Assembly (NCBI GenBank): GCA_965228735.1
Contig: OZ245838.1
Coordinates: forward strand, 3,360,001 to 3,424,000
DNA length: 64,000 nt
Direction: 5' to 3'
From: Planctomycetota bacterium
GTDB lineage: Bacteria > Planctomycetota > UBA1135 > UBA2386
Part shown: positions 1 through 64,000 of the stretch, piece by piece
How positions within the stretch are numbered: position 1 is the first letter of the stretch
Layout: every line of letters begins with the position of its first letter
Notes under the pieces: model-generated
Seen by the model: the letters and a program-made list of their open reading frames with translations, nothing else
Told to the model about the DNA's origin: nothing
The model's database searches: none
Made by a program: the position numbers and the translations under genes

Positions 1-597
1 GTGCGCGCCGCTGCCGCACGCCTTCTTGTCCGTCCGCCAGCTCGCCGGCACCTTCGGATCCGCGAGCCAGTCCTGCAGGTAGACCGCGCGCACCTGGCGG
101 ACCGCCCCGATGTCGCCGCGCGCGACCATCTTCGCGGCCAGCGCGGTCGCCGGCGCGCGGCGGTAGTTGTGCCACAGGCCGACCCGCACCCGCTGCTTCT
201 TCGCGAGCGCGGCCATCGCCTTGGCCTCCGTGAACGTCATCGCCAGCGGCTTCTCGCAGAGCACGTTCTTCTTGGCCTGCAGCGCCGCCATCGTGATCGG
301 GTAGTGGCTGTCATTGGGCGTCGCGACATCGACGACATGGATGTCGGGATCGGCGAGCACGGCGTCGAGGTCCGTCGTCGCGGACTCGAAACCGAGCTTC
401 TGCGCCGCGGCAGCCGCGCGCTTCCGATCCCGCCCGACGATCACCTTCGGCACGATCTGGAACGGCAGATCGAAGAACCGGTTGGCCTGCCGGGCAGCGT
501 TGGCATGGGCCCGGCCCATGAAGGCGTGGCCGACCATGGCGATGTTGAGAACGGACCTGCTGCGCTGGGCAGCGTTCGATTGCGACGCGAGGCTCAT
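1..597 (-). CDS. Gfo/Idh/MocA family oxidoreductase (3' end beyond window)
   Basis: My translation of the minus strand from ATG 597: MSLASQSNAAQRSRSVLNIAMVGHAFMGRAH...VDVATPNDSH...VLCEKPLA...HNYRR...YLQDW; Rossmann start and EKP motif. Absent from the ORF track because it runs off the edge. Confidence 0.9.
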   Translation of the reverse strand, partial: MSLASQSNAAQRSRSVLNIAMVGHAFMGRAHANAARQANRFFDLPFQIVPKVIVGRDRKRAAAAAQKLGFESATTDLDAVLADPDIHVVDVATPNDSHYPITMAALQAKKNVLCEKPLAMTFTEAKAMAALAKKQRVRVGLWHNYRRAPATALAAKMVARGDIGAVRQVRAVYLQDWLADPKVPASWRTDKKACGSGAH

Positions 598-639
598 GGG
601 CCGCGCACGATACGCACCGGCACCGCGCCGCGCGACCGC

Positions 640-3600
640 TTATCGGGCGCCGCCGAAGAGGACGCGGACGTTGCGATCCAGCGGTCCGAAGTTGGTATCC
701 CAGCCGATGAACAGATCCAGCACCCGGTCGCCGTTGTAGTCGCCGAGGTCGAGCGCCATCGCCGCGGCGCGATCGCCGAGGCGCGAGGGGGACACGAAGC
801 GCGCATCGCCGAAGACGCCGGGCTCGGTGCTCAGGTAGAACGCGACCGCGGTCGTCGTCGGAAGGGCGGCGTCATCCGTGATCGCGATCACCACGTCGAT
901 CGCGCCGTCACCGTTCACGTCGCCGAGCGCGAGCCGGGTCGGGTCACCGGGCACGATCGCCCGCGGTGACGAGAGGCTCTCCTGGAACGCCGCGACATCC
1001 ACCTCGGCGCCGGGTCCCGCGACCGGCTGCGCGACGTTGCGATACACCCGCAACGTGCTGTCACCCGCAGCGGCAACGAGCAGGTCGATGCTGCCGTCGC
1101 GATCGAAGTCGTCGGCGACGATCCGGGTCGGCGCGCTGCCCGCGACGAGGAATCGCGGCCCGGGCTGCACGAAGCTCGGCACGAAGCGGTCCTCGGCCGG
1201 CGACCCGCCGGGCAGGTACCGGAAGAACCGCACGTGGTCGCCATCCAGCGGATCGCCCACGGTCGCAAACGGCACGGCGAGCGCGAGCTCGAGTTCACGG
1301 AACCCGATCGAGTTCGCCACGAAGTCGCCGAGCGCGAAGTCCGTCGCTTCTCCGTGCACCACGGTCGCCGCGATCGGATCGTGGAACGGGGTCTGACCCG
1401 GCGTCGGGTTCGCGCGGCCGCGCAGCAGGACGAGCAGCGCGGTGTCGGCAGCCGGCGGCACTGCGAAACGCAGCAGCGCGGTGACGTCGTAGATGCCGTC
1501 GCCATCGACGTCCGCAACCTCGACGATCGAGTTCGCGGACAGCGTCGCCGTGCGCAGTTCCGGCTTCGGACTGATCGCGCGAAGCTCGGAGGTGAAGCTC
1601 AGCTCGAGCGGCGTCTGGTACGGCCGCCAATACCCGAGCCGCGACTGCGCGTCGAAGAAGACGAGGGCCTCGACCGTTCCCGGGTCCGCCGGCACGCGCT
1701 TGACCGTCGTCGGGACGATGTTCGGAGCGGACAACGAGCCACCGGGAATCGGGAAACCGCCGGACCCGTCGTTCTCGAGCAGATCGATGCCGCCGGCTCG
1801 CCCCACCGCCAGATCACGCACGCTGTCCTCGCCGGCGATCGCCGGGTCGCTCCAGTTGCCGCCGACGATCGCCTGGACCTGCTCGTTCCAGCGGCCGCCA
1901 CCGTCCGGCGGCAGGAGCACCGGCCCTTGCTGCGCGTTGAACACGAGCAGCGTCGACAGTCGACGCTCGATCTCGCCGTCGACGAGGCTCTCGTGCACGG
2001 CGAACACCGCCTGGGCGCCACGCGGCAGGGACGGCGACGCCGGGAACGCGCGACTGAAGTCCAACGAGCGCACGGTCCGGATCTCCGTGCCATCGTCCGG
2101 GATGCCGCCCGACACGGGGAAGAAGCCCGAGCCCGTGAACTCGAACACACCGACCGAAACGACGGTGGCGAACACCTCGTCACGGATCGCGACGACGAGT
2201 TCGAGTTCTTCGGAACTCTCACCGTCGAGGTCGGCGATCAGGCTCGTGCCACGCGGATCGGCGCCGAGCGGAAAGACGGACACCGGACCTTCGTACGACC
2301 GCGGCACGCTCTGCTGCAGGGTCGCGATGAGCGCCTGCGGATCGGCCCCGACGCCGTCGTCGTCACCGCCGAGCACGAGCCCGAGCGATTGGTGCGGTTC
2401 GTCGCCGCAGGCATGCAGCCCGATCGCGGGCGAACCGGGATCGGGCGTGTAGCCGGGCACCGCGAGGTCGAGCTCGACCGCGGGATCGAACGTGCCATCG
2501 CCACGGCCATAGGCGACGTCGAGGCGCATCTGCACCCCATCGGTGACGGCGACATCGAGGAACCCGTCACCGTCGAGATCGGCGACCTCGACGGCCTGGT
2601 ACTCCATCGCGCGCACGGGCACGTCGATCGGCTGCGCGAACCCGGGCTGCCCCACGCCGAGGGGCCGTGACAGCAGGACCTGCGGCCTCACGGCGGGCCC
2701 GGCGCCCGGTCCGGGCACGAGCAGCAGGTCATCGAGGCCGTCGCCGTCGAACTTCCCGATCCGGCACGAGGCCATGCCGGCCGCCCCCGACACCCGGTGC
2801 AGCGCGCCGAGCGGGGTCGCGGGCTTGGCCTGCCCGAGCACCACGTGGTGCACGGCGTCGAGCTCGCCCGCGTTGACGACGAACAGGTCGGGGATCGCGT
2901 CACCGTCGAAGTCCGCGGCGCACAGGTCGCGCGGGTTGCGTTCGGCCGCGACCTCCGGGTCGCCGATCCGGCGGCGCGCGCCGAAGCGCAGGAACATGCC
3001 GTTCTCGAGCGCGACGAGCAGCTGCACGAAGCCGGCTCCCGCTTCCTCGGTCAGCACGGCGAAGTCGGGCGCATCGGTCGTGATCGGCGCGTTGTCGATC
3101 GCGATCGGCGCGACGGACACGGGAAACTGGTCGAGCACGGCACCGCGCGGTCCGAAGAACGGATCGGGGTTCGCGAACAGGAACACCTGGCTCGCGACGA
3201 CCGGCGCGGTGACCTCGCCGAGGTCGACACCGAGCTCGATGTCGACCTGACCGGGCCGACCGTCGGGCGACGCCGGCATGCGGAACACGAGCCGGTCGAG
3301 CCCCGAGATCTCCTCACGAAAGTCCTCGCGCGCGAGATCGACCCGCCGCTCGCCCTTGGTGAAGGACAACTCGACGCCGTCGAACGACAGCTGCGGCGGG
3401 TTCACGGAGAAGTCGTAGGTCGCGAGCGCCGTGCCGATGAGCGTGACGAGATTGCCGCCCGTCGTGACGCCCTGGCTCGGCAGCGCGAGCGTGATCTCGG
3501 GCCGGTAGTGCACCAGCACGCGCGTCGACTCGCCCGCCACCGCATCGCGCACGAACAGCTCGGCGCGATCGGCGAACCCGTGACCGGGAACGGTCGCGGT

Positions 3601-4324
3601 CAGGGTCGCAACGCCCACCCCGGTCGCCGTCACGTCGAGGTTGGAACACGGCCGCACGAGGATCGCCGGGCGCGCCCGTGGGGTCCGCGTTCGCGGGGTC
3701 GCGCGTGGCGACCAGCATCTCGAGGTTCTCGGGCTCGACGGATGGCAACCCACTCACGACGAGCGTGACGGTCTCGCCGAGCGGCGACAGGAACTTCGTC
3801 TCGCCGAGGATCGGGTCGAACTCGAACCGTGGCTGACGCACGAGAACGATCGGCACGGGCGCCGCGATCGCGACACCGTCGACGAGGACCGACAGCTCCG
3901 CGTCGACGTCGCCGGACGCCGGATTGCCGATCACGGCGCGGATCGGCGCCGTGTCGAGCCCGAACGTGATCGACGTCGATCCGCCCTGGCCCGCGATCGA
4001 CGGCGCGGGCTGGTCGACGACGACACCCGCGGCGGCGATCGTCACGCGCACGGGCGCGGACGCCGGGATCTGCGCGTTGGCGACGACGACCGTGCGCGTG
4101 GAGCCCGGGACCGGCGCGAGCGGCAGGAGCGGCGAGAGCGTGAGCTCGGGCGGACGCAGCTCCGGGGTCTCGCTGCCGTTGTTCTCGTTCGCCGCGATGC
4201 CGGTGATGAGGCCGGCTCCACACGCAGCGAGCGGCAGCAGCGCCACGAGTGCCAACCACGACCGGACCGGTCTCGGGCCACGGCGACGCCGGGCGCGGAA
4301 GCGCGTTCTCGAGCAGGGAGGCAT
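640..4324 (-). CDS. Large lipoprotein with IPT/TIG-like domain and FG-GAP/VCBS repeats; split by a single-base frameshift near 3660-3690
   Basis: ORF 3314..4396 supplies the signal peptide and lipobox (LLPLAAC) and a protein-like N-terminus up to ADPTGAP. ORF 640..3753 continues (PAILVRPC...) with PSQGVTTGGNLVTLIG (IPT-like) and many DFDGDxxxD repeats. Removing one base gives 1228 codons. Confidence 0.75.
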
Positions 4325-4429
4325 ACCCGAGAAGTCTACCCGGTCGAGCGCATCGCGGCGGCGATGGGGCCCGGCGCGCCGTGATCGCGATGGCACGGGA
4401 TCGACCGCGCCCCGAAGGCGGCCAGCGCG

Positions 4430-4846
4430 CTAGAGCGCCAGGTGCTGCTCGAACATCGCCGTGAGGTCGCCGGCGACCTCGTCGGGCCGGCGACCCTCGA
4501 TACGCTGCCGCGTCAGGAGGTCGACGAGCCGCCCCCCGCGAACGAGCGCGACCGCGGGACTCGACGGCGGCGCGTCCGCGAAGTGTGACCGCGCCTGCGC
4601 CGTCGCGGCCGCGTCCTGACCGGCGAACACGGTCGCCAGTCGGGCCGGGCGAAGCCCGCTCTGCATCGCGAGCACGATGCCCGGTCGAGCGGAGCGGGCG
4701 GCGCAATCGCAGACCGAGTTGAAGACGAGCAACCCGCTCCCCGCGTCGCTCATCCACGCATCGACGTCCGCCGCCGTCCGCAGCTCGCGCGCACCGATGC
4801 GCACGAGCTCGTCACGCATCGGCTGCACGAGGTCTCGCGGATACAC
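4430..4846 (-). CDS. BrxA/BrxB (YphP/YqiW) family bacilliredoxin-like protein
   Basis: VQPMRDEL...NSVCDCAARSARP...TVFAGQD..AT..AR...PPSSPAVAL...R..IEG family signature; GTG start at 4846. Confidence 0.88.
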   Translation of the reverse strand: MYPRDLVQPMRDELVRIGARELRTAADVDAWMSDAGSGLLVFNSVCDCAARSARPGIVLAMQSGLRPARLATVFAGQDAAATAQARSHFADAPPSSPAVALVRGGRLVDLLTRQRIEGRRPDEVAGDLTAMFEQHLAL

Positions 4847-4893
4847 GCCGAGCACGATACGGCAACGCGCCCGATCGGCGCGGACAATCCCGC

Positions 4894-5493
4894 TCAGCCA
4901 GCGGCCGCCAGCGCGGCCTCGATCGCGGCCTGCGTCTGCTTGCCGCGCAGGCCGAATCGCACGACGCCCTGCGCGTCGACGACGTAGGTCACCGGCGTGA
5001 CCTGCGACCACGCGACCTTGTGGAACTCGTCCATGAACTTCGCGTCCGCCATGAGGATCGGTCGCGCGTAGTTCTTGCGTTCGATCGTCGCCGTCGTGAG
5101 CTCGTCGTCGAACTCCATGACGACGTCCGTCATGACGTGTAACAGCACGACGTCGGCGGGCAGCGCGGCCTCGAGCGCGCGAATCTCCGGCGCCTCGATC
5201 TCACACGATCCACAGCGCGACCGGAAGAAGTGCAGCACGGCCCGGCGACCCTGCAGGTCGGCGTGCGTCCACTCCTTGCCGGTGCGGTCCGCGAGCCGGA
5301 ACTCGGGAACGGGTCGGTCGACGGCGTTCTCGATGAGGCCATCGACGTGCGCCCGCACGGCGGCCATGACACCGAAGTAGGCGGCGACGACCACGCCGAT
5401 CCCGATCACGGCAACGAGCGGACCGCGGCGGCGGCTGCGGCGACGCGGGGCGTTCGGCGGCTGCTGGGCTTCTGGCTGGGAAGAGTCGCTCAT
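4894..5493 (-). CDS. TlpA/ResA-like membrane-anchored thioredoxin-fold protein
   Basis: One N-terminal TM helix; PEFRL..., CGSCEIE CxxC, TPVTYVVDAQGVVR cis-Pro loop. Confidence 0.8.
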   Translation of the reverse strand: MSDSSQPEAQQPPNAPRRRSRRRGPLVAVIGIGVVVAAYFGVMAAVRAHVDGLIENAVDRPVPEFRLADRTGKEWTHADLQGRRAVLHFFRSRCGSCEIEAPEIRALEAALPADVVLLHVMTDVVMEFDDELTTATIERKNYARPILMADAKFMDEFHKVAWSQVTPVTYVVDAQGVVRFGLRGKQTQAAIEAALAAAG

Positions 5494-5542
5494 GTCCGAG
5501 TGCTACGACGCGGGCCGGGGAAAGTCACGAAAACGGGTCCAC

Positions 5543-6553
5543 TCACCCACCACGCACGAGGTCGACGAGTTCGGTCGCCGGGGTCGGGCGACGCCCCAGG
5601 GGCCGCCGGTAGATCGCGAACAACGCCCCGGCCGGCACGAGGTCGACGGGCAGCCGGCGCAGGGCCGCCCCCCGTTCTCGCGCGAGCACGTCGGGCAGCA
5701 CCGCGAGCAGCGGCAGCGCCACGCAGATCTCGAGACCGACGCGCACCTGGTCGACGACCATCGCGATCGTGCGCGGCATTGTGCCGGGCCAGCCGTCGAC
5801 CGAGACCCGCGCGCCGTCGCCCGGCGCGGCGACGAACTCCGCGCCCTCGAGGTCGTCGAGCGTGACGTTCTCCTGCTCGAACAGCGGGTGCGCGCGGCCG
5901 CAGTAGACGCCGCGCGAGATCGTCGTGACCTGTTCGGTCACGAGGCCATCGTGCGAGACCTCGGCTTCCTGGAACGCAACGTCGAGTCGACCGCCCAGCA
6001 GGTCCTGCGCCGTGCGCGACGCGTCCGGCGAGATCACGTGCGGCACGAGCTCGGGATGACGCGCCCGCAGTTCCGCGAGTCGGGGCGCGACGACCGCGGT
6101 CGTGCCCGCCCCGCTGCTCGCGACCTTGAAGTCACCGCGATGCCCCGCGCCCGCGATCCGCACCACGCCGTCCTCGACCCAGCGCATCGAATCGCGCACC
6201 GCCGCGAGCAGGAGCCGCCCGTTCGCGTCGAGCCGCAGGTTGCGGCCCGTGCGTTCGAACAACGGCTTGCCGAGCGCGCGCTCGAGCCCGGCGATCGCGC
6301 GCGAGACCGTCGACGGGGTCACCCCCAGCACCTCGGCCGCCGTCGGCAGGTGCTCGCTCTCCGCCACGACGCGGAACGCCGGCAGGAAGGCCCAGAGCGG
6401 CGCGATCCGCCGCAGTCGCTCGGCATTCGGGTTCGAATCCCTCGGATTCGAACGGGTCGGGTTCGAATCCCTCGGATTCGAACTGGTCGGGTTCGAACTC
6501 TGGTTCGAACTGGTCGGGCTCGAATCGTTCGTTGCGCTCACCGCAACAGACAT
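5543..6553 (-). CDS. LysR family transcriptional regulator with repetitive N-terminal extension
   Basis: FRVVAESEHLPTAAEVLGVTPSTVSRAIAGLERALGKPLFERTGRNLRL HTH plus substrate-binding domain; divergent from the lactonase gene. Confidence 0.9.
   Translation of the reverse strand: MSVAVSATNDSSPTSSNQSSNPTSSNPRDSNPTRSNPRDSNPNAERLRRIAPLWAFLPAFRVVAESEHLPTAAEVLGVTPSTVSRAIAGLERALGKPLFERTGRNLRLDANGRLLLAAVRDSMRWVEDGVVRIAGAGHRGDFKVASSGAGTTAVVAPRLAELRARHPELVPHVISPDASRTAQDLLGGRLDVAFQEAEVSHDGLVTEQVTTISRGVYCGRAHPLFEQENVTLDDLEGAEFVAAPGDGARVSVDGWPGTMPRTIAMVVDQVRVGLEICVALPLLAVLPDVLARERGAALRRLPVDLVPAGALFAIYRRPLGRRPTPATELVDLVRGG
6427..6524. repeat. 15/30-bp tandem repeat built around TTCGAA, containing two perfect 10-bp hairpins
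   Basis: tcgggttcgaatccctcggattcgaac(g/t)gg at 6427-6456 and 6457-6486; TTCGAA at 6432, 6447, 6462, 6477, 6492, 6504. Confidence 0.9.
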
Positions 6554-6663
6554 ACCAAGACATTGCAAGGATCGACATGCCCCGCGCCATCTACCAGCAC
6601 CACGCGCGCCGCCGGAACCCCGCCCGCGGCGCATCCAACCCTCTCCCAAGCCAAGGTAATCGC

Positions 6664-7767
6664 ATGTCACTTCGCAACTTCAGCCTCATTCGTACCCTCG
6701 CCCTGACCGCCACCCTGGCCGCCCCGACCGCGGTCACGGCCCAGGGCTTCGGCGCCGTCTACACCCTGTCGAACGACGCGGCCGGCAACACCGTCGACGT
6801 GTCGCTGCGCCTGCCGAGCGGTCGCCTGCTGCCGTTCGCCGACTACGCGACGGGTGGGGACGGCACCGGCGCGGGCCTCGGCTCGCAGGGCGCGATCGCG
6901 CAGACGCGCAACGGTCGCTTCATCCTCGCGGTCAACGCCGGCAGCGACGAGGTCGCCGTGTTCCGCGCGTTCTTCAACGTGTTCCTGTGGCGCACCGACA
7001 CGGTGAGTTCGGGCGGCGATCAGCCGACGAGCGTCGCGGTGTCGGGTCGACTCGTCTACGTGCTCAACGCGGGCAGCGACGAGGTCACGGGTTTCCGCCT
7101 CCGGCGCTCCGGCCTCGAGGCGATTCCGGGCGCGACGTATCCCCTGAGCCAGAGCGGCGCCGCGGGCGCGCAGGTCGGCTTCAGCCCGAACGGTGAGTGG
7201 CTCGTCGTGTCGGAGCGCGCGACCAACACGCTGACCGTGTTTCTGGTCGAACCGGGCGGCACGCTCGGCACCGCGCAGCACAACACGTCGGCCGGCGACA
7301 CACCGTTCGGCTTCCAGTTCCGGAACGACGGCCTGCTCGTCGTCAGCGAAGCGTTCGGCGGCGCGCCGGGCGCGAGCGTCACGTCGAGCTACCGCGTCAT
7401 GCCGAACGGCCAGCTCATGACGATCACGGGTGCTGCCGCGACCAACCAGACCGCGGCGTGCTGGATCGCGATCCCGCGCAACGGGCGCTTCGCCTACACG
7501 ACGAACACCGCGAGCGGCACGCTCAGCGGCTACTCGATCATGGGCGGCCAGCTGAGCCTGCTCGATCCGAGCGGCGTCACGGGCGACCTCGGCGCGGCGG
7601 CGCGCCCGATCGACGCGGACTTCGATCGTTCGGGTCGTTACCTGTTCGTGCTCGATTCGGGCGGCGACGAGATCGCGACGTTCCGTCGGAGTCCGAACGG
7701 TGACCTGACGCTGCGTCCGGGTGCGATCACGCTGCCCGATGGCGCGGCCGGGTTGATCGCGCGCTGA
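6664..7767 (+). CDS. Secreted lactonase-family (6-phosphogluconolactonase-like) beta-propeller protein
   Basis: Signal peptide ending TAQ; repeated blades (AVNAGSDEV, VYVLNAGSD, FSPNGEWLVVSE, AACWIAI..NGRFAYTTN). Confidence 0.85.
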   Translation: MSLRNFSLIRTLALTATLAAPTAVTAQGFGAVYTLSNDAAGNTVDVSLRLPSGRLLPFADYATGGDGTGAGLGSQGAIAQTRNGRFILAVNAGSDEVAVFRAFFNVFLWRTDTVSSGGDQPTSVAVSGRLVYVLNAGSDEVTGFRLRRSGLEAIPGATYPLSQSGAAGAQVGFSPNGEWLVVSERATNTLTVFLVEPGGTLGTAQHNTSAGDTPFGFQFRNDGLLVVSEAFGGAPGASVTSSYRVMPNGQLMTITGAAATNQTAACWIAIPRNGRFAYTTNTASGTLSGYSIMGGQLSLLDPSGVTGDLGAAARPIDADFDRSGRYLFVLDSGGDEIATFRRSPNGDLTLRPGAITLPDGAAGLIAR

Positions 7768-7833
7768 GCGCCTCGCCATCGCGCGGGCTCACGCGGACTG
7801 GCTTTCGCCGCGCCGCCGCCGCATGCTGCTCGC

Positions 7834-8589
7834 GTGCCGCGGCGGCGTCTACGAATCGGTGGTGTTCCCTATGGCGTCGGCGCGCCGCTCGTCGGCGGCC
7901 TCGAGACCGCCGATGATGTCGACTTCGTCGCGGCCCACCCGACGACGCTGATCCCGATGCTGCGTGCGGGCGAGCTCGACACCGCGCTCGTCTCGACGAT
8001 CGAGGCGATCCGGCAGCCCGGCTATCGCATTGCGCCCGGCCTCGGAATCGCGTGCAAGACCGAGATCCGGTCGGTGCGCGCGTTCCATCGGCCAGGCCCG
8101 ATTCGCACCGTCGGTGTCGATCAGAGTTCGGCGACGTCCGTCGCGCTGCTGCGCCTGCTGCTGCAGAACGTGCGCCGTGATGCGGTGCCGGGCGGTGACG
8201 TCGGCGCACTGCAGTTCGAGACGATCGTGCCGACGCGGACGCCGGCCGACCTGCCGCACGACCTCGTGATGATGATCGGCGACATCGGCCTCGCCGCCGA
8301 CCCGGGCGATCGCGAGCCGTGGGATCTCGGCGCGGACTGGGTCGACTGGACGGGGTTGCCGTTCGTGTTCGCCGCGTGGATCACGCGCGGCGATGTCGAA
8401 CCCGAACCGCTGCTGACGGTCCTGCGCCGCGCCCGCGAGGTCGGCCGCGACATCGGCGCCGTCGACGGCACGCGCGACGCGGCGCACTACGACCTGGATG
8501 CCGACGACGCGCGTGGGTTGCGGCGGTACTGGGCGGAGTGCCGCAAAGCCGGCCTCGCGGATCACCCGGACGCCGACTGGCTGATGTGA
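7834..8589 (+). CDS. mqnA: Chorismate dehydratase MqnA-like (futalosine menaquinone pathway)
   Basis: GELDTALVS.IE, SSATSVAL, MIGD, DLGADW..WTGLPFVFAAW motifs of the MqnA/MqnD fold. Confidence 0.8.
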   Translation: MPRRRLRIGGVPYGVGAPLVGGLETADDVDFVAAHPTTLIPMLRAGELDTALVSTIEAIRQPGYRIAPGLGIACKTEIRSVRAFHRPGPIRTVGVDQSSATSVALLRLLLQNVRRDAVPGGDVGALQFETIVPTRTPADLPHDLVMMIGDIGLAADPGDREPWDLGADWVDWTGLPFVFAAWITRGDVEPEPLLTVLRRAREVGRDIGAVDGTRDAAHYDLDADDARGLRRYWAECRKAGLADHPDADWLM

Positions 8590-8664
8590 CCACAGCGTTG
8601 CATTGCGGACGCGCACCGCCCGGAAGGCCAGGGCTATGCTGACAGCTCCACCGGAGGTTGCACC

Positions 8665-10026
8665 ATGCGCACTCGTCTGCCGTCGGCCACGATCGGCCTG
8701 TCTTCGTTCGTCACCGTCCTGCTGACCGCCACGGCCGTGAGTGCCCAGACCGAGTTCTGGGTCGACCCCGTGAACGGCAGCAACGGCAACACCGGCGCCT
8801 ACGACCAGCCGCTACTGACCGTGACGACCGCGCTCTCGCTCGCGGGCGCCAACGACCGGATCATGCTGCTGCCCGGCCTCTATGGCCCCACGTTCAACGG
8901 CGAGACGTTGCCGCTGTCCGTCGGTCAGGCGACGCAGCCCGGCGTCGAGATCCGCGGCGTCGGACGCACCGGCGACGTGGTGTTCGATCTCGCTGCCGGC
9001 GCGACCGCCGTGTTCCGGCTCATGAACGGCGCGGACGGCGCGCGCATCACCAACATCACGATCCAGAACATGGATCAGGTCGGCTGGTGGACGCGCGCGA
9101 TCAACAGCGGCAGCGGCGCCAACTCGGGCAACGCGGCCGACAACGTCGAGATCGATCGCTGCCAGTTCGTCGGCATCAACCGCGGCATCGTGCTGTGGAC
9201 CGCGGACAACTGCACGGGCTGGCAGGTGCACGACAACCTGTTCGTGAACTGCGCCAACGACGCGATCCTCGAGTACGTCGGCACGAACGAGTTCTCGCAC
9301 AACACGTTCTACTCCGGCGCGCAGAAGGCCTACATCAGCGACAGCTCGACGTCGACGTTCACCAACAACCTCATCGTCAACTACAACATTGCGTTCGAGA
9401 ACAACACGCCAGGCGCGCTGCTGAGCCGCTATCAGGGCAATTGGCTGTATCAGTGCACGACGAACCAGCAGGGCGCCGGCATGACCGGCACGCTGCCCCC
9501 ATCGAACGTGATCGGTACCGACCCCTTGTTCGTCAACGCCGCCGGCGGTGACTATCACGTGCAGCCGGGCAGCCCGACGATCGATGCGGGGGTCCTCCCC
9601 GCGATCGCGGGCGCCGACCTCGACGCGGTCTCGCGCCTCGTCGACGGCGACCTCGACGGCGTGCTCGAAGCCGACATCGGCTGCTACGAGGTCACGCCGC
9701 TCGATCTCGACATCAACTACGACCGAACGAGCGGCCTCATGCTGCTCGACGGCACGACGACGTTGTCGGGCGCCTACGCGTTCGTCGTGTTCTCGTTCGA
9801 CGACGGCGTCACGAGCTTCCCGGGCCAGGGCCCGATCCTGCTCGAACAGGCGTTCGTCGTGCCGTTCACGCTGCAGGGCCCGCTGCCGCAGCAATGGGCG
9901 CTGTCGTTCGCCAGCTACACGCCCCCGCCGGGCCAACGCCTCGTCTGCCAGATCCTCGGCGTCGCGAGCCCGACGCACGTCGGCGGCGCGGTGTTCGGCG
10001 GCAACCAGGTCTGGGTGCAGCTCTAG
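8665..10026 (+). CDS. Secreted right-handed beta-helix (DUF1565/pectin-lyase-like) protein with shared C-terminal module
   Basis: SD GGAGG; signal peptide SAQ; WVDPVNGSNGNTG..PLLT, DYHVQPGSPTIDAG and DIGCYE motifs. Confidence 0.8.
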   Translation: MRTRLPSATIGLSSFVTVLLTATAVSAQTEFWVDPVNGSNGNTGAYDQPLLTVTTALSLAGANDRIMLLPGLYGPTFNGETLPLSVGQATQPGVEIRGVGRTGDVVFDLAAGATAVFRLMNGADGARITNITIQNMDQVGWWTRAINSGSGANSGNAADNVEIDRCQFVGINRGIVLWTADNCTGWQVHDNLFVNCANDAILEYVGTNEFSHNTFYSGAQKAYISDSSTSTFTNNLIVNYNIAFENNTPGALLSRYQGNWLYQCTTNQQGAGMTGTLPPSNVIGTDPLFVNAAGGDYHVQPGSPTIDAGVLPAIAGADLDAVSRLVDGDLDGVLEADIGCYEVTPLDLDINYDRTSGLMLLDGTTTLSGAYAFVVFSFDDGVTSFPGQGPILLEQAFVVPFTLQGPLPQQWALSFASYTPPPGQRLVCQILGVASPTHVGGAVFGGNQVWVQL

Positions 10027-10057
10027 CCCGGCCAGCGGCGATACCGACGGCCGGCGG

Positions 10058-10160
10058 TACCGAACCCGTTTCGAATCCGCCACCTGCGAACCGGTCGGAG
10101 CGCGGAACGGAACCAGGGTTGGAGCGCCGCGGTGATGGCGGATTCGAAGCGGGTTCGGTA
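10058..10160. repeat. 25-bp inverted repeat (1 mismatch) enclosing 53 bp, between convergent genes
   Basis: taccgaacccgtttcgaatccgcca (10058-10082) vs tggcggattcgaagcgggttcggta (10136-10160). Confidence 0.85.
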
Positions 10161-10170
10161 ACGCCAAGAA

Positions 10171-10202
10171 CGCCCGGGCTCGCGGTTTCGCGAACCCGGG
10201 CG
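10171..10202. terminator. GC-rich hairpin between convergent genes (possible terminator or 3' stabiliser)
   Basis: cgcccgggctcgcg-gttt-cgcgaacccgggcg; no poly-U tail. Confidence 0.45.
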
Positions 10203-10224
10203 TCGGCGGTCGCTCGCGCTGGAG

Positions 10225-11445
10225 CTACAGGCCCTGGAGCACCCAGCTCTGGCAGTTGCTCAGCGCGGTGCCCGTGACACCGCCGCAGAGGACGACGCAC
10301 TGCGACGCGATCGGCAGACCGGCGAACGCGGGCACCGGCGGCGTCGCCACGTTGAACGTCGTCGAACCGTTGCAGCCCGCGACGCCGGACGTGATGTTGA
10401 AGCCGAGCGTCGGGCCGGGGCCGACGAGCAGCGGGCCGCAGAGCGGCGGGACGGTCGGAGCACCCGCCGAGCACGAACCGATCGACAGCAGGCACCACGC
10501 GAGCGCCGCTTCGGGCGCCTGGTCGAGGCCGAGCTGGATCGTGTTGCCGAGGATCGGCGCGTTGCGCAGGCTGTGCCAGTTGGTGCAGGTCGGGCACGTG
10601 CCGTTGGCGCACGGGTTGCCGGCCGGCGAGCTGCCGCGCGGGTGGAGCGTCAGATCGGTGTAGGGATCGTTCGGCGACTGCACGAACGGGCAGCACGTGA
10701 CGGGGCCGTAGGTGATCGCCGGGCCGGCTGCGACGTAGGCGTAGTTGAACGAGTAGGTGCTCGGGCCGTCGGTCCAGTAGAGCGTGGCGGCGCCCCAGTC
10801 CGCGGCCACGCCCTGCGGCGGGGTGAACGCGGCCGTGCACGACGGCATCGGCGAGACGGTGAACGGCGAGCACGGCGTCGCGATCTGCGCGACGTAGAGG
10901 TTGCCGCCGGTGGCGTTGATCGCGGTGTAGAACACGAGGCCGTTGCCGTCGTCGACGGCGACGCCGCTGATGCGGTCACCGGGCAACGTGTTGATCATGC
11001 ACTGCGCGACGATGACGGGCGGGCAACCGATGATGCACTGCGTGAGCCAGTTCTGGTCGTCGACGATCCAGAGCTGGTTCATCGACTCGACGACGTCGAG
11101 GCCGCTCGCGTTCGCGGCCGCGGAAGACTTCGGGCACGGCATCGGCGGGCACACGATCGTGCAGCCGGTCGTGCCGGTGTAGCTCGCGAGCACCTGGCCA
11201 CTCGTCGCCCAGGTGTCGTTCGTGGTGCCGTCGAACGCGGTGCCGCCGGCCGCGAAGCTCGTGTGCGGCGGCATGCCCGGCGCCGGGCAGCCCGGCATCG
11301 CGACGCAGGCACCGTGCACGGTGCGCGCGAGCGACTGCGTCGTGCGGGTAAGGCCATTGAGGGAGTAGCCCTGCGCCGCGACCGTGCCGGCCGTGAGCGC
11401 GATGGCGAAGAGGGAGGACGTGAGAACGTGGAAGTTGTTGGCCAT
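10225..11445 (-). CDS. Secreted Cys-rich (22 Cys) beta-propeller-like protein with a YWTD blade and shared C-terminal module
   Basis: Signal peptide AAQ; PQGVAADWGAATLYWTDG; C-terminus PPVPAFAGLPIASQ...ALSN. Confidence 0.75.
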   Translation of the reverse strand: MANNFHVLTSSLFAIALTAGTVAAQGYSLNGLTRTTQSLARTVHGACVAMPGCPAPGMPPHTSFAAGGTAFDGTTNDTWATSGQVLASYTGTTGCTIVCPPMPCPKSSAAANASGLDVVESMNQLWIVDDQNWLTQCIIGCPPVIVAQCMINTLPGDRISGVAVDDGNGLVFYTAINATGGNLYVAQIATPCSPFTVSPMPSCTAAFTPPQGVAADWGAATLYWTDGPSTYSFNYAYVAAGPAITYGPVTCCPFVQSPNDPYTDLTLHPRGSSPAGNPCANGTCPTCTNWHSLRNAPILGNTIQLGLDQAPEAALAWCLLSIGSCSAGAPTVPPLCGPLLVGPGPTLGFNITSGVAGCNGSTTFNVATPPVPAFAGLPIASQCVVLCGGVTGTALSNCQSWVLQGL

Positions 11446-11650
11446 GGGAGTGGGTTGGGTCAGGAGTCACCTCGGAAGGACCACCCCGGGCCGAGCGCAC
11501 GCGGAATCACCACGGATCGAACGCAATTCCGGCGGCTCTTGCGGACCTGGCCGATTGCGAACCGAATTCACCTCGAGAGCCGATTCTCGGGGCCACGGGC
11601 GATCCGCTGCCCGGACGTCGCCGTGCCATCGGGGCTTCACGGGACGGCAG

Positions 11651-11701
11651 GATTCGGTCACCATGCCGAATCATGACCGAGTTCGGCCCGAGAACCGAAT
11701 C
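11651..11701. promoter_or_regulatory. Two tandem TTCGG-N8-CCGAA palindromes straddling the satD-like start codon (candidate operator)
   Basis: gattcgg-tcaccatg-ccgaatc (11651-11672) and agttcgg-cccgagaa-ccgaatc (11680-11701); 29-bp period. Confidence 0.55.
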
Positions 11702-12389
11702 GACGTTCGTCGCCATCATCGCCGCCCGCGCGGGCCCCGATCGCCCCGATCGGCAGGATCCGCTGCGGCGCGCCGCGGACACGCTCAGCCGCGACCCGGA
11801 ACTCCGCCCCGCGCTCGCCGCCGACATCGAGGTGACCGCCGGGGACGCAGTGCAGGCGCTGCTCGCCTCACCGGTCGCCATCGTGCCGGTGTTGCAGCGA
11901 CTCAGTGACGCGATCCACCCCGAGCAGTTCGCGTTCGGGATCGGGGTCGGCTTGCTGAGCACGACGCTGCCGGCCGCGCGCTCGGCGCGCCGGCCAGCCC
12001 GGCTCGACGGTCCGTGTTGCCACGCCGCCCGCACGGCACTCGGAGCGGCGCAGAAGCGCGGCGCCTGGGCGACCGTCGCCGGGTTCGGCGCGCTCGACGA
12101 ACCGTTGACCGCGCTGCTCGAACTGATCGGCCGGCTGCGACAGCGCTGGACGGACAAGCAGGGCAGCTACGCGGTCGCGACCCGAACCGCGGCGCAGAAG
12201 GACGTCGCGGCGGAGTTCGACGTCAGTCCGTCGGTCGTCAGCGAGAGCCTCAAGGCCGCCAACTTCGACGTCGTGCGCCGCGGCGAGGCCGGCGCGATCG
12301 CGTTGTTCCGCCACTACGCCGGGCTCGAGCCGACCGCGCCAGAGAGCGACCCGGGCGCGCCCGCAGACAGCCGTCCGACACCCTCCTGA
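11673..12389 (+). CDS. SatD family protein (cyclase-like N-terminus, C-terminal HTH)
   Basis: TAGDAVQ, FGIGVG, DGPCCHAAR, WTDKQ...AQKDVAAEFDVSPSVVSESLKAA. Confidence 0.75.
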   Translation: MTEFGPRTESTFVAIIAARAGPDRPDRQDPLRRAADTLSRDPELRPALAADIEVTAGDAVQALLASPVAIVPVLQRLSDAIHPEQFAFGIGVGLLSTTLPAARSARRPARLDGPCCHAARTALGAAQKRGAWATVAGFGALDEPLTALLELIGRLRQRWTDKQGSYAVATRTAAQKDVAAEFDVSPSVVSESLKAANFDVVRRGEAGAIALFRHYAGLEPTAPESDPGAPADSRPTPS

Positions 12390-12442
12390 TCCTCGCAAGC
12401 GGCGCCGGTTTTCCGACCGCACCCGCGATACGATGCGCAGCC

Positions 12443-15400
12443 ATGTCTCGACGTCGGGTCGCGCGACTCGCTCTCGCCGCGCTGCTGCTGGCCAATGGTT
12501 CGAACGCGCAGCGCGTGCTGCGTAGCTTCACGGCCGACGATGGCTTGCCGCAGAACACGGTGAACTGCCTGCTGCAGGATCACCTGGGGTTCCTCGTCTT
12601 CGGCACGCAGAGCGGCATCGCGTGGTACGACGGCAAGCGGTTCACGACGTATCGCGCCGACCCGGCCGACCCCGACAGCCTGCCGATCGACAACGTCTGG
12701 GCCATGGTCGAACGCAGACCCGGCGAACTCTGGTTCGGCGGCCACCAGGGCCTCGCCGTGCTCGACCGGCGCACGGGCCGGGCCCGCCGGATCGAGACGC
12801 CGATCGCCAACCTGTCCGTCTACGCGCTGATGGTCGACGCCAGCGAGCGGCTGTGGGTCGGCGCGGCCCAGGGTCTGCTCTTGATCGGCGACGACGACCG
12901 GTTCATGCAACGCGAAGGGGCATTGGACCGGGCTTACGTCACCGGCCTCGCCCCGGCGCGGGACGGCGGCCTGTGGGTCGCGACCAACGGCCAGGGCCTG
13001 CACTACTTCGACCCGCTGGCGGGGACGTCGCGGCCCTACCGCCACGACGACGAGGACCCGCGTTCGCTGTCGAACGACCGGGTCTGGAGCGTGCTCGAGA
13101 CGAGCGACGGCACCGTATGGGCCGGCACGCGCGTCGGCCTCAACCGGCTCGATCACGAGACCGGCGCGTGGGACCACTTCCGGCACCATCCCAACGACGC
13201 GACGAGTCTGCCGAGCGACTGGGTGTGGCGGATGCTCGAAGACTCCGGCGGCCGACTCTGGGTCGGCACGCGCCAAGGCGGCCTCGCCCTCTACAACCCG
13301 GCGACCGCCACGTTCGAAGCGTTCCGGCGCAGCAATGCCGAGCCGAGAGCACTGATCGGCGATCGCGTCGCCTCGCTGGCCGAGGATCGTCGCGGCCGGC
13401 TCTGGGTCGGCACCACGGGCGGCGTATCCCTGATCGCTCCACGGCCAGCGCCGTTCGAGCCATGGGGCCCGGAAGCGAAGACCGCCGACACGTTGCCCAA
13501 CACGACGACGTGGGGCATCACGGACGCGCAGTCGCGCTTGTGGATCTGCACCTACGAGGGACTCTGGGTCGTCGACCCGCAGGCCGGAACACAGCAAGCG
13601 TTCCGCCATGACCCCGAGGATCCGACGTCGATCAACTCCGACTCGGTTTACCACGTCGCCGAAGACGCGGAGGGCCAGGTGTTGGTCGGAACCGCGCGGG
13701 GGCTCTGCCGGTTCGACTCGGCGACCGATACGTTCACCCGGTTCGAGAACGACCCCGAGAACCCCGACTCGCTCCACCTCGGTGGCGTCTATCGGCTGTA
13801 CCGCGACCGGCGCGACCGCCTGTGGATCGCTGCCGGCAGCAGCCTCGACCGCTGGCTCGGGAACGGTCGCTTCGCGCACTGTCGACCTGATGCGCGCAAG
13901 CGCCGGGCGATCTACTCCATCACGGAGGACACTGCCGGCCGCATCGTCTTCGGCGGCCACGACGGCCTGTGGCGACGGCACGATGACGGCACGATCGAGC
14001 GGCTCGGCGAGCACGTCGATGCGTTGCGACGTGGCGTCCTGACCATCGAACCCACGGGCGACGACCAGCTCTGGGTCGGCGGCCAGCTCGGCCTGGTGCA
14101 CCTCGATCTCGCGACGGGCAAGACGCGCACGATCGACGAGAGCGACGGCCTGCCGAGTCCCATCGTGAACACCGTGGTCGAGTCACCGACCGGTGAATTG
14201 TGGGTCTCGACCAACTGGGGCCTCGCGCGGATCGTCGACGTCAACACCGCGACCGAACGGATCTTCCGCTACACCGGCAGCGACCTGCTACCCGGCAACG
14301 AGTTCAACATGGGCTCGGCGTGCCTCGACTCCCGGGGTCGCCTGCACTTCGGGGGCATCGCCGGCATCATCAGTTTCGACCCCACGCGCATCCCGGTGCC
14401 GATCCCCGACCCGGTGGTCATCGCGACGGCGAACGCGGGAATGAGCGGCCGACCCGTGACCGCCGGCTCCCGAACGCGACCGCGATCGAAGAACCTGCTC
14501 CTGCCGCCGTACGCGGCCCACCTCGAGTTCGGGTCGGAGCACAGCCTGGTGAAGTTCCAGTTCGCCGTGATGCAGTTCGAGCATACCGACCGCAGTCGCT
14601 TCGAGTACCGGCTGGCCGGCCTCGACGACTGGGTCGCCGTCGACGAAGACTCGGTGACCTACGCCAACCTGCCGCCGGGCGAGTACGAGTTCGAGGTGCG
14701 CGGCCGCAACAACGCCGGCGTGTGGGCCGACGCCGTCAACAGCATCCGGGTCACCGTGCTGCCGGCGTGGTGGCAGTCGACCTGGTTCTTCGTGTTCGGC
14801 TCGTGTGCTGCAGCCGTGCTGCTCGCCGGCGCGTGGCGCTTGCGCACCCGGCAGTTGCGCCGCCACACCGATCTACTCGAGCTGCGCGCGGCCGAGCGCA
14901 CGGAAGAGCTCAGCACGACGGTCGAGTCGCTGCGCACGGAGATCGTCAACAGCCGGCAACTGCGCGGCCGCCTCGAACAGGCGCGCAAGATGGAGACGTT
15001 CGGCGTGATCGCGGCCGGCGTCGCGCACGACCTGAACAACGCGCTGTCCGGCATCGTGACGCTGCCGGACCTGCTGCTGGCCCGAATGCCGGAGGACGAT
15101 CCGATGCGGAAGTCGATCGCCGACATCCGCGGAGCCGGCGAACGGGCCGCGACCATCGTCCGCGAGCTGCAGTCGATGGGCCGTCGGCGACCGCTGTCGC
15201 TCACGCCGACCGATCTCAACGAACTCGTGACGAGCTACTGCCGTTCTCCGGAGTTCGAGCAGCTCGCGGCCAATCATCCGGACGTCGCGGTCGTCGTCGA
15301 CGTGCCGAAGGGCGAGGACGCCGAGCCTGTCACGATCGCCGCGGCGCCGGAGCAGCTCGTCCGGGCGCTCGCGAACCTCGCACTCAACGGCTTCGAGTGT

Positions 15401-16135
15401 CAGCCGGGCGGCGGTCGGCTGACGCTGTCGACTCGCATCGAACACGTCGTGGAACGGCGCGTGCGTTACGAGGTCATCGAGCCCGGGACCTACGCGGTCA
15501 TCGCGGTGGCAGACGTTGGGACGGGTATCGAACCGGACGATCTGCGGCGCTTGTTCGAGCCGTTCTTCAGCCGCAAGTCGCTCGGCAGCAGCGGCACGGG
15601 CCTCGGGCTGACGATCGCGTGGAACACGGTGCACGAACACGATGGCGTGATCGACGTCGAGAGCACGCCCGGCAAGGGCACGTGCTTCGAGCTCTACCTG
15701 CCGCTGCTGCACGCGCCGACCCCGAGCACGGCGAACGAACCGCCGGCGCCGCGCGGCAACGGCGAGTCGGTGCTCGTCGTCGACGACGAGTCCGAGCAGC
15801 GCCGCCTCGCCGTGGCCGCGCTCGAGGGCCTCGGCTATCGCGCGACGGCCGTCGCCACCGCCGCCGACGCGGTCGACCTCGCGAACGATTCGACGTTCGA
15901 TCTCTACGTGCTCGACGTGATGCTCGGCCCCGACTCCGACGGCATCGCGGCGTTCCGTGCGATCCGCGAAGTCGCACCCGACGCGCGCGCGATCCTCGCG
16001 ACCGGCCACACGGACGAAGCGCGTTCGGCGCTCGCGCGCGAGCTCGGGATCACGACCCGGCTCGACAAGCCGTACACGATCGCGGCGCTCGCGATCGCCG
16101 TGCGGCAGGGTCTCGACGGCGCGCGCCTGACGTAG
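12443..16135 (+). CDS. Hybrid sensor histidine kinase/response regulator with periplasmic Reg_prop propellers and Y_Y_Y domain
   Basis: DGLPQNTV, repeated D..G.LWVGT..GL, YRLAG...YANLPPGEYEFEVRG, TM helix, AHDLNN H-box, DVGTGI/GTGLGL, REC (VVDD..D..K). Confidence 0.93.
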   Translation: MSRRRVARLALAALLLANGSNAQRVLRSFTADDGLPQNTVNCLLQDHLGFLVFGTQSGIAWYDGKRFTTYRADPADPDSLPIDNVWAMVERRPGELWFGGHQGLAVLDRRTGRARRIETPIANLSVYALMVDASERLWVGAAQGLLLIGDDDRFMQREGALDRAYVTGLAPARDGGLWVATNGQGLHYFDPLAGTSRPYRHDDEDPRSLSNDRVWSVLETSDGTVWAGTRVGLNRLDHETGAWDHFRHHPNDATSLPSDWVWRMLEDSGGRLWVGTRQGGLALYNPATATFEAFRRSNAEPRALIGDRVASLAEDRRGRLWVGTTGGVSLIAPRPAPFEPWGPEAKTADTLPNTTTWGITDAQSRLWICTYEGLWVVDPQAGTQQAFRHDPEDPTSINSDSVYHVAEDAEGQVLVGTARGLCRFDSATDTFTRFENDPENPDSLHLGGVYRLYRDRRDRLWIAAGSSLDRWLGNGRFAHCRPDARKRRAIYSITEDTAGRIVFGGHDGLWRRHDDGTIERLGEHVDALRRGVLTIEPTGDDQLWVGGQLGLVHLDLATGKTRTIDESDGLPSPIVNTVVESPTGELWVSTNWGLARIVDVNTATERIFRYTGSDLLPGNEFNMGSACLDSRGRLHFGGIAGIISFDPTRIPVPIPDPVVIATANAGMSGRPVTAGSRTRPRSKNLLLPPYAAHLEFGSEHSLVKFQFAVMQFEHTDRSRFEYRLAGLDDWVAVDEDSVTYANLPPGEYEFEVRGRNNAGVWADAVNSIRVTVLPAWWQSTWFFVFGSCAAAVLLAGAWRLRTRQLRRHTDLLELRAAERTEELSTTVESLRTEIVNSRQLRGRLEQARKMETFGVIAAGVAHDLNNALSGIVTLPDLLLARMPEDDPMRKSIADIRGAGERAATIVRELQSMGRRRPLSLTPTDLNELVTSYCRSPEFEQLAANHPDVAVVVDVPKGEDAEPVTIAAAPEQLVRALANLALNGFECQPGGGRLTLSTRIEHVVERRVRYEVIEPGTYAVIAVADVGTGIEPDDLRRLFEPFFSRKSLGSSGTGLGLTIAWNTVHEHDGVIDVESTPGKGTCFELYLPLLHAPTPSTANEPPAPRGNGESVLVVDDESEQRRLAVAALEGLGYRATAVATAADAVDLANDSTFDLYVLDVMLGPDSDGIAAFRAIREVAPDARAILATGHTDEARSALARELGITTRLDKPYTIAALAIAVRQGLDGARLT

Positions 16136-16156
16136 GGCCGAGCAGCCGCACGCGAC

Positions 16157-17965
16157 TCAACGCCGAACGAGCACCTGCACCGAGTTCGTCGCGTAGAGCT
16201 GCCCCGTCGCGGCCTCGTACGAGAAGCCCTGCACGTGGAACCGCAGACCCTCGAGGCTCGGATCGGCCGGGATCGGCACGGTCAGCGACGCGGTCGGCGC
16301 CGCGGCCGAGAAGCCGCCGAGGCCGAGCGGGACGACGGGCGTCGCGAGCAGGATGCGGCCGGACCAGCCGTAGAGCGGCTGGTTGTCGGGCGTCACGCTG
16401 CCGAGGAACGACCAGAGGTCGTTCGCCCCGGCACTGAACGGCGGCACGAGGTCGACGTAGGACGACAGCCCGGTGCGCGGTTCGCCGCGCAGCTTCAGAC
16501 CGCGCGCGATCCCCGTGGCCGCCAGCAACTCGGCGGCGTCCGGGCGGTTGCCGATGATCGGGATCGTCGGCGTGCCGGTGGTCTGCAGCAGACTGCGGAT
16601 CGCGGCGCCATCCAGCGCGGCCGCCGCCGCCGGATCGAGCTGCGCGACCGCGGCGCCGCGCAGACCGGCGACGACGCCCGTCACGATCGCGCTCGCCGAC
16701 GACGTGCCGCCGAACCCCGAGGCGTAGAGCTGGCGCGGATCACCCGGGTCGAACATCGTGCCGTAGCCCGCGGTCGTGACCCAGTAGCCCCAGCCGTTGC
16801 AGTCGATGCGCGAACCGTAGTTGCTGAAGTTGGCACGCGACGCGATGCCCGCGCCCGACGCCGCGACGACGATCGCCCCCGAGTCGCGCACGTTGCGATT
16901 GAACAGCCCCCCGAGCTGCGGATGGTCGAGATCGACGCTGCCGTTGCCCGCCGCCTCGACGACGATGATGCCGAGCCCGGTCGCGGTCTCGATCGCGTCG
17001 TAGATCAGCTGGTCCCACTCCACGGGCAGATACAGGAAGCCGATCGGCCCGGCGATCTGCTGCTCGATCAGCAGCACGTCGCCGGCGGACAGAACCGTCA
17101 ACCCGGTGAGGATCGCGCCCGCGACGTCGGGCCAGCCGAACGCTTCCGACGTCGACACGTAGAACTCGACATCGGGCGCCAGACCCGTCACGCCGTAGCG
17201 GTCCGGATCGGCAGCGATGATGCCGGCGACCGCGGTGCCGTGGTCCTCGTAGAAGCCGCCGAACGGCAGTCCCACGTTCGAACTCGGCCGCAGTGCCGAG
17301 ATGTCCTCGTGCTGCAGCTGCCAGCCGTACTCGACGTCGACCACGCGGATGCCGTTCCCCGAACCGCCGGTCAGGAACAGTAACGCCGCGGCATCGACGC
17401 CCGACGGTGCGGGCATGCGGTGCCCCTGGAACGTCGTGAAGTCGGGCGTCGTCGGCGGGATGTCGCCGAACGGCCGCGCAGCCTCGGTCGAGAGCACGCC
17501 GGGCGGCGGCGCGGGCAGCGACCGGACGTAGGCGAGCTCGACGACCGCGAGTTCGTTGAGTGCGCGCACGAGCGCGCGTGAATCGTGACCGCCGGTCGTC
17601 GTCACCTCGAAGTAGAGCCCGAAGTCGACCGCGGGCCGCGCCCCGTCCGGCAGCGAGGCGAGCTGGCGGGCGCGCAACGCCGCGAGCTCACGCTCCTGGC
17701 GTTCGAAGAACGGCCGCACCTGCCGGCCGCCGAGCACCTCGCGGATCGAGGCATCGACGATGCGCCGGTCGCGCACGAGCTCCGGCCGGCCCTCGACGAG
17801 CTTCACGAGCACCCGATCCTGCGCCGCCGCGACGGGCAGGTCGTTGGCGATCGCCTTCGGCATGACGACGCGCCGCGGCATACCTGCCTGCGCGCAGAGC
17901 GGACCGAGACCGGCGGAGAACGTCATCGCGAACGCGGCGACGCCGAGCAGGGAGCAGCGGTTCAT
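16157..17965 (-). CDS. Secreted S8 (subtilisin-like) serine peptidase with shared C-terminal module
   Basis: Triad motifs VVDVE, DHGTAV, GGTSSAS; oxyanion AAGN; signal peptide CAQ. Confidence 0.92.
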   Translation of the reverse strand: MNRCSLLGVAAFAMTFSAGLGPLCAQAGMPRRVVMPKAIANDLPVAAAQDRVLVKLVEGRPELVRDRRIVDASIREVLGGRQVRPFFERQERELAALRARQLASLPDGARPAVDFGLYFEVTTTGGHDSRALVRALNELAVVELAYVRSLPAPPPGVLSTEAARPFGDIPPTTPDFTTFQGHRMPAPSGVDAAALLFLTGGSGNGIRVVDVEYGWQLQHEDISALRPSSNVGLPFGGFYEDHGTAVAGIIAADPDRYGVTGLAPDVEFYVSTSEAFGWPDVAGAILTGLTVLSAGDVLLIEQQIAGPIGFLYLPVEWDQLIYDAIETATGLGIIVVEAAGNGSVDLDHPQLGGLFNRNVRDSGAIVVAASGAGIASRANFSNYGSRIDCNGWGYWVTTAGYGTMFDPGDPRQLYASGFGGTSSASAIVTGVVAGLRGAAVAQLDPAAAAALDGAAIRSLLQTTGTPTIPIIGNRPDAAELLAATGIARGLKLRGEPRTGLSSYVDLVPPFSAGANDLWSFLGSVTPDNQPLYGWSGRILLATPVVPLGLGGFSAAAPTASLTVPIPADPSLEGLRFHVQGFSYEAATGQLYATNSVQVLVRR

Positions 17966-18046
17966 GGCTTCCCGCACATACTCCGGCCGGAGCGCGCGGT
18001 AACGCAACAGGGCGCACCTGGCCGCATGGAGAACGAGCGGAAACGC

Positions 18047-19504
18047 TCAGCGCATCGCCGCGCGGCAGCGGGAGACGATCCCGGACGCGCGCTCGACCTC
18101 GCGCGGGCCGACGCCGCGGGATCGGCCGGCGAGCTCGGCGGCCCGCTCCGCGTGATCGAGCGCGCGCGTCGGCTGATCGCCGGCGAGCAGCAGCTCGGCG
18201 AGGGTGAGGCGGAGCAACACCTCGGTCTCGGGACAGCGTTCGACGATCGCCGCGAGCTCGCGCTCGAGTCGGTCGATCGTGGCGACCGCGATCGTCACGG
18301 ACTCCGCGGCGAGCGCGACGAGGCTGCGTTCGTAGGCCGCAGCGGCCTGCCGCGCCTGCGTGTGCGCGCCCCAGCCGAGGCTCGCCTCCGCCTGCGCCTC
18401 GCGGCGCCCGAGATGCGCCGAGATCCAGCCGACCGCGAGCGCGAGCACGACGGCAGCGGCGAACGCGAGCGACCAGGAGTGGCGCCGCGCGAAGAGACGC
18501 GAACGCCGCAACGCATCGACCGGCCCCGCTCTCACCGGCTCGTGCGCGAGAAACCGCCGCAGGTCCGCGCCCATCGCAGAAGCGGACGGGTACCGGTCCG
18601 CCGGCCGGGCCGCGGTCGCGCGTTCGACGATCGCCCGCAGATCCGCTTCGGTGACGCGGCCGTCGGGATCGCCCGTGAGCAGTTCCTGCAGCAATCGACC
18701 GAGTGCGAACACGTCGCTTGCCGCGGTCACCGGGGCTCCGGTCAGTTGCTCGGGACTCGCGTACGCGGGCGTCATCGGCGCCGACCCATCGCCGGCACCG
18801 TCGTCGAGCATCGTCGCGATCCCGAAGTCGAGCAGGCGCGGCGCACCGTCGCCCAGAACGAGCACGTTGGACGGTTTGAGATCGCGATGGACGACGAGCT
18901 GCGTGTGCGCGTACTGCAGCGCATCCGCAACGCGAGCGCCGAGCGCGACTCGCTCCGCCACGGACCTCGCCTCTGCCCAATCCAGCGCCGTCATGCCGTC
19001 CACGAACTCCATCGCGAGGAACGGGCGACCGTCCGGCAACGCTCCGACATCGAGGAACGTGACGATGAGCTCGTGGTCGAGCCGCGCGAGCGTCGCACGT
19101 TCGCGCTCGAAGCGCCGCAGGAACGCGGCCGAGTCGAGCCCTTCGCGCAGCACCTTGAGGGCGACGCGACGCCGCGTCCCGGCGACGATGCGAACGGCGC
19201 GGTAGACGTGCGCCATGCCGCCCGTCGCCACGTGCGCCTCGATCTCGTAGCCGCGCTCGCCGTCGCCGATCACCGTGCCGCAGAGCGCCTCGGGGTCGTC
19301 GTCCTGCTGCAGCCGTTCGAGCAAGTCACCGGCACCGCGTTCGAACTCGGCCAACGGTCGGCGCGCCGCGGTGAGCATGGCGCGCAGCTCGGAAGCCAGG
19401 GCCGGGTCGCCGTCGCATCGTTCTCGCAACAGCCGTTCCTGCTCGGACACCGGCAGGTCCACCCCTCTGTCGAACAGCTCCGTGAGTCTCTGGAAGCGGC
19501 TCAT
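18047..19504 (-). CDS. Membrane-anchored Hanks-type Ser/Thr protein kinase
   Basis: TGGMAHVY, VALK, HRDLKPSN, DFG, TPAYASPE; TM helix and short helical/TPR-like C-terminus; ATG overlaps the ECF stop (ATGA). Confidence 0.93.
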   Translation of the reverse strand: MSRFQRLTELFDRGVDLPVSEQERLLRERCDGDPALASELRAMLTAARRPLAEFERGAGDLLERLQQDDDPEALCGTVIGDGERGYEIEAHVATGGMAHVYRAVRIVAGTRRRVALKVLREGLDSAAFLRRFERERATLARLDHELIVTFLDVGALPDGRPFLAMEFVDGMTALDWAEARSVAERVALGARVADALQYAHTQLVVHRDLKPSNVLVLGDGAPRLLDFGIATMLDDGAGDGSAPMTPAYASPEQLTGAPVTAASDVFALGRLLQELLTGDPDGRVTEADLRAIVERATAARPADRYPSASAMGADLRRFLAHEPVRAGPVDALRRSRLFARRHSWSLAFAAAVVLALAVGWISAHLGRREAQAEASLGWGAHTQARQAAAAYERSLVALAAESVTIAVATIDRLERELAAIVERCPETEVLLRLTLAELLLAGDQPTRALDHAERAAELAGRSRGVGPREVERASGIVSRCRAAMR

Positions 19505-20013
19505 CGATCCTCCTCGAGCATGTGCTGTTGCAACCACGCGGCGGCGAGCTGCCACCGGCGCTTCACCGAGCGCTCCGACAGGTGCAGCGTCACGGCGAGC
19601 TCCGCCACCGACTGCCCGCCGTAGAACTTCAGCTCCGCGAGCCGCGCGAGCTCGGCGTCGATCCCGGCGAGAGCCGTGAGCGCGGCGTCGAAGTCGAGCG
19701 CGAAGTCCTGCGGCTCGGGCCGCGCGGCGAGTCCGCTGATCGTCGTGCGACGCAGGCCGGCGCCGCGCTTGCCCGCCTGTCGCCGGCGCGCGTGATCCGT
19801 GAGGATCCGCCGCATCGCCTGCGCCGCGAGACCGAGGAACGCGCCGCGCTCGAGCTCGGGCGCATTGCGGCTCCGGCTGAGCCGCAGCCAGACCTCGTGC
19901 GCGAGCGCGGTCGGCTCGAGCGTGTGGTCGGACCGTTCGCCGGCCATCGCGGCGTCGGCCAGCTGGCGCAGCTCGGCGTAGACCACGGGCAACAGGTCGG
20001 TTTGCTCGGACAT
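19501..20013 (-). CDS. ECF-type sigma factor, TIGR02999-like (kinase-associated)
   Basis: LLPVVYAELRQLA...DHTLEPTALAHE.WLRL...AAQAMRRILTDHARRR...KRG...SERSVKRRW. Confidence 0.92.
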   Translation of the reverse strand: MSEQTDLLPVVYAELRQLADAAMAGERSDHTLEPTALAHEVWLRLSRSRNAPELERGAFLGLAAQAMRRILTDHARRRQAGKRGAGLRRTTISGLAARPEPQDFALDFDAALTALAGIDAELARLAELKFYGGQSVAELAVTLHLSERSVKRRWQLAAAWLQQHMLEEDR

Positions 20014-20132
20014 CTCGGTGGACACAGTCTCGGGAGGAGAGCGCGCGGGGGCAGGGTGGCGGGCCACTTTTTCGGCGATTGGCCCGCGCCGCGACGATCG
20101 GGCGCTCTTGCGGCGGATACCCGACCAAGGCC

Positions 20133-21578
20133 ATGAACGTGAACCGCCGCCAGCTCATCTGCTCGTTCGGAACGACCCTCGCCTACGCCCGCCTGCGCCC
20201 GCTGCTGCGGGGTCGCGAACCGGCCGCGGGCGCCGCGCCCTCGCTCACAGGACCGGCCGGCACCGACCCGTTCCTCGCCGCCGTGATCGCGGGCGACCTG
20301 GAGCGCGTGCGAGCGCTGCTGGCGGACGACCCGAAGCTGGCCACGTGCCGCGACGACCGCGACCGCTCCGCATTCGTGCTCGCGTTCGTGCACGGCCACC
20401 TCGACGTGGCCGAGGCGATCCAGGACACCGGCATCGAGCTCGACACCATCGAGGCCGTGCTCGCCGCGGATTGGGACCGCTTCGCGGCGTGCGTCGAGGC
20501 CGACCGCGAAGACCTCACACGCGCGCACCCGATCGGCGGCACGCCGCTGCACGCGGCTGCGCTGAGCGGGTGCACGTCGAACTGGCGGCTGCGCAGCGCG
20601 GGCTGCGAACCCGACGCGATCCCCGCGGGCGGCAACGGCTTCACGGCCGCGCGCACCGCGATGGACGCGGCGCACCCGCACTGGGCGCGCATCGCGCTCG
20701 CGGACCTCTGCAGCAACGGCGCCGACGTCAATGCAGCGCAACGAGGCGGCAGCTCGGTGCTGCACGGTGCGGTCCGGCACCGCGACGAGAAGCTGGTGCG
20801 ACTCGCGGTCCGCAAGGGCGCGGACGTCACGGCCAAAGACGCCGAAGGTCGCACCGCCGCGGACCTCGCGACCGCGAGCGGCTGGGCCGCGGGCGCGAAG
20901 TTGCTCGGCAACCACGCCACGCTGCCCCGCGACAACCGCGCATCGCGCTTCGCCCTCGATGCCAATCGCGAGCCGATCGAGTTCCCCGACATGAGCGCCG
21001 TGCCGCAAGAACTGCAGAGCCGCGTGACCGGTAACTCGCACTTCCGGCTCCCCGTCGTGCGCGACCTCCTGAAGCAGAACCCGCAGCTCACGTTCTCGAT
21101 CTCGACCGACGACGAGCTCGCGATCGAAGCGTCCGCGCACATCGGCAGCCGTGACATCATCCGCCTGCACCTCGACCACGGCGCGCCGCTGTCGTTGCCG
21201 ACCGCGGTCTCGCTCGGTGACCTCGAGAGCGTCAAGTTCTGGCTCGACCGCGACCCGACCCTCGTGCACGAACGCGGCGCGCACGACTTCCCGCCGCTGT
21301 TCTTCGCGGTCTTCGGCGAAGGCTCCGTCGAGATGGCCGAACTGCTGCTCGCCCGCGGCACCCCGATCGACCAGGACAGCGCCGGCCACACCGCGCTGCA
21401 CTGGTGCGTGAAGCGCCGCGAGCACGACCTCGCCGCGTTCCTGCTCGAGAACGGCGCCGACTCCGAACCCGTCGGTCACCTCTGGGAACGCGCCGGCGAG
21501 ACGCCGCTGCAGGTCGCCCGTGCCGCCGACGACCAGAAGATGATCGCGGTCCTCGAGGGCGCGGGCGCCCGCCGCTGA
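20133..21578 (+). CDS. Tat-exported ankyrin-repeat protein
   Basis: MNVNRRQLI twin-arginine signal; GGTPLHAAA, GADVNA, GHTALHW, GETPLQVA repeats. Confidence 0.88.
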   Translation: MNVNRRQLICSFGTTLAYARLRPLLRGREPAAGAAPSLTGPAGTDPFLAAVIAGDLERVRALLADDPKLATCRDDRDRSAFVLAFVHGHLDVAEAIQDTGIELDTIEAVLAADWDRFAACVEADREDLTRAHPIGGTPLHAAALSGCTSNWRLRSAGCEPDAIPAGGNGFTAARTAMDAAHPHWARIALADLCSNGADVNAAQRGGSSVLHGAVRHRDEKLVRLAVRKGADVTAKDAEGRTAADLATASGWAAGAKLLGNHATLPRDNRASRFALDANREPIEFPDMSAVPQELQSRVTGNSHFRLPVVRDLLKQNPQLTFSISTDDELAIEASAHIGSRDIIRLHLDHGAPLSLPTAVSLGDLESVKFWLDRDPTLVHERGAHDFPPLFFAVFGEGSVEMAELLLARGTPIDQDSAGHTALHWCVKRREHDLAAFLLENGADSEPVGHLWERAGETPLQVARAADDQKMIAVLEGAGARR

Positions 21579-21704
21579 GCGTCGCCTCCCCGGCGCGCCG
21601 TCCACCAAATCCGGTCTGGACGAACGCCCCCTCCGGTCAGTAAGACTGCGTCGTTCCCGGTGGTTGCCGGGGCGCTCCATGCCACCATCAGGAGGGGGCA
21701 CCGA

Positions 21705-23453
21705 ATGACGAGCCACGGTAGCGGACAGGGTCAGCTGTTCGCCGGTCCAGACAGCAGCAAGGCGGCAGACGACATGGCGACGAAGAAGGCGGCCAAGGCG
21801 CCGTCGAAGGGCAAGCGTTCGCGCACCGAGACGGCCGAGTCGATGGCCAAGCGCCAGCGCGAGATCTCGGTCAGCGAGTTCTTCACCAAGAACCGTCACC
21901 TGCTCGGGTTCGACAGCCCGCGCAAGGCGCTGCTCACGGCGGTCAAGGAGGCGGTCGACAACAGCCTCGACGCGTGCGAGGAAGCGCGCATCCTGCCCGA
22001 CCTGCGCGTCGAGATCCGGCGCGTGAAGGGGCAGGACAACCAGTTCACGATGATCGTCGAGGACAACGGCCCCGGCATCGTGAAGCAGCAGGTGCCGAAC
22101 GTGTTCGGCCGGCTGCTCTACGGCAGCAAGTTCCATCGCCTGCGGCAGAGCCGCGGCCAGCAGGGCATCGGCATCTCGGCGGCGGGCATGTATGGCCAGC
22201 TGACGACGGGAAAGCCGGTGCGCGTGCGCAGCAAGACCGGGCCGCGCGCCGTCCCCCACCAGTTCGACATCCGGATCGACACGGCGAAGAACAAGCCGAT
22301 CACGACCGACAAGGCGATCGAGTGGGAGAAGAAGCGCGGCACCGAGGTCGCGATCGTGCTCGAGGGTGAGTACCGCCGCGGGCAGCGCTCTGTCGAGGAG
22401 TTCATCAAGCTGTGCGCGGTGGCCAACCCGCACGTGACGTTCACGTTCGTCGACCCCGACGGCAACGAGACGGTCTACGAGCGCGGCACGAAGGAACTGC
22501 CGAAGGAGGTCGAGGAGATCAAGCCGCACCCGCACGGCGTCGAGCTCGGCATCCTGCAGAAGATGATGCAGGACAGCGAGAACCGCACGGTCTCGGCGTT
22601 CTTGCAGAGCGACTTCTCGCGCGTCGGCGGCACGGTCGCGAAGAAGATCTGCGAGACCGCGGGCATCAAGCCGACGACCAACCCGCGGCGGCTGGCGACC
22701 GCGGACGCGCAGAACCTCAAGAAGGCGATCGACGCGACCAAGATCAAGGCGCCGCCCTTGAGCTGCATCGCGCCGATCGGCGAGGAGCTGATCATCAAGG
22801 GGCTCAAGAAGGAGGTCGAGGCCGACTACTACATCGCGAGCTCGCGCAACCCGGTCGTCTACCGCGGCCGGCCGTTCGCCGTCGAGGTCGGCCTCGCCTA
22901 CGGCAAGATCGGGCAGTCGCTCGAGATGACGGAGACGGGCAAGATCGTCCAGGTCACGAAGAAGCAGCAGAACCAGGACGCGCTCATGGGTGACGCCGAC
23001 GACCCGGTGAAGCTCATTCGCTACGCCAACCGCGTGCCGCTGCTCTTCCAGCAGTCGGCGTGCGCGGTCACCAAGGCCGTGATCGGCACCAACTGGCGCA
23101 ACTACGGGCTGAGCCAGCCGCGCGGCGCGCTGCCCGTCGGCCCGATGGTCATCTTCGTGCACATCGCGTCGGTGTGGGTGCCGTTCACGAGCGAGTCGAA
23201 GGAGGCGATCGCCGGCTACGACGAGATCCAGGCCGAGCTGCGGCTCGCCCTGCAGGAGTGCGGCCGCAAGGTCGGCATCCACGTGCGCAAGGGCAAGAAG
23301 CTCGCCAACGAGTTCAAGAAGCGCAACTACATCGAGACCTACATCCCGCACGTCGTCGAGGCGCTCAAGGACATCCTGTCGCTCGACGAGAAAGCGACGA
23401 CCAAGGCCACGAGCAACCTCACCGAAGTCCTCGAGAAGAGCCGCAAGCTCTAG
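21705..23453 (+). CDS. top6B: DNA topoisomerase VI subunit B
   Basis: [47 protein letters not shown]2TH region, [23 protein letters not shown]. Confidence 0.97.
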
Positions 23454-23462
23454 GAGTCACCC

Positions 23463-24632
23463 GTGGCAGCAAGGAAGAAGAAGGCCATCAAGAAGGCGGC
23501 TCCCAAGAAGCGCAAGAAGCCGATGACCAGGCTCGACAAGGTCACGGTGGAGCAGATCGACGACTGCGCGCAGCACGTCTACGGCAAGATCAGCAAGCGC
23601 GACAAACCGGAGCTCAAGTACCCCGAGCGCTCGCTCAAGAACGCGCGCTACGACAAGAAGAAGGGCGGCTTCCAGATGGGTCGTGGCCGCGTCGAGCGCA
23701 CGCTCACGGTCAACACCGTCAAGACGTTCGCGCAGTCGCTCAAGCTCATGGCGATGAGCAAGGAGATGGTCGTCCAAGACGACTTCGCGACCAAGCGAGA
23801 GGCCTACTACGTCAGCAAGAACTGGGGCGAGGCCAAGTTCAACGAACAGCACGAGTCGGACACCGCGATGGACGACATCGAGGCGCTGTTCAGCCTGCAG
23901 GGCGTCACGCGCGAGCAGCTGCGGTTCCGCCCCGAGGACCACGGCGGCAACGTTGCCGGTTCGCTGGTCGTCATCGATCGTGACCGCGAGACCGGTGCCG
24001 AGGAGCGCATCGACTGCACGCGCTTCGGCAGCGGCTCGTACACGATCCCCAATTCGGTCGAGCACTTCCGGTTCGAGACCAACGCCAAGTTCGTTCTCGT
24101 GATCGAGACCGGCGGCATGTTCTCACGCCTGCACGAGCACAAGTGGTGGCGCGACAGCAACGCGATCATCATCGGCACGAGCGGCGTGCCGACGCGCAGC
24201 ACGCGCCGCTTCATCCGCAAGCTGTCGGACGACAAGAAGCTGCCGGTCTACTGCTTCAACGACTGCGATCCGTACGGGATCAGCAACATCTACCGCACGC
24301 TCAAGGTCGGCTCGGGCAACGCGGTGCACCTCAACAAGTTCTTCTGCGTGCCGCAGGCGCGTTACCTCGGCGTGACGCCGCAGGACATCCTCGACTTCGA
24401 GCTGCAGGACGCGACGCACAAGCTCAAGGAGGTCGACATCAAGCGCGCCAAGGACGCACTCAAGAACGACCCGTTCTTCCAGGCGCACAAGGAATGGCAG
24501 AAGGCCATCCAGCAGATGCTCAAGATGGGCGTCCGCGCCGAGCAGCAGGCGCTCGCGAAGTGGGGCCTGAACTTCGTCATCGACGAGTACCTGCCGCGCA
24601 AATTGGCCGAGCCGAAGAAGTTCCTGCCGTAG
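23463..24632 (+). CDS. top6A: DNA topoisomerase VI subunit A (Spo11-like)
   Basis: TKREAYY catalytic-Tyr motif, Q.ESD, TOPRIM IETGG, GVP..STR, DCDPYG, AEQQAL; 9 bp after top6B with AGGAG SD. Confidence 0.97.
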   Translation: MAARKKKAIKKAAPKKRKKPMTRLDKVTVEQIDDCAQHVYGKISKRDKPELKYPERSLKNARYDKKKGGFQMGRGRVERTLTVNTVKTFAQSLKLMAMSKEMVVQDDFATKREAYYVSKNWGEAKFNEQHESDTAMDDIEALFSLQGVTREQLRFRPEDHGGNVAGSLVVIDRDRETGAEERIDCTRFGSGSYTIPNSVEHFRFETNAKFVLVIETGGMFSRLHEHKWWRDSNAIIIGTSGVPTRSTRRFIRKLSDDKKLPVYCFNDCDPYGISNIYRTLKVGSGNAVHLNKFFCVPQARYLGVTPQDILDFELQDATHKLKEVDIKRAKDALKNDPFFQAHKEWQKAIQQMLKMGVRAEQQALAKWGLNFVIDEYLPRKLAEPKKFLP

Positions 24633-24739
24633 CGGGGCCTGCCGGCGGCGCCGCGACGGTTCCGGGTGACCTCGGGCCCCACCCGGGGCTATCGTGGCCC
24701 GGGAAGGGTGGGGAGAAGCTCCACGTTCGGATCCCGACC

Positions 24740-26146
24740 ATGCCGACCCGCTGCCCCGTCGTGACGGCTGCCGCCGTCCTGCTCACCGCTTCGTCCGTCA
24801 CAGCCCAGCTCGACTGGCTGCAGGCCGCGATCACGAATCGACCGATGGCGCGTCACGAAGCTGCAATGACGGCGGACGCCACGGGCTCGGGCGTGCTGCT
24901 GTTCGGTGGCAGCACCAACGGCGGCGTCGCCAACGACACCTGGCGCTGGAGCGGCAACGCGTGGCAGCAACTCACACCGGCCAACAAGCCCCCGGCGCGG
25001 TACGGCCCGCGCATGGTCACGGACACGACGCGAAACGTAGTCGTCATGTTCGGCGGTGTTGATCAATTGCTGCTGACACCGTTCGGGGACACCTGGGAGT
25101 GGAACGGCCAGGACTGGACGCAGCGGACACCGGCCGGTTCGCCGGCTCCCCGGAGCGGCCACGCGATGGCGTTCGACAACGCGCGCTCTCGCACGGTGCT
25201 GTTCGGCGGGCGCGCCGGCACGATCCTCCTCGATGACACGTGGGAGTGGGACGGGACACAGTGGCAACAGCAGACGCCAACGGCCGCCCCGCCCGCCCAG
25301 GAGGGTCACGACATGGCATACGACGCCGCGCACGGCTTCGTGGTCATGGCCGGCCTGACGGACATCGTGCCCGTGGGCTCATCGCCCACCATGCCAGGGA
25401 CGTACAAGTGGAACGGCACCCGGTGGTTCTTCGTCGGCGAGCGCCCGCCGGGCAACGGCGGACGGCTGACGTATGACGCAGCCCGCGAACGCGTGGTCCT
25501 CTACGGCGGCGAGGGCGGCAACGGCGTGCCGGCGCCCGTCGGCGTGTGGGACTGGGACGGTCGGCTGTGGCACAGCCGCACTACGGCGACCAACCCGCCG
25601 CTGCGGTTCTGGCACATGCTCGCCTACGATCCGAGCGCCGAGACGATCGTCGCGTTCGGCGGCCGCGATGACACGCAGCCGCCACTGCAGATCCGCAAGA
25701 ACGACACCTGGCTGCTAGGGCCCGTCACGCCGGCCAGGACCCAGATGTTCGGCACCGGCTGCAGCGGCAGTCAGGGCATCCTGGAGCTCGACGCTCCCGG
25801 CCGACCGTGGCTCGGCAGTCCGTTCCTCGCGGAATGGCGGAACACTCCGAGCGCCACGCTCCTCGCTGCGATCCTCGGCGGTTCGAACCAGAGCTGGGGC
25901 ACCACACCGCTGCCGCTCGACCTCGGCGCGTTCGGCATGCCGGGCTGCGACCTGCTCGTCGCTCCCGACGCCATCGCCGCGATCTTGCCATCGAGCCACG
26001 GCTACACGCTGACGATCCGAATCCCGGCCAACACCGCACTGCTCGGTCAGACGCTCTACCTGCAGGGCATGGCCCTCGACCCGACCGCGAACGCCGGCGG
26101 CGCCATCGCGAGCAACGGCCTCGAGTTCACGATCGGCAGTCGGTGA
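24740..26146 (+). CDS. Secreted Kelch-repeat protein with shared C-terminal module
   Basis: Signal TAQ; repeats P.AR.GH.MA.D..R...VLFGG....DTWEWDG..W. Confidence 0.88.
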   Translation: MPTRCPVVTAAAVLLTASSVTAQLDWLQAAITNRPMARHEAAMTADATGSGVLLFGGSTNGGVANDTWRWSGNAWQQLTPANKPPARYGPRMVTDTTRNVVVMFGGVDQLLLTPFGDTWEWNGQDWTQRTPAGSPAPRSGHAMAFDNARSRTVLFGGRAGTILLDDTWEWDGTQWQQQTPTAAPPAQEGHDMAYDAAHGFVVMAGLTDIVPVGSSPTMPGTYKWNGTRWFFVGERPPGNGGRLTYDAARERVVLYGGEGGNGVPAPVGVWDWDGRLWHSRTTATNPPLRFWHMLAYDPSAETIVAFGGRDDTQPPLQIRKNDTWLLGPVTPARTQMFGTGCSGSQGILELDAPGRPWLGSPFLAEWRNTPSATLLAAILGGSNQSWGTTPLPLDLGAFGMPGCDLLVAPDAIAAILPSSHGYTLTIRIPANTALLGQTLYLQGMALDPTANAGGAIASNGLEFTIGSR

Positions 26147-26220
26147 GCTCGGCGGAGTCGACGTAGAACCGGAACCGCTGCCCCGGAACAGGCCACCGAT
26201 ACGGTCCGATCGATCACGAT

Positions 26221-26300
26221 CGTGCCAACTTGTCACCTTAGACATTTTGTCATTTTCAAGATGACAGGCTATGTTACGTGCCAACAATAGACGATGACAG
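26221..26300. promoter_or_regulatory. AT-rich promoter/operator region upstream of the AbiE-like operon
   Basis: Imperfect palindrome tgtcattttcaagatgaca (26248-26266); direct repeats cgtgccaac (26221, 26277) and gatgacag (26260, 26293). Confidence 0.55.
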
Positions 26301-26321
26301 AAGGGACTCCTGTTGCCCCCC

Positions 26322-27365
26322 ATGATCGATGGCCTCGAACTCATCCACGCGATCGCCGCGCGAGTCGACCCCGCCAGAGGTGCGGCCACTCCGCACACGC
26401 GAGCCACGAGGCCTGATCAAGACGGGGGTTACAGCGGCTCGATCCAACTGCGGAACGGCCGCCGCGAACCCGCGGTGCTCTACCCGATCCGAGGCGCTCT
26501 CGGGATGCTTGCCGTCGATCGACTGGCCAACGTCACCAGCGGTGAAAGGCGCCCGCGGATCGTTCTGGCCACGCTCATCGGCGCCAAGGTCGGCGCCGCC
26601 CTCGCTCGCCATGGGATCGGCTACCTCGATCTCGCGGGCAATTGTCACCTGGAACTCGACGGCGGCGAGGTAACGATCCACATCGAAGGTCGGCGCCAGC
26701 CCGAGCACACACGCGCTTCGGCCGGAGCCCTGCGCGAAGCCGGCTATCGGGTGTTGTTCGCCCTGCTCGCCGATGAGAGCCTCCTGGCACAGACCGTTCG
26801 CGAACAAGGCGACGTGGCCGGCACGAGTCGGCACGCCGCCCACACCCTGCTCACGCGGCTTCGTGACGAAGGCCTGCTCATTCGCACCGGCCGTAGCGCT
26901 CACGTGTTTGCGCCCCACGGTCGCGCCGCGTGCATCGATCGCTTCACGAACGGCTGGGCCGACGTCCTGCGGAGCCGACTCGACCTCGGCCGTTTTCGAC
27001 TGCGCCAGTCCGACCCGGACGCGGCAGCACAGCATGTCGCAACCGTCATGCGCGCGACGGGAATACCATTCGGCTTCGGAGCGACGCGGGGTTCCGCGCG
27101 TTGGTTGCACCACCTGGAGAGCAACGAGACGACGATCCATGTGACCGATTGGCCTCCTGACCTGGCGCGACGCCTCGACGCGGCGCCGGATCGCGATGGC
27201 ACGCTGCAGGTGTTTCGAACGATGTCGATCCATGATCTATCCGCAGAGTTCGAGGAAACAGCGCATCCGTTGCTCATCCACGCCGAGCTCGCTCGCTCCA
27301 GTGATCCACGCGCCCGGGAGACGGCGATCCTGATGGCCGGACACCTGCGAACGGAACCTGGTTGA
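26322..27365 (+). CDS. AbiEi-like type IV TA antitoxin / transcriptional regulator (AbiEi_2-type)
   Basis: IGYLDLAGNCHL, wHTH-like middle region, C-terminal HPLLIHAELARSSDPRARETA; alternative TTG start at 26313. Confidence 0.8.
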   Translation: MIDGLELIHAIAARVDPARGAATPHTRATRPDQDGGYSGSIQLRNGRREPAVLYPIRGALGMLAVDRLANVTSGERRPRIVLATLIGAKVGAALARHGIGYLDLAGNCHLELDGGEVTIHIEGRRQPEHTRASAGALREAGYRVLFALLADESLLAQTVREQGDVAGTSRHAAHTLLTRLRDEGLLIRTGRSAHVFAPHGRAACIDRFTNGWADVLRSRLDLGRFRLRQSDPDAAAQHVATVMRATGIPFGFGATRGSARWLHHLESNETTIHVTDWPPDLARRLDAAPDRDGTLQVFRTMSIHDLSAEFEETAHPLLIHAELARSSDPRARETAILMAGHLRTEPG

Positions 27366-28168
27366 TGGCGCCCGATCACCACGCACTGCTCGCGCGACTC
27401 GCCAGCTCGGTGCCCGGCCGTCGCATCGTCGTGGTCGGCGCAGCCGCACTGCGTTGGCATTTCCCGTCGTTCCGTGCGACCCTCGACCTCGATGTCTGCA
27501 TCGCGATCGATCGCCTCGAACTCGATCGTGCCGACCGGTTGCCGAGCGAATGGTCGCGACACTCGACGCTACCACACCGTTGGACGACACCGACGAACGA
27601 GATCGTCGACGTCTTGCCCGCGGCGCCCGATCTGCTCGACACGGGCAAGGTGTCGTGGCCAGACGGCACGACGCTGGATCTCACCGGCATCGATCTCGCG
27701 ATGCGGGACAACACGACCTACAGCGACCAACTACCGCCGGATGTTCGCGTGGCGACCCGCCGTGCCTTGTTCCTGACCAAGGTGGCCGCGTTTCTCGATC
27801 GGCCGCACGAACGCCAGAAGGACCTCGGCGACCTCGCGTTGCTCATCGATCGTTACGTCGAAGACGACGATCCGAGGTGCTTCGACGCGCCAGAGCTCAG
27901 ACGGGCAGCGGACCACGGCCACGACATCGAGTGGGATCTGCGACCGGCGTTCCTGCTCGGCGCCGACCTACGAGCCGTCTGTACTCGGCGTCACACGGCC
28001 CGCCTGCGAACGTTCAGCGATCAAGTTCGCGATCCACAACATCGCGAACACCACTGGCTCCGGCAGTCCGCTCCCGCCTCGTGGCAATCCGATCCCGCGG
28101 CGCTATCGGACCGGATGAACGCGCTCACATCCGGGTTCGACGGCTTCTCGAATCACGGCCGGTCGTAA
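27365..28168 (+). CDS. AbiEii-like nucleotidyltransferase toxin
   Basis: VVGAAAL...RATLDLDV (G-x/DxD NTase motif), K.AAFLDR, KDLGDL; TGATG coupling to the antitoxin gene. Confidence 0.82.
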   Translation: MAPDHHALLARLASSVPGRRIVVVGAAALRWHFPSFRATLDLDVCIAIDRLELDRADRLPSEWSRHSTLPHRWTTPTNEIVDVLPAAPDLLDTGKVSWPDGTTLDLTGIDLAMRDNTTYSDQLPPDVRVATRRALFLTKVAAFLDRPHERQKDLGDLALLIDRYVEDDDPRCFDAPELRRAADHGHDIEWDLRPAFLLGADLRAVCTRRHTARLRTFSDQVRDPQHREHHWLRQSAPASWQSDPAALSDRMNALTSGFDGFSNHGRS

Positions 28169-28217
28169 CGGCCGCCCCGGTGTCGCAACCGCCAGCGACC
28201 CCGTATCCTCGCCGGCG

Positions 28218-30017
28218 ATGCGCGCGCTGCCTCTCTCGCTCCTGCTCACCGCCTGCGCGACCGCGCCGGCGCAATACCCGCCGGGACTGATCCTGCCGCC
28301 GCGTTCGCCGAACGCGGTCACGGGCACGCAGCTGCGTCCCGCGCTCTCGAACCTCGCGCTCGCGGACCGCGAACAGCTCCTGTGGCACGAGCTCGCGGCC
28401 GGAAACGTGCCGACGTTCTTGCGCACGCTCGTGCCGATCACGACGTCCGCGGTGATCCAGGGCCAGACGCGCACCGCGACGTTCTGGTGCACGCCCGACT
28501 ACGTCGGCATCGGCCGGGACAGCGACTGGTTCCGCATGCCGATGACGCCGACGCTCGCGCAGCAGCTGGCCGATCGTCTCGAGTGCGTGCTGCCGACGCG
28601 CAAGATGGTCGACGCGATCTGGACGCACGCGCCGGTCAAACTCGCGCCGTTCCCCTACCACCCGTCGTCCTACAACATCCTCTCGAGCGACCTGTTCCAT
28701 CAGCACCACCTGCAGATCGAATCGCAGCGCGGTGGTGCTCAGCAGAACCTGCTGACCGCGGGCATCAAGAAGGACGTCGTGAGCTCGGCGCGCATCGCGA
28801 CCAACCCGGGGCGCGTCTGCATCTACGGCTGGCACTACCAGAGCGGCACGCCGATCCAGCCGCTCTACAGCGGCCACACGATGTCACACGTCGACTACAG
28901 CCACGGCATCCGGCTCGTGGCCCGCGCGATGGAAGTGGACGGTCAGCGCACGACCGTGGACTCGGTGCTCGCCGATCCGCACCTGCACGTGCTGCTCAGC
29001 GACGAAGGCGCGTTCAGCAGCTGGCGCTATGCGACGGGCACGGTCGAGTCGTTCCCGTTCCGCGATCGCTTCCCGGCGGGCGGGCCCGAACGCACGAGCT
29101 GGCGCGCGAAGTTCACGAGTCCCGTGTCCGTACCGGCTCCCGCGACCGCACCGGCGCCGAGCGGCGATCCGACCGTGCTGCGCATCATGGACCCGGCGGG
29201 CGGCACCGACACGCTGCGCGTCTCTCCCGGACTCGTGACGGACGTCGGCTTCGAGGCGGACCTGCTCTGCCTGCACCGACCGCAGCTGACGGCCGACGGC
29301 TTCGAACGGATCGGCATCTTCGTGCGCGACCGGGCGAACGGTGCGTTCGAGGGCACGTTGTCACAACAGGGCGCGTGCTTCGCGCTCACCTGGGACTCGC
29401 ACACCGGCCGCCTGCAGTGCCTGCGCGCGCACGGCGGCGCGGTCGTCGACCTGTTGCCGGCGCCGCGATTCGTTCCCGGCACCGCGTGGCGCCGCTTTCG
29501 CATCGAGGCCGCGGGATCGGCGCTGGCGTTCTTCCTCGACGGCGAACGGCTGCTGTCCGTGACCGACGGCTCGCACCCGCACGGCGACTTCGGCATCGGC
29601 TACCACGAATACTTCGCGACCAACGCCAACATGCGCGGCACGCTCGTCGACCGCTGCCACGCCGACGTGCCCGGCGCGTTCGCCATGTCATTCCGCCCCG
29701 GCCCGCTGCCCGGCTCGCTCGTGCTGCGGCGCCGCCGCGGCATCCCGGGCGACCCGACGTTCACCGCGATCACGACCGTGCCCGGCCAGTTCCCGAACGG
29801 CTGGTTCTTCGGCCTCGACCCGACGCCGGCCGACCTGCTGTGGCAGGCGCAGTCCGGCCACCCGCTCTTCGTCACGAACCTCGACAGCTCGGGCAATCGC
29901 GACTTCTTCGCGAGCGGGCTGCCGCTCGGCCTGCCCGTGCAGGGGGTCGCGCTCGATCTCGACCCGTCGCTAAGGCGCTGGCAAGCGAGCCGGCCGACGG
30001 CCATCACCGTGCGCTAG
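28218..30017 (+). CDS. Secreted multidomain protein: uncharacterised N-terminal enzyme-like domain, ConA-like beta-sandwich, shared C-terminal module
   Basis: Signal peptide (APAQ, or LTAC lipobox); MPMTP..AQ..AD...LPT.KMVD, KKDVV, IYGWH, PIQP, HVDYSHG; W..FRIE..G....FFLDG...G.FGIG. Confidence 0.7.
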   Translation: MRALPLSLLLTACATAPAQYPPGLILPPRSPNAVTGTQLRPALSNLALADREQLLWHELAAGNVPTFLRTLVPITTSAVIQGQTRTATFWCTPDYVGIGRDSDWFRMPMTPTLAQQLADRLECVLPTRKMVDAIWTHAPVKLAPFPYHPSSYNILSSDLFHQHHLQIESQRGGAQQNLLTAGIKKDVVSSARIATNPGRVCIYGWHYQSGTPIQPLYSGHTMSHVDYSHGIRLVARAMEVDGQRTTVDSVLADPHLHVLLSDEGAFSSWRYATGTVESFPFRDRFPAGGPERTSWRAKFTSPVSVPAPATAPAPSGDPTVLRIMDPAGGTDTLRVSPGLVTDVGFEADLLCLHRPQLTADGFERIGIFVRDRANGAFEGTLSQQGACFALTWDSHTGRLQCLRAHGGAVVDLLPAPRFVPGTAWRRFRIEAAGSALAFFLDGERLLSVTDGSHPHGDFGIGYHEYFATNANMRGTLVDRCHADVPGAFAMSFRPGPLPGSLVLRRRRGIPGDPTFTAITTVPGQFPNGWFFGLDPTPADLLWQAQSGHPLFVTNLDSSGNRDFFASGLPLGLPVQGVALDLDPSLRRWQASRPTAITVR

Positions 30018-30220
30018 GAGCCCGGTCTACGAGAAGAGCCCAGCCAGGTCGCTACTGGCGCTCGGCGACTTCGTCCGTCTCGGTTGGCAAGTGGGTCGAC
30101 GTGGACCGCGGCCCGCCAGCTGGCCTGCATCGAGCACCCCACCTGCGTCGATTCGCGACGAAATCCGGTGCGGCGCGGCGGTCGTCTCACGCTCATCGGG
30201 AGGAACCCAGAGGTCGCCCG

Positions 30221-31357
30221 ATGAAACCGACTGCCATCCTCACGCTCGTCGTCCTGCTCTCCTCGGCCGCCGCGGCCCAGACCTTCGTCGTCGATGCGAA
30301 CAACGGGCCGGGCGCGAGCTTCACCTCGATCGCCACGGCCGTGGCCGCGGTCCCCGATGGCGCCGTGCTCGAGGTGCGCGCCGGCGCCTACGACTCGTTC
30401 GCGATCCAGAACAAGAGCCTCACCGTGCTCTGCGACCCGGGCACGTCCGTTGCCGCGACCGGGCTCTTCGCCAACGCGTTCGCGAACGTCTCGGACCTTG
30501 CGGCCGCCCAGAGCGTCACGATTGCGGGGCTCTCATTCAGCGGGTTGCTCGTCACGGGCATCATCGCGTGCGTAGACTGCGCGGGTACGGTCGTCATCGA
30601 TCGTTGTACGATAGGCAGCAGCTTCGGCCCGATGGGCCGCGTCCAGGCGACGGACTGCGACAACGTGGTCGTGCGCGACTGCATGGTCGCGTCACGGGAG
30701 ATCGGGCCCGGCGCCATCCAGTGCGTCGACAGCAACATGCTTCTCTCGGGCTGTGACATCGACGGCGAGTCGTTCGCGATCCGACTCGGTGGCGGCCGCG
30801 TACACGTGACCGACTGCATCCTCGCGAGCACGCCACAGAACATCCAGTTCGCGACGGCGGTCTGCTTCCTCACCGGCGGCGAGCTCGTGCTCAACGGCAG
30901 CACGCGGCTGAGCTCCACCGCGAGCACACCGCAGCCCGCGGCGGTCGGCAACGGCTTCGTCGCGCTCGATCCGAGCACGGTGTTCTCGGGACTCACGAGC
31001 CCGCCCTTCGATCCGAACCTCACGGTCACGACGCGCCCGATCCCGCGGCTCACGTCGTCACGTGGCCTGCTCGGCGGCGTCGCGAACGCTTCGCTCGCGG
31101 TGCCGATCGGCGGCAGCGGCGTGCTCTGCGTCGGTTTCGCCGGCGGTCCGGCGGCGGTGCCCGGCGTGATCGATCCGATCTGGCTCCAGACCGGCGCTGT
31201 GCTCGAAGCACTGGGCAGCGGACCCGTTCTCGCCGGTGCCTACGCGGTGCCCAACGCGCCGTGGGTGATCGGCGTGCAGATCGCGTGGCAGGGCGTCGTG
31301 CTCGATCCAAACGGCGCCGTGCGGGCGAGCAACGCGGCGGTGTATACGCACTACTGA
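30221..31357 (+). CDS. Secreted pectin-lyase-like beta-helix protein with shared C-terminal module
   Basis: Signal AAQ; VVDANNGPGASFTSIATAV...VRAGAY start typical of beta-helix exoproteins. Confidence 0.75.
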   Translation: MKPTAILTLVVLLSSAAAAQTFVVDANNGPGASFTSIATAVAAVPDGAVLEVRAGAYDSFAIQNKSLTVLCDPGTSVAATGLFANAFANVSDLAAAQSVTIAGLSFSGLLVTGIIACVDCAGTVVIDRCTIGSSFGPMGRVQATDCDNVVVRDCMVASREIGPGAIQCVDSNMLLSGCDIDGESFAIRLGGGRVHVTDCILASTPQNIQFATAVCFLTGGELVLNGSTRLSSTASTPQPAAVGNGFVALDPSTVFSGLTSPPFDPNLTVTTRPIPRLTSSRGLLGGVANASLAVPIGGSGVLCVGFAGGPAAVPGVIDPIWLQTGAVLEALGSGPVLAGAYAVPNAPWVIGVQIAWQGVVLDPNGAVRASNAAVYTHY

Positions 31358-31458
31358 TCTGCTCGCTGGTCGCAATTCTCCTACGACCACCGCACGCTGC
31401 CGCCCACCGTGGCGTCCGGAGCGAAGCCCGCGACATCCCTCGCCGGACGGACGCCGAC

Positions 31459-31914
31459 TCAATCGAACACGAACGGCGGCCGCCCGCGCTTTTCCCGCAT
31501 GCCGTTCATCGCGCGCAGGATCGCGGGGCGGCGCACGATGCGGCGCTCGAGCGCGTGCTTGCCCGGGAAGTCCATGATCAGCAGCCCGACGAGGATCATC
31601 AGCAGGCCCTGGCCGGGCAGCAGCAGCAGGATGAGGCCGACGATCACGAGCACCGTGCCGAACGTGTTGCGCAGGACGAGCCAGAGCCAGCCGAGCAGCG
31701 ACCGTTGCCGTGCGCGCGCCGCCGTCGAAATCGCGAAACGGTCGGCCGGCAGCCGCGCGACGAGCAACGGCAGGAACACGATGGCGAGCAGGACCGTGCC
31801 GACACCCGTGCCGAACATCGTCCAGAACACGACGGGGCTCGCGAGCCAGTCGAGCACCGGCTCCCACCACGCGGACGGTGCCGCGGGGTCGCCCGTCGCC
31901 GGGTCCTGCGTCAA
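31459..31914 (-). CDS. PGPGW-family two-TM membrane protein
   Basis: GLILLLLPGQGLLMILVGL..MDFPGK..LE...RPPF; TTG start overlapping the upstream TGA. Confidence 0.82.
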   Translation of the reverse strand: MTQDPATGDPAAPSAWWEPVLDWLASPVVFWTMFGTGVGTVLLAIVFLPLLVARLPADRFAISTAARARQRSLLGWLWLVLRNTFGTVLVIVGLILLLLPGQGLLMILVGLLIMDFPGKHALERRIVRRPAILRAMNGMREKRGRPPFVFD

Positions 31915-33302
31915 CTCCCGACCGTCGCGCGACCGGCGTCGGAGGCCGTGACGCCCGCAGCGTTGCCCGCGAGCGGGTCGAACACCGCGGCCTGCACGTA
32001 GAAGACGAGACCGTCGAAGCCGCTCGGGATCGACAGCAGCCACTGCACCGAAGAGCCGCCGTGCCCCTGCGTCGCGCCGAAGTCGATCGCGGTGTAGAGC
32101 GTGCACCCCGGCATGCCGAAGCCGGCGAGGCCGAGCGGCAACGGCGCGCCGTTCCAGTTCTGGTCGTCGAAGCCGAACGCGAGATAGCAGAGTCCGGCAG
32201 CAGTCGGCAGGTTCGTCAGTTCGAGCGTGAACACGGAGTTGCTGCGCGGCAGCGAACCCGCGAGTGGCTGCAGCTGCGGCACGCCGCCGCTGCCCGCGCA
32301 ACCCTGGCCGAACGCGAGGTAGTCGGCCTGCACGCCGCCGGCGAACTCCCACGTCTCGCGGAACCACGTCTGCAGGTTACCCGTCGCGCCGCCGTAGACG
32401 ACGAGGTTCCCGGCCGGCACGTTCGCCGCGATCATCATGCCGGTGCGTGAGCTCGGCGTGCCGGACTGCAGGATGGTCCACGCGCTGCCGTCGTAGGCGA
32501 ACGTGTCGGTCGAGAACGTGCCGTTGGGCGTGCGCCCGCCGTAGAGCACGCTCGCACCGGTCGCGAGGTCGAACGCCATCGCGGCGCCCATGACGCCGAG
32601 GCCCGGCGTCGCGGACGGCGCCGGGCCGACCGTCGCGGTGACGTTCGTCCAGTCCACGCCGTCATACTCCCAGGTGCTCTGATCGGGCGCGCCGAACAGG
32701 CTCGTGCCGCCCGTCAGCACGCAGACGTTGCGGATCGGATCGAAGCACATCGATGACCGGTAGCTCTCGCTCGGCGCGCTCGCCGTCGCCACCGACGTCC
32801 AGGTCGTGCCGTCCCATTCCCAGGTGTCCGTGAGCTCGAACGGCGCATTCGGGTTCGTCGTGCCGCCGAAGAGCACGGTCACCTGCCGCGCCGAGTCGTA
32901 GGCCATGACGTGGCCCTGGCGCGCCGGCGGACTCGTGGCCGGCGACGCGAGGGTCCAATCGGTCCCGTCCCACTCCCAGGTGTCACCGAGCACACCGCTC
33001 GCGCCGAGGCCGCCGAACATCACGAGTCGACCGCGCGCGACGTCGTCGGCCATCGCGTTCTCCCGGCGCGCGGGTGGTGCCGTCGCCGGCGTGAGCTGCA
33101 CCCAGTCCTGCGCGCGATAGGCCCACGTCTGCCCCAGCGCCGGCCAGCCGCCGAACTGGATCACGTCTGCGGTCACGAGGTGGCCGGCCATCGCGCCGTC
33201 GCGCACGTTGCCGGGGTCGGACGTCGTCGAAACCGGGGTCCAGGACTGGGCGGCAAGGGACGTCGCCGACAGAGCAGCGCACAGCAGAACGGGACGATTC
33301 AC
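31911..33302 (-). CDS. Secreted Kelch-repeat protein with shared C-terminal module
   Basis: Signal AAQ; PPARQGHVMAYDSAR..TVLFGG...DTWEWDG repeats; GTG start. Confidence 0.88.
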   Translation of the reverse strand: MNRPVLLCAALSATSLAAQSWTPVSTTSDPGNVRDGAMAGHLVTADVIQFGGWPALGQTWAYRAQDWVQLTPATAPPARRENAMADDVARGRLVMFGGLGASGVLGDTWEWDGTDWTLASPATSPPARQGHVMAYDSARQVTVLFGGTTNPNAPFELTDTWEWDGTTWTSVATASAPSESYRSSMCFDPIRNVCVLTGGTSLFGAPDQSTWEYDGVDWTNVTATVGPAPSATPGLGVMGAAMAFDLATGASVLYGGRTPNGTFSTDTFAYDGSAWTILQSGTPSSRTGMMIAANVPAGNLVVYGGATGNLQTWFRETWEFAGGVQADYLAFGQGCAGSGGVPQLQPLAGSLPRSNSVFTLELTNLPTAAGLCYLAFGFDDQNWNGAPLPLGLAGFGMPGCTLYTAIDFGATQGHGGSSVQWLLSIPSGFDGLVFYVQAAVFDPLAGNAAGVTASDAGRATVGS

Positions 33303-33312
33303 GGGTAGCCTC

Positions 33313-33364
33313 GGAGCGGTGGCACGGAGCGGTGGCACGGAGCGGTGGCACGGAGCAGTGGCAC
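33313..33364. repeat. 13-bp tandem repeat (ggagcggtggcac x3 plus one near-perfect copy)
   Basis: Perfect copies at 33313, 33326, 33339; one-mismatch copy at 33352; degenerate copies to ~33391. Confidence 0.92.
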
Positions 33365-33440
33365 GAGTTGCGACGGCACGCGTTGCGGCACCAGGATAGG
33401 GAGCCGCACCCGCGCTCGAAAGTCTCGGCTCTCGCGGCGG

Positions 33441-34529
33441 TCAATCGCCCGTGAGAGCGCCCCAGACCAGAGCCCCGAGGAAGTCCACGCAGACGGTGAG
33501 CGGCGTCAGGAGGACCTTCGTCGTGAGATCGGCGCCGGCCGTCGTCCGCCGTTCGACGTCGCGGAACTCGAGTCGCCACTCCCCACGCCAGACCGACGAC
33601 TCGGCGAGGGCCTCCGCGGCCGCCGCGGTTGCGACCGTCGGATGCACCGACCACTCGGACACGTGGGAGTAGCCACCGCGGTGGCCGCGCTGCAGCCCGG
33701 CCCACAACCACACGACGTCCGGTCGCAGGGCGTAATACTCCTGTTGCTGGCCATCGTGGACGACGGCGAGAATCCGCAGGTTGGCGAGCGCGGCCAGGCG
33801 ATCGGGCAACGGCCCGCGGCCACCGGCGGTCGGCCCGATCAGGCGCGCGGCGTGTTGCCCGTTCTGCAGCGGCCGCAGCTCGGCGTCGACCCAGCCGAGC
33901 GCCGCGAGGTGCGGGCGGCCGAGCTTCGGTCCCGGCACCCAGATCGCGGGGTCGAGCGCCAGGAGTCGTTCGGTGCAATCGACGAGCAGCTGCGGCGTGT
34001 CCCCCGGCAACACGTAGCTCTGCAGGTAGTCCATCGCCGGAACGCGGCGAACGCGTTCGAGGGCTGCGATCGACACCTCGGGCACCGCCTCGACGGTGCG
34101 CTCGGGGAACCACTGCCCCGTGAGCACGAGCTGCGCGACGCTCTGCGAGAACCACCCGTTCCGGCGCTCGCGCACGAACTCGAGCCGAACGCTCTCGCAC
34201 CGGAACGCCGCCGGATCGGACAGCAGCACGAGGGCGCTCTCCGCCTCCTCCCCCGGGCGCAAGGTCCAGGCCGATCGCGCTCCGGCGAATCCGCTCGCCG
34301 CCGGCACCTCGGCGCCTGGCGACAGTTCGGCGTCGACCGCCAACCGAGGCCCGGCGTCATCGGACTCCACGACGAGCGCGAATTCGCCGCCCGGCCCGGC
34401 GTACTGCGCCCGGATCACCTGGACGACCTCGCTACCCTGCTCCCACAGCCGCTGCGTGGCCAGGCCGCACCCCGCGGTGACGGTCAGGAGGCCCCACGCA
34501 GCCAACGTGCTGAATCGGGTGCGGATCAC
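33441..34529 (-). CDS. Hypothetical lipoprotein
   Basis: GTG start, lipobox TAGC (GLLTVTAGC), C-terminal KVLLTPLTVCVD hydrophobic tail. Confidence 0.65.
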   Translation of the reverse strand: MIRTRFSTLAAWGLLTVTAGCGLATQRLWEQGSEVVQVIRAQYAGPGGEFALVVESDDAGPRLAVDAELSPGAEVPAASGFAGARSAWTLRPGEEAESALVLLSDPAAFRCESVRLEFVRERRNGWFSQSVAQLVLTGQWFPERTVEAVPEVSIAALERVRRVPAMDYLQSYVLPGDTPQLLVDCTERLLALDPAIWVPGPKLGRPHLAALGWVDAELRPLQNGQHAARLIGPTAGGRGPLPDRLAALANLRILAVVHDGQQQEYYALRPDVVWLWAGLQRGHRGGYSHVSEWSVHPTVATAAAAEALAESSVWRGEWRLEFRDVERRTTAGADLTTKVLLTPLTVCVDFLGALVWGALTGD

Positions 34530-34610
34530 GAGGTCCGAGCGCGATCGACGACCCGGCGTTGCGGGCTCCTCGACTCCCGCTGGCCCGAATGCCGATAGTC
34601 CGTTACGCCT

Positions 34611-35963
34611 ATGAGCGCACCCACCATGGCCGAGTCCAGCTCTCCCGCCCAAAAGCTCCAAGCCCGCATCCAGGACCGCACCGCGACGATCGGCATCGTC
34701 GGCCTCGGCTACGTCGGGCTGCCGCTGCTGCGCGCGTTCTTCCGCGCCGGCTTCCCCGTCCTCGGCTACGACGTCGACGACGAGAAGATCGCGATGCTCG
34801 AGCGCGGTGAGTCCTACCTCAAGCACCTCGGCGAGGACTTCGTCAAGGAGCTCAGCGAGTCCGACAAGTTCGCGGCGACCTCGGATCCCGCGAAGCTCGC
34901 GGACGCGGACGCGATCATCCTCTGCGTGCCGACCCCGCTCGGGCGCCACGGCGAGCCCGACATGAGCTACATCGTGAAGTCGAGCGAGATGGTGGCCAAG
35001 GTGCTCCGCCAGGGTCAGATCGTGTCGCTCGAGTCGACGACCTACCCGGGCACGACGCGCGGCGACTGCCTGCCGATCCTCGAGCGCTCCGGCCTCGTCG
35101 CGGGCGAGGACTTCTTCGTCGCCTACAGCCCGGAGCGCGAGGATCCGGGGCGGCAGGACCACAGCACCCAGACGATCCCGAAGCTCGTCGGTGGCATCTG
35201 CGAGACCAGCACGCAGCTCGGCAGCGAGCTCTACTCGACGGCGATCGAGGAGGTCGTGCCAGTCGACTCGGCCGAGGTCGCCGAGGCCGCGAAGCTGCTC
35301 GAGAACATCTACCGCTGCGTCAACATCGCGCTCGTGAACGAGCTCAAGCCCGTGCTCGCCGCGATGGGCATCGACGTCTGGAAGGTCGTGCAGGCCGCGA
35401 GCACGAAGCCGTTCGGGTTCCAGGCGTTCTACCCGGGCCCCGGACTCGGCGGACACTGCATCCCGATCGATCCGTACTACCTCACGTGGAAGGCCAAGGA
35501 GTTCGGCCACCACACGCGGTTCATCGAGCTCGCGGGCGAGATCAACAACTCGATGCCGGGCTACGTGATCAAGCGCACGGCCGCGGGGCTCAACGACGCC
35601 GGCAAACCGCTGCGCGGCAGCAAGGTGCTCGTGATCGGTCTGGCGTACAAGCCCGACGTCGACGACGTGCGCGAGACCCCGGCAGCGGAGATCATCAAGC
35701 AGCTGTTCGAGCACGGTGCGGACGTGAGCTACCACGACCCGCACGTGCCGCTGTTCGCCGGGATGCGGAAGTACATGGAATATCGCATGCACTCGACGCC
35801 GCTGACGGAAGCGACCGTCAAGGCCGCGGATTGCGTCCTGATCGTGACCAACCACCGGGCGATCGATTGGAAAATGATCGCGGAGCATGCAACGCTCGTC
35901 GTCGATTCGCGCAATGCGATGCATGAGCACCTTCCGATCCGCGGCAGCTACGTGCAGGCGTGA
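34611..35963 (+). CDS. UDP-N-acetylhexosamine 6-dehydrogenase (WbpA/WecC family)
   Basis: GLGYVGLP, CVPTP, ESTTYPGTT, YSPEREDPG, KLLEN, GGHCIPIDP, GLAYKPDVDDVRE. Confidence 0.93.
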   Translation: MSAPTMAESSSPAQKLQARIQDRTATIGIVGLGYVGLPLLRAFFRAGFPVLGYDVDDEKIAMLERGESYLKHLGEDFVKELSESDKFAATSDPAKLADADAIILCVPTPLGRHGEPDMSYIVKSSEMVAKVLRQGQIVSLESTTYPGTTRGDCLPILERSGLVAGEDFFVAYSPEREDPGRQDHSTQTIPKLVGGICETSTQLGSELYSTAIEEVVPVDSAEVAEAAKLLENIYRCVNIALVNELKPVLAAMGIDVWKVVQAASTKPFGFQAFYPGPGLGGHCIPIDPYYLTWKAKEFGHHTRFIELAGEINNSMPGYVIKRTAAGLNDAGKPLRGSKVLVIGLAYKPDVDDVRETPAAEIIKQLFEHGADVSYHDPHVPLFAGMRKYMEYRMHSTPLTEATVKAADCVLIVTNHRAIDWKMIAEHATLVVDSRNAMHEHLPIRGSYVQA

Positions 35964-36000
35964 GCCCTGCCGTGGCCGGCCAGGCCGTATCATGGGGCGC

Positions 36001-36762
36001 ATGGCCGCCTCCCTGCGAACTCTGGCGCTCCCCACCGTTCTCGCGCTGATCGCCGCCAGCGCGAACCTGACGGCGCAGCGCATTCACCCCCAGTTCCGTT
36101 TCGAGTTCGGCGTCGCCCCGGGCTGGGCGTTCCACGACACGGACGGCAGCAACGCCGACGGCGACACGTCCGGCGCCCTGCTGCGGGCCCGCTTCGAAGG
36201 CGTCGGCCGCAGCGGCTTCGGCGGCGGCATCCGCTTCGAGAACTGGGGCTCGGACGACGACCTGTTCGTCGACGAGGGTTTCGCCGCGGAGGAGTCGCGC
36301 GCGTTCGCGATCTTCCCGCACTTCACCTACCGCATCGTCCAGGGCCGATTCCGTGCGCCGATCCGCGTCGGCATCATGGCCCACAACTACGAGCTCGAGA
36401 ACGTCGCGACGGGCCAGACGACCCTCGAGGTCGACTCGTTCGGCCCGCGCGTCGAGATCGCGCCCGAGTTCGTCCTGCACCACGGCCGCCATGTGCAGCT
36501 GTCGGCCTACGGCGAGTTCGGTTTCGCGGTCACCTACTCCGAAGCCGAGGTGCAGGGCTTCTCGAACGACTTCGACTCGTCGTCCGGCTTCCTGTTCCTC
36601 GAACTCGGCATGCGTACGCGCTTCGACTTCTTCGAGATCGGCGCCGCGTTCGTGACGCAAGGCATGTTCATGGCCGAGAGCGACATCGAAAACAACACCA
36701 TCGTCAACGGCTTCGACGCGAACTTCACCGGCTTCGTCTTCACCGGCGCATTCGTCTTTTGA
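36001..36762 (+). CDS. Outer-membrane beta-barrel protein
   Basis: Signal TAQ; alternating aromatic beta-strands; C-terminal FVFTGAFVF ending in Phe. Confidence 0.75.
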   Translation: MAASLRTLALPTVLALIAASANLTAQRIHPQFRFEFGVAPGWAFHDTDGSNADGDTSGALLRARFEGVGRSGFGGGIRFENWGSDDDLFVDEGFAAEESRAFAIFPHFTYRIVQGRFRAPIRVGIMAHNYELENVATGQTTLEVDSFGPRVEIAPEFVLHHGRHVQLSAYGEFGFAVTYSEAEVQGFSNDFDSSSGFLFLELGMRTRFDFFEIGAAFVTQGMFMAESDIENNTIVNGFDANFTGFVFTGAFVF

Positions 36763-36768
36763 CCCCCG

Positions 36769-37542
36769 TCAGCTGACGAAACGGTACTTCACGATCGCCC
36801 AGAGCGCGGCCACGCCGTCGCGCCAGGTGATCTTCTTCCCTTCGCTGTACTTGCGGCCCTGGTAGCGGATCGGCACCTCCCAGATCCGCACCGGCAGCTT
36901 CGCGACCTTGGCCGTGACCTCGGGCTCGACCGTGAAGCGCTTGCTGTGGATCACGATCTGCTGCAGCACTTCGCGACGGAAGCACTTGTAGCACGTCTCC
37001 ATGTCCGTGAGGTTGAGGCCCGTGAACAGGTTGCTGAAGAACGTCAGGACCCGGTTGCCGAAGTAGTGATAGAACTGGTCGCGCTCGCGCCCCGGGTCGC
37101 GGTCATCGACGAGGTAGCGCGAGCCGTAGACGACATCAGAGACGCCCGTGAGGATCGGCTCGATCAGCGTCGGATAGTCGGCCGGGTCGTACTCGAGGTC
37201 GGCGTCCTGCACGACGACGACGTCGCCCTTGGCCGCCAAAAAGCCGGTTCGCAGGGCGGCGCCCTTGCCCTTGTTCCGCTCGTGCTCGATGACGTGCAGC
37301 TCCGGGTGCGCCGCGGCGAGCTCTTTGAGGATCTTGCGGCTGTCGTCCACGCTGCCGTCGTCGACGAGCACGATCTCCTTCGGGATATCGACCGCGCGGA
37401 CGGCGGCGACGATCTCGCGCAGCGTCGCCTCCTCGTTGTAGACGGGCATCACGACGCTGAGCAGGAAGCCATCCGGCAGCGGCGGCTTCGCGCCATGCTG
37501 CGGTGGCGGCGCGTTCGGGTCGGGGCTCGAAGGAGGACTCAC
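36769..37542 (-). CDS. GT2 polyprenol-phosphate glycosyltransferase (DPM1-like)
   Basis: SVVMPVYNE, VDDGS.D, NKGKGAAL, QDADLEYDP, VYGSR, TDMETCYK, EGKKITWRDG. Confidence 0.93.
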   Translation of the reverse strand: MSPPSSPDPNAPPPQHGAKPPLPDGFLLSVVMPVYNEEATLREIVAAVRAVDIPKEIVLVDDGSVDDSRKILKELAAAHPELHVIEHERNKGKGAALRTGFLAAKGDVVVVQDADLEYDPADYPTLIEPILTGVSDVVYGSRYLVDDRDPGRERDQFYHYFGNRVLTFFSNLFTGLNLTDMETCYKCFRREVLQQIVIHSKRFTVEPEVTAKVAKLPVRIWEVPIRYQGRKYSEGKKITWRDGVAALWAIVKYRFVS

Positions 37543-38969
37543 GAGGGGTCCGCAGTGTGCCCGGTCGCCCGGTCATCGGCAACACCGCGCGCGATCGCCG
37601 CGAGCAGCACGACGGCCACGGGCAGGAGCTGGAACGTGACGCGCCGGTGCGACGTGTCGAGATGGAAGCGCAGCTCGAGGAAGCTGCCGACGTAGACGAG
37701 GTGCAACCCGACGAGCGCGCCGAGCAGCGCGAGCGTCGGGACCGCGAGTGACCCGAGCGTGATCCGCGGCACCAGCACGAGCGCGAACAGAACGAGCGCG
37801 AACGCCGCGTGCGTGTGATCGAGCGCGAGCAGCGCATGGCAGGCCTCGAGGATCAGCGCCGGCACGCGCTCGGGCCATTGCTCCGCCATCAGCTCGAACA
37901 TCGACTTGCCCGTCGGATTGTGGCCGAACAGGTCGCTCTGCAGACCGAAGCGGCGGTTCCACATCGCCGTGTTCAGCACAACGGCGGCCGCCGGCAGCAG
38001 CGCGAGCAGATCGAGTGGTCGATGCCGCGCCGCCGCGCCCGCGACAGCGCGCGCCGGGCCAAACCGCCGCAGCCCGGCCGCACACGACGCCGCGATCGCG
38101 AGGCTCACGAGGTAGAGCATCGGCTCGTTCTTCGACCACAACGCGAACGCGAGACCGAGCCCGGCGAGCCCGAGCATCGCACGGTCGCCCGTCGCGCGGA
38201 ACCGCAACCAGCCGTCGAGCAGCACGACGAGTCCGAGCGCGACCATGCCGTCCGCGTAGGCGGTGCGGCACAGGTTCTGGAACTCCGGTTCGAGCAGCAC
38301 GAGGCTCGCGAACACCGCAGCCATCCAGGCCGGCAGCAGCCGCCGCACCGCACCCGCGACCGCGACGAACAACGCCACGTCGCACAGCTGCACGAGCCAG
38401 CGGTTCTCGAACTGCACGAACCCGGGGTCGAGCAGCGTGTAGACCCAGGCCTGCAGCCAGGGGTTGAGCCGCGGATAGTCGGGGTGCAGGTTGTGCACCT
38501 GTGCTGCGCCGAAGCCGTCGCCCCAGTCGACGAGCAGTGACTTCGCCTGCAGCGACCAGATGTTGCCCTCGTCGCCCTCGACGCACGGCCGATCGAGGCC
38601 CGCGAGCGCAAACCACACGGCCAGTCCGGCGCCGAGCGCGACGAAGACCGCGTAGCCGACGATCTGCTGCCGCTCCGCGGGCGCGGCACCCGCGTCCGGT
38701 GCGCGGCTGCGGCGCCGCAGCCACGCAGCCGTGAACAGCACGAGCGCGAGCCCGATCGGCGCGGCCAACGGGAACCCCGCCGCCCACAGTCCGCCGACCT
38801 CACGCGTGACGCGCAGCACGACAGAGAGCAGCAGGCACCCGACGAGCCAGCACCACGCGGGGTAGGCGATCGGGTCGCGGCGCCAGCGAATGCCGAGCAG
38901 CACGAGCGCGGCGACGCCGAGCAGCGCCGGCGTCGCGACGGCCACGAACCGCATCGCGAAGCCGTCCAT
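37539..38969 (-). CDS. Multi-TM GT-C-fold (ArnT/PMT-like) glycosyltransferase
   Basis: About 12 hydrophobic segments; DEGNIW..QAK in the first loop, HPDYP, YADG, KNEP. Confidence 0.7.
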   Translation of the reverse strand: MDGFAMRFVAVATPALLGVAALVLLGIRWRRDPIAYPAWCWLVGCLLLSVVLRVTREVGGLWAAGFPLAAPIGLALVLFTAAWLRRRSRAPDAGAAPAERQQIVGYAVFVALGAGLAVWFALAGLDRPCVEGDEGNIWSLQAKSLLVDWGDGFGAAQVHNLHPDYPRLNPWLQAWVYTLLDPGFVQFENRWLVQLCDVALFVAVAGAVRRLLPAWMAAVFASLVLLEPEFQNLCRTAYADGMVALGLVVLLDGWLRFRATGDRAMLGLAGLGLAFALWSKNEPMLYLVSLAIAASCAAGLRRFGPARAVAGAAARHRPLDLLALLPAAAVVLNTAMWNRRFGLQSDLFGHNPTGKSMFELMAEQWPERVPALILEACHALLALDHTHAAFALVLFALVLVPRITLGSLAVPTLALLGALVGLHLVYVGSFLELRFHLDTSHRRVTFQLLPVAVVLLAAIARGVADDRATGHTADPS

Positions 38970-39538
38970 CACTGCGGCCCGAGCCAGCGCCACAGCCGCA
39001 GCCGGGCGCCGCCACCGATCGACTCGGTGTGCAGGAGTTCGTAGCGGCCGCCGATCGCGAGCACGGCGTCGCCCTGCGTGCCGTCGAGCACGAGCAGTCG
39101 ACCGGCGAGCGCGGGCTCGAGCTTCTCGAGCAGCGGCGGTGCTCCGCTCGCGAAGTGCACGTCGCGCGGCCTCGGGTAGAGCAGGTTCTTCGTGCGTTCG
39201 AACTGCAGCCGCAGCAGGAACTCGAGGTCCGTCCCGACGTAGGGACTGTAGAGCACGAGTCGGCCGCCATCGGGCAACGCCTCGCGGACGGCGGTGACGA
39301 ACGCCGGACCGATGCCCGTCACGCGTTGGATGCGTTCGGCGGCCGGCAGCGTCACGCCCCGTCGGACGGCGGGCGCGATGTTCGCCGCAGCACTCCACGT
39401 CGCGGGCACCAGGACCGGCAGCCGTACGAGCACGACGATCGCGAGCAGGACCAGCCACACCAGCGTCGCTCCGCGAACGCGCGGGCCATCGGTCGCGGTG
39501 GCCGCCGCGTTCGGGTCTGACTCAGACGGATCGGTCAC
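38969..39538 (-). CDS. Hypothetical single-TM membrane protein
   Basis: GTG start inside the tetR 3' end; TM LVWLVLLAIVVLV; TGATG coupling to the GT-C gene. Confidence 0.6.
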   Translation of the reverse strand: MTDPSESDPNAAATATDGPRVRGATLVWLVLLAIVVLVRLPVLVPATWSAAANIAPAVRRGVTLPAAERIQRVTGIGPAFVTAVREALPDGGRLVLYSPYVGTDLEFLLRLQFERTKNLLYPRPRDVHFASGAPPLLEKLEPALAGRLLVLDGTQGDAVLAIGGRYELLHTESIGGGARLRLWRWLGPQ

Positions 39539-40241
39539 GGAAGTCGTACTCGCTGCGGGGCGCCGCGCCGGCATCGTCACCGGCACCGGCCGCGCCAGCC
39601 GCGCCCGTGGCGTATCGCGCGACGAGGGCCCGCGCCAGTTCTTCCTCGTCGCAGTGCGCCTCGACGTCCGCGGGCGCCGTCTGCCACTGCTCGAGCACAC
39701 CGTAGACCGCACCCGCGAGCACGAACGCGGCCGCCGCCGGATCGGCGCAGAACAGCGTCCCGTCGCGCCCACCCTCGACGAGCAGATCGCGCAGCCGACC
39801 GCGCAGCCAGCGCTGCTCCTGCCGCGGGTCGTCGCGCAGCCGCGCCGTGAACCGCCCGCGCAGTTCGGTCGCGAGCACGCGCAGCAGCTGGGTGGCCTCG
39901 CGTTCGCGGAAGTGGAAGCCGAGGTAGCTGCTGAGGAACTGTCGCAGCGCGGCGCGGGCGCTCGGGTCCGCGCCGGCTCCGGGGCTGGCTCCGGAACTGG
40001 CTCGTTGGGCCGCGGCGAGCGGCAGCTGCAGCCGCCGGCGCCGCTGCTCGCGCCAGTGGTCGATCACCGCGAAGAACAGGTCCTCCTTGCCCGCGAAGTG
40101 GAAGTAGACGCCGCCCTTCGTGACGCCCGCGCGCCGCGCGATCACGTCGAGCCGCGCGCCGCTGTAGCCCGCCGCCGCGAACTCCACGGTCGCCGCAGCG
40201 ATCAGGCGGTCGCGCAGCTCGGGGTCCTGCAGGCGCGGCAT
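39522..40241 (-). CDS. TetR/AcrR family transcriptional regulator
   Basis: LIAAATVEFAAAGY....IARRAGVTKGGVYFHFAGKEDLF. Confidence 0.93.
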   Translation of the reverse strand: MPRLQDPELRDRLIAAATVEFAAAGYSGARLDVIARRAGVTKGGVYFHFAGKEDLFFAVIDHWREQRRRRLQLPLAAAQRASSGASPGAGADPSARAALRQFLSSYLGFHFREREATQLLRVLATELRGRFTARLRDDPRQEQRWLRGRLRDLLVEGGRDGTLFCADPAAAAFVLAGAVYGVLEQWQTAPADVEAHCDEEELARALVARYATGAAGAAGAGDDAGAAPRSEYDFRDRSV

Positions 40242-40259
40242 CGTTCGGACCTCGGCCGC

Positions 40260-41903
40260 CTACCTCGGCAGGTAGAAGTTCTCGCGCTCGTACTTCGGCA
40301 GGTAGAAGTCGACGAGGAACGGGTTCCACGCGCGCTCTTCCTGCGCGAACTGATCCATGTCCATGTAGACGACCGCGAGGTCCATCGTCTGCTCCTCCTG
40401 CAGATCGACGGGCTGCACGCGCAGGCCGCTGCGCTCCTCGTAGGGTACGAGCGGCACGATCTTGCCGTCCTCGCCGTCGTCCATGCGCAAGACGATCGCC
40501 CGCGCGCGCCGCATCACGTAGACGCGGTTCTCCTCGTTGCGCTTCATGATCGCCGCGAGGTGGATCGAGAACACTTCCGACGTCGTCGTCAGCGCCGACA
40601 TGAACTCGGACTTGAACTCCGGATCCGGCAGGTTTTCGAAGTCCTCGACCTGCTCGAGGTCGGCGACGGTCTCGAAGACCTTGTACTTCTGCTCGTCGCC
40701 GAGCCGCATGTCACCGAAGTCGTTGATGTCGGTCGTCGTGCCGTCCTCGAACTCGGCCTCCATCGCCTCTTCGTCGACCTCGTTGCGGTAGCGCAGGATC
40801 GAACGCAGCACGCGGTCCGGCATCTTGTCGCGCGGGAACAGCGCGCGCAGCACCGGATAGGTCGCGGTGTTGATGTTGATGCGGATGCCCTCGCCATACG
40901 GCTCGGTGGGCATGCGCGACTGACCTTCGCCGCCTTCGCCGCCGCTGCCCTCCGCGTTCTGCGAACCGGGCGCGCCCTCGCCGCCCTCCTCACCCCCGGC
41001 CGCGATCTCAGGCGGCGTCTCGCCGCGCGCCTGCGCTTCGAGCCGTTGCCGTTCGACCTTCTCCGGATCGCCGGGATCGACGCCGAGCGAGGTCCAGATC
41101 GTCAGCACCGACTCGAGACCGAGGTAGACCTTGCCGTCGAGGACGAAGTCGTAGAACAGCTCCTCCGTGACCGTCGGCAGGATGAGCAGCTCGTCGAGGT
41201 GCAGCGGGATCGAGATCCCGGCCTGCGTCGGGTCGTCGGTCTTGAGGCGCGGGCGCGGCAGCATCTCGGTGTCCTGCCGGTTCACCCAGTCGGTGAGCTC
41301 GGTCACGATGAGCTGCGCGTCGCTGCTCGAGATGTCGAACTGCGTGTCCTCGCGCAACACGTCGATGAGTCGCACGAGCCGATCGCGCGAGAACTCGGCG
41401 AACTCCTCGTCCGGACTCCACAGCGCGAGGATGTTGAACTTGCGGTTCTCGTCCTCGACCCACGTGTAGGTCGTGATGTCGTTGTCCGCGGCGCCGATCG
41501 GGTTGTACCAGGCGTCGCGGCTGCAGTCGCAGACACTCGCCGGGTCCGGCGGTTCTTCCTCTTCGCCGCCCTCGCCTCCGAGGCCGCCTTCGCCGCCCTC
41601 GCCGCCCTCGCCGCCGGGCAGCCCGCCGCCCTCGCCACCCATGCCGAGTCCGCCGCCACCGCCTTCCTCGGACGCCGCCGCGCCCTGCATGTCCGTCAGC
41701 AGCTGGTCCTGCGCCTCGACGAGCTGATAGCGCATCTGGTTGCGCATGCGCGCGAGCAGCGCGTCGTTCTCGCCGGTCGCGCGGATCATGCGGCCCGTCA
41801 CGACGAGCTCCGCCACGAGGATGTAGAGCAGGATCGCGAAGATCAGCGTGAGCACGAGGGCGACCCCGCGCTCGTTCTCGGGCCAGTGGGAGCGGTCTCT
41901 CAT
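40260..41903 (-). CDS. gspK: Type II secretion minor pseudopilin GspK-like
   Basis: Class III signal ERG|VALVLTL; DENRKFNI, DW(V), LDELL, ININTA..VL.AL, S.VF motifs; G/E-rich insertions. Confidence 0.8.
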   Translation of the reverse strand: MRDRSHWPENERGVALVLTLIFAILLYILVAELVVTGRMIRATGENDALLARMRNQMRYQLVEAQDQLLTDMQGAAASEEGGGGGLGMGGEGGGLPGGEGGEGGEGGLGGEGGEEEEPPDPASVCDCSRDAWYNPIGAADNDITTYTWVEDENRKFNILALWSPDEEFAEFSRDRLVRLIDVLREDTQFDISSSDAQLIVTELTDWVNRQDTEMLPRPRLKTDDPTQAGISIPLHLDELLILPTVTEELFYDFVLDGKVYLGLESVLTIWTSLGVDPGDPEKVERQRLEAQARGETPPEIAAGGEEGGEGAPGSQNAEGSGGEGGEGQSRMPTEPYGEGIRININTATYPVLRALFPRDKMPDRVLRSILRYRNEVDEEAMEAEFEDGTTTDINDFGDMRLGDEQKYKVFETVADLEQVEDFENLPDPEFKSEFMSALTTTSEVFSIHLAAIMKRNEENRVYVMRRARAIVLRMDDGEDGKIVPLVPYEERSGLRVQPVDLQEEQTMDLAVVYMDMDQFAQEERAWNPFLVDFYLPKYERENFYLPR

Positions 41904-41930
41904 CGGGTCTTGGACGAGCAGTCTACCGCC

Positions 41931-43061
41931 TTATTCCGCCCGCGTCGGGCCCGAATCGACCCCGCAAAGCTGCCCGAGCAGGGTCGCGATCCGGCCAGCG
42001 GCGTGGCCGTCGCCGTAGGGGTTCTCCGCCCGCGCCATCGCCGCGCGGGCGCCCGGATCGTCGAGCAGGGCGCCAGCCTCGCGCACGATGGCCGCCGAGT
42101 CGACCCCCACGAGCCGGGCGACGCCGGCCTCGATGCCCTCGGGCCGTTCGGTCTCGTCCCGCAGCACCAGCACGGGGACGCCGAAGCTCGGCGCCTCCTC
42201 CTGGATCCCGCCGCTGTCCGTGAGGATCAGGCTCGCGTCCGTCATCGCCGCGACCGTCGTCGGGTAGTCGAACGGCTCCGCGAGGCGAACGCGTGGATGA
42301 TCCGCGAGCACGGCCTGGGCCACGCGCTGCACGTTGGGGTTGGGATGCACCGGGAACAGCAGTTCGACATCGTCGCGATCGGCGAGCGCGCGCAGCCCCG
42401 AGCAAAGCGACTCGAACGGCGCACCGAAGTGTTCGCGCCGGTGGGCCGTGACGAACACGAGATGCCGGCCCGGCGCGGGCCGGAACCGGCCGCCGGACAC
42501 CCTCGCCCGCGTCTGTTCGAGCGCGTCGACGACCGGGTTGCCCGTGACGTGCACGCGCCCACCCGGCACGCCCTCGCGCAGGAGGCTCATGCGCGCGCGG
42601 TCGGTCGGCGCGAAGTGGATCGCCGCGAGGCGCGCGACCATCGCGCGGTTGGCCTCCTCCGGGAACGGCCGCTCGGGGTTGCCGGTCCGGAGCCCCGCCT
42701 CGACGTGCGCGAACGGGATGCGGCGGTAGAACGCCGCGAGCGCCGCGGTGAACACCGTCGTCGTGTCGCCCTGCGCGACGACGACCGCGGGCCGCTCGTG
42801 CACCAGTGCTGCGTCGAACCGTTCGAGCAGCCGCGCCGTGAGCCCGCTGAGCTGCTGGTCCGGCTGCATCACGTCGAGATCGCGATCGGGCGCGATGTCG
42901 AAGAAGCCGAGCGCCTGGTCGAGCAGTTCGCGGTGCTGCGCGGTCGCGAGCACGCGGCAATCCGCCCAGTCGCTCCGCCGCAGCGCCTGGATGACGGGCG
43001 CCATCTTGACCGCCTCGGCGCGCGTGCCGACGACGGTCAGGACGCGGACCGGGCTCACCAC
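41931..43061 (-). CDS. wecB: UDP-N-acetylglucosamine 2-epimerase (non-hydrolysing)
   Basis: GTRAEAVKMAP, QHRE, QGDTTT, HVEAGLR, PFPEEANR, TAHRRE, TDSGGIQEE, TERPE, NPYGDG. Confidence 0.95.
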   Translation of the reverse strand: MVSPVRVLTVVGTRAEAVKMAPVIQALRRSDWADCRVLATAQHRELLDQALGFFDIAPDRDLDVMQPDQQLSGLTARLLERFDAALVHERPAVVVAQGDTTTVFTAALAAFYRRIPFAHVEAGLRTGNPERPFPEEANRAMVARLAAIHFAPTDRARMSLLREGVPGGRVHVTGNPVVDALEQTRARVSGGRFRPAPGRHLVFVTAHRREHFGAPFESLCSGLRALADRDDVELLFPVHPNPNVQRVAQAVLADHPRVRLAEPFDYPTTVAAMTDASLILTDSGGIQEEAPSFGVPVLVLRDETERPEGIEAGVARLVGVDSAAIVREAGALLDDPGARAAMARAENPYGDGHAAGRIATLLGQLCGVDSGPTRAE

Positions 43062-44590
43062 GCCGAATCGCCGGTCGGATCACCCCGGTCGGTGACGATG
43101 CGCGGCGTGATGTAGAACTCGACCGTGGTCTTGTTGCTCTGGGTCGAGGTCGAACGGAACAGGAAGCCGAGGATCGGGATGTCGCCGAGCAGCGGCACCT
43201 TGGTCTCGCTCTCGAACGTCGTCTCGGACTGCAGCCCGCCGATCACCAGCGTGTGGTTGTTCTTCAGGTAGACCGTCGTCACGGCCGTGCGATTGCTCGT
43301 GATCGGCGTCACGACCGGATCGGTGTTCGCAAAGCCCGTGATCGCGGACACGTCGGCGTAGACCTGCAGGATGACCGAGTCGGTGCCGGCGATCGTCGGC
43401 ACGATGTTCATCTTCACGCCGACCGGCTTGAACGAGATGTCGGTCGCGACGTTGGAGCCGAGCTGGTTGATCTTGGCCTTCGGAAACGGCACGTCCGTGA
43501 ACGTCGCGATCGACGCCACGCCGCCGTTGCGCACGACGAGCTTCGGCGAGTTCTGGATGTCCGCGATGTTGTTGGCCTCGAGCGCCTCGAGGACCATGTT
43601 GAGCTCCCAGCTGTCGTGGATGCCGCCGAGCTGAAAGAGCCCGATGTCGGTCACGGGGGTCGCGCCGACGATCGGCTGGCTCAGCGGGAAGATCGACGTG
43701 AACGAGCGCACGAGCTGGCCGCTCGACAGGTTGCTCAAGACCGGCGTGTTGCTGTCGATCGCGGTCACGCCGAACGCGAGCGCGTCGGCGACGCTGTACT
43801 CGACGACCTGCACCGTGATCTCGATCTGCGGGATGCTGCCGTAGAACAGGTCGAGCGCGGCCTCGAACGCGTTGAGCGCCGACGGCTGCGCCGTGATGAT
43901 CGCGAGCGACACGGTCGGCCCGGCCGTCGGCGGCGCCAACGCCGTGCTCATGATCGCCGTGCCCTTCGGCGGGTCGACGATCTTGGCGCCACCGAGCACC
44001 TCGAAGTCCTGCACGTAGGTGACCTCGATCTCGTGCTCGCGCAGCATCCGCCCGAGCACGCTCGTGCCCTCGGCCCCGCCGATCTTGGTCCCGGCAGGCG
44101 GCGGCGTAGTAGCCGGGGCGACCGGCTTGCCGGGCTCGATCTTGGTGATGAGCTTGAGGAACGTCGTCGCGAGGTCGCCCGCGAGGAAGTACTGCTTCGT
44201 GACGGTGCCGTCGGTGTTGACGAGCACGCTGCTGCCGAACTCGGTGCGCAGCCGGGCGGCGCGCTGTTCCTGACTCTCGTCCTGCGGGTCCTGGGGCGCG
44301 AAGCGCGAACGCCCCGCCGTATTCTCGTTTGCAGGATCGGCAGCGGGGTTGCCAGCTCCGGGGCCGCGGGTGCCGGTCGCGTCCGCGGCGGTGGCCCCGG
44401 CGCCGGCCAGCCCCCATGCCAGCGGACCGGCGGACTCACCCCCGAGGGCCGCCCGTTCCTCGACCGCGAACTGGACGTCGAGCGGGTTGACCCGCTTCTT
44501 GCCCGCGCTGACACAACCAGCGGTCAGCTGGAGGGCTGACAGGGAGACCAGGAGCAGCAGCGCGCGCGTCGGCACGACCGGGATTGTCAT
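43055..44590 (-). CDS. Secretin (GspD/PilQ family), lipoprotein
   Basis: Lipobox LTAGC; PQIEI...VE, L.ALE, P.LVV.NG..A.I, GVK.NI.P, TLVIGGL, KVPLLGDIPILGFLFRS, ITP.IV. Confidence 0.92.
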   Translation of the reverse strand: MTIPVVPTRALLLLVSLSALQLTAGCVSAGKKRVNPLDVQFAVEERAALGGESAGPLAWGLAGAGATAADATGTRGPGAGNPAADPANENTAGRSRFAPQDPQDESQEQRAARLRTEFGSSVLVNTDGTVTKQYFLAGDLATTFLKLITKIEPGKPVAPATTPPPAGTKIGGAEGTSVLGRMLREHEIEVTYVQDFEVLGGAKIVDPPKGTAIMSTALAPPTAGPTVSLAIITAQPSALNAFEAALDLFYGSIPQIEITVQVVEYSVADALAFGVTAIDSNTPVLSNLSSGQLVRSFTSIFPLSQPIVGATPVTDIGLFQLGGIHDSWELNMVLEALEANNIADIQNSPKLVVRNGGVASIATFTDVPFPKAKINQLGSNVATDISFKPVGVKMNIVPTIAGTDSVILQVYADVSAITGFANTDPVVTPITSNRTAVTTVYLKNNHTLVIGGLQSETTFESETKVPLLGDIPILGFLFRSTSTQSNKTTVEFYITPRIVTDRGDPTGDSAW

Positions 44591-44624
44591 TCAGAAGTCG
44601 GGCGAGCGCGAGCGTTTGTCGCCG

Positions 44625-45011
44625 CTACTCTTCGATCTTCTCGATGACCTTGTCGGTCAGGTCCGCGACGTCGCGACCCTGCTTGTCCGAGATATCGTCT
44701 TTCCTAACGACGAGATCCCGGCTCTCGTCGGTCGCGATCTCCTTGACCGCGGCTCGGATCCGCTTGTTCATCTTGCGGACGAGTTGCTTGCCGCGCGCAG
44801 AATCCACGTCGATGGACTCGGCTTCGATCGTCTTCCACTCCTCCGTGACCTCTTTGACCTTGTCGAGGTCGATCACGGCGGGGGCACTCGTATTGGAAGA
44901 GCTCCCGAAGTAGACGACGGCCCCTCGCTTGAGGGTGACCTGAGCCGTCGCGGTGCACGCCAGCAGGGCCATCACGACCAGGGTGAGGATCTTGTTGGTG
45001 CAGGACTTCAT
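44625..45011 (-). CDS. Small secreted protein resembling a shortened OmpH/Skp chaperone
   Basis: Signal TAQ; AVIDLDKV at the N-terminus, IRAAVKEIA....DLVV.K....DLTDKVI at the C-terminus. Confidence 0.55.
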   Translation of the reverse strand: MKSCTNKILTLVVMALLACTATAQVTLKRGAVVYFGSSSNTSAPAVIDLDKVKEVTEEWKTIEAESIDVDSARGKQLVRKMNKRIRAAVKEIATDESRDLVVRKDDISDKQGRDVADLTDKVIEKIEE

Positions 45012-45719
45012 GGTGTTGCTCGGAAAGTCTGGCCGTTCGCCTATCGGCCAGACGTAGATCGCTAGTGTAGAGAAGTGCAGCAAACACGATGGCAAGGTTC
45101 TTGCCTACCGTCAGCCCGTCTGTGGATGTGATCTTTTTTCCACAGACCGAATGGGCTCGTGAGGGGACCTGAGAGAACAACGTGCTCGGAACCACGAACG
45201 GGCGACCAAAGCGGTCCCGAGGACGCTGAACCCGGGTGCCAGTCCTCGGCAAGGCGTCAGCTGCCTTGGCAAGGGGACACGCGGGTCAAAGTCCCAAGCG
45301 CGTTATTCGCCAGAAGCACGCAGACTTCTTCGAATTCTCGCGGCCGTAGGCTCGCGGCCTCTCGGCGAACGATCGAGCAAGTCCTTTGACTGCATCGCGT
45401 TGAGTCGACGGGCGCACGTTCGCACGAAGCCGCGTTCGCGGTCTCGTTACATTCGGACGGCAACGAACACCCGGTACTCGCCCACGACGACGGAGCCATG
45501 GGCTGCGGCCCTCGCGCATCGCGGCAGCCCGCATCGACGTTGGCGCCGGGTGCGCGCGCTCGAGCTCGTTCGCGACGAGTCGCAAATCGAGATCGGTGAC
45601 AGGTCGACGCCGCACCCCGAACGGGGGTGCCGATCGTCGGGCTCGCCGGTCATCGGGCGCGCCGGTCGTGGGGCGCGCCAGTCGTAGGGTGGGACGCGGC
45701 AGCGCTGCCGCTGCCCCAC

Positions 45720-48700
45720 TCAGCGCCGCGTGCGGCGGCGGCGGCGCGCCGGGCGTTCGCCCTCGTCGCCGAGCAGGCTGTCGATCGACTCGAGCTCGCC
45801 GACCCCTTCGCCGCTGTCGGCGAACGGGCGCGGCGCCTCGTCCTCGTCGAAGTCGGCCATCGGCATCTCACGCTCGGCGCCGCCGCGGCTGCGGCGGCCG
45901 CGCGGCCGATCGTCGCCCTCGTCGTCACGCCGGCTGCGGCCACGGCCGCCACTGCGGCCCCGACGACCGTCGCGCGCGGCGTCGTCGTCGTCATCGCGAC
46001 GCGGCGCGCGGCGCGGCTCGTCGTCGTCGTCGCGGCGCGGGCTGCGGCGGGCACCGCGGCCACGGCCGCGATCCGCATCGTCGCGACCCCGCGGCTCCTC
46101 GTCGGCATCGTCGCGGCCGCCGCGGCGCGGCCGGCGCGTCGGCCGGTCCTCGAAGTCGTCCTGGCCGTCGTCGCGGCCACGGCCACGATCGCGGTCGCGG
46201 TCGCTCCGACCACCACGCCCGCGCGGCGCCTCGTCCGCGAAGTCGTCCTCGGCGTCCCGACCGCCCCGACTGCGGCCGCCGCGGCCGCGGCCACGATCCT
46301 CGCGGTCGTCGCGCTCCTCGCGCTCCTCACGACCACGAAGCGGGCGCCGGCCCTCGGGCCGATCGTCCCGGTCCTCGCGGTCGTCGCGGTCCCGGCCGCG
46401 CCCGCGGCCACGATCGCCACGACCACGCGGCCGCTCCTCGGCGTCCCCGCTCTCCTCGTAGCGCTCGTCACGGCGACCCGGACGTCCGCGCGCGGACCGA
46501 TCGTCCTCGCCCGCGTCGTCCGCCGGCCGGTGGCCACGACGCGGCCGATCCTCGAACGAATCGCGGTCAACGCGGCCACGGCCACCGCGATCCCGGTCAC
46601 CGCGGTCGCGATCGCCCCGATCCCGGTCACCCCGATCCCGGTCGCCCCGCTCACCACGACGACCGCGGTCCCCGCGATCCTCGCGATCACCGCGCTCCCG
46701 CCGCCCGCGCGGCCGGTCGTCGCCGTCACCATCCGGCGCGGCGTCCGCACCTTCGAGCAGCGCCTTGCGGCTGAGCTTGACCTTGCCGAAGTCGTCGATC
46801 GCGATGACCTTGACCTTGACCTTGTCACCGATGCGCACGACGTCCGTGACGGCCTTGATGAACTCGTTGCTGAGCTCGGAGACGTGCACGAGGCCTTCCT
46901 GACCCGGCAGGATCTCGACGAACGCGCCGAACTCCTTGATCGCCGTGACCGTGCCCTCGTAGACCGTGCCGAGTTCGACCTCGGCCGTCATCTGCGAGAT
47001 GTACTCGACGCACTGATCGACCTTCTCGCCGACGACGCCCGTGACCGTGCACAGGCCGCTGTCCTCGATCGAGATCTTGCACTCGTAGGTCTCCTGCAGC
47101 ATCCGGATGTTCTTGCCACCCGGGCCGATGATCGTGCCGATCTTGTCGGCCGGCACCTGCACGGAGACGAGTCGCGGCGCGTTCGAGCTCAGCTTCTCCC
47201 GCGGCTGCTTCAGCACCTTGAGCATCTCGCGCAGGATGTGCACGCGGCCGACGCGGGCCTGCTCGAGCGCTTCGGCGAGGATCTCACGCGTGAGGCCCTC
47301 GCACTTGATGTCCATCTGCAGCGCGGTGATGCCGCGGCCGGTGCCGACGACCTTGAAGTCCATGTCGCCGCACGCGTCCTCGCTGCCGAGGATGTCGGAC
47401 AGGATCGCGTAGTCCTTGCCCTCCATGACCAGGCCCATCGCGATGCCGGCGACCGGCTGCTTGATCGGCACACCGGCGTCCATCATCGCGAGCGTGCCGG
47501 CACACGCGGTCGCCATCGACGAACTGCCGTTCGACTCGAGCACCTCGCTCGTCACGCGGATCGTGTAGGGGAACTCCTCCAGCGCCGGCAGCACCGGCTC
47601 GAGACCGCGCTCGGCGAGCGCGCCGTGACCGATCTCGCGGCGACCCGGCGCGAGCATGCGCTTGGTCTCGCCCACGGAGAACGGCGGGAACGCGTAGTGC
47701 AGCAGGAAGCGCTTGCGCGGCTCCGGCATCAGCCCGTCGATGATCTGCTGATCGTCCGTGCCGCCGAGCGTGACGACACCGAGCGCCTGCGTCTCACCGC
47801 GCGTGAACAGCGTCGAGCCGTGCGTGCGCGGCAGCACCCCGACCTCGATCGTGATCGGACGGATCGTCTTCGGGTCGCGACCGTCGGCGCGCGTCGCGTT
47901 GTCGAGGATCGAGTCGCGCTCGGCCTGCTTGACCAGCTTGCCGATGATCTCGGAGACCGCCTTGTCGTGCGCCTTCTGCTCGGCCTCGCTGAGCTTGCTG
48001 TCCGCGGGGAACGCGGCCTTGGCCTCGTCCTTCGCGGCCTTGATCGCGGCCTGGCGCACCTGCTTCGGGCCCTCGGTCACCGGGGCCGCGCGCAGCGCCT
48101 TGCCGCACTTCTTCTCGATCGCCTTCTGGAGCTTGGTGTCGACCGTCGGCACCGTGTACTCCATCTCGGGCTTGCCGGCCTGCTCGACGAGCTCCTCGAT
48201 CATGTCGACGATCTCGCGGATGACCCCGTGCGCGAGCTCGAGCGCGTCGAGCACCTCGGCCTCGCTGACCTCGTTCGCGCCGGCCTCGACCATCGCGATC
48301 GCGTCCTCGTGACCGGCGACCGTCAGGTTGAGCTTGTTGCCCTCGTCGTGCAGCTGCGTCCACGTCGGGTTGACGATCAGCTCGTCCCCGATCATGCCGA
48401 TGCGCACCATGCCGAGCGTGCGGCCGTGCGGCAGCGAGCTCAGCGCGAGCGCGGCGAACGACGCGACGCCGGCGAGCACGTCACCGTCGTTCTCGCGGTC
48501 CGACGAGATCACCTGCGACAGCACCTGCACGTCGCGCTTGAAGCCGTCCGGGAACATCGGGCGGATCGAGCGGTCGATGATGCGGCACGCGAGGATCTCC
48601 TTCGTCGTCGGCCGGCCTTCACGCTTGAAGAAGCCGCCGGGGATCATGCCCGCGGCCGCGGTCTTCTCGCGGTAGTCGACGGTCAGCGGGAAGAAGTCGA

Positions 48701-49013
48701 AGCCGTCGGGGGCCTTGTTGCTGTTGACCGCGGCGAGCACCATCGTGTCGCCGTAGCGCGCGACGACGGCGCCGTCGCTGAGCTTCATCATGCGGCCGGT
48801 CTCGAGCCGCAGCGTGCGGCCCGCGATCTCGCGCTCGACGACGACCATGTCGGGGTAGAGGTCCGACGCGGCGCTGACGCTCTTCGTCTTCTTGGTCGCT
48901 TTCTTGGTGGCCTTCTTCGTGGCCTTCTTGGCGCCGGCGGCCTTCTTCGTGGCCTTCTTGCGCGGCGCGCGGGTGGAGGTGGAGGAGGATGCAGCCTTCT
49001 TCTTGGTTGCCAT
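45720..49013 (-). CDS. pnp: Polyribonucleotide nucleotidyltransferase (PNPase) with K/A-rich N-tail and ~350 aa R/G/D/E C-tail
   Basis: DFFPLTVDYRE, GGFFKREGRP, RADGR, RREIGHG, ESNGSSSMA, GDMDFKV, KH (IIGPGGK), S1; 1097 aa from ATG 49013. Confidence 0.97.
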   Translation of the reverse strand: MATKKKAASSSTSTRAPRKKATKKAAGAKKATKKATKKATKKTKSVSAASDLYPDMVVVEREIAGRTLRLETGRMMKLSDGAVVARYGDTMVLAAVNSNKAPDGFDFFPLTVDYREKTAAAGMIPGGFFKREGRPTTKEILACRIIDRSIRPMFPDGFKRDVQVLSQVISSDRENDGDVLAGVASFAALALSSLPHGRTLGMVRIGMIGDELIVNPTWTQLHDEGNKLNLTVAGHEDAIAMVEAGANEVSEAEVLDALELAHGVIREIVDMIEELVEQAGKPEMEYTVPTVDTKLQKAIEKKCGKALRAAPVTEGPKQVRQAAIKAAKDEAKAAFPADSKLSEAEQKAHDKAVSEIIGKLVKQAERDSILDNATRADGRDPKTIRPITIEVGVLPRTHGSTLFTRGETQALGVVTLGGTDDQQIIDGLMPEPRKRFLLHYAFPPFSVGETKRMLAPGRREIGHGALAERGLEPVLPALEEFPYTIRVTSEVLESNGSSSMATACAGTLAMMDAGVPIKQPVAGIAMGLVMEGKDYAILSDILGSEDACGDMDFKVVGTGRGITALQMDIKCEGLTREILAEALEQARVGRVHILREMLKVLKQPREKLSSNAPRLVSVQVPADKIGTIIGPGGKNIRMLQETYECKISIEDSGLCTVTGVVGEKVDQCVEYISQMTAEVELGTVYEGTVTAIKEFGAFVEILPGQEGLVHVSELSNEFIKAVTDVVRIGDKVKVKVIAIDDFGKVKLSRKALLEGADAAPDGDGDDRPRGRRERGDREDRGDRGRRGERGDRDRGDRDRGDRDRGDRDRGGRGRVDRDSFEDRPRRGHRPADDAGEDDRSARGRPGRRDERYEESGDAEERPRGRGDRGRGRGRDRDDREDRDDRPEGRRPLRGREEREERDDREDRGRGRGGRSRGGRDAEDDFADEAPRGRGGRSDRDRDRGRGRDDGQDDFEDRPTRRPRRGGRDDADEEPRGRDDADRGRGRGARRSPRRDDDDEPRRAPRRDDDDDAARDGRRGRSGGRGRSRRDDEGDDRPRGRRSRGGAEREMPMADFDEDEAPRPFADSGEGVGELESIDSLLGDEGERPARRRRRTRR

Positions 49014-49321
49014 GTGATTCTTGGTTTCGCTTCGTGTCGTGCGCTGCATCGCGGCCGCCCCTACTTGGGGCCCGAGCCCAGGTGCAATCACCTGCGTGTG
49101 CGAGCAGTGCGGCGGAGCGCGGCCCGGACGGGCGCGGTGGACTCCGCAGAGCGGCGGGTGCGCGTTCGCGCGGCACCGGCCAATCAGTAAATGCCCGATC
49201 GGACTCGCCCCCTGGAGGGGTCGCCGGTCGAGATGAGCGGCCGCGCGTCCTTGCGCATAGCCGCGGGTTGGTTCAGGTAAGTCTCCGAGACGGTTGGTTG
49301 GACCCGCCTGCGGAAGGCCCC

Positions 49322-49597
49322 CTACTTGCGGAGGCCGAGCTTCGCAGCGAGTTCGGTATAACGAGGCAGGTCCTTGCGGCGCAGGTAAGCGCTGAGCTTG
49401 TTGCGACGGTTGACCTTCTTCAGCAGACCGTGCCGGCTGTGGTAGTCCTTCGGGTGACGCTTCATGTGGGCGGTGAGTTCTTTGATCTCGGCCGTCAGGA
49501 GCGCGATCTGGACGTCGGCAGACCCACTGTCTTTGTCGTGGCGCCGGTTGTCTTCGATGATCTGGGACTTGAGGTTGGCTTCGCCGGTATCGGTCAT
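49322..49597 (-). CDS. rpsO: 30S ribosomal protein S15
   Basis: [16 protein letters not shown]...[18 protein letters not shown]...LGLRK; immediately upstream of pnp. Confidence 0.98.
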
Positions 49598-49887
49598 CCC
49601 TGCTACTTCCGTTTGTGTTTCAGAACCAGCGGGCCAGAACAGGGGTTTCCGGCGGCGCGGTCGGTCCGCCGCACGCTGCGGTCGGACGGTGATGGTTAGG
49701 TTGTCTGGCCCCGGACTCGGGGCGCCCCGGACTTCGGGACGCGAGCAGGATAGCGTTGCCCCGCCGCCAGACAACCGTCTTGCGGCCGCCATTTCGGCAG
49801 CCGGCGCCCGGTCGCGCTCTCGGCCGCAGTTCAGCGGCACGCGGCGACAACGAGCCTGAATCCGGCTTGACCGGATTCGGGGCCGCC

Positions 49888-50547
49888 CTACGGCAGCCGG
49901 TTCGGCTTCGGCAGGTGCGCCATGAGCTCGACGATGGCGAGCTCCGCGCAGCTGCGGGCCATGTAGTCCTGGTCCCGCGGCGCCGCCCCGGCACCACCCG
50001 CCTTGATCTCGCCGCTCAGCGTCCCGTACCACAGCTGCGCCCCGGTTCGATCGACGAGCGCCGCCTGCAGCTGGAAGTAGACGCGGCGGTTGATCAGCAG
50101 CTTGGACTCGTCCCAGCGATCGATCCGGACCGCCAGCGAACTCTCCTCACCCGTCGCGGCGGCCGCCTGCTGCAGCCAGGTCGGGTCGAGCACCGAACTC
50201 GTCGCGTTCGCCGCGCTGGCCACCGCCGAGCTGCCGCGCAGCGCCGCGTCGACCTTCTGGCGGTGAATCGGCGCATAGTTGCGCAGCACGAGCTGACGTT
50301 CGAGCTCCTGACGCAGGAACGTCAGGTGCCGTCCGACGGCCTGGTTGTCGGTGCCGTCCTCGACGGGCAGCACCGCGACCTGCGTCGGCGCCTTCACCGC
50401 GAGCGCGGGCGCGCTCGTGAACGAGGGATAGACCGAGATCGGCTCGGCGGTGCGGCAGCCCGCGGGGACCACCGAGACCGCGATCCACAGGAACAACAGC
50501 GCGGCTGCAGCAGCGGCCCGCCTGACGACGCTTCTCTGGTTGACCAT
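49888..50547 (-). CDS. Lipoprotein, possibly GNA1162/DUF799-like
   Basis: Lipobox [29 protein letters not shown] pattern. Confidence 0.6.
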
Positions 50548-50720
50548 TGACCGTTCCTCTCGCGAACGCCGACTGACCGGACGGCGGCTCGCGCTGGCAG
50601 CGATTCCGGTGCGACCATAACCAGCCGATTCGCCGGATTCCACCCACGCTCCCCGGATCCCAGCACCGAACGGAGCTCTGCACGAACCGATCACTGCTCC
50701 GAAATGATCTGCGCACGGAG

Positions 50721-50877
50721 CTGATGTCTTGCGTGTGGTCGAACACTCGCAACTCGTTGTCTGCACCGCGATCCCGAAAAATGCGTCCGTCTCGACTGCA
50801 GCCCCGTCGCTGCGAGCGCGCGACCCACCGGCGCTACGGCGCGGCGCGAACCGGCGAATCCACACGCATGACATCAG
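50721..50877. repeat. 18-bp inverted repeat (1 mismatch) bounding a 157-bp element
   Basis: ctgatgtcttgcgtgtgg (50721-50738) vs ccacacgcatgacatcag (50860-50877). Confidence 0.85.
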
Positions 50878-50883
50878 TAGCGG

Positions 50884-53073
50884 TCAGCGGGGCAGGACGG
50901 CCCACCACTCCGAGTCCGCCCAGGTCGACGGCCCGTTCGGCGCGACGGCCTGCAGGATCTGATTGCAGCGCGCGACGAGCGCCGGGTCCTGACCCGTGAA
51001 CACCTCGCGACAGATCAGCACGGCCGGGATCGACCACGGCCAGTAGGTCGGGTTGACGTGCACGTCGGGACTGCCGACCTGATAGCTGCTCGCCGGCAAC
51101 GCGTCGCCCTCGCGGTCGCCGAAGCGATACCGCACCGCGGCGCAGAGATGCCACTGCCCGCCCTGCTGGAAGATGCCGTGCCGCGCCACGAGCCGCGACG
51201 CCTCGCGCGCCAGGTCGAGGAAACCCTGCTCCCCGGTGGTGCGCCACGCGGCGAAGAAGCCCATCGCCGCGATGCTGTGCTCCCAGACGATGATCGCGGG
51301 CACGCGCTCCTGCGTGCCTGGCTCGAAGAACGCGTTGTCCGAGCCGATCTTGAGCGCGCGCAGCGGCTTGGCCGGATTGCCGACGAACGGGGCGCCGAGC
51401 CAGTTGGCCTGGATCGTCTGCAGCCGGTCGCGCATCACCTGCCGGAGGTCGGCGCGCTTCTGCGGATCGTCCGAGAGCAGCACCATGTTGGCGAGCGCCA
51501 TGAGCAGCCGCCCCTCGCCGCGCGGCTGGTCCATCCAGCCCGGCACCATCGCGAGATCGACCTCGGTGAGATCGCGCAGCTGATCCCGCAGGCCGTAGCG
51601 GCCGGTCAGCGCGAGCAGCGCGTTGAAGTTGTTCTGCGAGCGGTGCTGATCGTCGTAGGTCGACCAGCCGTTGGTCGGCGTACCGAACGGTCGCGGGCAC
51701 GGCAGCCCGAGCGTGTCGCCCGTCGTGTTGCAATGCGGCAGCTGCGAGAAGCAGCGCAGGGTCGGGTGGTTGCGGAACCACATCGGCGCGCCGCTGATCT
51801 CGCGGTAGTGGAAGCCGCGGAACGCCAGCTCGGCCACCGAGTAGGTGGCGTCGTGGATCCAGCGCGAGTCCCCCACCGTGACCGCGAACGCGCCCTTGCA
51901 CGCCCCGAAGTCCTCCTGCGCCCCCGTGCTGCCGGCGAACATGTGCAGACCACGGGGTCGGTCCGCGAACAGATCGGCCGGCTGCTGCAACAACCCGAGG
52001 AACCAGGCCCACTGCTTGTTCGCATCGGCCCAACCGTTCGTCGGCTGCGCCGGGCCCGGCACCTCGGGCGTCCGGCCGAACGCGAGCCACTTGTCCTGCC
52101 AGTCGAGCCACGCCCCGGTGCTCGGCGCCTCGCCGCGGGCGTAGAGCGCGTTCACCCGGTCCGCGACGCTCCACTGCAGGCCGAGGCCGAGGGTGCCGTA
52201 GAACGACGGCGCCGGCGTGCGGCCGGGGCCGATGAACCCCTGCATCGCGCCCGTGAGGTAGATGCCTTCCCCGCGCCGGACGACGTCCGCACCGCGGATC
52301 AGCTGCACCCAGTTGCCGTAGCTCGCATGCTGCGGCGCGAAGTTCTGGAACTCGGGGGCCGGCAGGTTGAAGCGGCGACGGAAGTCGAGGTCGAAGTACT
52401 CGCCGCTCTCGAGCCAGATCCCCACGAACCCGTAGTTCATCGTCGGCAGACGCGGGTCGGCGCACGTCAGCGTGCACTCGATCTCCGCCGAGTCCTGCAT
52501 CGAGTAGACGTAGATGTAGGCGTCGAAGACGAACGGCGAATCGCCGACGCGACCCCACAGATGGAACACGCGACGTGCCGGCGAGACATCTTCCACGACG
52601 TCGAAGCGCGGCTGCGTGAGCCGGTGCTCCCGGCCGTCGGTGTCGAGCACGACCGGCATCGGCAACATCGCCGAGGTGTCGTCGGCGACCCAGTCGCTCA
52701 TCTGCCACGGGGGCAGATCGAGAGCGTTGTTGGAAACGGGCGTGAGCGTCCCGGTCACGCGCTGTCGCGCTCCGAGCTGCGCCAACACGTGATAGAGCAC
52801 CGAGTGCTCGCCGACGGCGCTGCCACGCAACGCCAGCCAGCCGTGCGGATCGACGCGACAGATTCGCGGCAGGTTCGCGGCGTCGACCGCCGGCACGGCG
52901 ACGTCGACCCAGTGTTTGCGCGGCAGATCGGCGAGGTTGTGCAGCGTCAGGTCCTGCGCGCCGAGCGCAGCACCGCCGACACCGCAAGAACCCACCGCGC
53001 ACCACAGGGCTGCGACCCGCACCGCGAGAACGAACGCGAGAACTCGCGAGGCAAGAGAGCAGACAAGATGCAT
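50884..53073 (-). CDS. Large secreted hypothetical protein (beta-rich N-half, helical C-half)
   Basis: Signal ending GAQ; aromatic-rich, protein-like composition; no family recognised; start uncertain. Confidence 0.7.
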   Translation of the reverse strand: MHLVCSLASRVLAFVLAVRVAALWCAVGSCGVGGAALGAQDLTLHNLADLPRKHWVDVAVPAVDAANLPRICRVDPHGWLALRGSAVGEHSVLYHVLAQLGARQRVTGTLTPVSNNALDLPPWQMSDWVADDTSAMLPMPVVLDTDGREHRLTQPRFDVVEDVSPARRVFHLWGRVGDSPFVFDAYIYVYSMQDSAEIECTLTCADPRLPTMNYGFVGIWLESGEYFDLDFRRRFNLPAPEFQNFAPQHASYGNWVQLIRGADVVRRGEGIYLTGAMQGFIGPGRTPAPSFYGTLGLGLQWSVADRVNALYARGEAPSTGAWLDWQDKWLAFGRTPEVPGPAQPTNGWADANKQWAWFLGLLQQPADLFADRPRGLHMFAGSTGAQEDFGACKGAFAVTVGDSRWIHDATYSVAELAFRGFHYREISGAPMWFRNHPTLRCFSQLPHCNTTGDTLGLPCPRPFGTPTNGWSTYDDQHRSQNNFNALLALTGRYGLRDQLRDLTEVDLAMVPGWMDQPRGEGRLLMALANMVLLSDDPQKRADLRQVMRDRLQTIQANWLGAPFVGNPAKPLRALKIGSDNAFFEPGTQERVPAIIVWEHSIAAMGFFAAWRTTGEQGFLDLAREASRLVARHGIFQQGGQWHLCAAVRYRFGDREGDALPASSYQVGSPDVHVNPTYWPWSIPAVLICREVFTGQDPALVARCNQILQAVAPNGPSTWADSEWWAVLPR

Positions 53074-53353
53074 GGCCGAATCGGCCGCCCTACGCACCCG
53101 AACTGCCCATGGGGTCGAAGAATCCGCAGCAATTCTCGGTGGCTTCGCGAACGTCCTCCACACGTCCGATTCTCGACGCCGCAAACGACGGAGCGCCGTC
53201 GCGCGCGGTCGCGTCACGAACACTGACGACCGCAACGAACGTTACGCGCGATGGCAAGGGCGCGTCGGCAACGTGAGACCGCGTGCTAAGGCCACCGTCG
53301 ATTCGTGCCGATTGTGCGGATGCCGTCGCCTCGCCATCGCGACGCCGTAGTTC

Positions 53354-54394
53354 ATGCACGCCATCCGTCTTCTCGCGCTCGCGTTCGTTGCCGTTGTCGC
53401 GACGGCGCTCGCACGCGCGCAGAGCGACGAGCGGATCCGGCCGGTCGCCGAACTCGTGTTCACCGCGTTCCCCGCCGCGGACACCGTGCGCCACATCGTG
53501 CGCGACGTCGACGAAGCCGCGCGCCGGCAGATCGAGGCGCGTCTGCCGTTCCAGATCCACTTCGAGGACCTCGGCGAACACCGACTGCACGTCGCGTTCC
53601 GCGGCCAGAAGCCCGTCGGCATGATGTTCGTGCGTTCCGAGCAGACGAACTGGGGCATCGCCGACATCGGCTGGGCGATGACGCTCGAGGGCCGCATCGT
53701 CGGCTTCGCGTTCACCAACGAACGCAGTCAGGAGGCCCGCGAACTGCCGCGCTCGGTGTTCGCCCGCCAGCTCGTCGGCCTCGACTTTCGTGGCTTGCAC
53801 GCGCTCGCGGCGCCGCCGGCGACGGCCACCACGCCCGCCACCCCCGCGGGCGAGTCGCGGCCGGTGCGACCGAAGAGCCCGATGTCGCCGACCCACCGGA
53901 TGATCTTGCGGTCGGCGATGAAGGCGACGCTCGTGACCGAACTCGTGTGGCAGGACCAGATCATCGCGCTCGCCGACCTGCAGATGCTGCTCGACGAACT
54001 GCCGGGCAGTCGGCGCGGTCGCCGCGCCGTGCTCCCGGTCACGGGCGAGGCCGTCGCGCGCAGCCTGCGAAGCGGCCGCGTCGTCGAAGCCCGGGGGCAA
54101 AAGGGTACGGCGGTCGGCCAGGTGGCGCGCACCCTCGCGCACGTGCGGTTCGCGACCGGACCGCGCGACGTCGAGCTGATCTGGACGATCGACCCGACCG
54201 GTCGCGTGCTGCGCGTGCGGCCGGTCGCGTCGTGGGCGAAGGACGACCTGCGCCGCGCGTGCGCCGGGCTGCGCGGCAGGCAGCTCGAAGCGCCGCTCAT
54301 GACGGACAATCCGCTCACGCAGGTCGCGCGCGAACTCGCCATCGCGCTGCGCACGGCGCTGCCGTCGCGGCTACCAGCGGGGCTCCCGCGTTGA
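53354..54394 (+). CDS. Secreted protein with two FMN_bind-like modules lacking the flavinylation motif
   Basis: Signal RAQ; FPAAD...G..VG....G......GRI......F.RQLVG pattern, repeated in the C-half; TTGA coupling to the kinase gene. Confidence 0.55.
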   Translation: MHAIRLLALAFVAVVATALARAQSDERIRPVAELVFTAFPAADTVRHIVRDVDEAARRQIEARLPFQIHFEDLGEHRLHVAFRGQKPVGMMFVRSEQTNWGIADIGWAMTLEGRIVGFAFTNERSQEARELPRSVFARQLVGLDFRGLHALAAPPATATTPATPAGESRPVRPKSPMSPTHRMILRSAMKATLVTELVWQDQIIALADLQMLLDELPGSRRGRRAVLPVTGEAVARSLRSGRVVEARGQKGTAVGQVARTLAHVRFATGPRDVELIWTIDPTGRVLRVRPVASWAKDDLRRACAGLRGRQLEAPLMTDNPLTQVARELAIALRTALPSRLPAGLPR

Positions 54395-57279
54395 ACATCA
54401 AGGGCTACACCGGGTGGCTCGTCGCCGTCTGCACGGTCACGGGACTCGCGATCGGCTCGGCGCTCGTGATGGGCTACCGCAGCCTCGACGAAGAAGCCCA
54501 CCGGCTCGGCGCGGAGTCCCTCGCGATCAAGCAGGTCCACAGCCTCGACGACTACCTCGGCTTCTTCCTCCAGGCCTCCGACCAGGTGCTCAAGGAAGGC
54601 AGCAGCAGCGCCGTCAACACGGCCCTCCTGCACAAGGAACAGTTCGACGACCTCATCGACGGACTCGAGTTCGAACCGCTCGTTGCCGATCGCAGGGACC
54701 TGCTCGACGAGCTCCAGGGCGGCGTTGCGGCGATCCAGGAGTTGACCTGGGAGGGTGCGAAGCTCGACACCGCGGATCCCGGGCCAGAGCTCGAACGGCT
54801 GTTCGAACGGCAGAACGCGATCGCGGGCCCGCTGCCCGACCTCGTCGCCGACCTCGTGACCCAGATGAACCGGCGCGCGCGCTACCACGAGGAGGAGCTC
54901 GCGGCCGCGCAGTCGTTCCTCGTCGTCCTGACGTGGATCGCGGCGGCGGCCTACCTCGCGATCGTGTTCATGACGTGGCTGTGGTCGGTGCAGACGATGG
55001 TGCGCCCGATCGAGCAGCTCAGCGTCGCGGCGGAGCTCGCGACGCTCGACAACGACGCGTTCGAGGTCGAATCGAGCGGTCCCGAAGAGGTGCAGCGCCT
55101 CACGCGCAACATCTCGACGTTCGTCCGCACGCGCGCCGACTTCCTCGCGACGATGTCACACGAGCTGCGGACGCCGCTCAACGGCATCATCAACCTCAAC
55201 GAGCTGATGCTCGAGACCCGGCTCGACGACGAACAACGCGAGCTCGTGCGGTCCGCGAAGACGGCCGGGGAGTCGCTGCTCGCGATCATCAACGACATCC
55301 TCGACTTCTCGAAGATCCAGGCCCGCAAGCTGCAGATCGAGCAGGCCGAGTTCGACGTTCGCGAGCTCGCCGACAGCGCGCTCGAGATCATCGTGTCGGA
55401 AGCTGCGAAGAAGGGGCTCACCGTGCTGGCCAGCGTGGCCGCCGACGTCCCAGCCGCGGTGGTAGGCGACCAGACGCGCCTGCGGCAGGTGCTCGTGAAC
55501 CTGCTCAACAACGCGGTGAAGTTCACGACGACGGGCTCCGTCGCGCTGCGGATCGAGATCGCGAACGCAGCCGAAGGGACGGCACGGACCGACACCGCCG
55601 ACGAGTCGGCAACCGCCGACTCGGCCGCGCACCAGGATGCGGTAACGTCGGCGGCCGACGGCGACGCGACCCCGACCACCGGCCTGCGGTTCACGATTCA
55701 GGACACCGGCTGCGGCATTCCACCGAACGCGATCGACACGCTGTTCAAAGCGTTCCAGCAGGGCGACTCGTCGACGACGCGCAAGTTCGGCGGCACCGGT
55801 CTCGGCCTCGCGATCTGTCGCGAGCTCTGTGCGCTGATGGGCGGCGAGATCGGCGTGGAGAGCGTCGTCGACGAGGGCTCGGAGTTCTGGTTCACGGTCG
55901 CCGTCGCGGCTCCGACCGCCGATACCGCAATCGAGGCCGCGACGACCACGGCAGCATTGCCCGAGGAAGTCAGAAACCGCCGGGTCCTCGTCGCATCCAG
56001 GCACCCGACGCGGACCGAGGGCATCCTCGCCCAACTTACGGCGATCGGACTCCCGCGCTCGCAGGTCGCGACGTTCGAGAGCGACGGGGGTGAACTCGCC
56101 GAGCAACTCGCGGCGGACTCGCGCGCCTGGGTGCTGTTCGATCCGGAGGACCGCGCGTCGGCCGACCCCGACGAACTGCTTCGCACCATCGCCGGTCAGC
56201 GCAGCGGCGACAGCCGGATCGGCGTGCTGGAATGGCGGGTGCTGCGCGGGCCACGCAACGCGGCGCTGCCGAGCCACGCCGATCGCGTCCCGCTGGCGAC
56301 TTCGCTCGCCGGGGTGGAGGACTGGCTGCGCGGCCGACTGGCAATCGACGCCGACGACGACACGCAATGCGACAGCGAGGACAGAACGCGCCGCGTGCTC
56401 GTCGTCGACGACAACCCGGTCAATCGTCGCATCGCGAGTTCGTTCCTCGAGCGGGCCGGCTTCGTCGTCACCTGCGCTGCGGACGGCCAGGAGGCGATCG
56501 ACCAGTTGCTCGAACGCGCCGCCGACGCCGTCCTCATGGACCGGCAGATGCCACGGCTCGACGGTCTCGAGGCGACACGCCGGCTGCGCGAACTCGAAGG
56601 TGGCGATCAGCTCGCGACGGACGGCAACGTCAGGCTGCCGATCATCGGCCTCACCGCGGGGTCCGCGGGCGACGAACTCGATGCCTGCCGCGACGCCGGC
56701 ATGGACGACGTGCTGACCAAACCGTTCAAGGCTCGCGATCTCGTCGCTGCCGTGCGCCGCGCCATCGCCGCGCGACCGAACGCGGCAGCGGACCCGCGGA
56801 CGGCTCCGGCCGGCGACGGGCCGGCTGCCGAGCCGAGCCACGGCCCGAGCGAACCCGCGGCGAGCGACCGGCGCACGGCGCTCGTCGTCGACGACAACGC
56901 GATGAACCAACGCGTCGCGAAGGCCGTGATGCAGAAGGCCGGCTTCGACGTCGTCGTCGTCGACAACGGCCAGCTCGCGGTCGACTACCTCGCGGACGGG
57001 CCGTGCGACATCGTGCTCATGGACTGCCAGATGCCCGTGCTCGACGGCTGGGAGGCCACGCGCGCGATCCGCGAACTCGAGGAGTTCGGCCGACTCGGTC
57101 CGGGCGTCCGTTCGCCGCTGCCGATCCTGGCGGTCACCGCGAACGCGATGGAGGGCGACCGCGAACGCTGCCTCGACGCAGGCATGAACGACCACATCAG
57201 CAAGCCGATCAAACCGCGGGTCCTGCTCGCGGCCGTCGACAAGTACCTGCGCTCCGGCCGAGCCACCGCGCGCACCTGA
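54391..57279 (+). CDS. Hybrid histidine kinase (2 TM, HAMP, HisKA, HATPase, degenerate REC, two REC domains)
   Basis: FLATMSHELRTPLNG, INDILDFSKI, GD.TRLRQVL.NL..NAVKFT, TTRKFGGTGLGL, two LMD(R/C)QMP receivers. Confidence 0.93.
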   Translation: MNIKGYTGWLVAVCTVTGLAIGSALVMGYRSLDEEAHRLGAESLAIKQVHSLDDYLGFFLQASDQVLKEGSSSAVNTALLHKEQFDDLIDGLEFEPLVADRRDLLDELQGGVAAIQELTWEGAKLDTADPGPELERLFERQNAIAGPLPDLVADLVTQMNRRARYHEEELAAAQSFLVVLTWIAAAAYLAIVFMTWLWSVQTMVRPIEQLSVAAELATLDNDAFEVESSGPEEVQRLTRNISTFVRTRADFLATMSHELRTPLNGIINLNELMLETRLDDEQRELVRSAKTAGESLLAIINDILDFSKIQARKLQIEQAEFDVRELADSALEIIVSEAAKKGLTVLASVAADVPAAVVGDQTRLRQVLVNLLNNAVKFTTTGSVALRIEIANAAEGTARTDTADESATADSAAHQDAVTSAADGDATPTTGLRFTIQDTGCGIPPNAIDTLFKAFQQGDSSTTRKFGGTGLGLAICRELCALMGGEIGVESVVDEGSEFWFTVAVAAPTADTAIEAATTTAALPEEVRNRRVLVASRHPTRTEGILAQLTAIGLPRSQVATFESDGGELAEQLAADSRAWVLFDPEDRASADPDELLRTIAGQRSGDSRIGVLEWRVLRGPRNAALPSHADRVPLATSLAGVEDWLRGRLAIDADDDTQCDSEDRTRRVLVVDDNPVNRRIASSFLERAGFVVTCAADGQEAIDQLLERAADAVLMDRQMPRLDGLEATRRLRELEGGDQLATDGNVRLPIIGLTAGSAGDELDACRDAGMDDVLTKPFKARDLVAAVRRAIAARPNAAADPRTAPAGDGPAAEPSHGPSEPAASDRRTALVVDDNAMNQRVAKAVMQKAGFDVVVVDNGQLAVDYLADGPCDIVLMDCQMPVLDGWEATRAIRELEEFGRLGPGVRSPLPILAVTANAMEGDRERCLDAGMNDHISKPIKPRVLLAAVDKYLRSGRATART

Positions 57280-57295
57280 CGAACCGGACCTAGAC

Positions 57296-60200
57296 ATGCC
57301 GAACCGTGACCACGATTCCAGAGAGCGCGATCCGAGAGACCGCGACGCCCAGCTCGAACGCGACGGCCAGGGCCCGATGCGCGCGCGCCTCGGCGGTGAG
57401 ACGGTGGAGCCGCGCATCCTGCTCTCGGCAACCTGGCTCGTCGACATCATCACGACGCCACCACCCGACATCCTCGGGGTCACCGGCACCGATGGCGCGG
57501 ACCGCCTCGTCGGCACGATCGGAGAGGACAGCATGTACGGGGGTGGCGGTGACGACGTGCTGGTGGTTCAGGACAACGACGATGGCGACGATGACGATGA
57601 CGACCGCAGCGTTCTCGACGGCGGGACCGGTCGCGACGTCGTCGACTTCGGCGCGTCCGCGGCCGGCACGACCATCGACCTGTCCGCCGGCACCGCGATC
57701 GGTGGCGGCGGTTCGACCACGCTGACCAACATCGAGGGCGCCTACGGCTCGTCGCACGCCGACGTGTTCGCGTTCGCTTCGGCGGCGGCCGGCGACGAGT
57801 TCACCGTCGTCGGCAACGGCGGCCAGGACTTCCTCGACCTCCAGAAATACGACTCGAGCGCCGCCACGTTCGAGAACGGCGCGCTCGTGATCGACCTCGG
57901 CGGGGGCGAGTCGTTCCGGATCAACTACGACGAGGTCGAGCGGATCCAGTTCGGAGACGTGCTCGCGAAGGTCCTGACCGGCGACCACGTCAACACGTCG
58001 TTCACGGGCGACGGTCTCTACGTGTTCGAGGACACCGCCTTCGCGCTGTCCTTCACGGGCGGCGGCGACCTCGACTGGCGGTTCGACGCGACGACGGACA
58101 CGATCACGGTGAATGGGTCGGCCGGCGCGACGGCCGGCACGGAGCTCGTCATCGACGATCTGGGCCGGAGCCCGATCACGGTCTCGACGATCACCCTGAG
58201 CGAGAACCTGCGGGCGATCTCGAGCTCGGCCGACGTCGACAACCTCGATCTCAACGGCTTCGACGTCGACACCGTGACCGTCGGCAACGGCACGGGGACC
58301 ATCGGCACGCTCGTCACGCCCACCATCGACAGCGACCTCTCGGTCAACGCCAACGTGACGACCGTCACGATCGCGGGCGACATCGACCGCGCGGTCACGA
58401 TCGGCGGCAACGTCGGCTCGATCGATGCGCAGACGATCAACGGCCCCCTCGCGATCTCCGGCGACGCCGGGACCCTGACCGCCGACACGATCAACGGCGA
58501 CGTGACGATCAAGGGCGACCTCGGGAGCGCCACCGTCACGACGTTCCAGACCTCGGCCACGCTGCGGGTCGACAACCCGACGGGTATCGTCAACCTCACG
58601 TTCGGCGGCAGCGACCGCAGCTTCGACACCGGCGACGAGCCGTTCGTCTACCGCGCGGCGGTCGACGCGTTCAACCTCGTGCCGATCGCTCTCGCCGGCA
58701 GCGACCAGGTCGTGCAGGAAGGCGACGCCGTCGGGCTCGACGGCCGCGGCTCGACCGATCCGAAGACCACCGGCCTGACCTACCGCTGGACGCAGGTGTC
58801 CGGGCCGGCCGTCACGCTGATCGACGGCGACACCGCGACGCCGCGCTTCACGGCTCCCGAGGGCCTCGTGAACACCACGATCGAGTTCGAGCTCCAGGTC
58901 GACGACGGCGAGGACGTCGCGGTCGATCGCGTCGTCGTGACCGTCCAGGCCGACAACGACGCCCCGATCGCGAACGCGGGCACCGACCGCATCGTGGCCG
59001 AAGGGAACGCGACCGCGTTGGACGGCCGCGGCAGCGTCGACCCCGAGGCTCAGGGCCTGACCTACTCGTGGCGGCAGATCAGTGGCCCGCCCGTGACGCT
59101 CGTCAACCCGACGGCCGCGGTCACCGGCTTCGTCGCGCCCGAGGGCCTCGCCAACTCCGTCGCACAGTTCGAACTCACGGTCTCGGACGGCGCATCCGCG
59201 AGCGTCGACACCGTGTCGGTCATCATGCTCGCCGACAACGACGCTCCGACCGCGAACGCGGGCGCGGACCAGACGGTCGACGAGGGCGACACGATCGTCC
59301 TCGACGGCAGCGGCAGCACCGATCCCGAGAACGGCACGCTGAGCTACGCGTGGCAACAGGTCTCGGGCCCGCCGGTCCAGATCGTGGCGGCCGACCAGCC
59401 GCTCGCGCAGACCGACGCCGACGGGTCGTCGTTCACGACGTTCACCCGGACGGCCGACGGGCGCGTGCACTTCATCGCGCCGGAAGGCCTGAGCAACACG
59501 ACGGCCACGTTCCGGCTCATCGTCGACGACGGCACGACGCGCAGCATAGACACCGTGACCATCACGATCCGCGCCGACGACGACGCTCCGACCGTCGACG
59601 CCGGCCCCAACCGCCAGATCACCGCGGGCGAAGTCGTGAAGCTCGCGGCCGACGGGCGCGACCCGGAGAACCAGCCGCTGAGCTACCGCTGGGTGCAGCT
59701 GTCGGGCCCCACGGTCACGCTGTCCGACCCCACCGCGGAGTCACCGACGTTCCAGGTGCCGACCGGCCACACGGGCGAGATGGTCGTGTTCGGGGTGCAG
59801 GCCTCGGACGGCACGTCGACCTCGTTCGACACGGTCGCGATGCGGATCGAGAACTCGCCCCCGGTCGTCGTCGCCGGCAGCGCGGGCAACGCCGAGTCGG
59901 GTGAATCGGTCGGACTCTCGGCCTTCGCTCAGGACGTCGACGGCGACGACCTCACCTACCGCTGGACGCAGGTCGGTGGGCCGAGCGTCAACCTCGCGGG
60001 CACGGACCTGCCGAACGCGACGTTCCAGGCCCCCGAGGTCTCGGGCACGACGCAGCTGCGCTTCCAGATCGAGGTCAACGACGGCCAGACGACGACGGTC
60101 CAGTTCGTCACCGTCGAGGTCGAACCCGAATCGGCGGCGAACTCCAAGACGCCGGGCGGCCCGGTCGCGACGCCCGTCGGCGTGGTGTCGCCGGGCGAAC

Positions 60201-60943
60201 CCGAACCCGAACCCGATCCGGGGGCGGGCTCGAGCGGCAACGCCGGGACGACCGCGAACGAAGGCTCGCCGCCAACGACGGGCACGACCACGACCGGCTC
60301 GACCACGACGAGCGAACCGGACGACGCCGACCCGGCGGCCGATGCCCTCGACCCGTTCGACAACGGTCTCCTCGCGTCGCCGTCCGACGCCGCCGACGCC
60401 GACGCCGACGCGCTGCGTTCCGCCGGCGACGACCGCGCGAGCGACGACCAGACGGCGAACGATGCCACGGCCGACGACGATCTGGCTGCGAACGCCACCG
60501 TCGATGCCGACGCCCAGACGCTGGCGGACGACGCACCGATCCTCGCGCTCGCGGGCTCCGAGGTGGAGCTCGAGTCGTTCTTCCTCGCCCAGGACACCGC
60601 GGAACCGACGCAGGTGACCTGGACGCAGCTCTCGGGCACGGCGGTCGACTTCGCGAGCGAGGGCGCGCAGCTCAGGATCCAGCTGCCGGAGTCGTTCACC
60701 GCCGAGGAGCTGGTCTTCGAGGTCGAGATGATGATCGACGGCGAGATCCGCGTGCAGGAGATCACCGTCGCGGTGCAGCCGGTCGACGCGGAGCAGCGCA
60801 CCAACGCGACGCCGAAGTTGCCGGAGCGCCAACTCGCGGACCTCGACAACCCGACCGACAGCGAGTCGCGCGGCGTCGGCAAGCTCTGGGCCGCGCTCGT
60901 CGCGTTCACGAGCGCCGGGCCCACCCGACTGCCGAGGAGCTGA
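57296..60943 (+). CDS. LEPR-XLL adhesin-like protein with RTX-type repeats and six PKD-like domains
   Basis: VEPRILLSA near the N-terminus; no Sec signal; GGGGDDVL, GGTGRDVV, LTNIEGAYGS.HAD; (Y)xWxQxSG repeated six times; acidic linker. Confidence 0.85.
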   Translation: MPNRDHDSRERDPRDRDAQLERDGQGPMRARLGGETVEPRILLSATWLVDIITTPPPDILGVTGTDGADRLVGTIGEDSMYGGGGDDVLVVQDNDDGDDDDDDRSVLDGGTGRDVVDFGASAAGTTIDLSAGTAIGGGGSTTLTNIEGAYGSSHADVFAFASAAAGDEFTVVGNGGQDFLDLQKYDSSAATFENGALVIDLGGGESFRINYDEVERIQFGDVLAKVLTGDHVNTSFTGDGLYVFEDTAFALSFTGGGDLDWRFDATTDTITVNGSAGATAGTELVIDDLGRSPITVSTITLSENLRAISSSADVDNLDLNGFDVDTVTVGNGTGTIGTLVTPTIDSDLSVNANVTTVTIAGDIDRAVTIGGNVGSIDAQTINGPLAISGDAGTLTADTINGDVTIKGDLGSATVTTFQTSATLRVDNPTGIVNLTFGGSDRSFDTGDEPFVYRAAVDAFNLVPIALAGSDQVVQEGDAVGLDGRGSTDPKTTGLTYRWTQVSGPAVTLIDGDTATPRFTAPEGLVNTTIEFELQVDDGEDVAVDRVVVTVQADNDAPIANAGTDRIVAEGNATALDGRGSVDPEAQGLTYSWRQISGPPVTLVNPTAAVTGFVAPEGLANSVAQFELTVSDGASASVDTVSVIMLADNDAPTANAGADQTVDEGDTIVLDGSGSTDPENGTLSYAWQQVSGPPVQIVAADQPLAQTDADGSSFTTFTRTADGRVHFIAPEGLSNTTATFRLIVDDGTTRSIDTVTITIRADDDAPTVDAGPNRQITAGEVVKLAADGRDPENQPLSYRWVQLSGPTVTLSDPTAESPTFQVPTGHTGEMVVFGVQASDGTSTSFDTVAMRIENSPPVVVAGSAGNAESGESVGLSAFAQDVDGDDLTYRWTQVGGPSVNLAGTDLPNATFQAPEVSGTTQLRFQIEVNDGQTTTVQFVTVEVEPESAANSKTPGGPVATPVGVVSPGEPEPEPDPGAGSSGNAGTTANEGSPPTTGTTTTGSTTTSEPDDADPAADALDPFDNGLLASPSDAADADADALRSAGDDRASDDQTANDATADDDLAANATVDADAQTLADDAPILALAGSEVELESFFLAQDTAEPTQVTWTQLSGTAVDFASEGAQLRIQLPESFTAEELVFEVEMMIDGEIRVQEITVAVQPVDAEQRTNATPKLPERQLADLDNPTDSESRGVGKLWAALVAFTSAGPTRLPRS

Positions 60944-61032
60944 GATGCCGACACGGCCGCAGCATGACGACTTCGGGAAAACCACGAACTCGGGGATGAC
61001 CCAGGGTCGATGAGTCAGGTGGGGAAAACACG

Positions 61033-61926
61033 ATGACGAGCAGACTTGGATTCCTGGGATGCGGCGCCGTTCTGACGGTGCTCGGTTGGCCCGGTGAGTG
61101 GAACGCCACGCCGGCCCCCACGGCGCCGCCGGTGTCGCGACCGCTGATCGGCGTCACGGTCCCGAGCCAGGTCGCGCAGGTCGCGCCCGAACAGGCCGGC
61201 AAGATCGTCGACATGCCGTTCAAGGCCGGTGATCGCGTCACGCGCGACCAGGTGCTCTTCCGGCTCAACTCGACGCTGCAGGAACTCGAGGTCGAACGGC
61301 TGCGGCCACTCGCGGAGTCGGATCTCGTCGTCCGGCGCGCGACGGCCGAGCTCGCACACGAGCGGCAGAAGACGGCGCGGTTGCGCGACCTCGAGGACCA
61401 GGAGATCACGAGCGCCGCCGACCTGCTCGATCAGGTCCACCGCGAGACCGTCGCCGAGCTCAAGCTGCAGCAGGCCCGGATCGAACAGGGCCAGGCTCGA
61501 AACCGCCTCGCGCAGGCGATCGAGCGGCTGGAGCAACAGTCCGTTCGCAGCCCGTTCGACGGCATCGTGACCCTGCGCATGAAGAGCGCGGGCGAGAGCG
61601 TCGAACGCTTCGTCCCCGTGCTCGAGGTGATGAGCTTCGATCCGCTGTGGATCGAGTTCGATTGCCCGACGCACCGCATCCGCGAGTTCGAAGCCGGCAC
61701 CCGCATCGAGGTCACGCCGGCACGCCAGCCGGACGAGAAGCGCACGGCCGTGGTCGAGTTCGTCTCGCCCAAGGGCAACGCGGCGAGCCACACGCTGATG
61801 GTGCGCGCGACCCTGAGGAATCCGAGCGGCGCCGAGTCGTGGGGCTCCGGACTCAAGGTCCTCGTCCAACGACTGGAGCAACCGACCGGCCAACCGGCGG
61901 CCCGCCCGGCCCGACCCGGCAAGTGA
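61033..61926 (+). CDS. HlyD/MFP periplasmic adaptor subunit
   Basis: G.I..M..KAGDRV...QVL..L, coiled coil, VRSPFDGIV....GE.V, V.FVSP..NAASHT..VRA. Confidence 0.88.
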   Translation: MTSRLGFLGCGAVLTVLGWPGEWNATPAPTAPPVSRPLIGVTVPSQVAQVAPEQAGKIVDMPFKAGDRVTRDQVLFRLNSTLQELEVERLRPLAESDLVVRRATAELAHERQKTARLRDLEDQEITSAADLLDQVHRETVAELKLQQARIEQGQARNRLAQAIERLEQQSVRSPFDGIVTLRMKSAGESVERFVPVLEVMSFDPLWIEFDCPTHRIREFEAGTRIEVTPARQPDEKRTAVVEFVSPKGNAASHTLMVRATLRNPSGAESWGSGLKVLVQRLEQPTGQPAARPARPGK

Positions 61927-61966
61927 GCCCGAGCGCGCACCGCCAGGAGAACACCGAAGAACTGCC

Positions 61967-62395
61967 ATGAACGACCGCCACGAACCCGAAGGCTCGATCG
62001 ACGAGCTGCTCGACGATCTCGAGATCCGCTGCGCCACGGGCGTCGGCGCGGCTCGCCACGTGTCCTCCTCGCGGCGTCGGATGGCGATCGCGATCCGCCC
62101 CGGCAACGTCCACGAACGCGGGAGCGCGAACCCGGCCATCGCCGGTGAGAGCACCGAGTTCCGACGCCAGGGACTGACCCTGCGAACGGCACGCCCGCTG
62201 ATGGTCGGCGACATCTTTCACCTGACGTTCGACGCGCCCGACTACGACGTCGCGCCGGTCCTCGCGATGTGCGAGCGCTGCTCGATGCTCGGGACGGACT
62301 CGTTCGAAGTGCGCTTCCTGCTCGTGCGCGAGCCCGACCTACCGGAGCCACAACCGTTCGCCCCGGCGGGCACGGACGACGAGCTCGACTCGTAG
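61967..62395 (+). CDS. PilZ-like small protein (degenerate)
   Basis: R....R then G.....L.T.RPL.VGD.F.L.F...C.RC......FEV.F beta-barrel pattern. Confidence 0.5.
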   Translation: MNDRHEPEGSIDELLDDLEIRCATGVGAARHVSSSRRRMAIAIRPGNVHERGSANPAIAGESTEFRRQGLTLRTARPLMVGDIFHLTFDAPDYDVAPVLAMCERCSMLGTDSFEVRFLLVREPDLPEPQPFAPAGTDDELDS

Positions 62396-62433
62396 CACGA
62401 AGAACCGCCGGCGGCCATCCCACACGAACGACA

Positions 62434-64000
62434 GTGACCGATACCGAACAGACCACACCGCGGCCAGCAAGCGGCAACGCGCTGAGCCTGACGGCGCTGC
62501 AGTGCGACCTGCGCACGCTGCTGGCCAACCGGCCGACGAACCGTGCTCTGCTCGGCGTCCTGCAGCACATCGGCGACCGGCTCGGCGCGGTCTACGCCGT
62601 CGTGCACGCTCGGCTCGGCGTCCATCTGTTGTCGGAGGAGTGGCAACCGCCGCGGAACGAAATCGACAGCGACGCTCGCGACTTCGTGAACTCGCGGTTG
62701 TGGGAAGCGATCTCGGCCGAGGAAGCGCTGTGCACCCGGGTCCCCGGCGGCGGCGTGCTGATCGCCGCGATCATGTACGACGGCGACATCGAGCCGTCGG
62801 GCGGTGCCGGCATCGTCGTCGAGGACTGCGACAAGCAGGAGGCGATGCTGATCCTCGCGCAGCTCGAGGGCGTGCTCGGCTTCCTGTCCCTGCTGCTCGG
62901 CGAGCGCATCACGGACTCGACGCAGCTCGCCGAACGCCGCGCGATCGAACCGCACGCGGCCGCCAGTCACCCGACGCGCCTCGCCTACGCCGTCATCAGC
63001 GAGGTCGAAGCGCGCTACGGCTGCGACCTCACGGCGATCGGCTTCGTGAACGGCAACCGCGTCGAGGTGGCGGCCGTCAGCGGCGTCGAAGAACTGCGAC
63101 AGGCCAACCCCGGCGTCGCCGTGCTGCGGGCGGCGATGGAGGAGTGCCGCGATCGCGGCGCTCCGATCGTCTGCGCGCCGAACGCCCGCGGCGCAGGCGG
63201 CGGCGGCGAGGGCGACGAAGTGAACGACGACTGCCGCCTGCACGCGCAGTGGAGCGCGGCGAACAACGGCAACGCCGTCGCGTCACTGCCGTTGATCTCG
63301 ATGAACGAGGTCGTCGCCGTAGTCTCGATGGCCCAGGGTGCGGGCACGCAGCTGACTGCCGCCCAGATCGAGCTCATCGCGGAGGAGCTGTCGGGCTACG
63401 CCGACCTCGTGCCGCTGACGCGCTCCGCCGCGCGCGGCCTCGTCGCGCACACCCGCGACGCGGTCCGGGACGGGCTCCGGCGCCTGTTCGCGCCGGGCGG
63501 CCGCCGGCTGCTCGCGATGCTGTTGATGTTCGCGGGACTGTCGACCTGGCTCGCGATGGGCACGCTCCACCACACGTTCACGGTGCCGTGCGTCGTGAAG
63601 GCCAAGGAACGGCGAACGATCGCGTGTCCGCGCAACGGCGTGCTGACGGAGCTGTTCGCGCAACCGGGCGACCGGGTGCGGGCGGGCCAGTTGCTCGCCG
63701 CGCTCGACGCGAACGAGGAGTTCCTGCGCCGCGCCGAGCTCACGGCCGAGATCGAGTCGCTCGACGCGCTCATCGACGCGGCCGTCGCGGACCGCGCAGC
63801 CGGCCAGCTGCGCGTGCACGAGGCCAAGCGGCAGAGCGTCGCCGCCGAGCTCGCCGTCGTCGACGAACGGATCGGCCAGTCGCAGATCCGGGCGCCGCAA
63901 GACGGCCTCATCCTCGAGGGCGATCTCCGCGAGAGCCTCGGCGGGCGCATCAAGATGGGCGAGCCGCTGTTCGAGCTGGCCCGCTACGACCAGGCGTCGA
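62434..64000 (+). CDS. GAF-like domain(s) + TM + HlyD/MFP adaptor fusion (3' end beyond window)
   Basis: My translation from GTG 62434, open to the window end: VAAVSG...AAMEECRD...LH..W....VASLPL, TM, RTIACPRNGVL.E....PGDRV.AGQLL..LD, IRAPQDG.IL.GDL....G..I..GEPLFELA. Confidence 0.85.
   Translation, partial: MTDTEQTTPRPASGNALSLTALQCDLRTLLANRPTNRALLGVLQHIGDRLGAVYAVVHARLGVHLLSEEWQPPRNEIDSDARDFVNSRLWEAISAEEALCTRVPGGGVLIAAIMYDGDIEPSGGAGIVVEDCDKQEAMLILAQLEGVLGFLSLLLGERITDSTQLAERRAIEPHAAASHPTRLAYAVISEVEARYGCDLTAIGFVNGNRVEVAAVSGVEELRQANPGVAVLRAAMEECRDRGAPIVCAPNARGAGGGGEGDEVNDDCRLHAQWSAANNGNAVASLPLISMNEVVAVVSMAQGAGTQLTAAQIELIAEELSGYADLVPLTRSAARGLVAHTRDAVRDGLRRLFAPGGRRLLAMLLMFAGLSTWLAMGTLHHTFTVPCVVKAKERRTIACPRNGVLTELFAQPGDRVRAGQLLAALDANEEFLRRAELTAEIESLDALIDAAVADRAAGQLRVHEAKRQSVAAELAVVDERIGQSQIRAPQDGLILEGDLRESLGGRIKMGEPLFELARYDQAS

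Follow-up and report, generated by a model that had tools for sequence, protein, structure and literature searches.

A large family of terminal Ig-like domains on exported proteins in part of the Planctomycetota, with a putative role in envelope docking

Do seven apparently secreted proteins encoded in one stretch of a planctomycete genome share one C-terminal module, and what would such a module do? The window, meaning the whole stretch of DNA analysed, is 64,000 nt of contig OZ245838.1, and the flagged region lies at 8665..33302. The first-pass annotation had described a shared tail on seven Sec-exported proteins with different passengers. The seven ORFs and the C-termini quoted for them are present in the sequence exactly as given there. 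All seven N-termini were signal-peptide-like when judged by eye, and ORF 28218 has a lipobox-like LLLTAC near its start. The features are listed below.

25718..26143, plus strand: terminal domain of a Kelch-repeat protein, the profile seed (gene 24740-26146, 468 aa; residues ~327-467; E 1e-38 to 8e-55)
31914..32333, minus strand: terminal domain of a second Kelch-repeat protein (gene 31911-33338, 475 aa; residues ~336-475; BLASTP 2e-17 to the 24740 tail; profile E 4e-33)
16160..16507, minus strand: terminal domain of a subtilase, without the Cys pair (gene 16157-17965, 602 aa; residues ~487-600; profile E 4e-6 at iteration 2; Peptidase_S8 passenger)
10228..10641, minus strand: terminal domain of a Cys-rich protein without a Pfam family (gene 10225-11445, 406 aa; residues ~269-403; profile E 8e-4 at iteration 2, later 5e-12)
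30986..31354, plus strand: terminal domain of a beta-helix protein, without the Cys pair (gene 30221-31357, 378 aa; residues ~256-373; profile E 7e-5 at iteration 3; weak Beta_helix passenger)
9703..10023, plus strand: tail of a beta-helix/choice-of-anchor-Q protein, possible distant member (gene 8665-10026; no HMM match; hhalign 59%)
29595..30014, plus strand: tail of a lipoprotein-like protein, membership not demonstrable (gene 28218-30017; no HMM match)
43058..44590, minus strand: secretin, earlier put forward as candidate machinery, tested and not linked to the domain (Pfam Secretin 4e-37)

BLASTP of the last 150 residues across all tail pairs gave one significant match (24740 against 31911, 2e-17). 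The pair 16157 and 24740 had an E-value of 0.01 and the remaining pairs were above 0.4. Profiles were required because the pairwise comparisons were mostly not significant. An iterative profile was seeded with the 24740 tail and searched against the 53,303 stop-to-stop ORFs of the same genome, to which the E-values are scaled. Four further flagged tails were recovered (10225, 16157, 30221, and 31911). The iteration 2 model, built without the tested tails, gave E-values of 4e-6 for 16157, 8e-4 for 10225, and 0.015 for 30221; at iteration 3, with 30221 still excluded, its E-value was 7e-5. Tails 8665 and 28218 did not match the family profile (E > 500) and no paralogues of either were found in the genome. 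The 8665 tail is a possible distant member because a profile of its orthologues aligned with the family profile in hhalign (probability 59%, E 9.4e-5, 88 colinear columns) and its AF2 model was an all-beta unit of moderate confidence (pLDDT 64). The 28218 tail is conserved in six relatives and its hhalign probability against the family was 0.4% as a single sequence and 0.2% as an orthologue profile. The shared tail thus held for five of the seven proteins and may extend to 8665, while it is not supported for 28218. The motif reported earlier, [IV]P..G..Q..DP..SN..stop, is the final third of a domain of ~135 residues, the first two thirds of which carry the motifs FG.GC.GS...P.LG and PLP.DL..G.PGC. 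Conserved positions in the domain include IP.DP, Q, DP..N, and SN.

Chance C-terminal motifs arising from the biased composition of a 70% G+C genome, with no shared module at all, would fit the weak BLASTP results between the seven tails. This explanation was given next to no credence. It is contradicted by the profile E-values for left-out sequences (8e-4 to 4e-6), the consistent position of the match at the ORF end, a confident AF2 model, and the number of database matches given below. For the five tails assigned to the family it was refuted.

The AF2 model of the 24740 tail was an eight-strand beta-sandwich (pLDDT 96.3, pTM 0.88). Across AF2, Foldseek, and VIA the predicted fold was a two-sheet beta-sandwich of 7-9 strands. 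The Ig-like fold proposed for the module is therefore supported at the level of prediction, with generic Ig, FN3, and MG-domain matches at Z 7-8.3 in VIA. The best match of the wide VIA search was to a macroglobulin MG domain (Z 8.3), all matches were to generic Ig-like folds, and no ligand hint was obtained from the VIA or Foldseek matches. TM-scores in Foldseek did not exceed 0.48. Its top matches were lipid binders of the ML-domain type (NPC2, Der p 2; probability up to 0.99), which were set aside as their TM-scores of 0.3-0.4 were too low to use. Two Cys columns were scored in 284 copies. Both residues were present in 154, neither in 87, and one alone in 43. Because the pair co-varies, the two conserved Cys probably form a disulfide.

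The module is not peculiar to the flagged region, as about 323 genes across the genome bear it. In the 7.19 Mb genome 323 ORFs were found using hmmsearch --max (E <= 1e-3), or ~7% of the crude gene calls; the default filters undercount the family at 284 ORFs. Paralogues were 19-42% identical to the seed. Forty of the 41 related genomes had the domain, as did 26 of the 121 genomes sampled across the phylum; on this sampling its lineage range is part of the Planctomycetota. G027, a genome of the same order that is 91% complete, had no match. A library of 1.84 billion proteins contained 26,229 representative matches. The tails of the seven proteins matched nothing in Pfam-A or NCBIfam at E <= 0.1, and the tails of 40 sampled paralogues matched nothing at E <= 1e-4 (Pfam) or 1e-3 (NCBIfam). 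A sequence search of the PDB gave best E-values of 0.26 (single tail) and 0.44 (profile). The suggestion that the module matches no known family agrees with this, as no Pfam-A, NCBIfam, or PDB sequence entry covers the domain. Among the titles and opening parts of abstracts searched, no description of it turned up. The family exists, is very large, and has no entry in the curated libraries searched.

The domain occurs once per protein and a terminal position is strongly preferred. No ORF had more than one copy and none of the 323 had tandem copies. In the same set the domain ended five residues or fewer from the stop codon in 289 ORFs and within 15 residues in seven more. Among the best database matches it was C-terminal in 149 of 150. 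The tails finish with a beta-strand whose final residue varies. The expectation that the module is always C-terminal did not hold. In 14 copies the domain was followed by a trailing segment of 16-50 residues; those inspected in the earlier 284-ORF set were 32-44 residues long and resembled the final strand of the domain just before them. Another 13 copies were N-terminal, with more than 50 residues downstream. The N-terminal copies inspected in the 284-ORF set lay right after the signal peptide, ahead of a long passenger whose GC3 of 0.87-0.96 is coding-like. This layout is conserved: G003, a genome of another genus, has an orthologue with 65% identity across residues 7-925 of 926. The 13 N-terminal copies are not one subfamily because 12 changes were needed on the domain tree compared to a shuffled mean of 12.9, the tree being poorly resolved. 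BNR propellers carry the domain at either end (N-terminus in L082, C-terminus in L067 and L054). About seven proteins of the genome consist of a signal peptide and the domain alone, and two of nine database proteins inspected (P0018 and P0020) are stand-alone forms as well. A P/T-rich linker ahead of the domain was sought and none was found.

Passengers are diverse, as had been claimed for the flagged proteins. A set of 252 passengers formed 88 BLAST clusters, 68 of them singletons. Pfam families were assigned in 15 of 40 sampled passengers (S8, trypsin, C1, LamG, FG-GAP, BNR/sortilin, CCP_MauG, and several DUFs) and were absent in the other 25. A crude and rough signal-peptide heuristic was positive for 148 of 284 family ORFs compared to 426 of 2091 control ORFs. 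The domain-bearing proteins are probably exported.

The secretin of the window had been proposed as speculative candidate machinery for the module. Secretin matches were present in 116 of the 121 phylum genomes, whether or not the domain was there, compared to 26 for the domain. The genome G147 is rich in the domain and belongs to the same family; it had no close orthologue of the window secretin, the match being just 72 bits at 30% identity. This secretin was rejected as the machinery of the domain, as it is neither specific to nor co-conserved with it. Neighbors of domain genes (765 among 4592 crude gene calls) were analyzed for enrichment, with p-values biased by cluster seeding. The enriched clusters comprised divergent paralogues that had escaped the filters, an ECF-sigma/CarboxypepD_reg-like cluster (30/81), and a kinase/TPR cluster (41/157). 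Beyond paralogues, ECF sigma factors, and kinases, no machinery or partner candidate emerged among the neighbors.

A sorting or anchoring role, as first suggested, is the most natural reading of a shared tail on exported proteins with varied passengers. The tail is tentatively proposed to be an autonomous, disulfide-stabilized Ig-like domain of ~135 residues that serves as a putative envelope docking module. Proteins would be exported by Sec first, and the domain would then tether its cargo, hundreds of different enzymes, propellers, and beta-helix proteins, to one common partner in the cell envelope. A surface glycan or LPS could fill this role, and so could a scaffold protein or the domain itself in other copies. 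The domain would act by binding and probably not as a cleaved C-terminal signal. Counted in favor of docking were the family size, the single copy per ORF, the terminal preference, the layout at both ends, the stand-alone forms, the diversity of passengers, the Cys pair, and the signal-peptide counts. Also counted in favor was the rarity of other terminal tags in the genome (two PEP-CTERM, no dockerin, and no GC-type dockerin). Counted against it were the neighbor analysis, which yielded no partner candidate, the generic fold matches with no hint of a ligand, and the lack of a P/T-rich linker, unlike many dockerin-bearing enzymes. The position of ~90% of copies at the extreme C-terminus also counts against it, as a secretion signal would be expected to show the same.

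Docking is favored over a folded secretion tag, which is the less probable of the two and still a serious contender. Here the folded beta-sandwich would be recognized by a machine in the periplasm or outer membrane, such as a type II-like system built on a secretin or another translocon, which would move the cargo across the outer membrane. The single copy on hundreds of unrelated signal-peptide proteins suits such a tag, as do its C-terminal location in the genome and in the best database matches, the resemblance in size and fold to the T9SS CTD, and the fact that the window secretin has five matches in the genome (E <= 1e-10). As type II secretion suggests, a machine that reads folded domains would tolerate an N-terminal position. 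The stand-alone proteins argue otherwise since they carry no cargo. The lack of co-conservation with the window secretin and neighbors enriched solely for paralogues and regulators also speak against a tag, as does the failure to find SprA, PorU, and Por_Secre_tail in the genome, SprA and Por_Secre_tail being silent in control genomes too. A lectin-like or substrate-binding module for an external polymer, particle, or other cell, in place of the cell's own envelope, is improbable. Conserved loop motifs on a beta-sandwich are typical of carbohydrate-binding modules, the domain is found at either terminus and alone, and the weak Foldseek likeness to ML domains would be compatible with binding. 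The passengers are mostly not glycoside hydrolases, though, the domain is strictly single copy, and one ligand specificity for ~7% of gene calls would be unusual. Self-association, in which the domain would co-assemble hundreds of proteins into a putative surface coat or lattice, was the alternative offered in the first-pass annotation. Stand-alone copies could serve as fillers in such a coat. A common homotypic interface is less likely because the paralogues share only 19-42% identity with the seed, and this reading was considered very improbable.

How Planctomycetota place proteins on or past their unusual envelope is poorly understood. A single portable domain, carried by proteases, propellers, and adhesin-like proteins in their hundreds, offers a handle on this placement. 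One domain unnamed in Pfam-A and NCBIfam is shared by ~7% of the crude gene calls and, in public data, by 26,229 protein clusters or more. With a family entry in domain libraries, tens of thousands of proteins, many now labeled "hypothetical," would receive their first annotated domain. The domain could be used to define the surface or secreted proteome from sequence alone, as a surface-display tag, and as bait for a receptor or machinery.

Compared to known terminal tags, PEP-CTERM and MYXO-CTERM are similar in being C-terminal on many secreted proteins of one lineage. They consist of a ~25-residue motif, a TM helix, and a basic tail, whereas the domain here is a folded unit of 135 residues without a terminal hydrophobic helix. 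The motif, helix, and basic tail of PEP-CTERM (TIGR02595) were absent from the tails, and its genome matches were two other ORFs. PPC (PF04151) is likewise a beta-sandwich and sits C-terminally on exported proteins, secreted proteases among them. It did not match the tails of the seven proteins or of the 40 sampled paralogues. The two are distinct because L055 carries both, with PPC at residues 236-310 upstream of the tail domain. Dockerins are also terminal modules, mostly C- and sometimes N-terminal, with one per protein, and link many exported proteins to a common partner. They have a small calcium-binding helical fold in contrast to the all-beta Ig-like domain here. Neither PF00404 nor the GC-type NF041540 had matches in the genome or on the seven proteins, and no cohesin-like candidate emerged among the neighbors of domain genes. 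The T9SS CTD is the other close parallel. Type A (TIGR04183/PF18962) was absent from the seven tails at E <= 0.1 in Pfam and NCBIfam, and TIGR04183 had no match in the whole genome among nine candidates scored; type B is TIGR04131. SprA/Sov and PorU (TIGR04189, NF033707) had no matches in the genome, SprA being silent in control genomes. Like the T9SS CTD, the domain is a small Ig-like beta-sandwich found in single copy as the C-terminal part of many Sec-exported proteins unrelated to one another, with up to hundreds of copies per genome. It differs in being longer (~135 aa), in having a Cys pair, in its host phylum, the Planctomycetota, and in not being strictly C-terminal, since it also occurs at the N-terminus, before a trailing segment, or alone. 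A wider proposal, more doubtful than not, is that the domain may represent a sorting system new to description in part of the Planctomycetota. In it a folded Ig-like tag on about one third or more of the exported proteins would be read by a dedicated, putative envelope receptor or translocon, parallel in function to type IX secretion and cellulosome docking and unrelated to either.

The source genome is a single contig of 7.19 Mb (window C1:3360001-3424000) with a G+C content of about 70%. Seven secreted proteins with a shared C-terminal module had been named in the first-pass annotation. All seven ORFs were present in the window and their C-termini were identical to those quoted.

Tail-bearing genes of the window, with passengers (the remainder of each protein) as classed by Pfam
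8665-10026 (+), 453 aa, DUF1565/NosD-type beta-helix passenger
10225-11445 (-), 406 aa, passenger without a Pfam family
16157-17965 (-), 602 aa, Peptidase_S8 passenger
24740-26146 (+), 468 aa, Kelch passenger
28218-30017 (+), 599 aa, passenger without a Pfam family
30221-31357 (+), 378 aa, weak Beta_helix passenger
31911-33338 (-), 475 aa, Kelch passenger

No Pfam-A or NCBIfam family matched the seven tails at E ≤ 0.1. The genes do not form an operon and are interspersed with unrelated genes for topoisomerase VI, an AbiE toxin-antitoxin pair, a hybrid histidine kinase and a Ser/Thr kinase. Topoisomerase VI is a type IIB topoisomerase, mainly archaeal and eukaryotic and uncommon in bacteria. 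Its subunits B (Topo-VIb_trans, HATPase_c) and A (TP6A_N, Toprim) are encoded by adjacent genes at 21660-24629 (+). The AbiEi/AbiEii type IV pair at 26313-28165 (+) has a domain-bearing gene on either side. Horizontal acquisition is possible, as the G+C content of this stretch is lower (0.67) and its GC3 coding signal is weak. A 1,251-aa protein at 57188-60940 (+) contains five K319L-like PKD domains, a REJ-like region and an RTX repeat and lacks the terminal domain. Two HlyD-type membrane-fusion genes follow (61000-63999) and may encode its adaptor, with the 1,251-aa protein as a type I secretion substrate.

When the last 150 residues were compared pairwise by BLASTP, the two Kelch proteins were the only significant pair (24740 against 31911, 2e-17). 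The tails of 16157 and 24740 gave 0.01 and the remaining pairs were noise. All stop-to-stop ORFs in the genome that reached 70 aa were translated (n = 53,303), and a profile seeded with the 24740 tail was grown on them iteratively. With phmmer this tail alone matched many ORFs, nearly all at the extreme end. With default filters the profile had collected 235 ORFs by round 2 and 284 by round 5; with HMMER filters off the counts were 245 and 323, respectively. E-values were taken from models built before the tested sequence was included and were scaled to 53,303 ORFs.

Tail scores against the family profile
16157: E 4e-6 (round 2 model lacking 16157)
10225: E 8e-4 (round 2 model lacking 10225)
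30221: E 0.015 at round 2 and 7e-5 at round 3 (models lacking 30221)
8665 and 28218: no score (E > 500)

The 8665 and 28218 tails had no paralogue in the genome. Their orthologues were gathered from related genomes, aligned and profile-compared with the alignment of 45 family paralogues. The 8665 profile aligned over 88 colinear columns (hhalign probability 59%, E 9.4e-5), and AlphaFold2 modelled the 8665 tail with moderate confidence (pLDDT 64) as an all-beta unit. The 28218 profile reached 0.2%. On these profile and model comparisons, tails 10225, 16157, 24740, 30221 and 31911 are members of one family, 8665 is a possible distant member, and membership of 28218 was not demonstrable. The module thus extends to five, possibly six, of the seven tails said to share it. 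In 8665-10026 (+), residues 297-343 weakly match choice-of-anchor Q (NF041518, E 2.6e-4). The divergent tail begins just after this match, which fits an anchor-type module in the region that follows. The 28218-30017 (+) protein is lipoprotein-like (LLLTAC lipobox). Its 155-aa tail is conserved across six related genomes (57-70% identity), where numerous residues are invariant, and represents a separate family.

The consensus of the profile spans about 135-142 residues: FG.GC.GS.G.P.L...G.P.LG..F.L.L...P......L..G.S....PLPLDL...G.PGC.L.V.PDA........G.A...L.IP.DP.L.G..L..Q..VLDP..N..G...SN.L.L.IG. The motif first described is its final third. AlphaFold2 with the paralogue alignment predicted eight beta-strands for the 24740 tail (pLDDT 96.3, pTM 0.88). 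The top VIA-align match was a macroglobulin MG domain (Z 8.3), followed by Ig and FN3 domains (Z about 7). Foldseek returned ML-domain proteins at TM 0.3-0.4. Structure searches thus retrieved generic Ig-like sandwiches only, and PDB sequence searches gave no match. The Ig-like fold proposed earlier is borne out by this predicted model. Both residues of two cysteine columns were present in 154 copies, neither in 87 and one only in 43. The pattern is read as a probable disulfide, consistent with a site outside the cytoplasm.

The domain occurs in 323 ORFs, about 7% of 4,592 crude gene calls, and never twice in one ORF (0/323). The genes are dispersed and moderately clumped, with a mean of 1.13 per 25-kb bin and seven bins with at least five genes against 1.7 expected. 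The five members in the window are one such clump. Tail look-alikes and named-source homologues were from Planctomycetota. A match was found in 40 of the 41 nearest genomes (source genome counted), including all 24 others of the same family, where a first look gave 137-842 candidates per genome (at most 97 per genome scored). No match was found in G027, a genome of the same order (2.9 Mb, 91% complete). Across the phylum 26 of 121 genomes (≥ 85% completeness) matched, from about 13 coded families, some beyond the order of the window. Searched with the profile, a library of 1.84 billion representative proteins gave 26,229 matches at E ≤ 1e-3 and 12,895 at ≤ 1e-10. Among the best 150 of the 26,229, the match ended within 5 residues of the protein end in 149. 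Sixteen homologues with any source name, from a collection of 5.8 billion proteins, were mostly labelled "hypothetical protein"; one was an "FG-GAP repeat domain-containing protein". The extent is far larger than first noticed.

Among the first 284 members 260 were C-terminal. Of these, 252 had a passenger of at least 50 aa, and the passengers fell into 88 BLAST clusters (68 singletons, largest n = 91). Forty were sampled for Pfam: six from the largest cluster, two from the second, one each from clusters 3-20 and 14 random singletons. Families were found in 15 and none in 25. They included proteases (two subtilases, one trypsin-like, one papain-like), propellers or repeats (two FG-GAP, BNR, sortilin-type, DUF5122), and Laminin_G_3, PPC, di-haem cytochrome c peroxidase, DUF4394, DUF4397 and DUF5711. 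No Pfam or NCBIfam family matched the 40 tails. At the N-terminus, members have what resembles a Sec signal peptide, with ..AQ as the cleavage motif. A crude heuristic was positive in 148/284 members compared to 426/2,091 control ORFs, an enrichment and not a measured rate.

Where the domain sits within its proteins proved more informative than any other result.

Position of the domain in 323 copies
Domain end ≤ 5 residues from the stop: 289
Domain end 6-15 residues from the stop: 7
Trailing segment of 16-50 residues: 14
More than 50 residues after the domain (N-terminal or internal): 13

A C-terminal position in every protein had been proposed as a check. It holds for the 289 copies at the extreme end, but N-terminal, trailing-segment and stand-alone copies exist. 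Those inspected in the 284-ORF set with more than 50 residues following had the domain directly behind the signal peptide, then a long coding-like passenger. P0017, a protein with an N-terminal domain, shares 65% identity with its orthologue from a different genus across residues 7-925 of 926, so this layout is conserved and no artefact. In a weakly resolved FastTree of 312 domains the 13 N-terminal tips needed 12 changes against a shuffled mean of 12.9, which argues against a single subfamily. In BNR propellers the domain is found at one terminus or the other. Inspected trailing segments (284-ORF set) were 32-44 residues with a conserved strand-like motif at the end. About 14 proteins form this subfamily, e.g., G000:C1 2026848-2027924(-), 2282327-2283466(-), 5469596-5470912(+) and 6752-7918(-). 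The domain looks as if nested before the last strand of a preceding Pfam-less domain. About seven ORFs of the source genome consist of signal peptide and domain only, e.g., G000:C1 499799-500227(+), 3195220-3195687(-), 864546-865034(+) and 5666873-5667421(-), as do two (P0018, P0020) of nine database proteins.

The secretin operon in the window had been put forward as speculative candidate machinery. The secretin gene (43058-44590) neighbours T2SSK-like, GT2, PMT_2-like and epimerase genes. Its homologues (E ≤ 1e-10) were found in 116 of the 121 sampled genomes compared to 26 with the domain. In G147, a genome of the same family (96% completeness) in which all 33 scored candidates were positive for the domain, the best match was 72 bits at 30% identity. 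The secretin is therefore not specifically linked to the domain. Its top cross-genome scores were in domain-positive genomes, which are also the closest relatives. Gene-neighbour analysis in the source genome gave no other machinery candidate. An ECF sigma factor/CarboxypepD_reg-like cluster (30/81) and a kinase/TPR cluster (41/157) were enriched beside domain genes, with statistics biased by cluster seeding. This hints that many of the secreted proteins with the domain belong to small regulatory modules.

The domain behaves as a self-folding module, position-tolerant but terminus-preferring. It is present once per protein in much of the exported proteome, and it also occurs alone. An anchoring or sorting role is a reasonable reading. 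Because of these properties a docking or anchoring module is the best fit, although a tentative one. A serious, if less probable, rival is that the folded domain is a secretion tag for a translocon, secretin-based or other. Such a machine could recognise a folded domain at either end of a protein, and some 90% of copies lie at the extreme C-terminus. A T9SS-type signal with an obligatory C-terminal site is disfavoured by the N-terminal, trailing-segment and stand-alone copies, by the lack of any Por_Secre_tail match and by the failure to find SprA (weak control) or PorU in the source genome. A substrate-binding module is improbable, and self-assembly of the domain more so.

No Pfam-A or NCBIfam model of the domain was found, and the portion of the literature open to full-text search yielded no description of it. 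The domain would be a new form within the already known class of terminal sorting and docking modules. As a docking module the domain would tether many exported proteins to one common envelope partner, by analogy with the dockerins and SLH domains of other bacteria.
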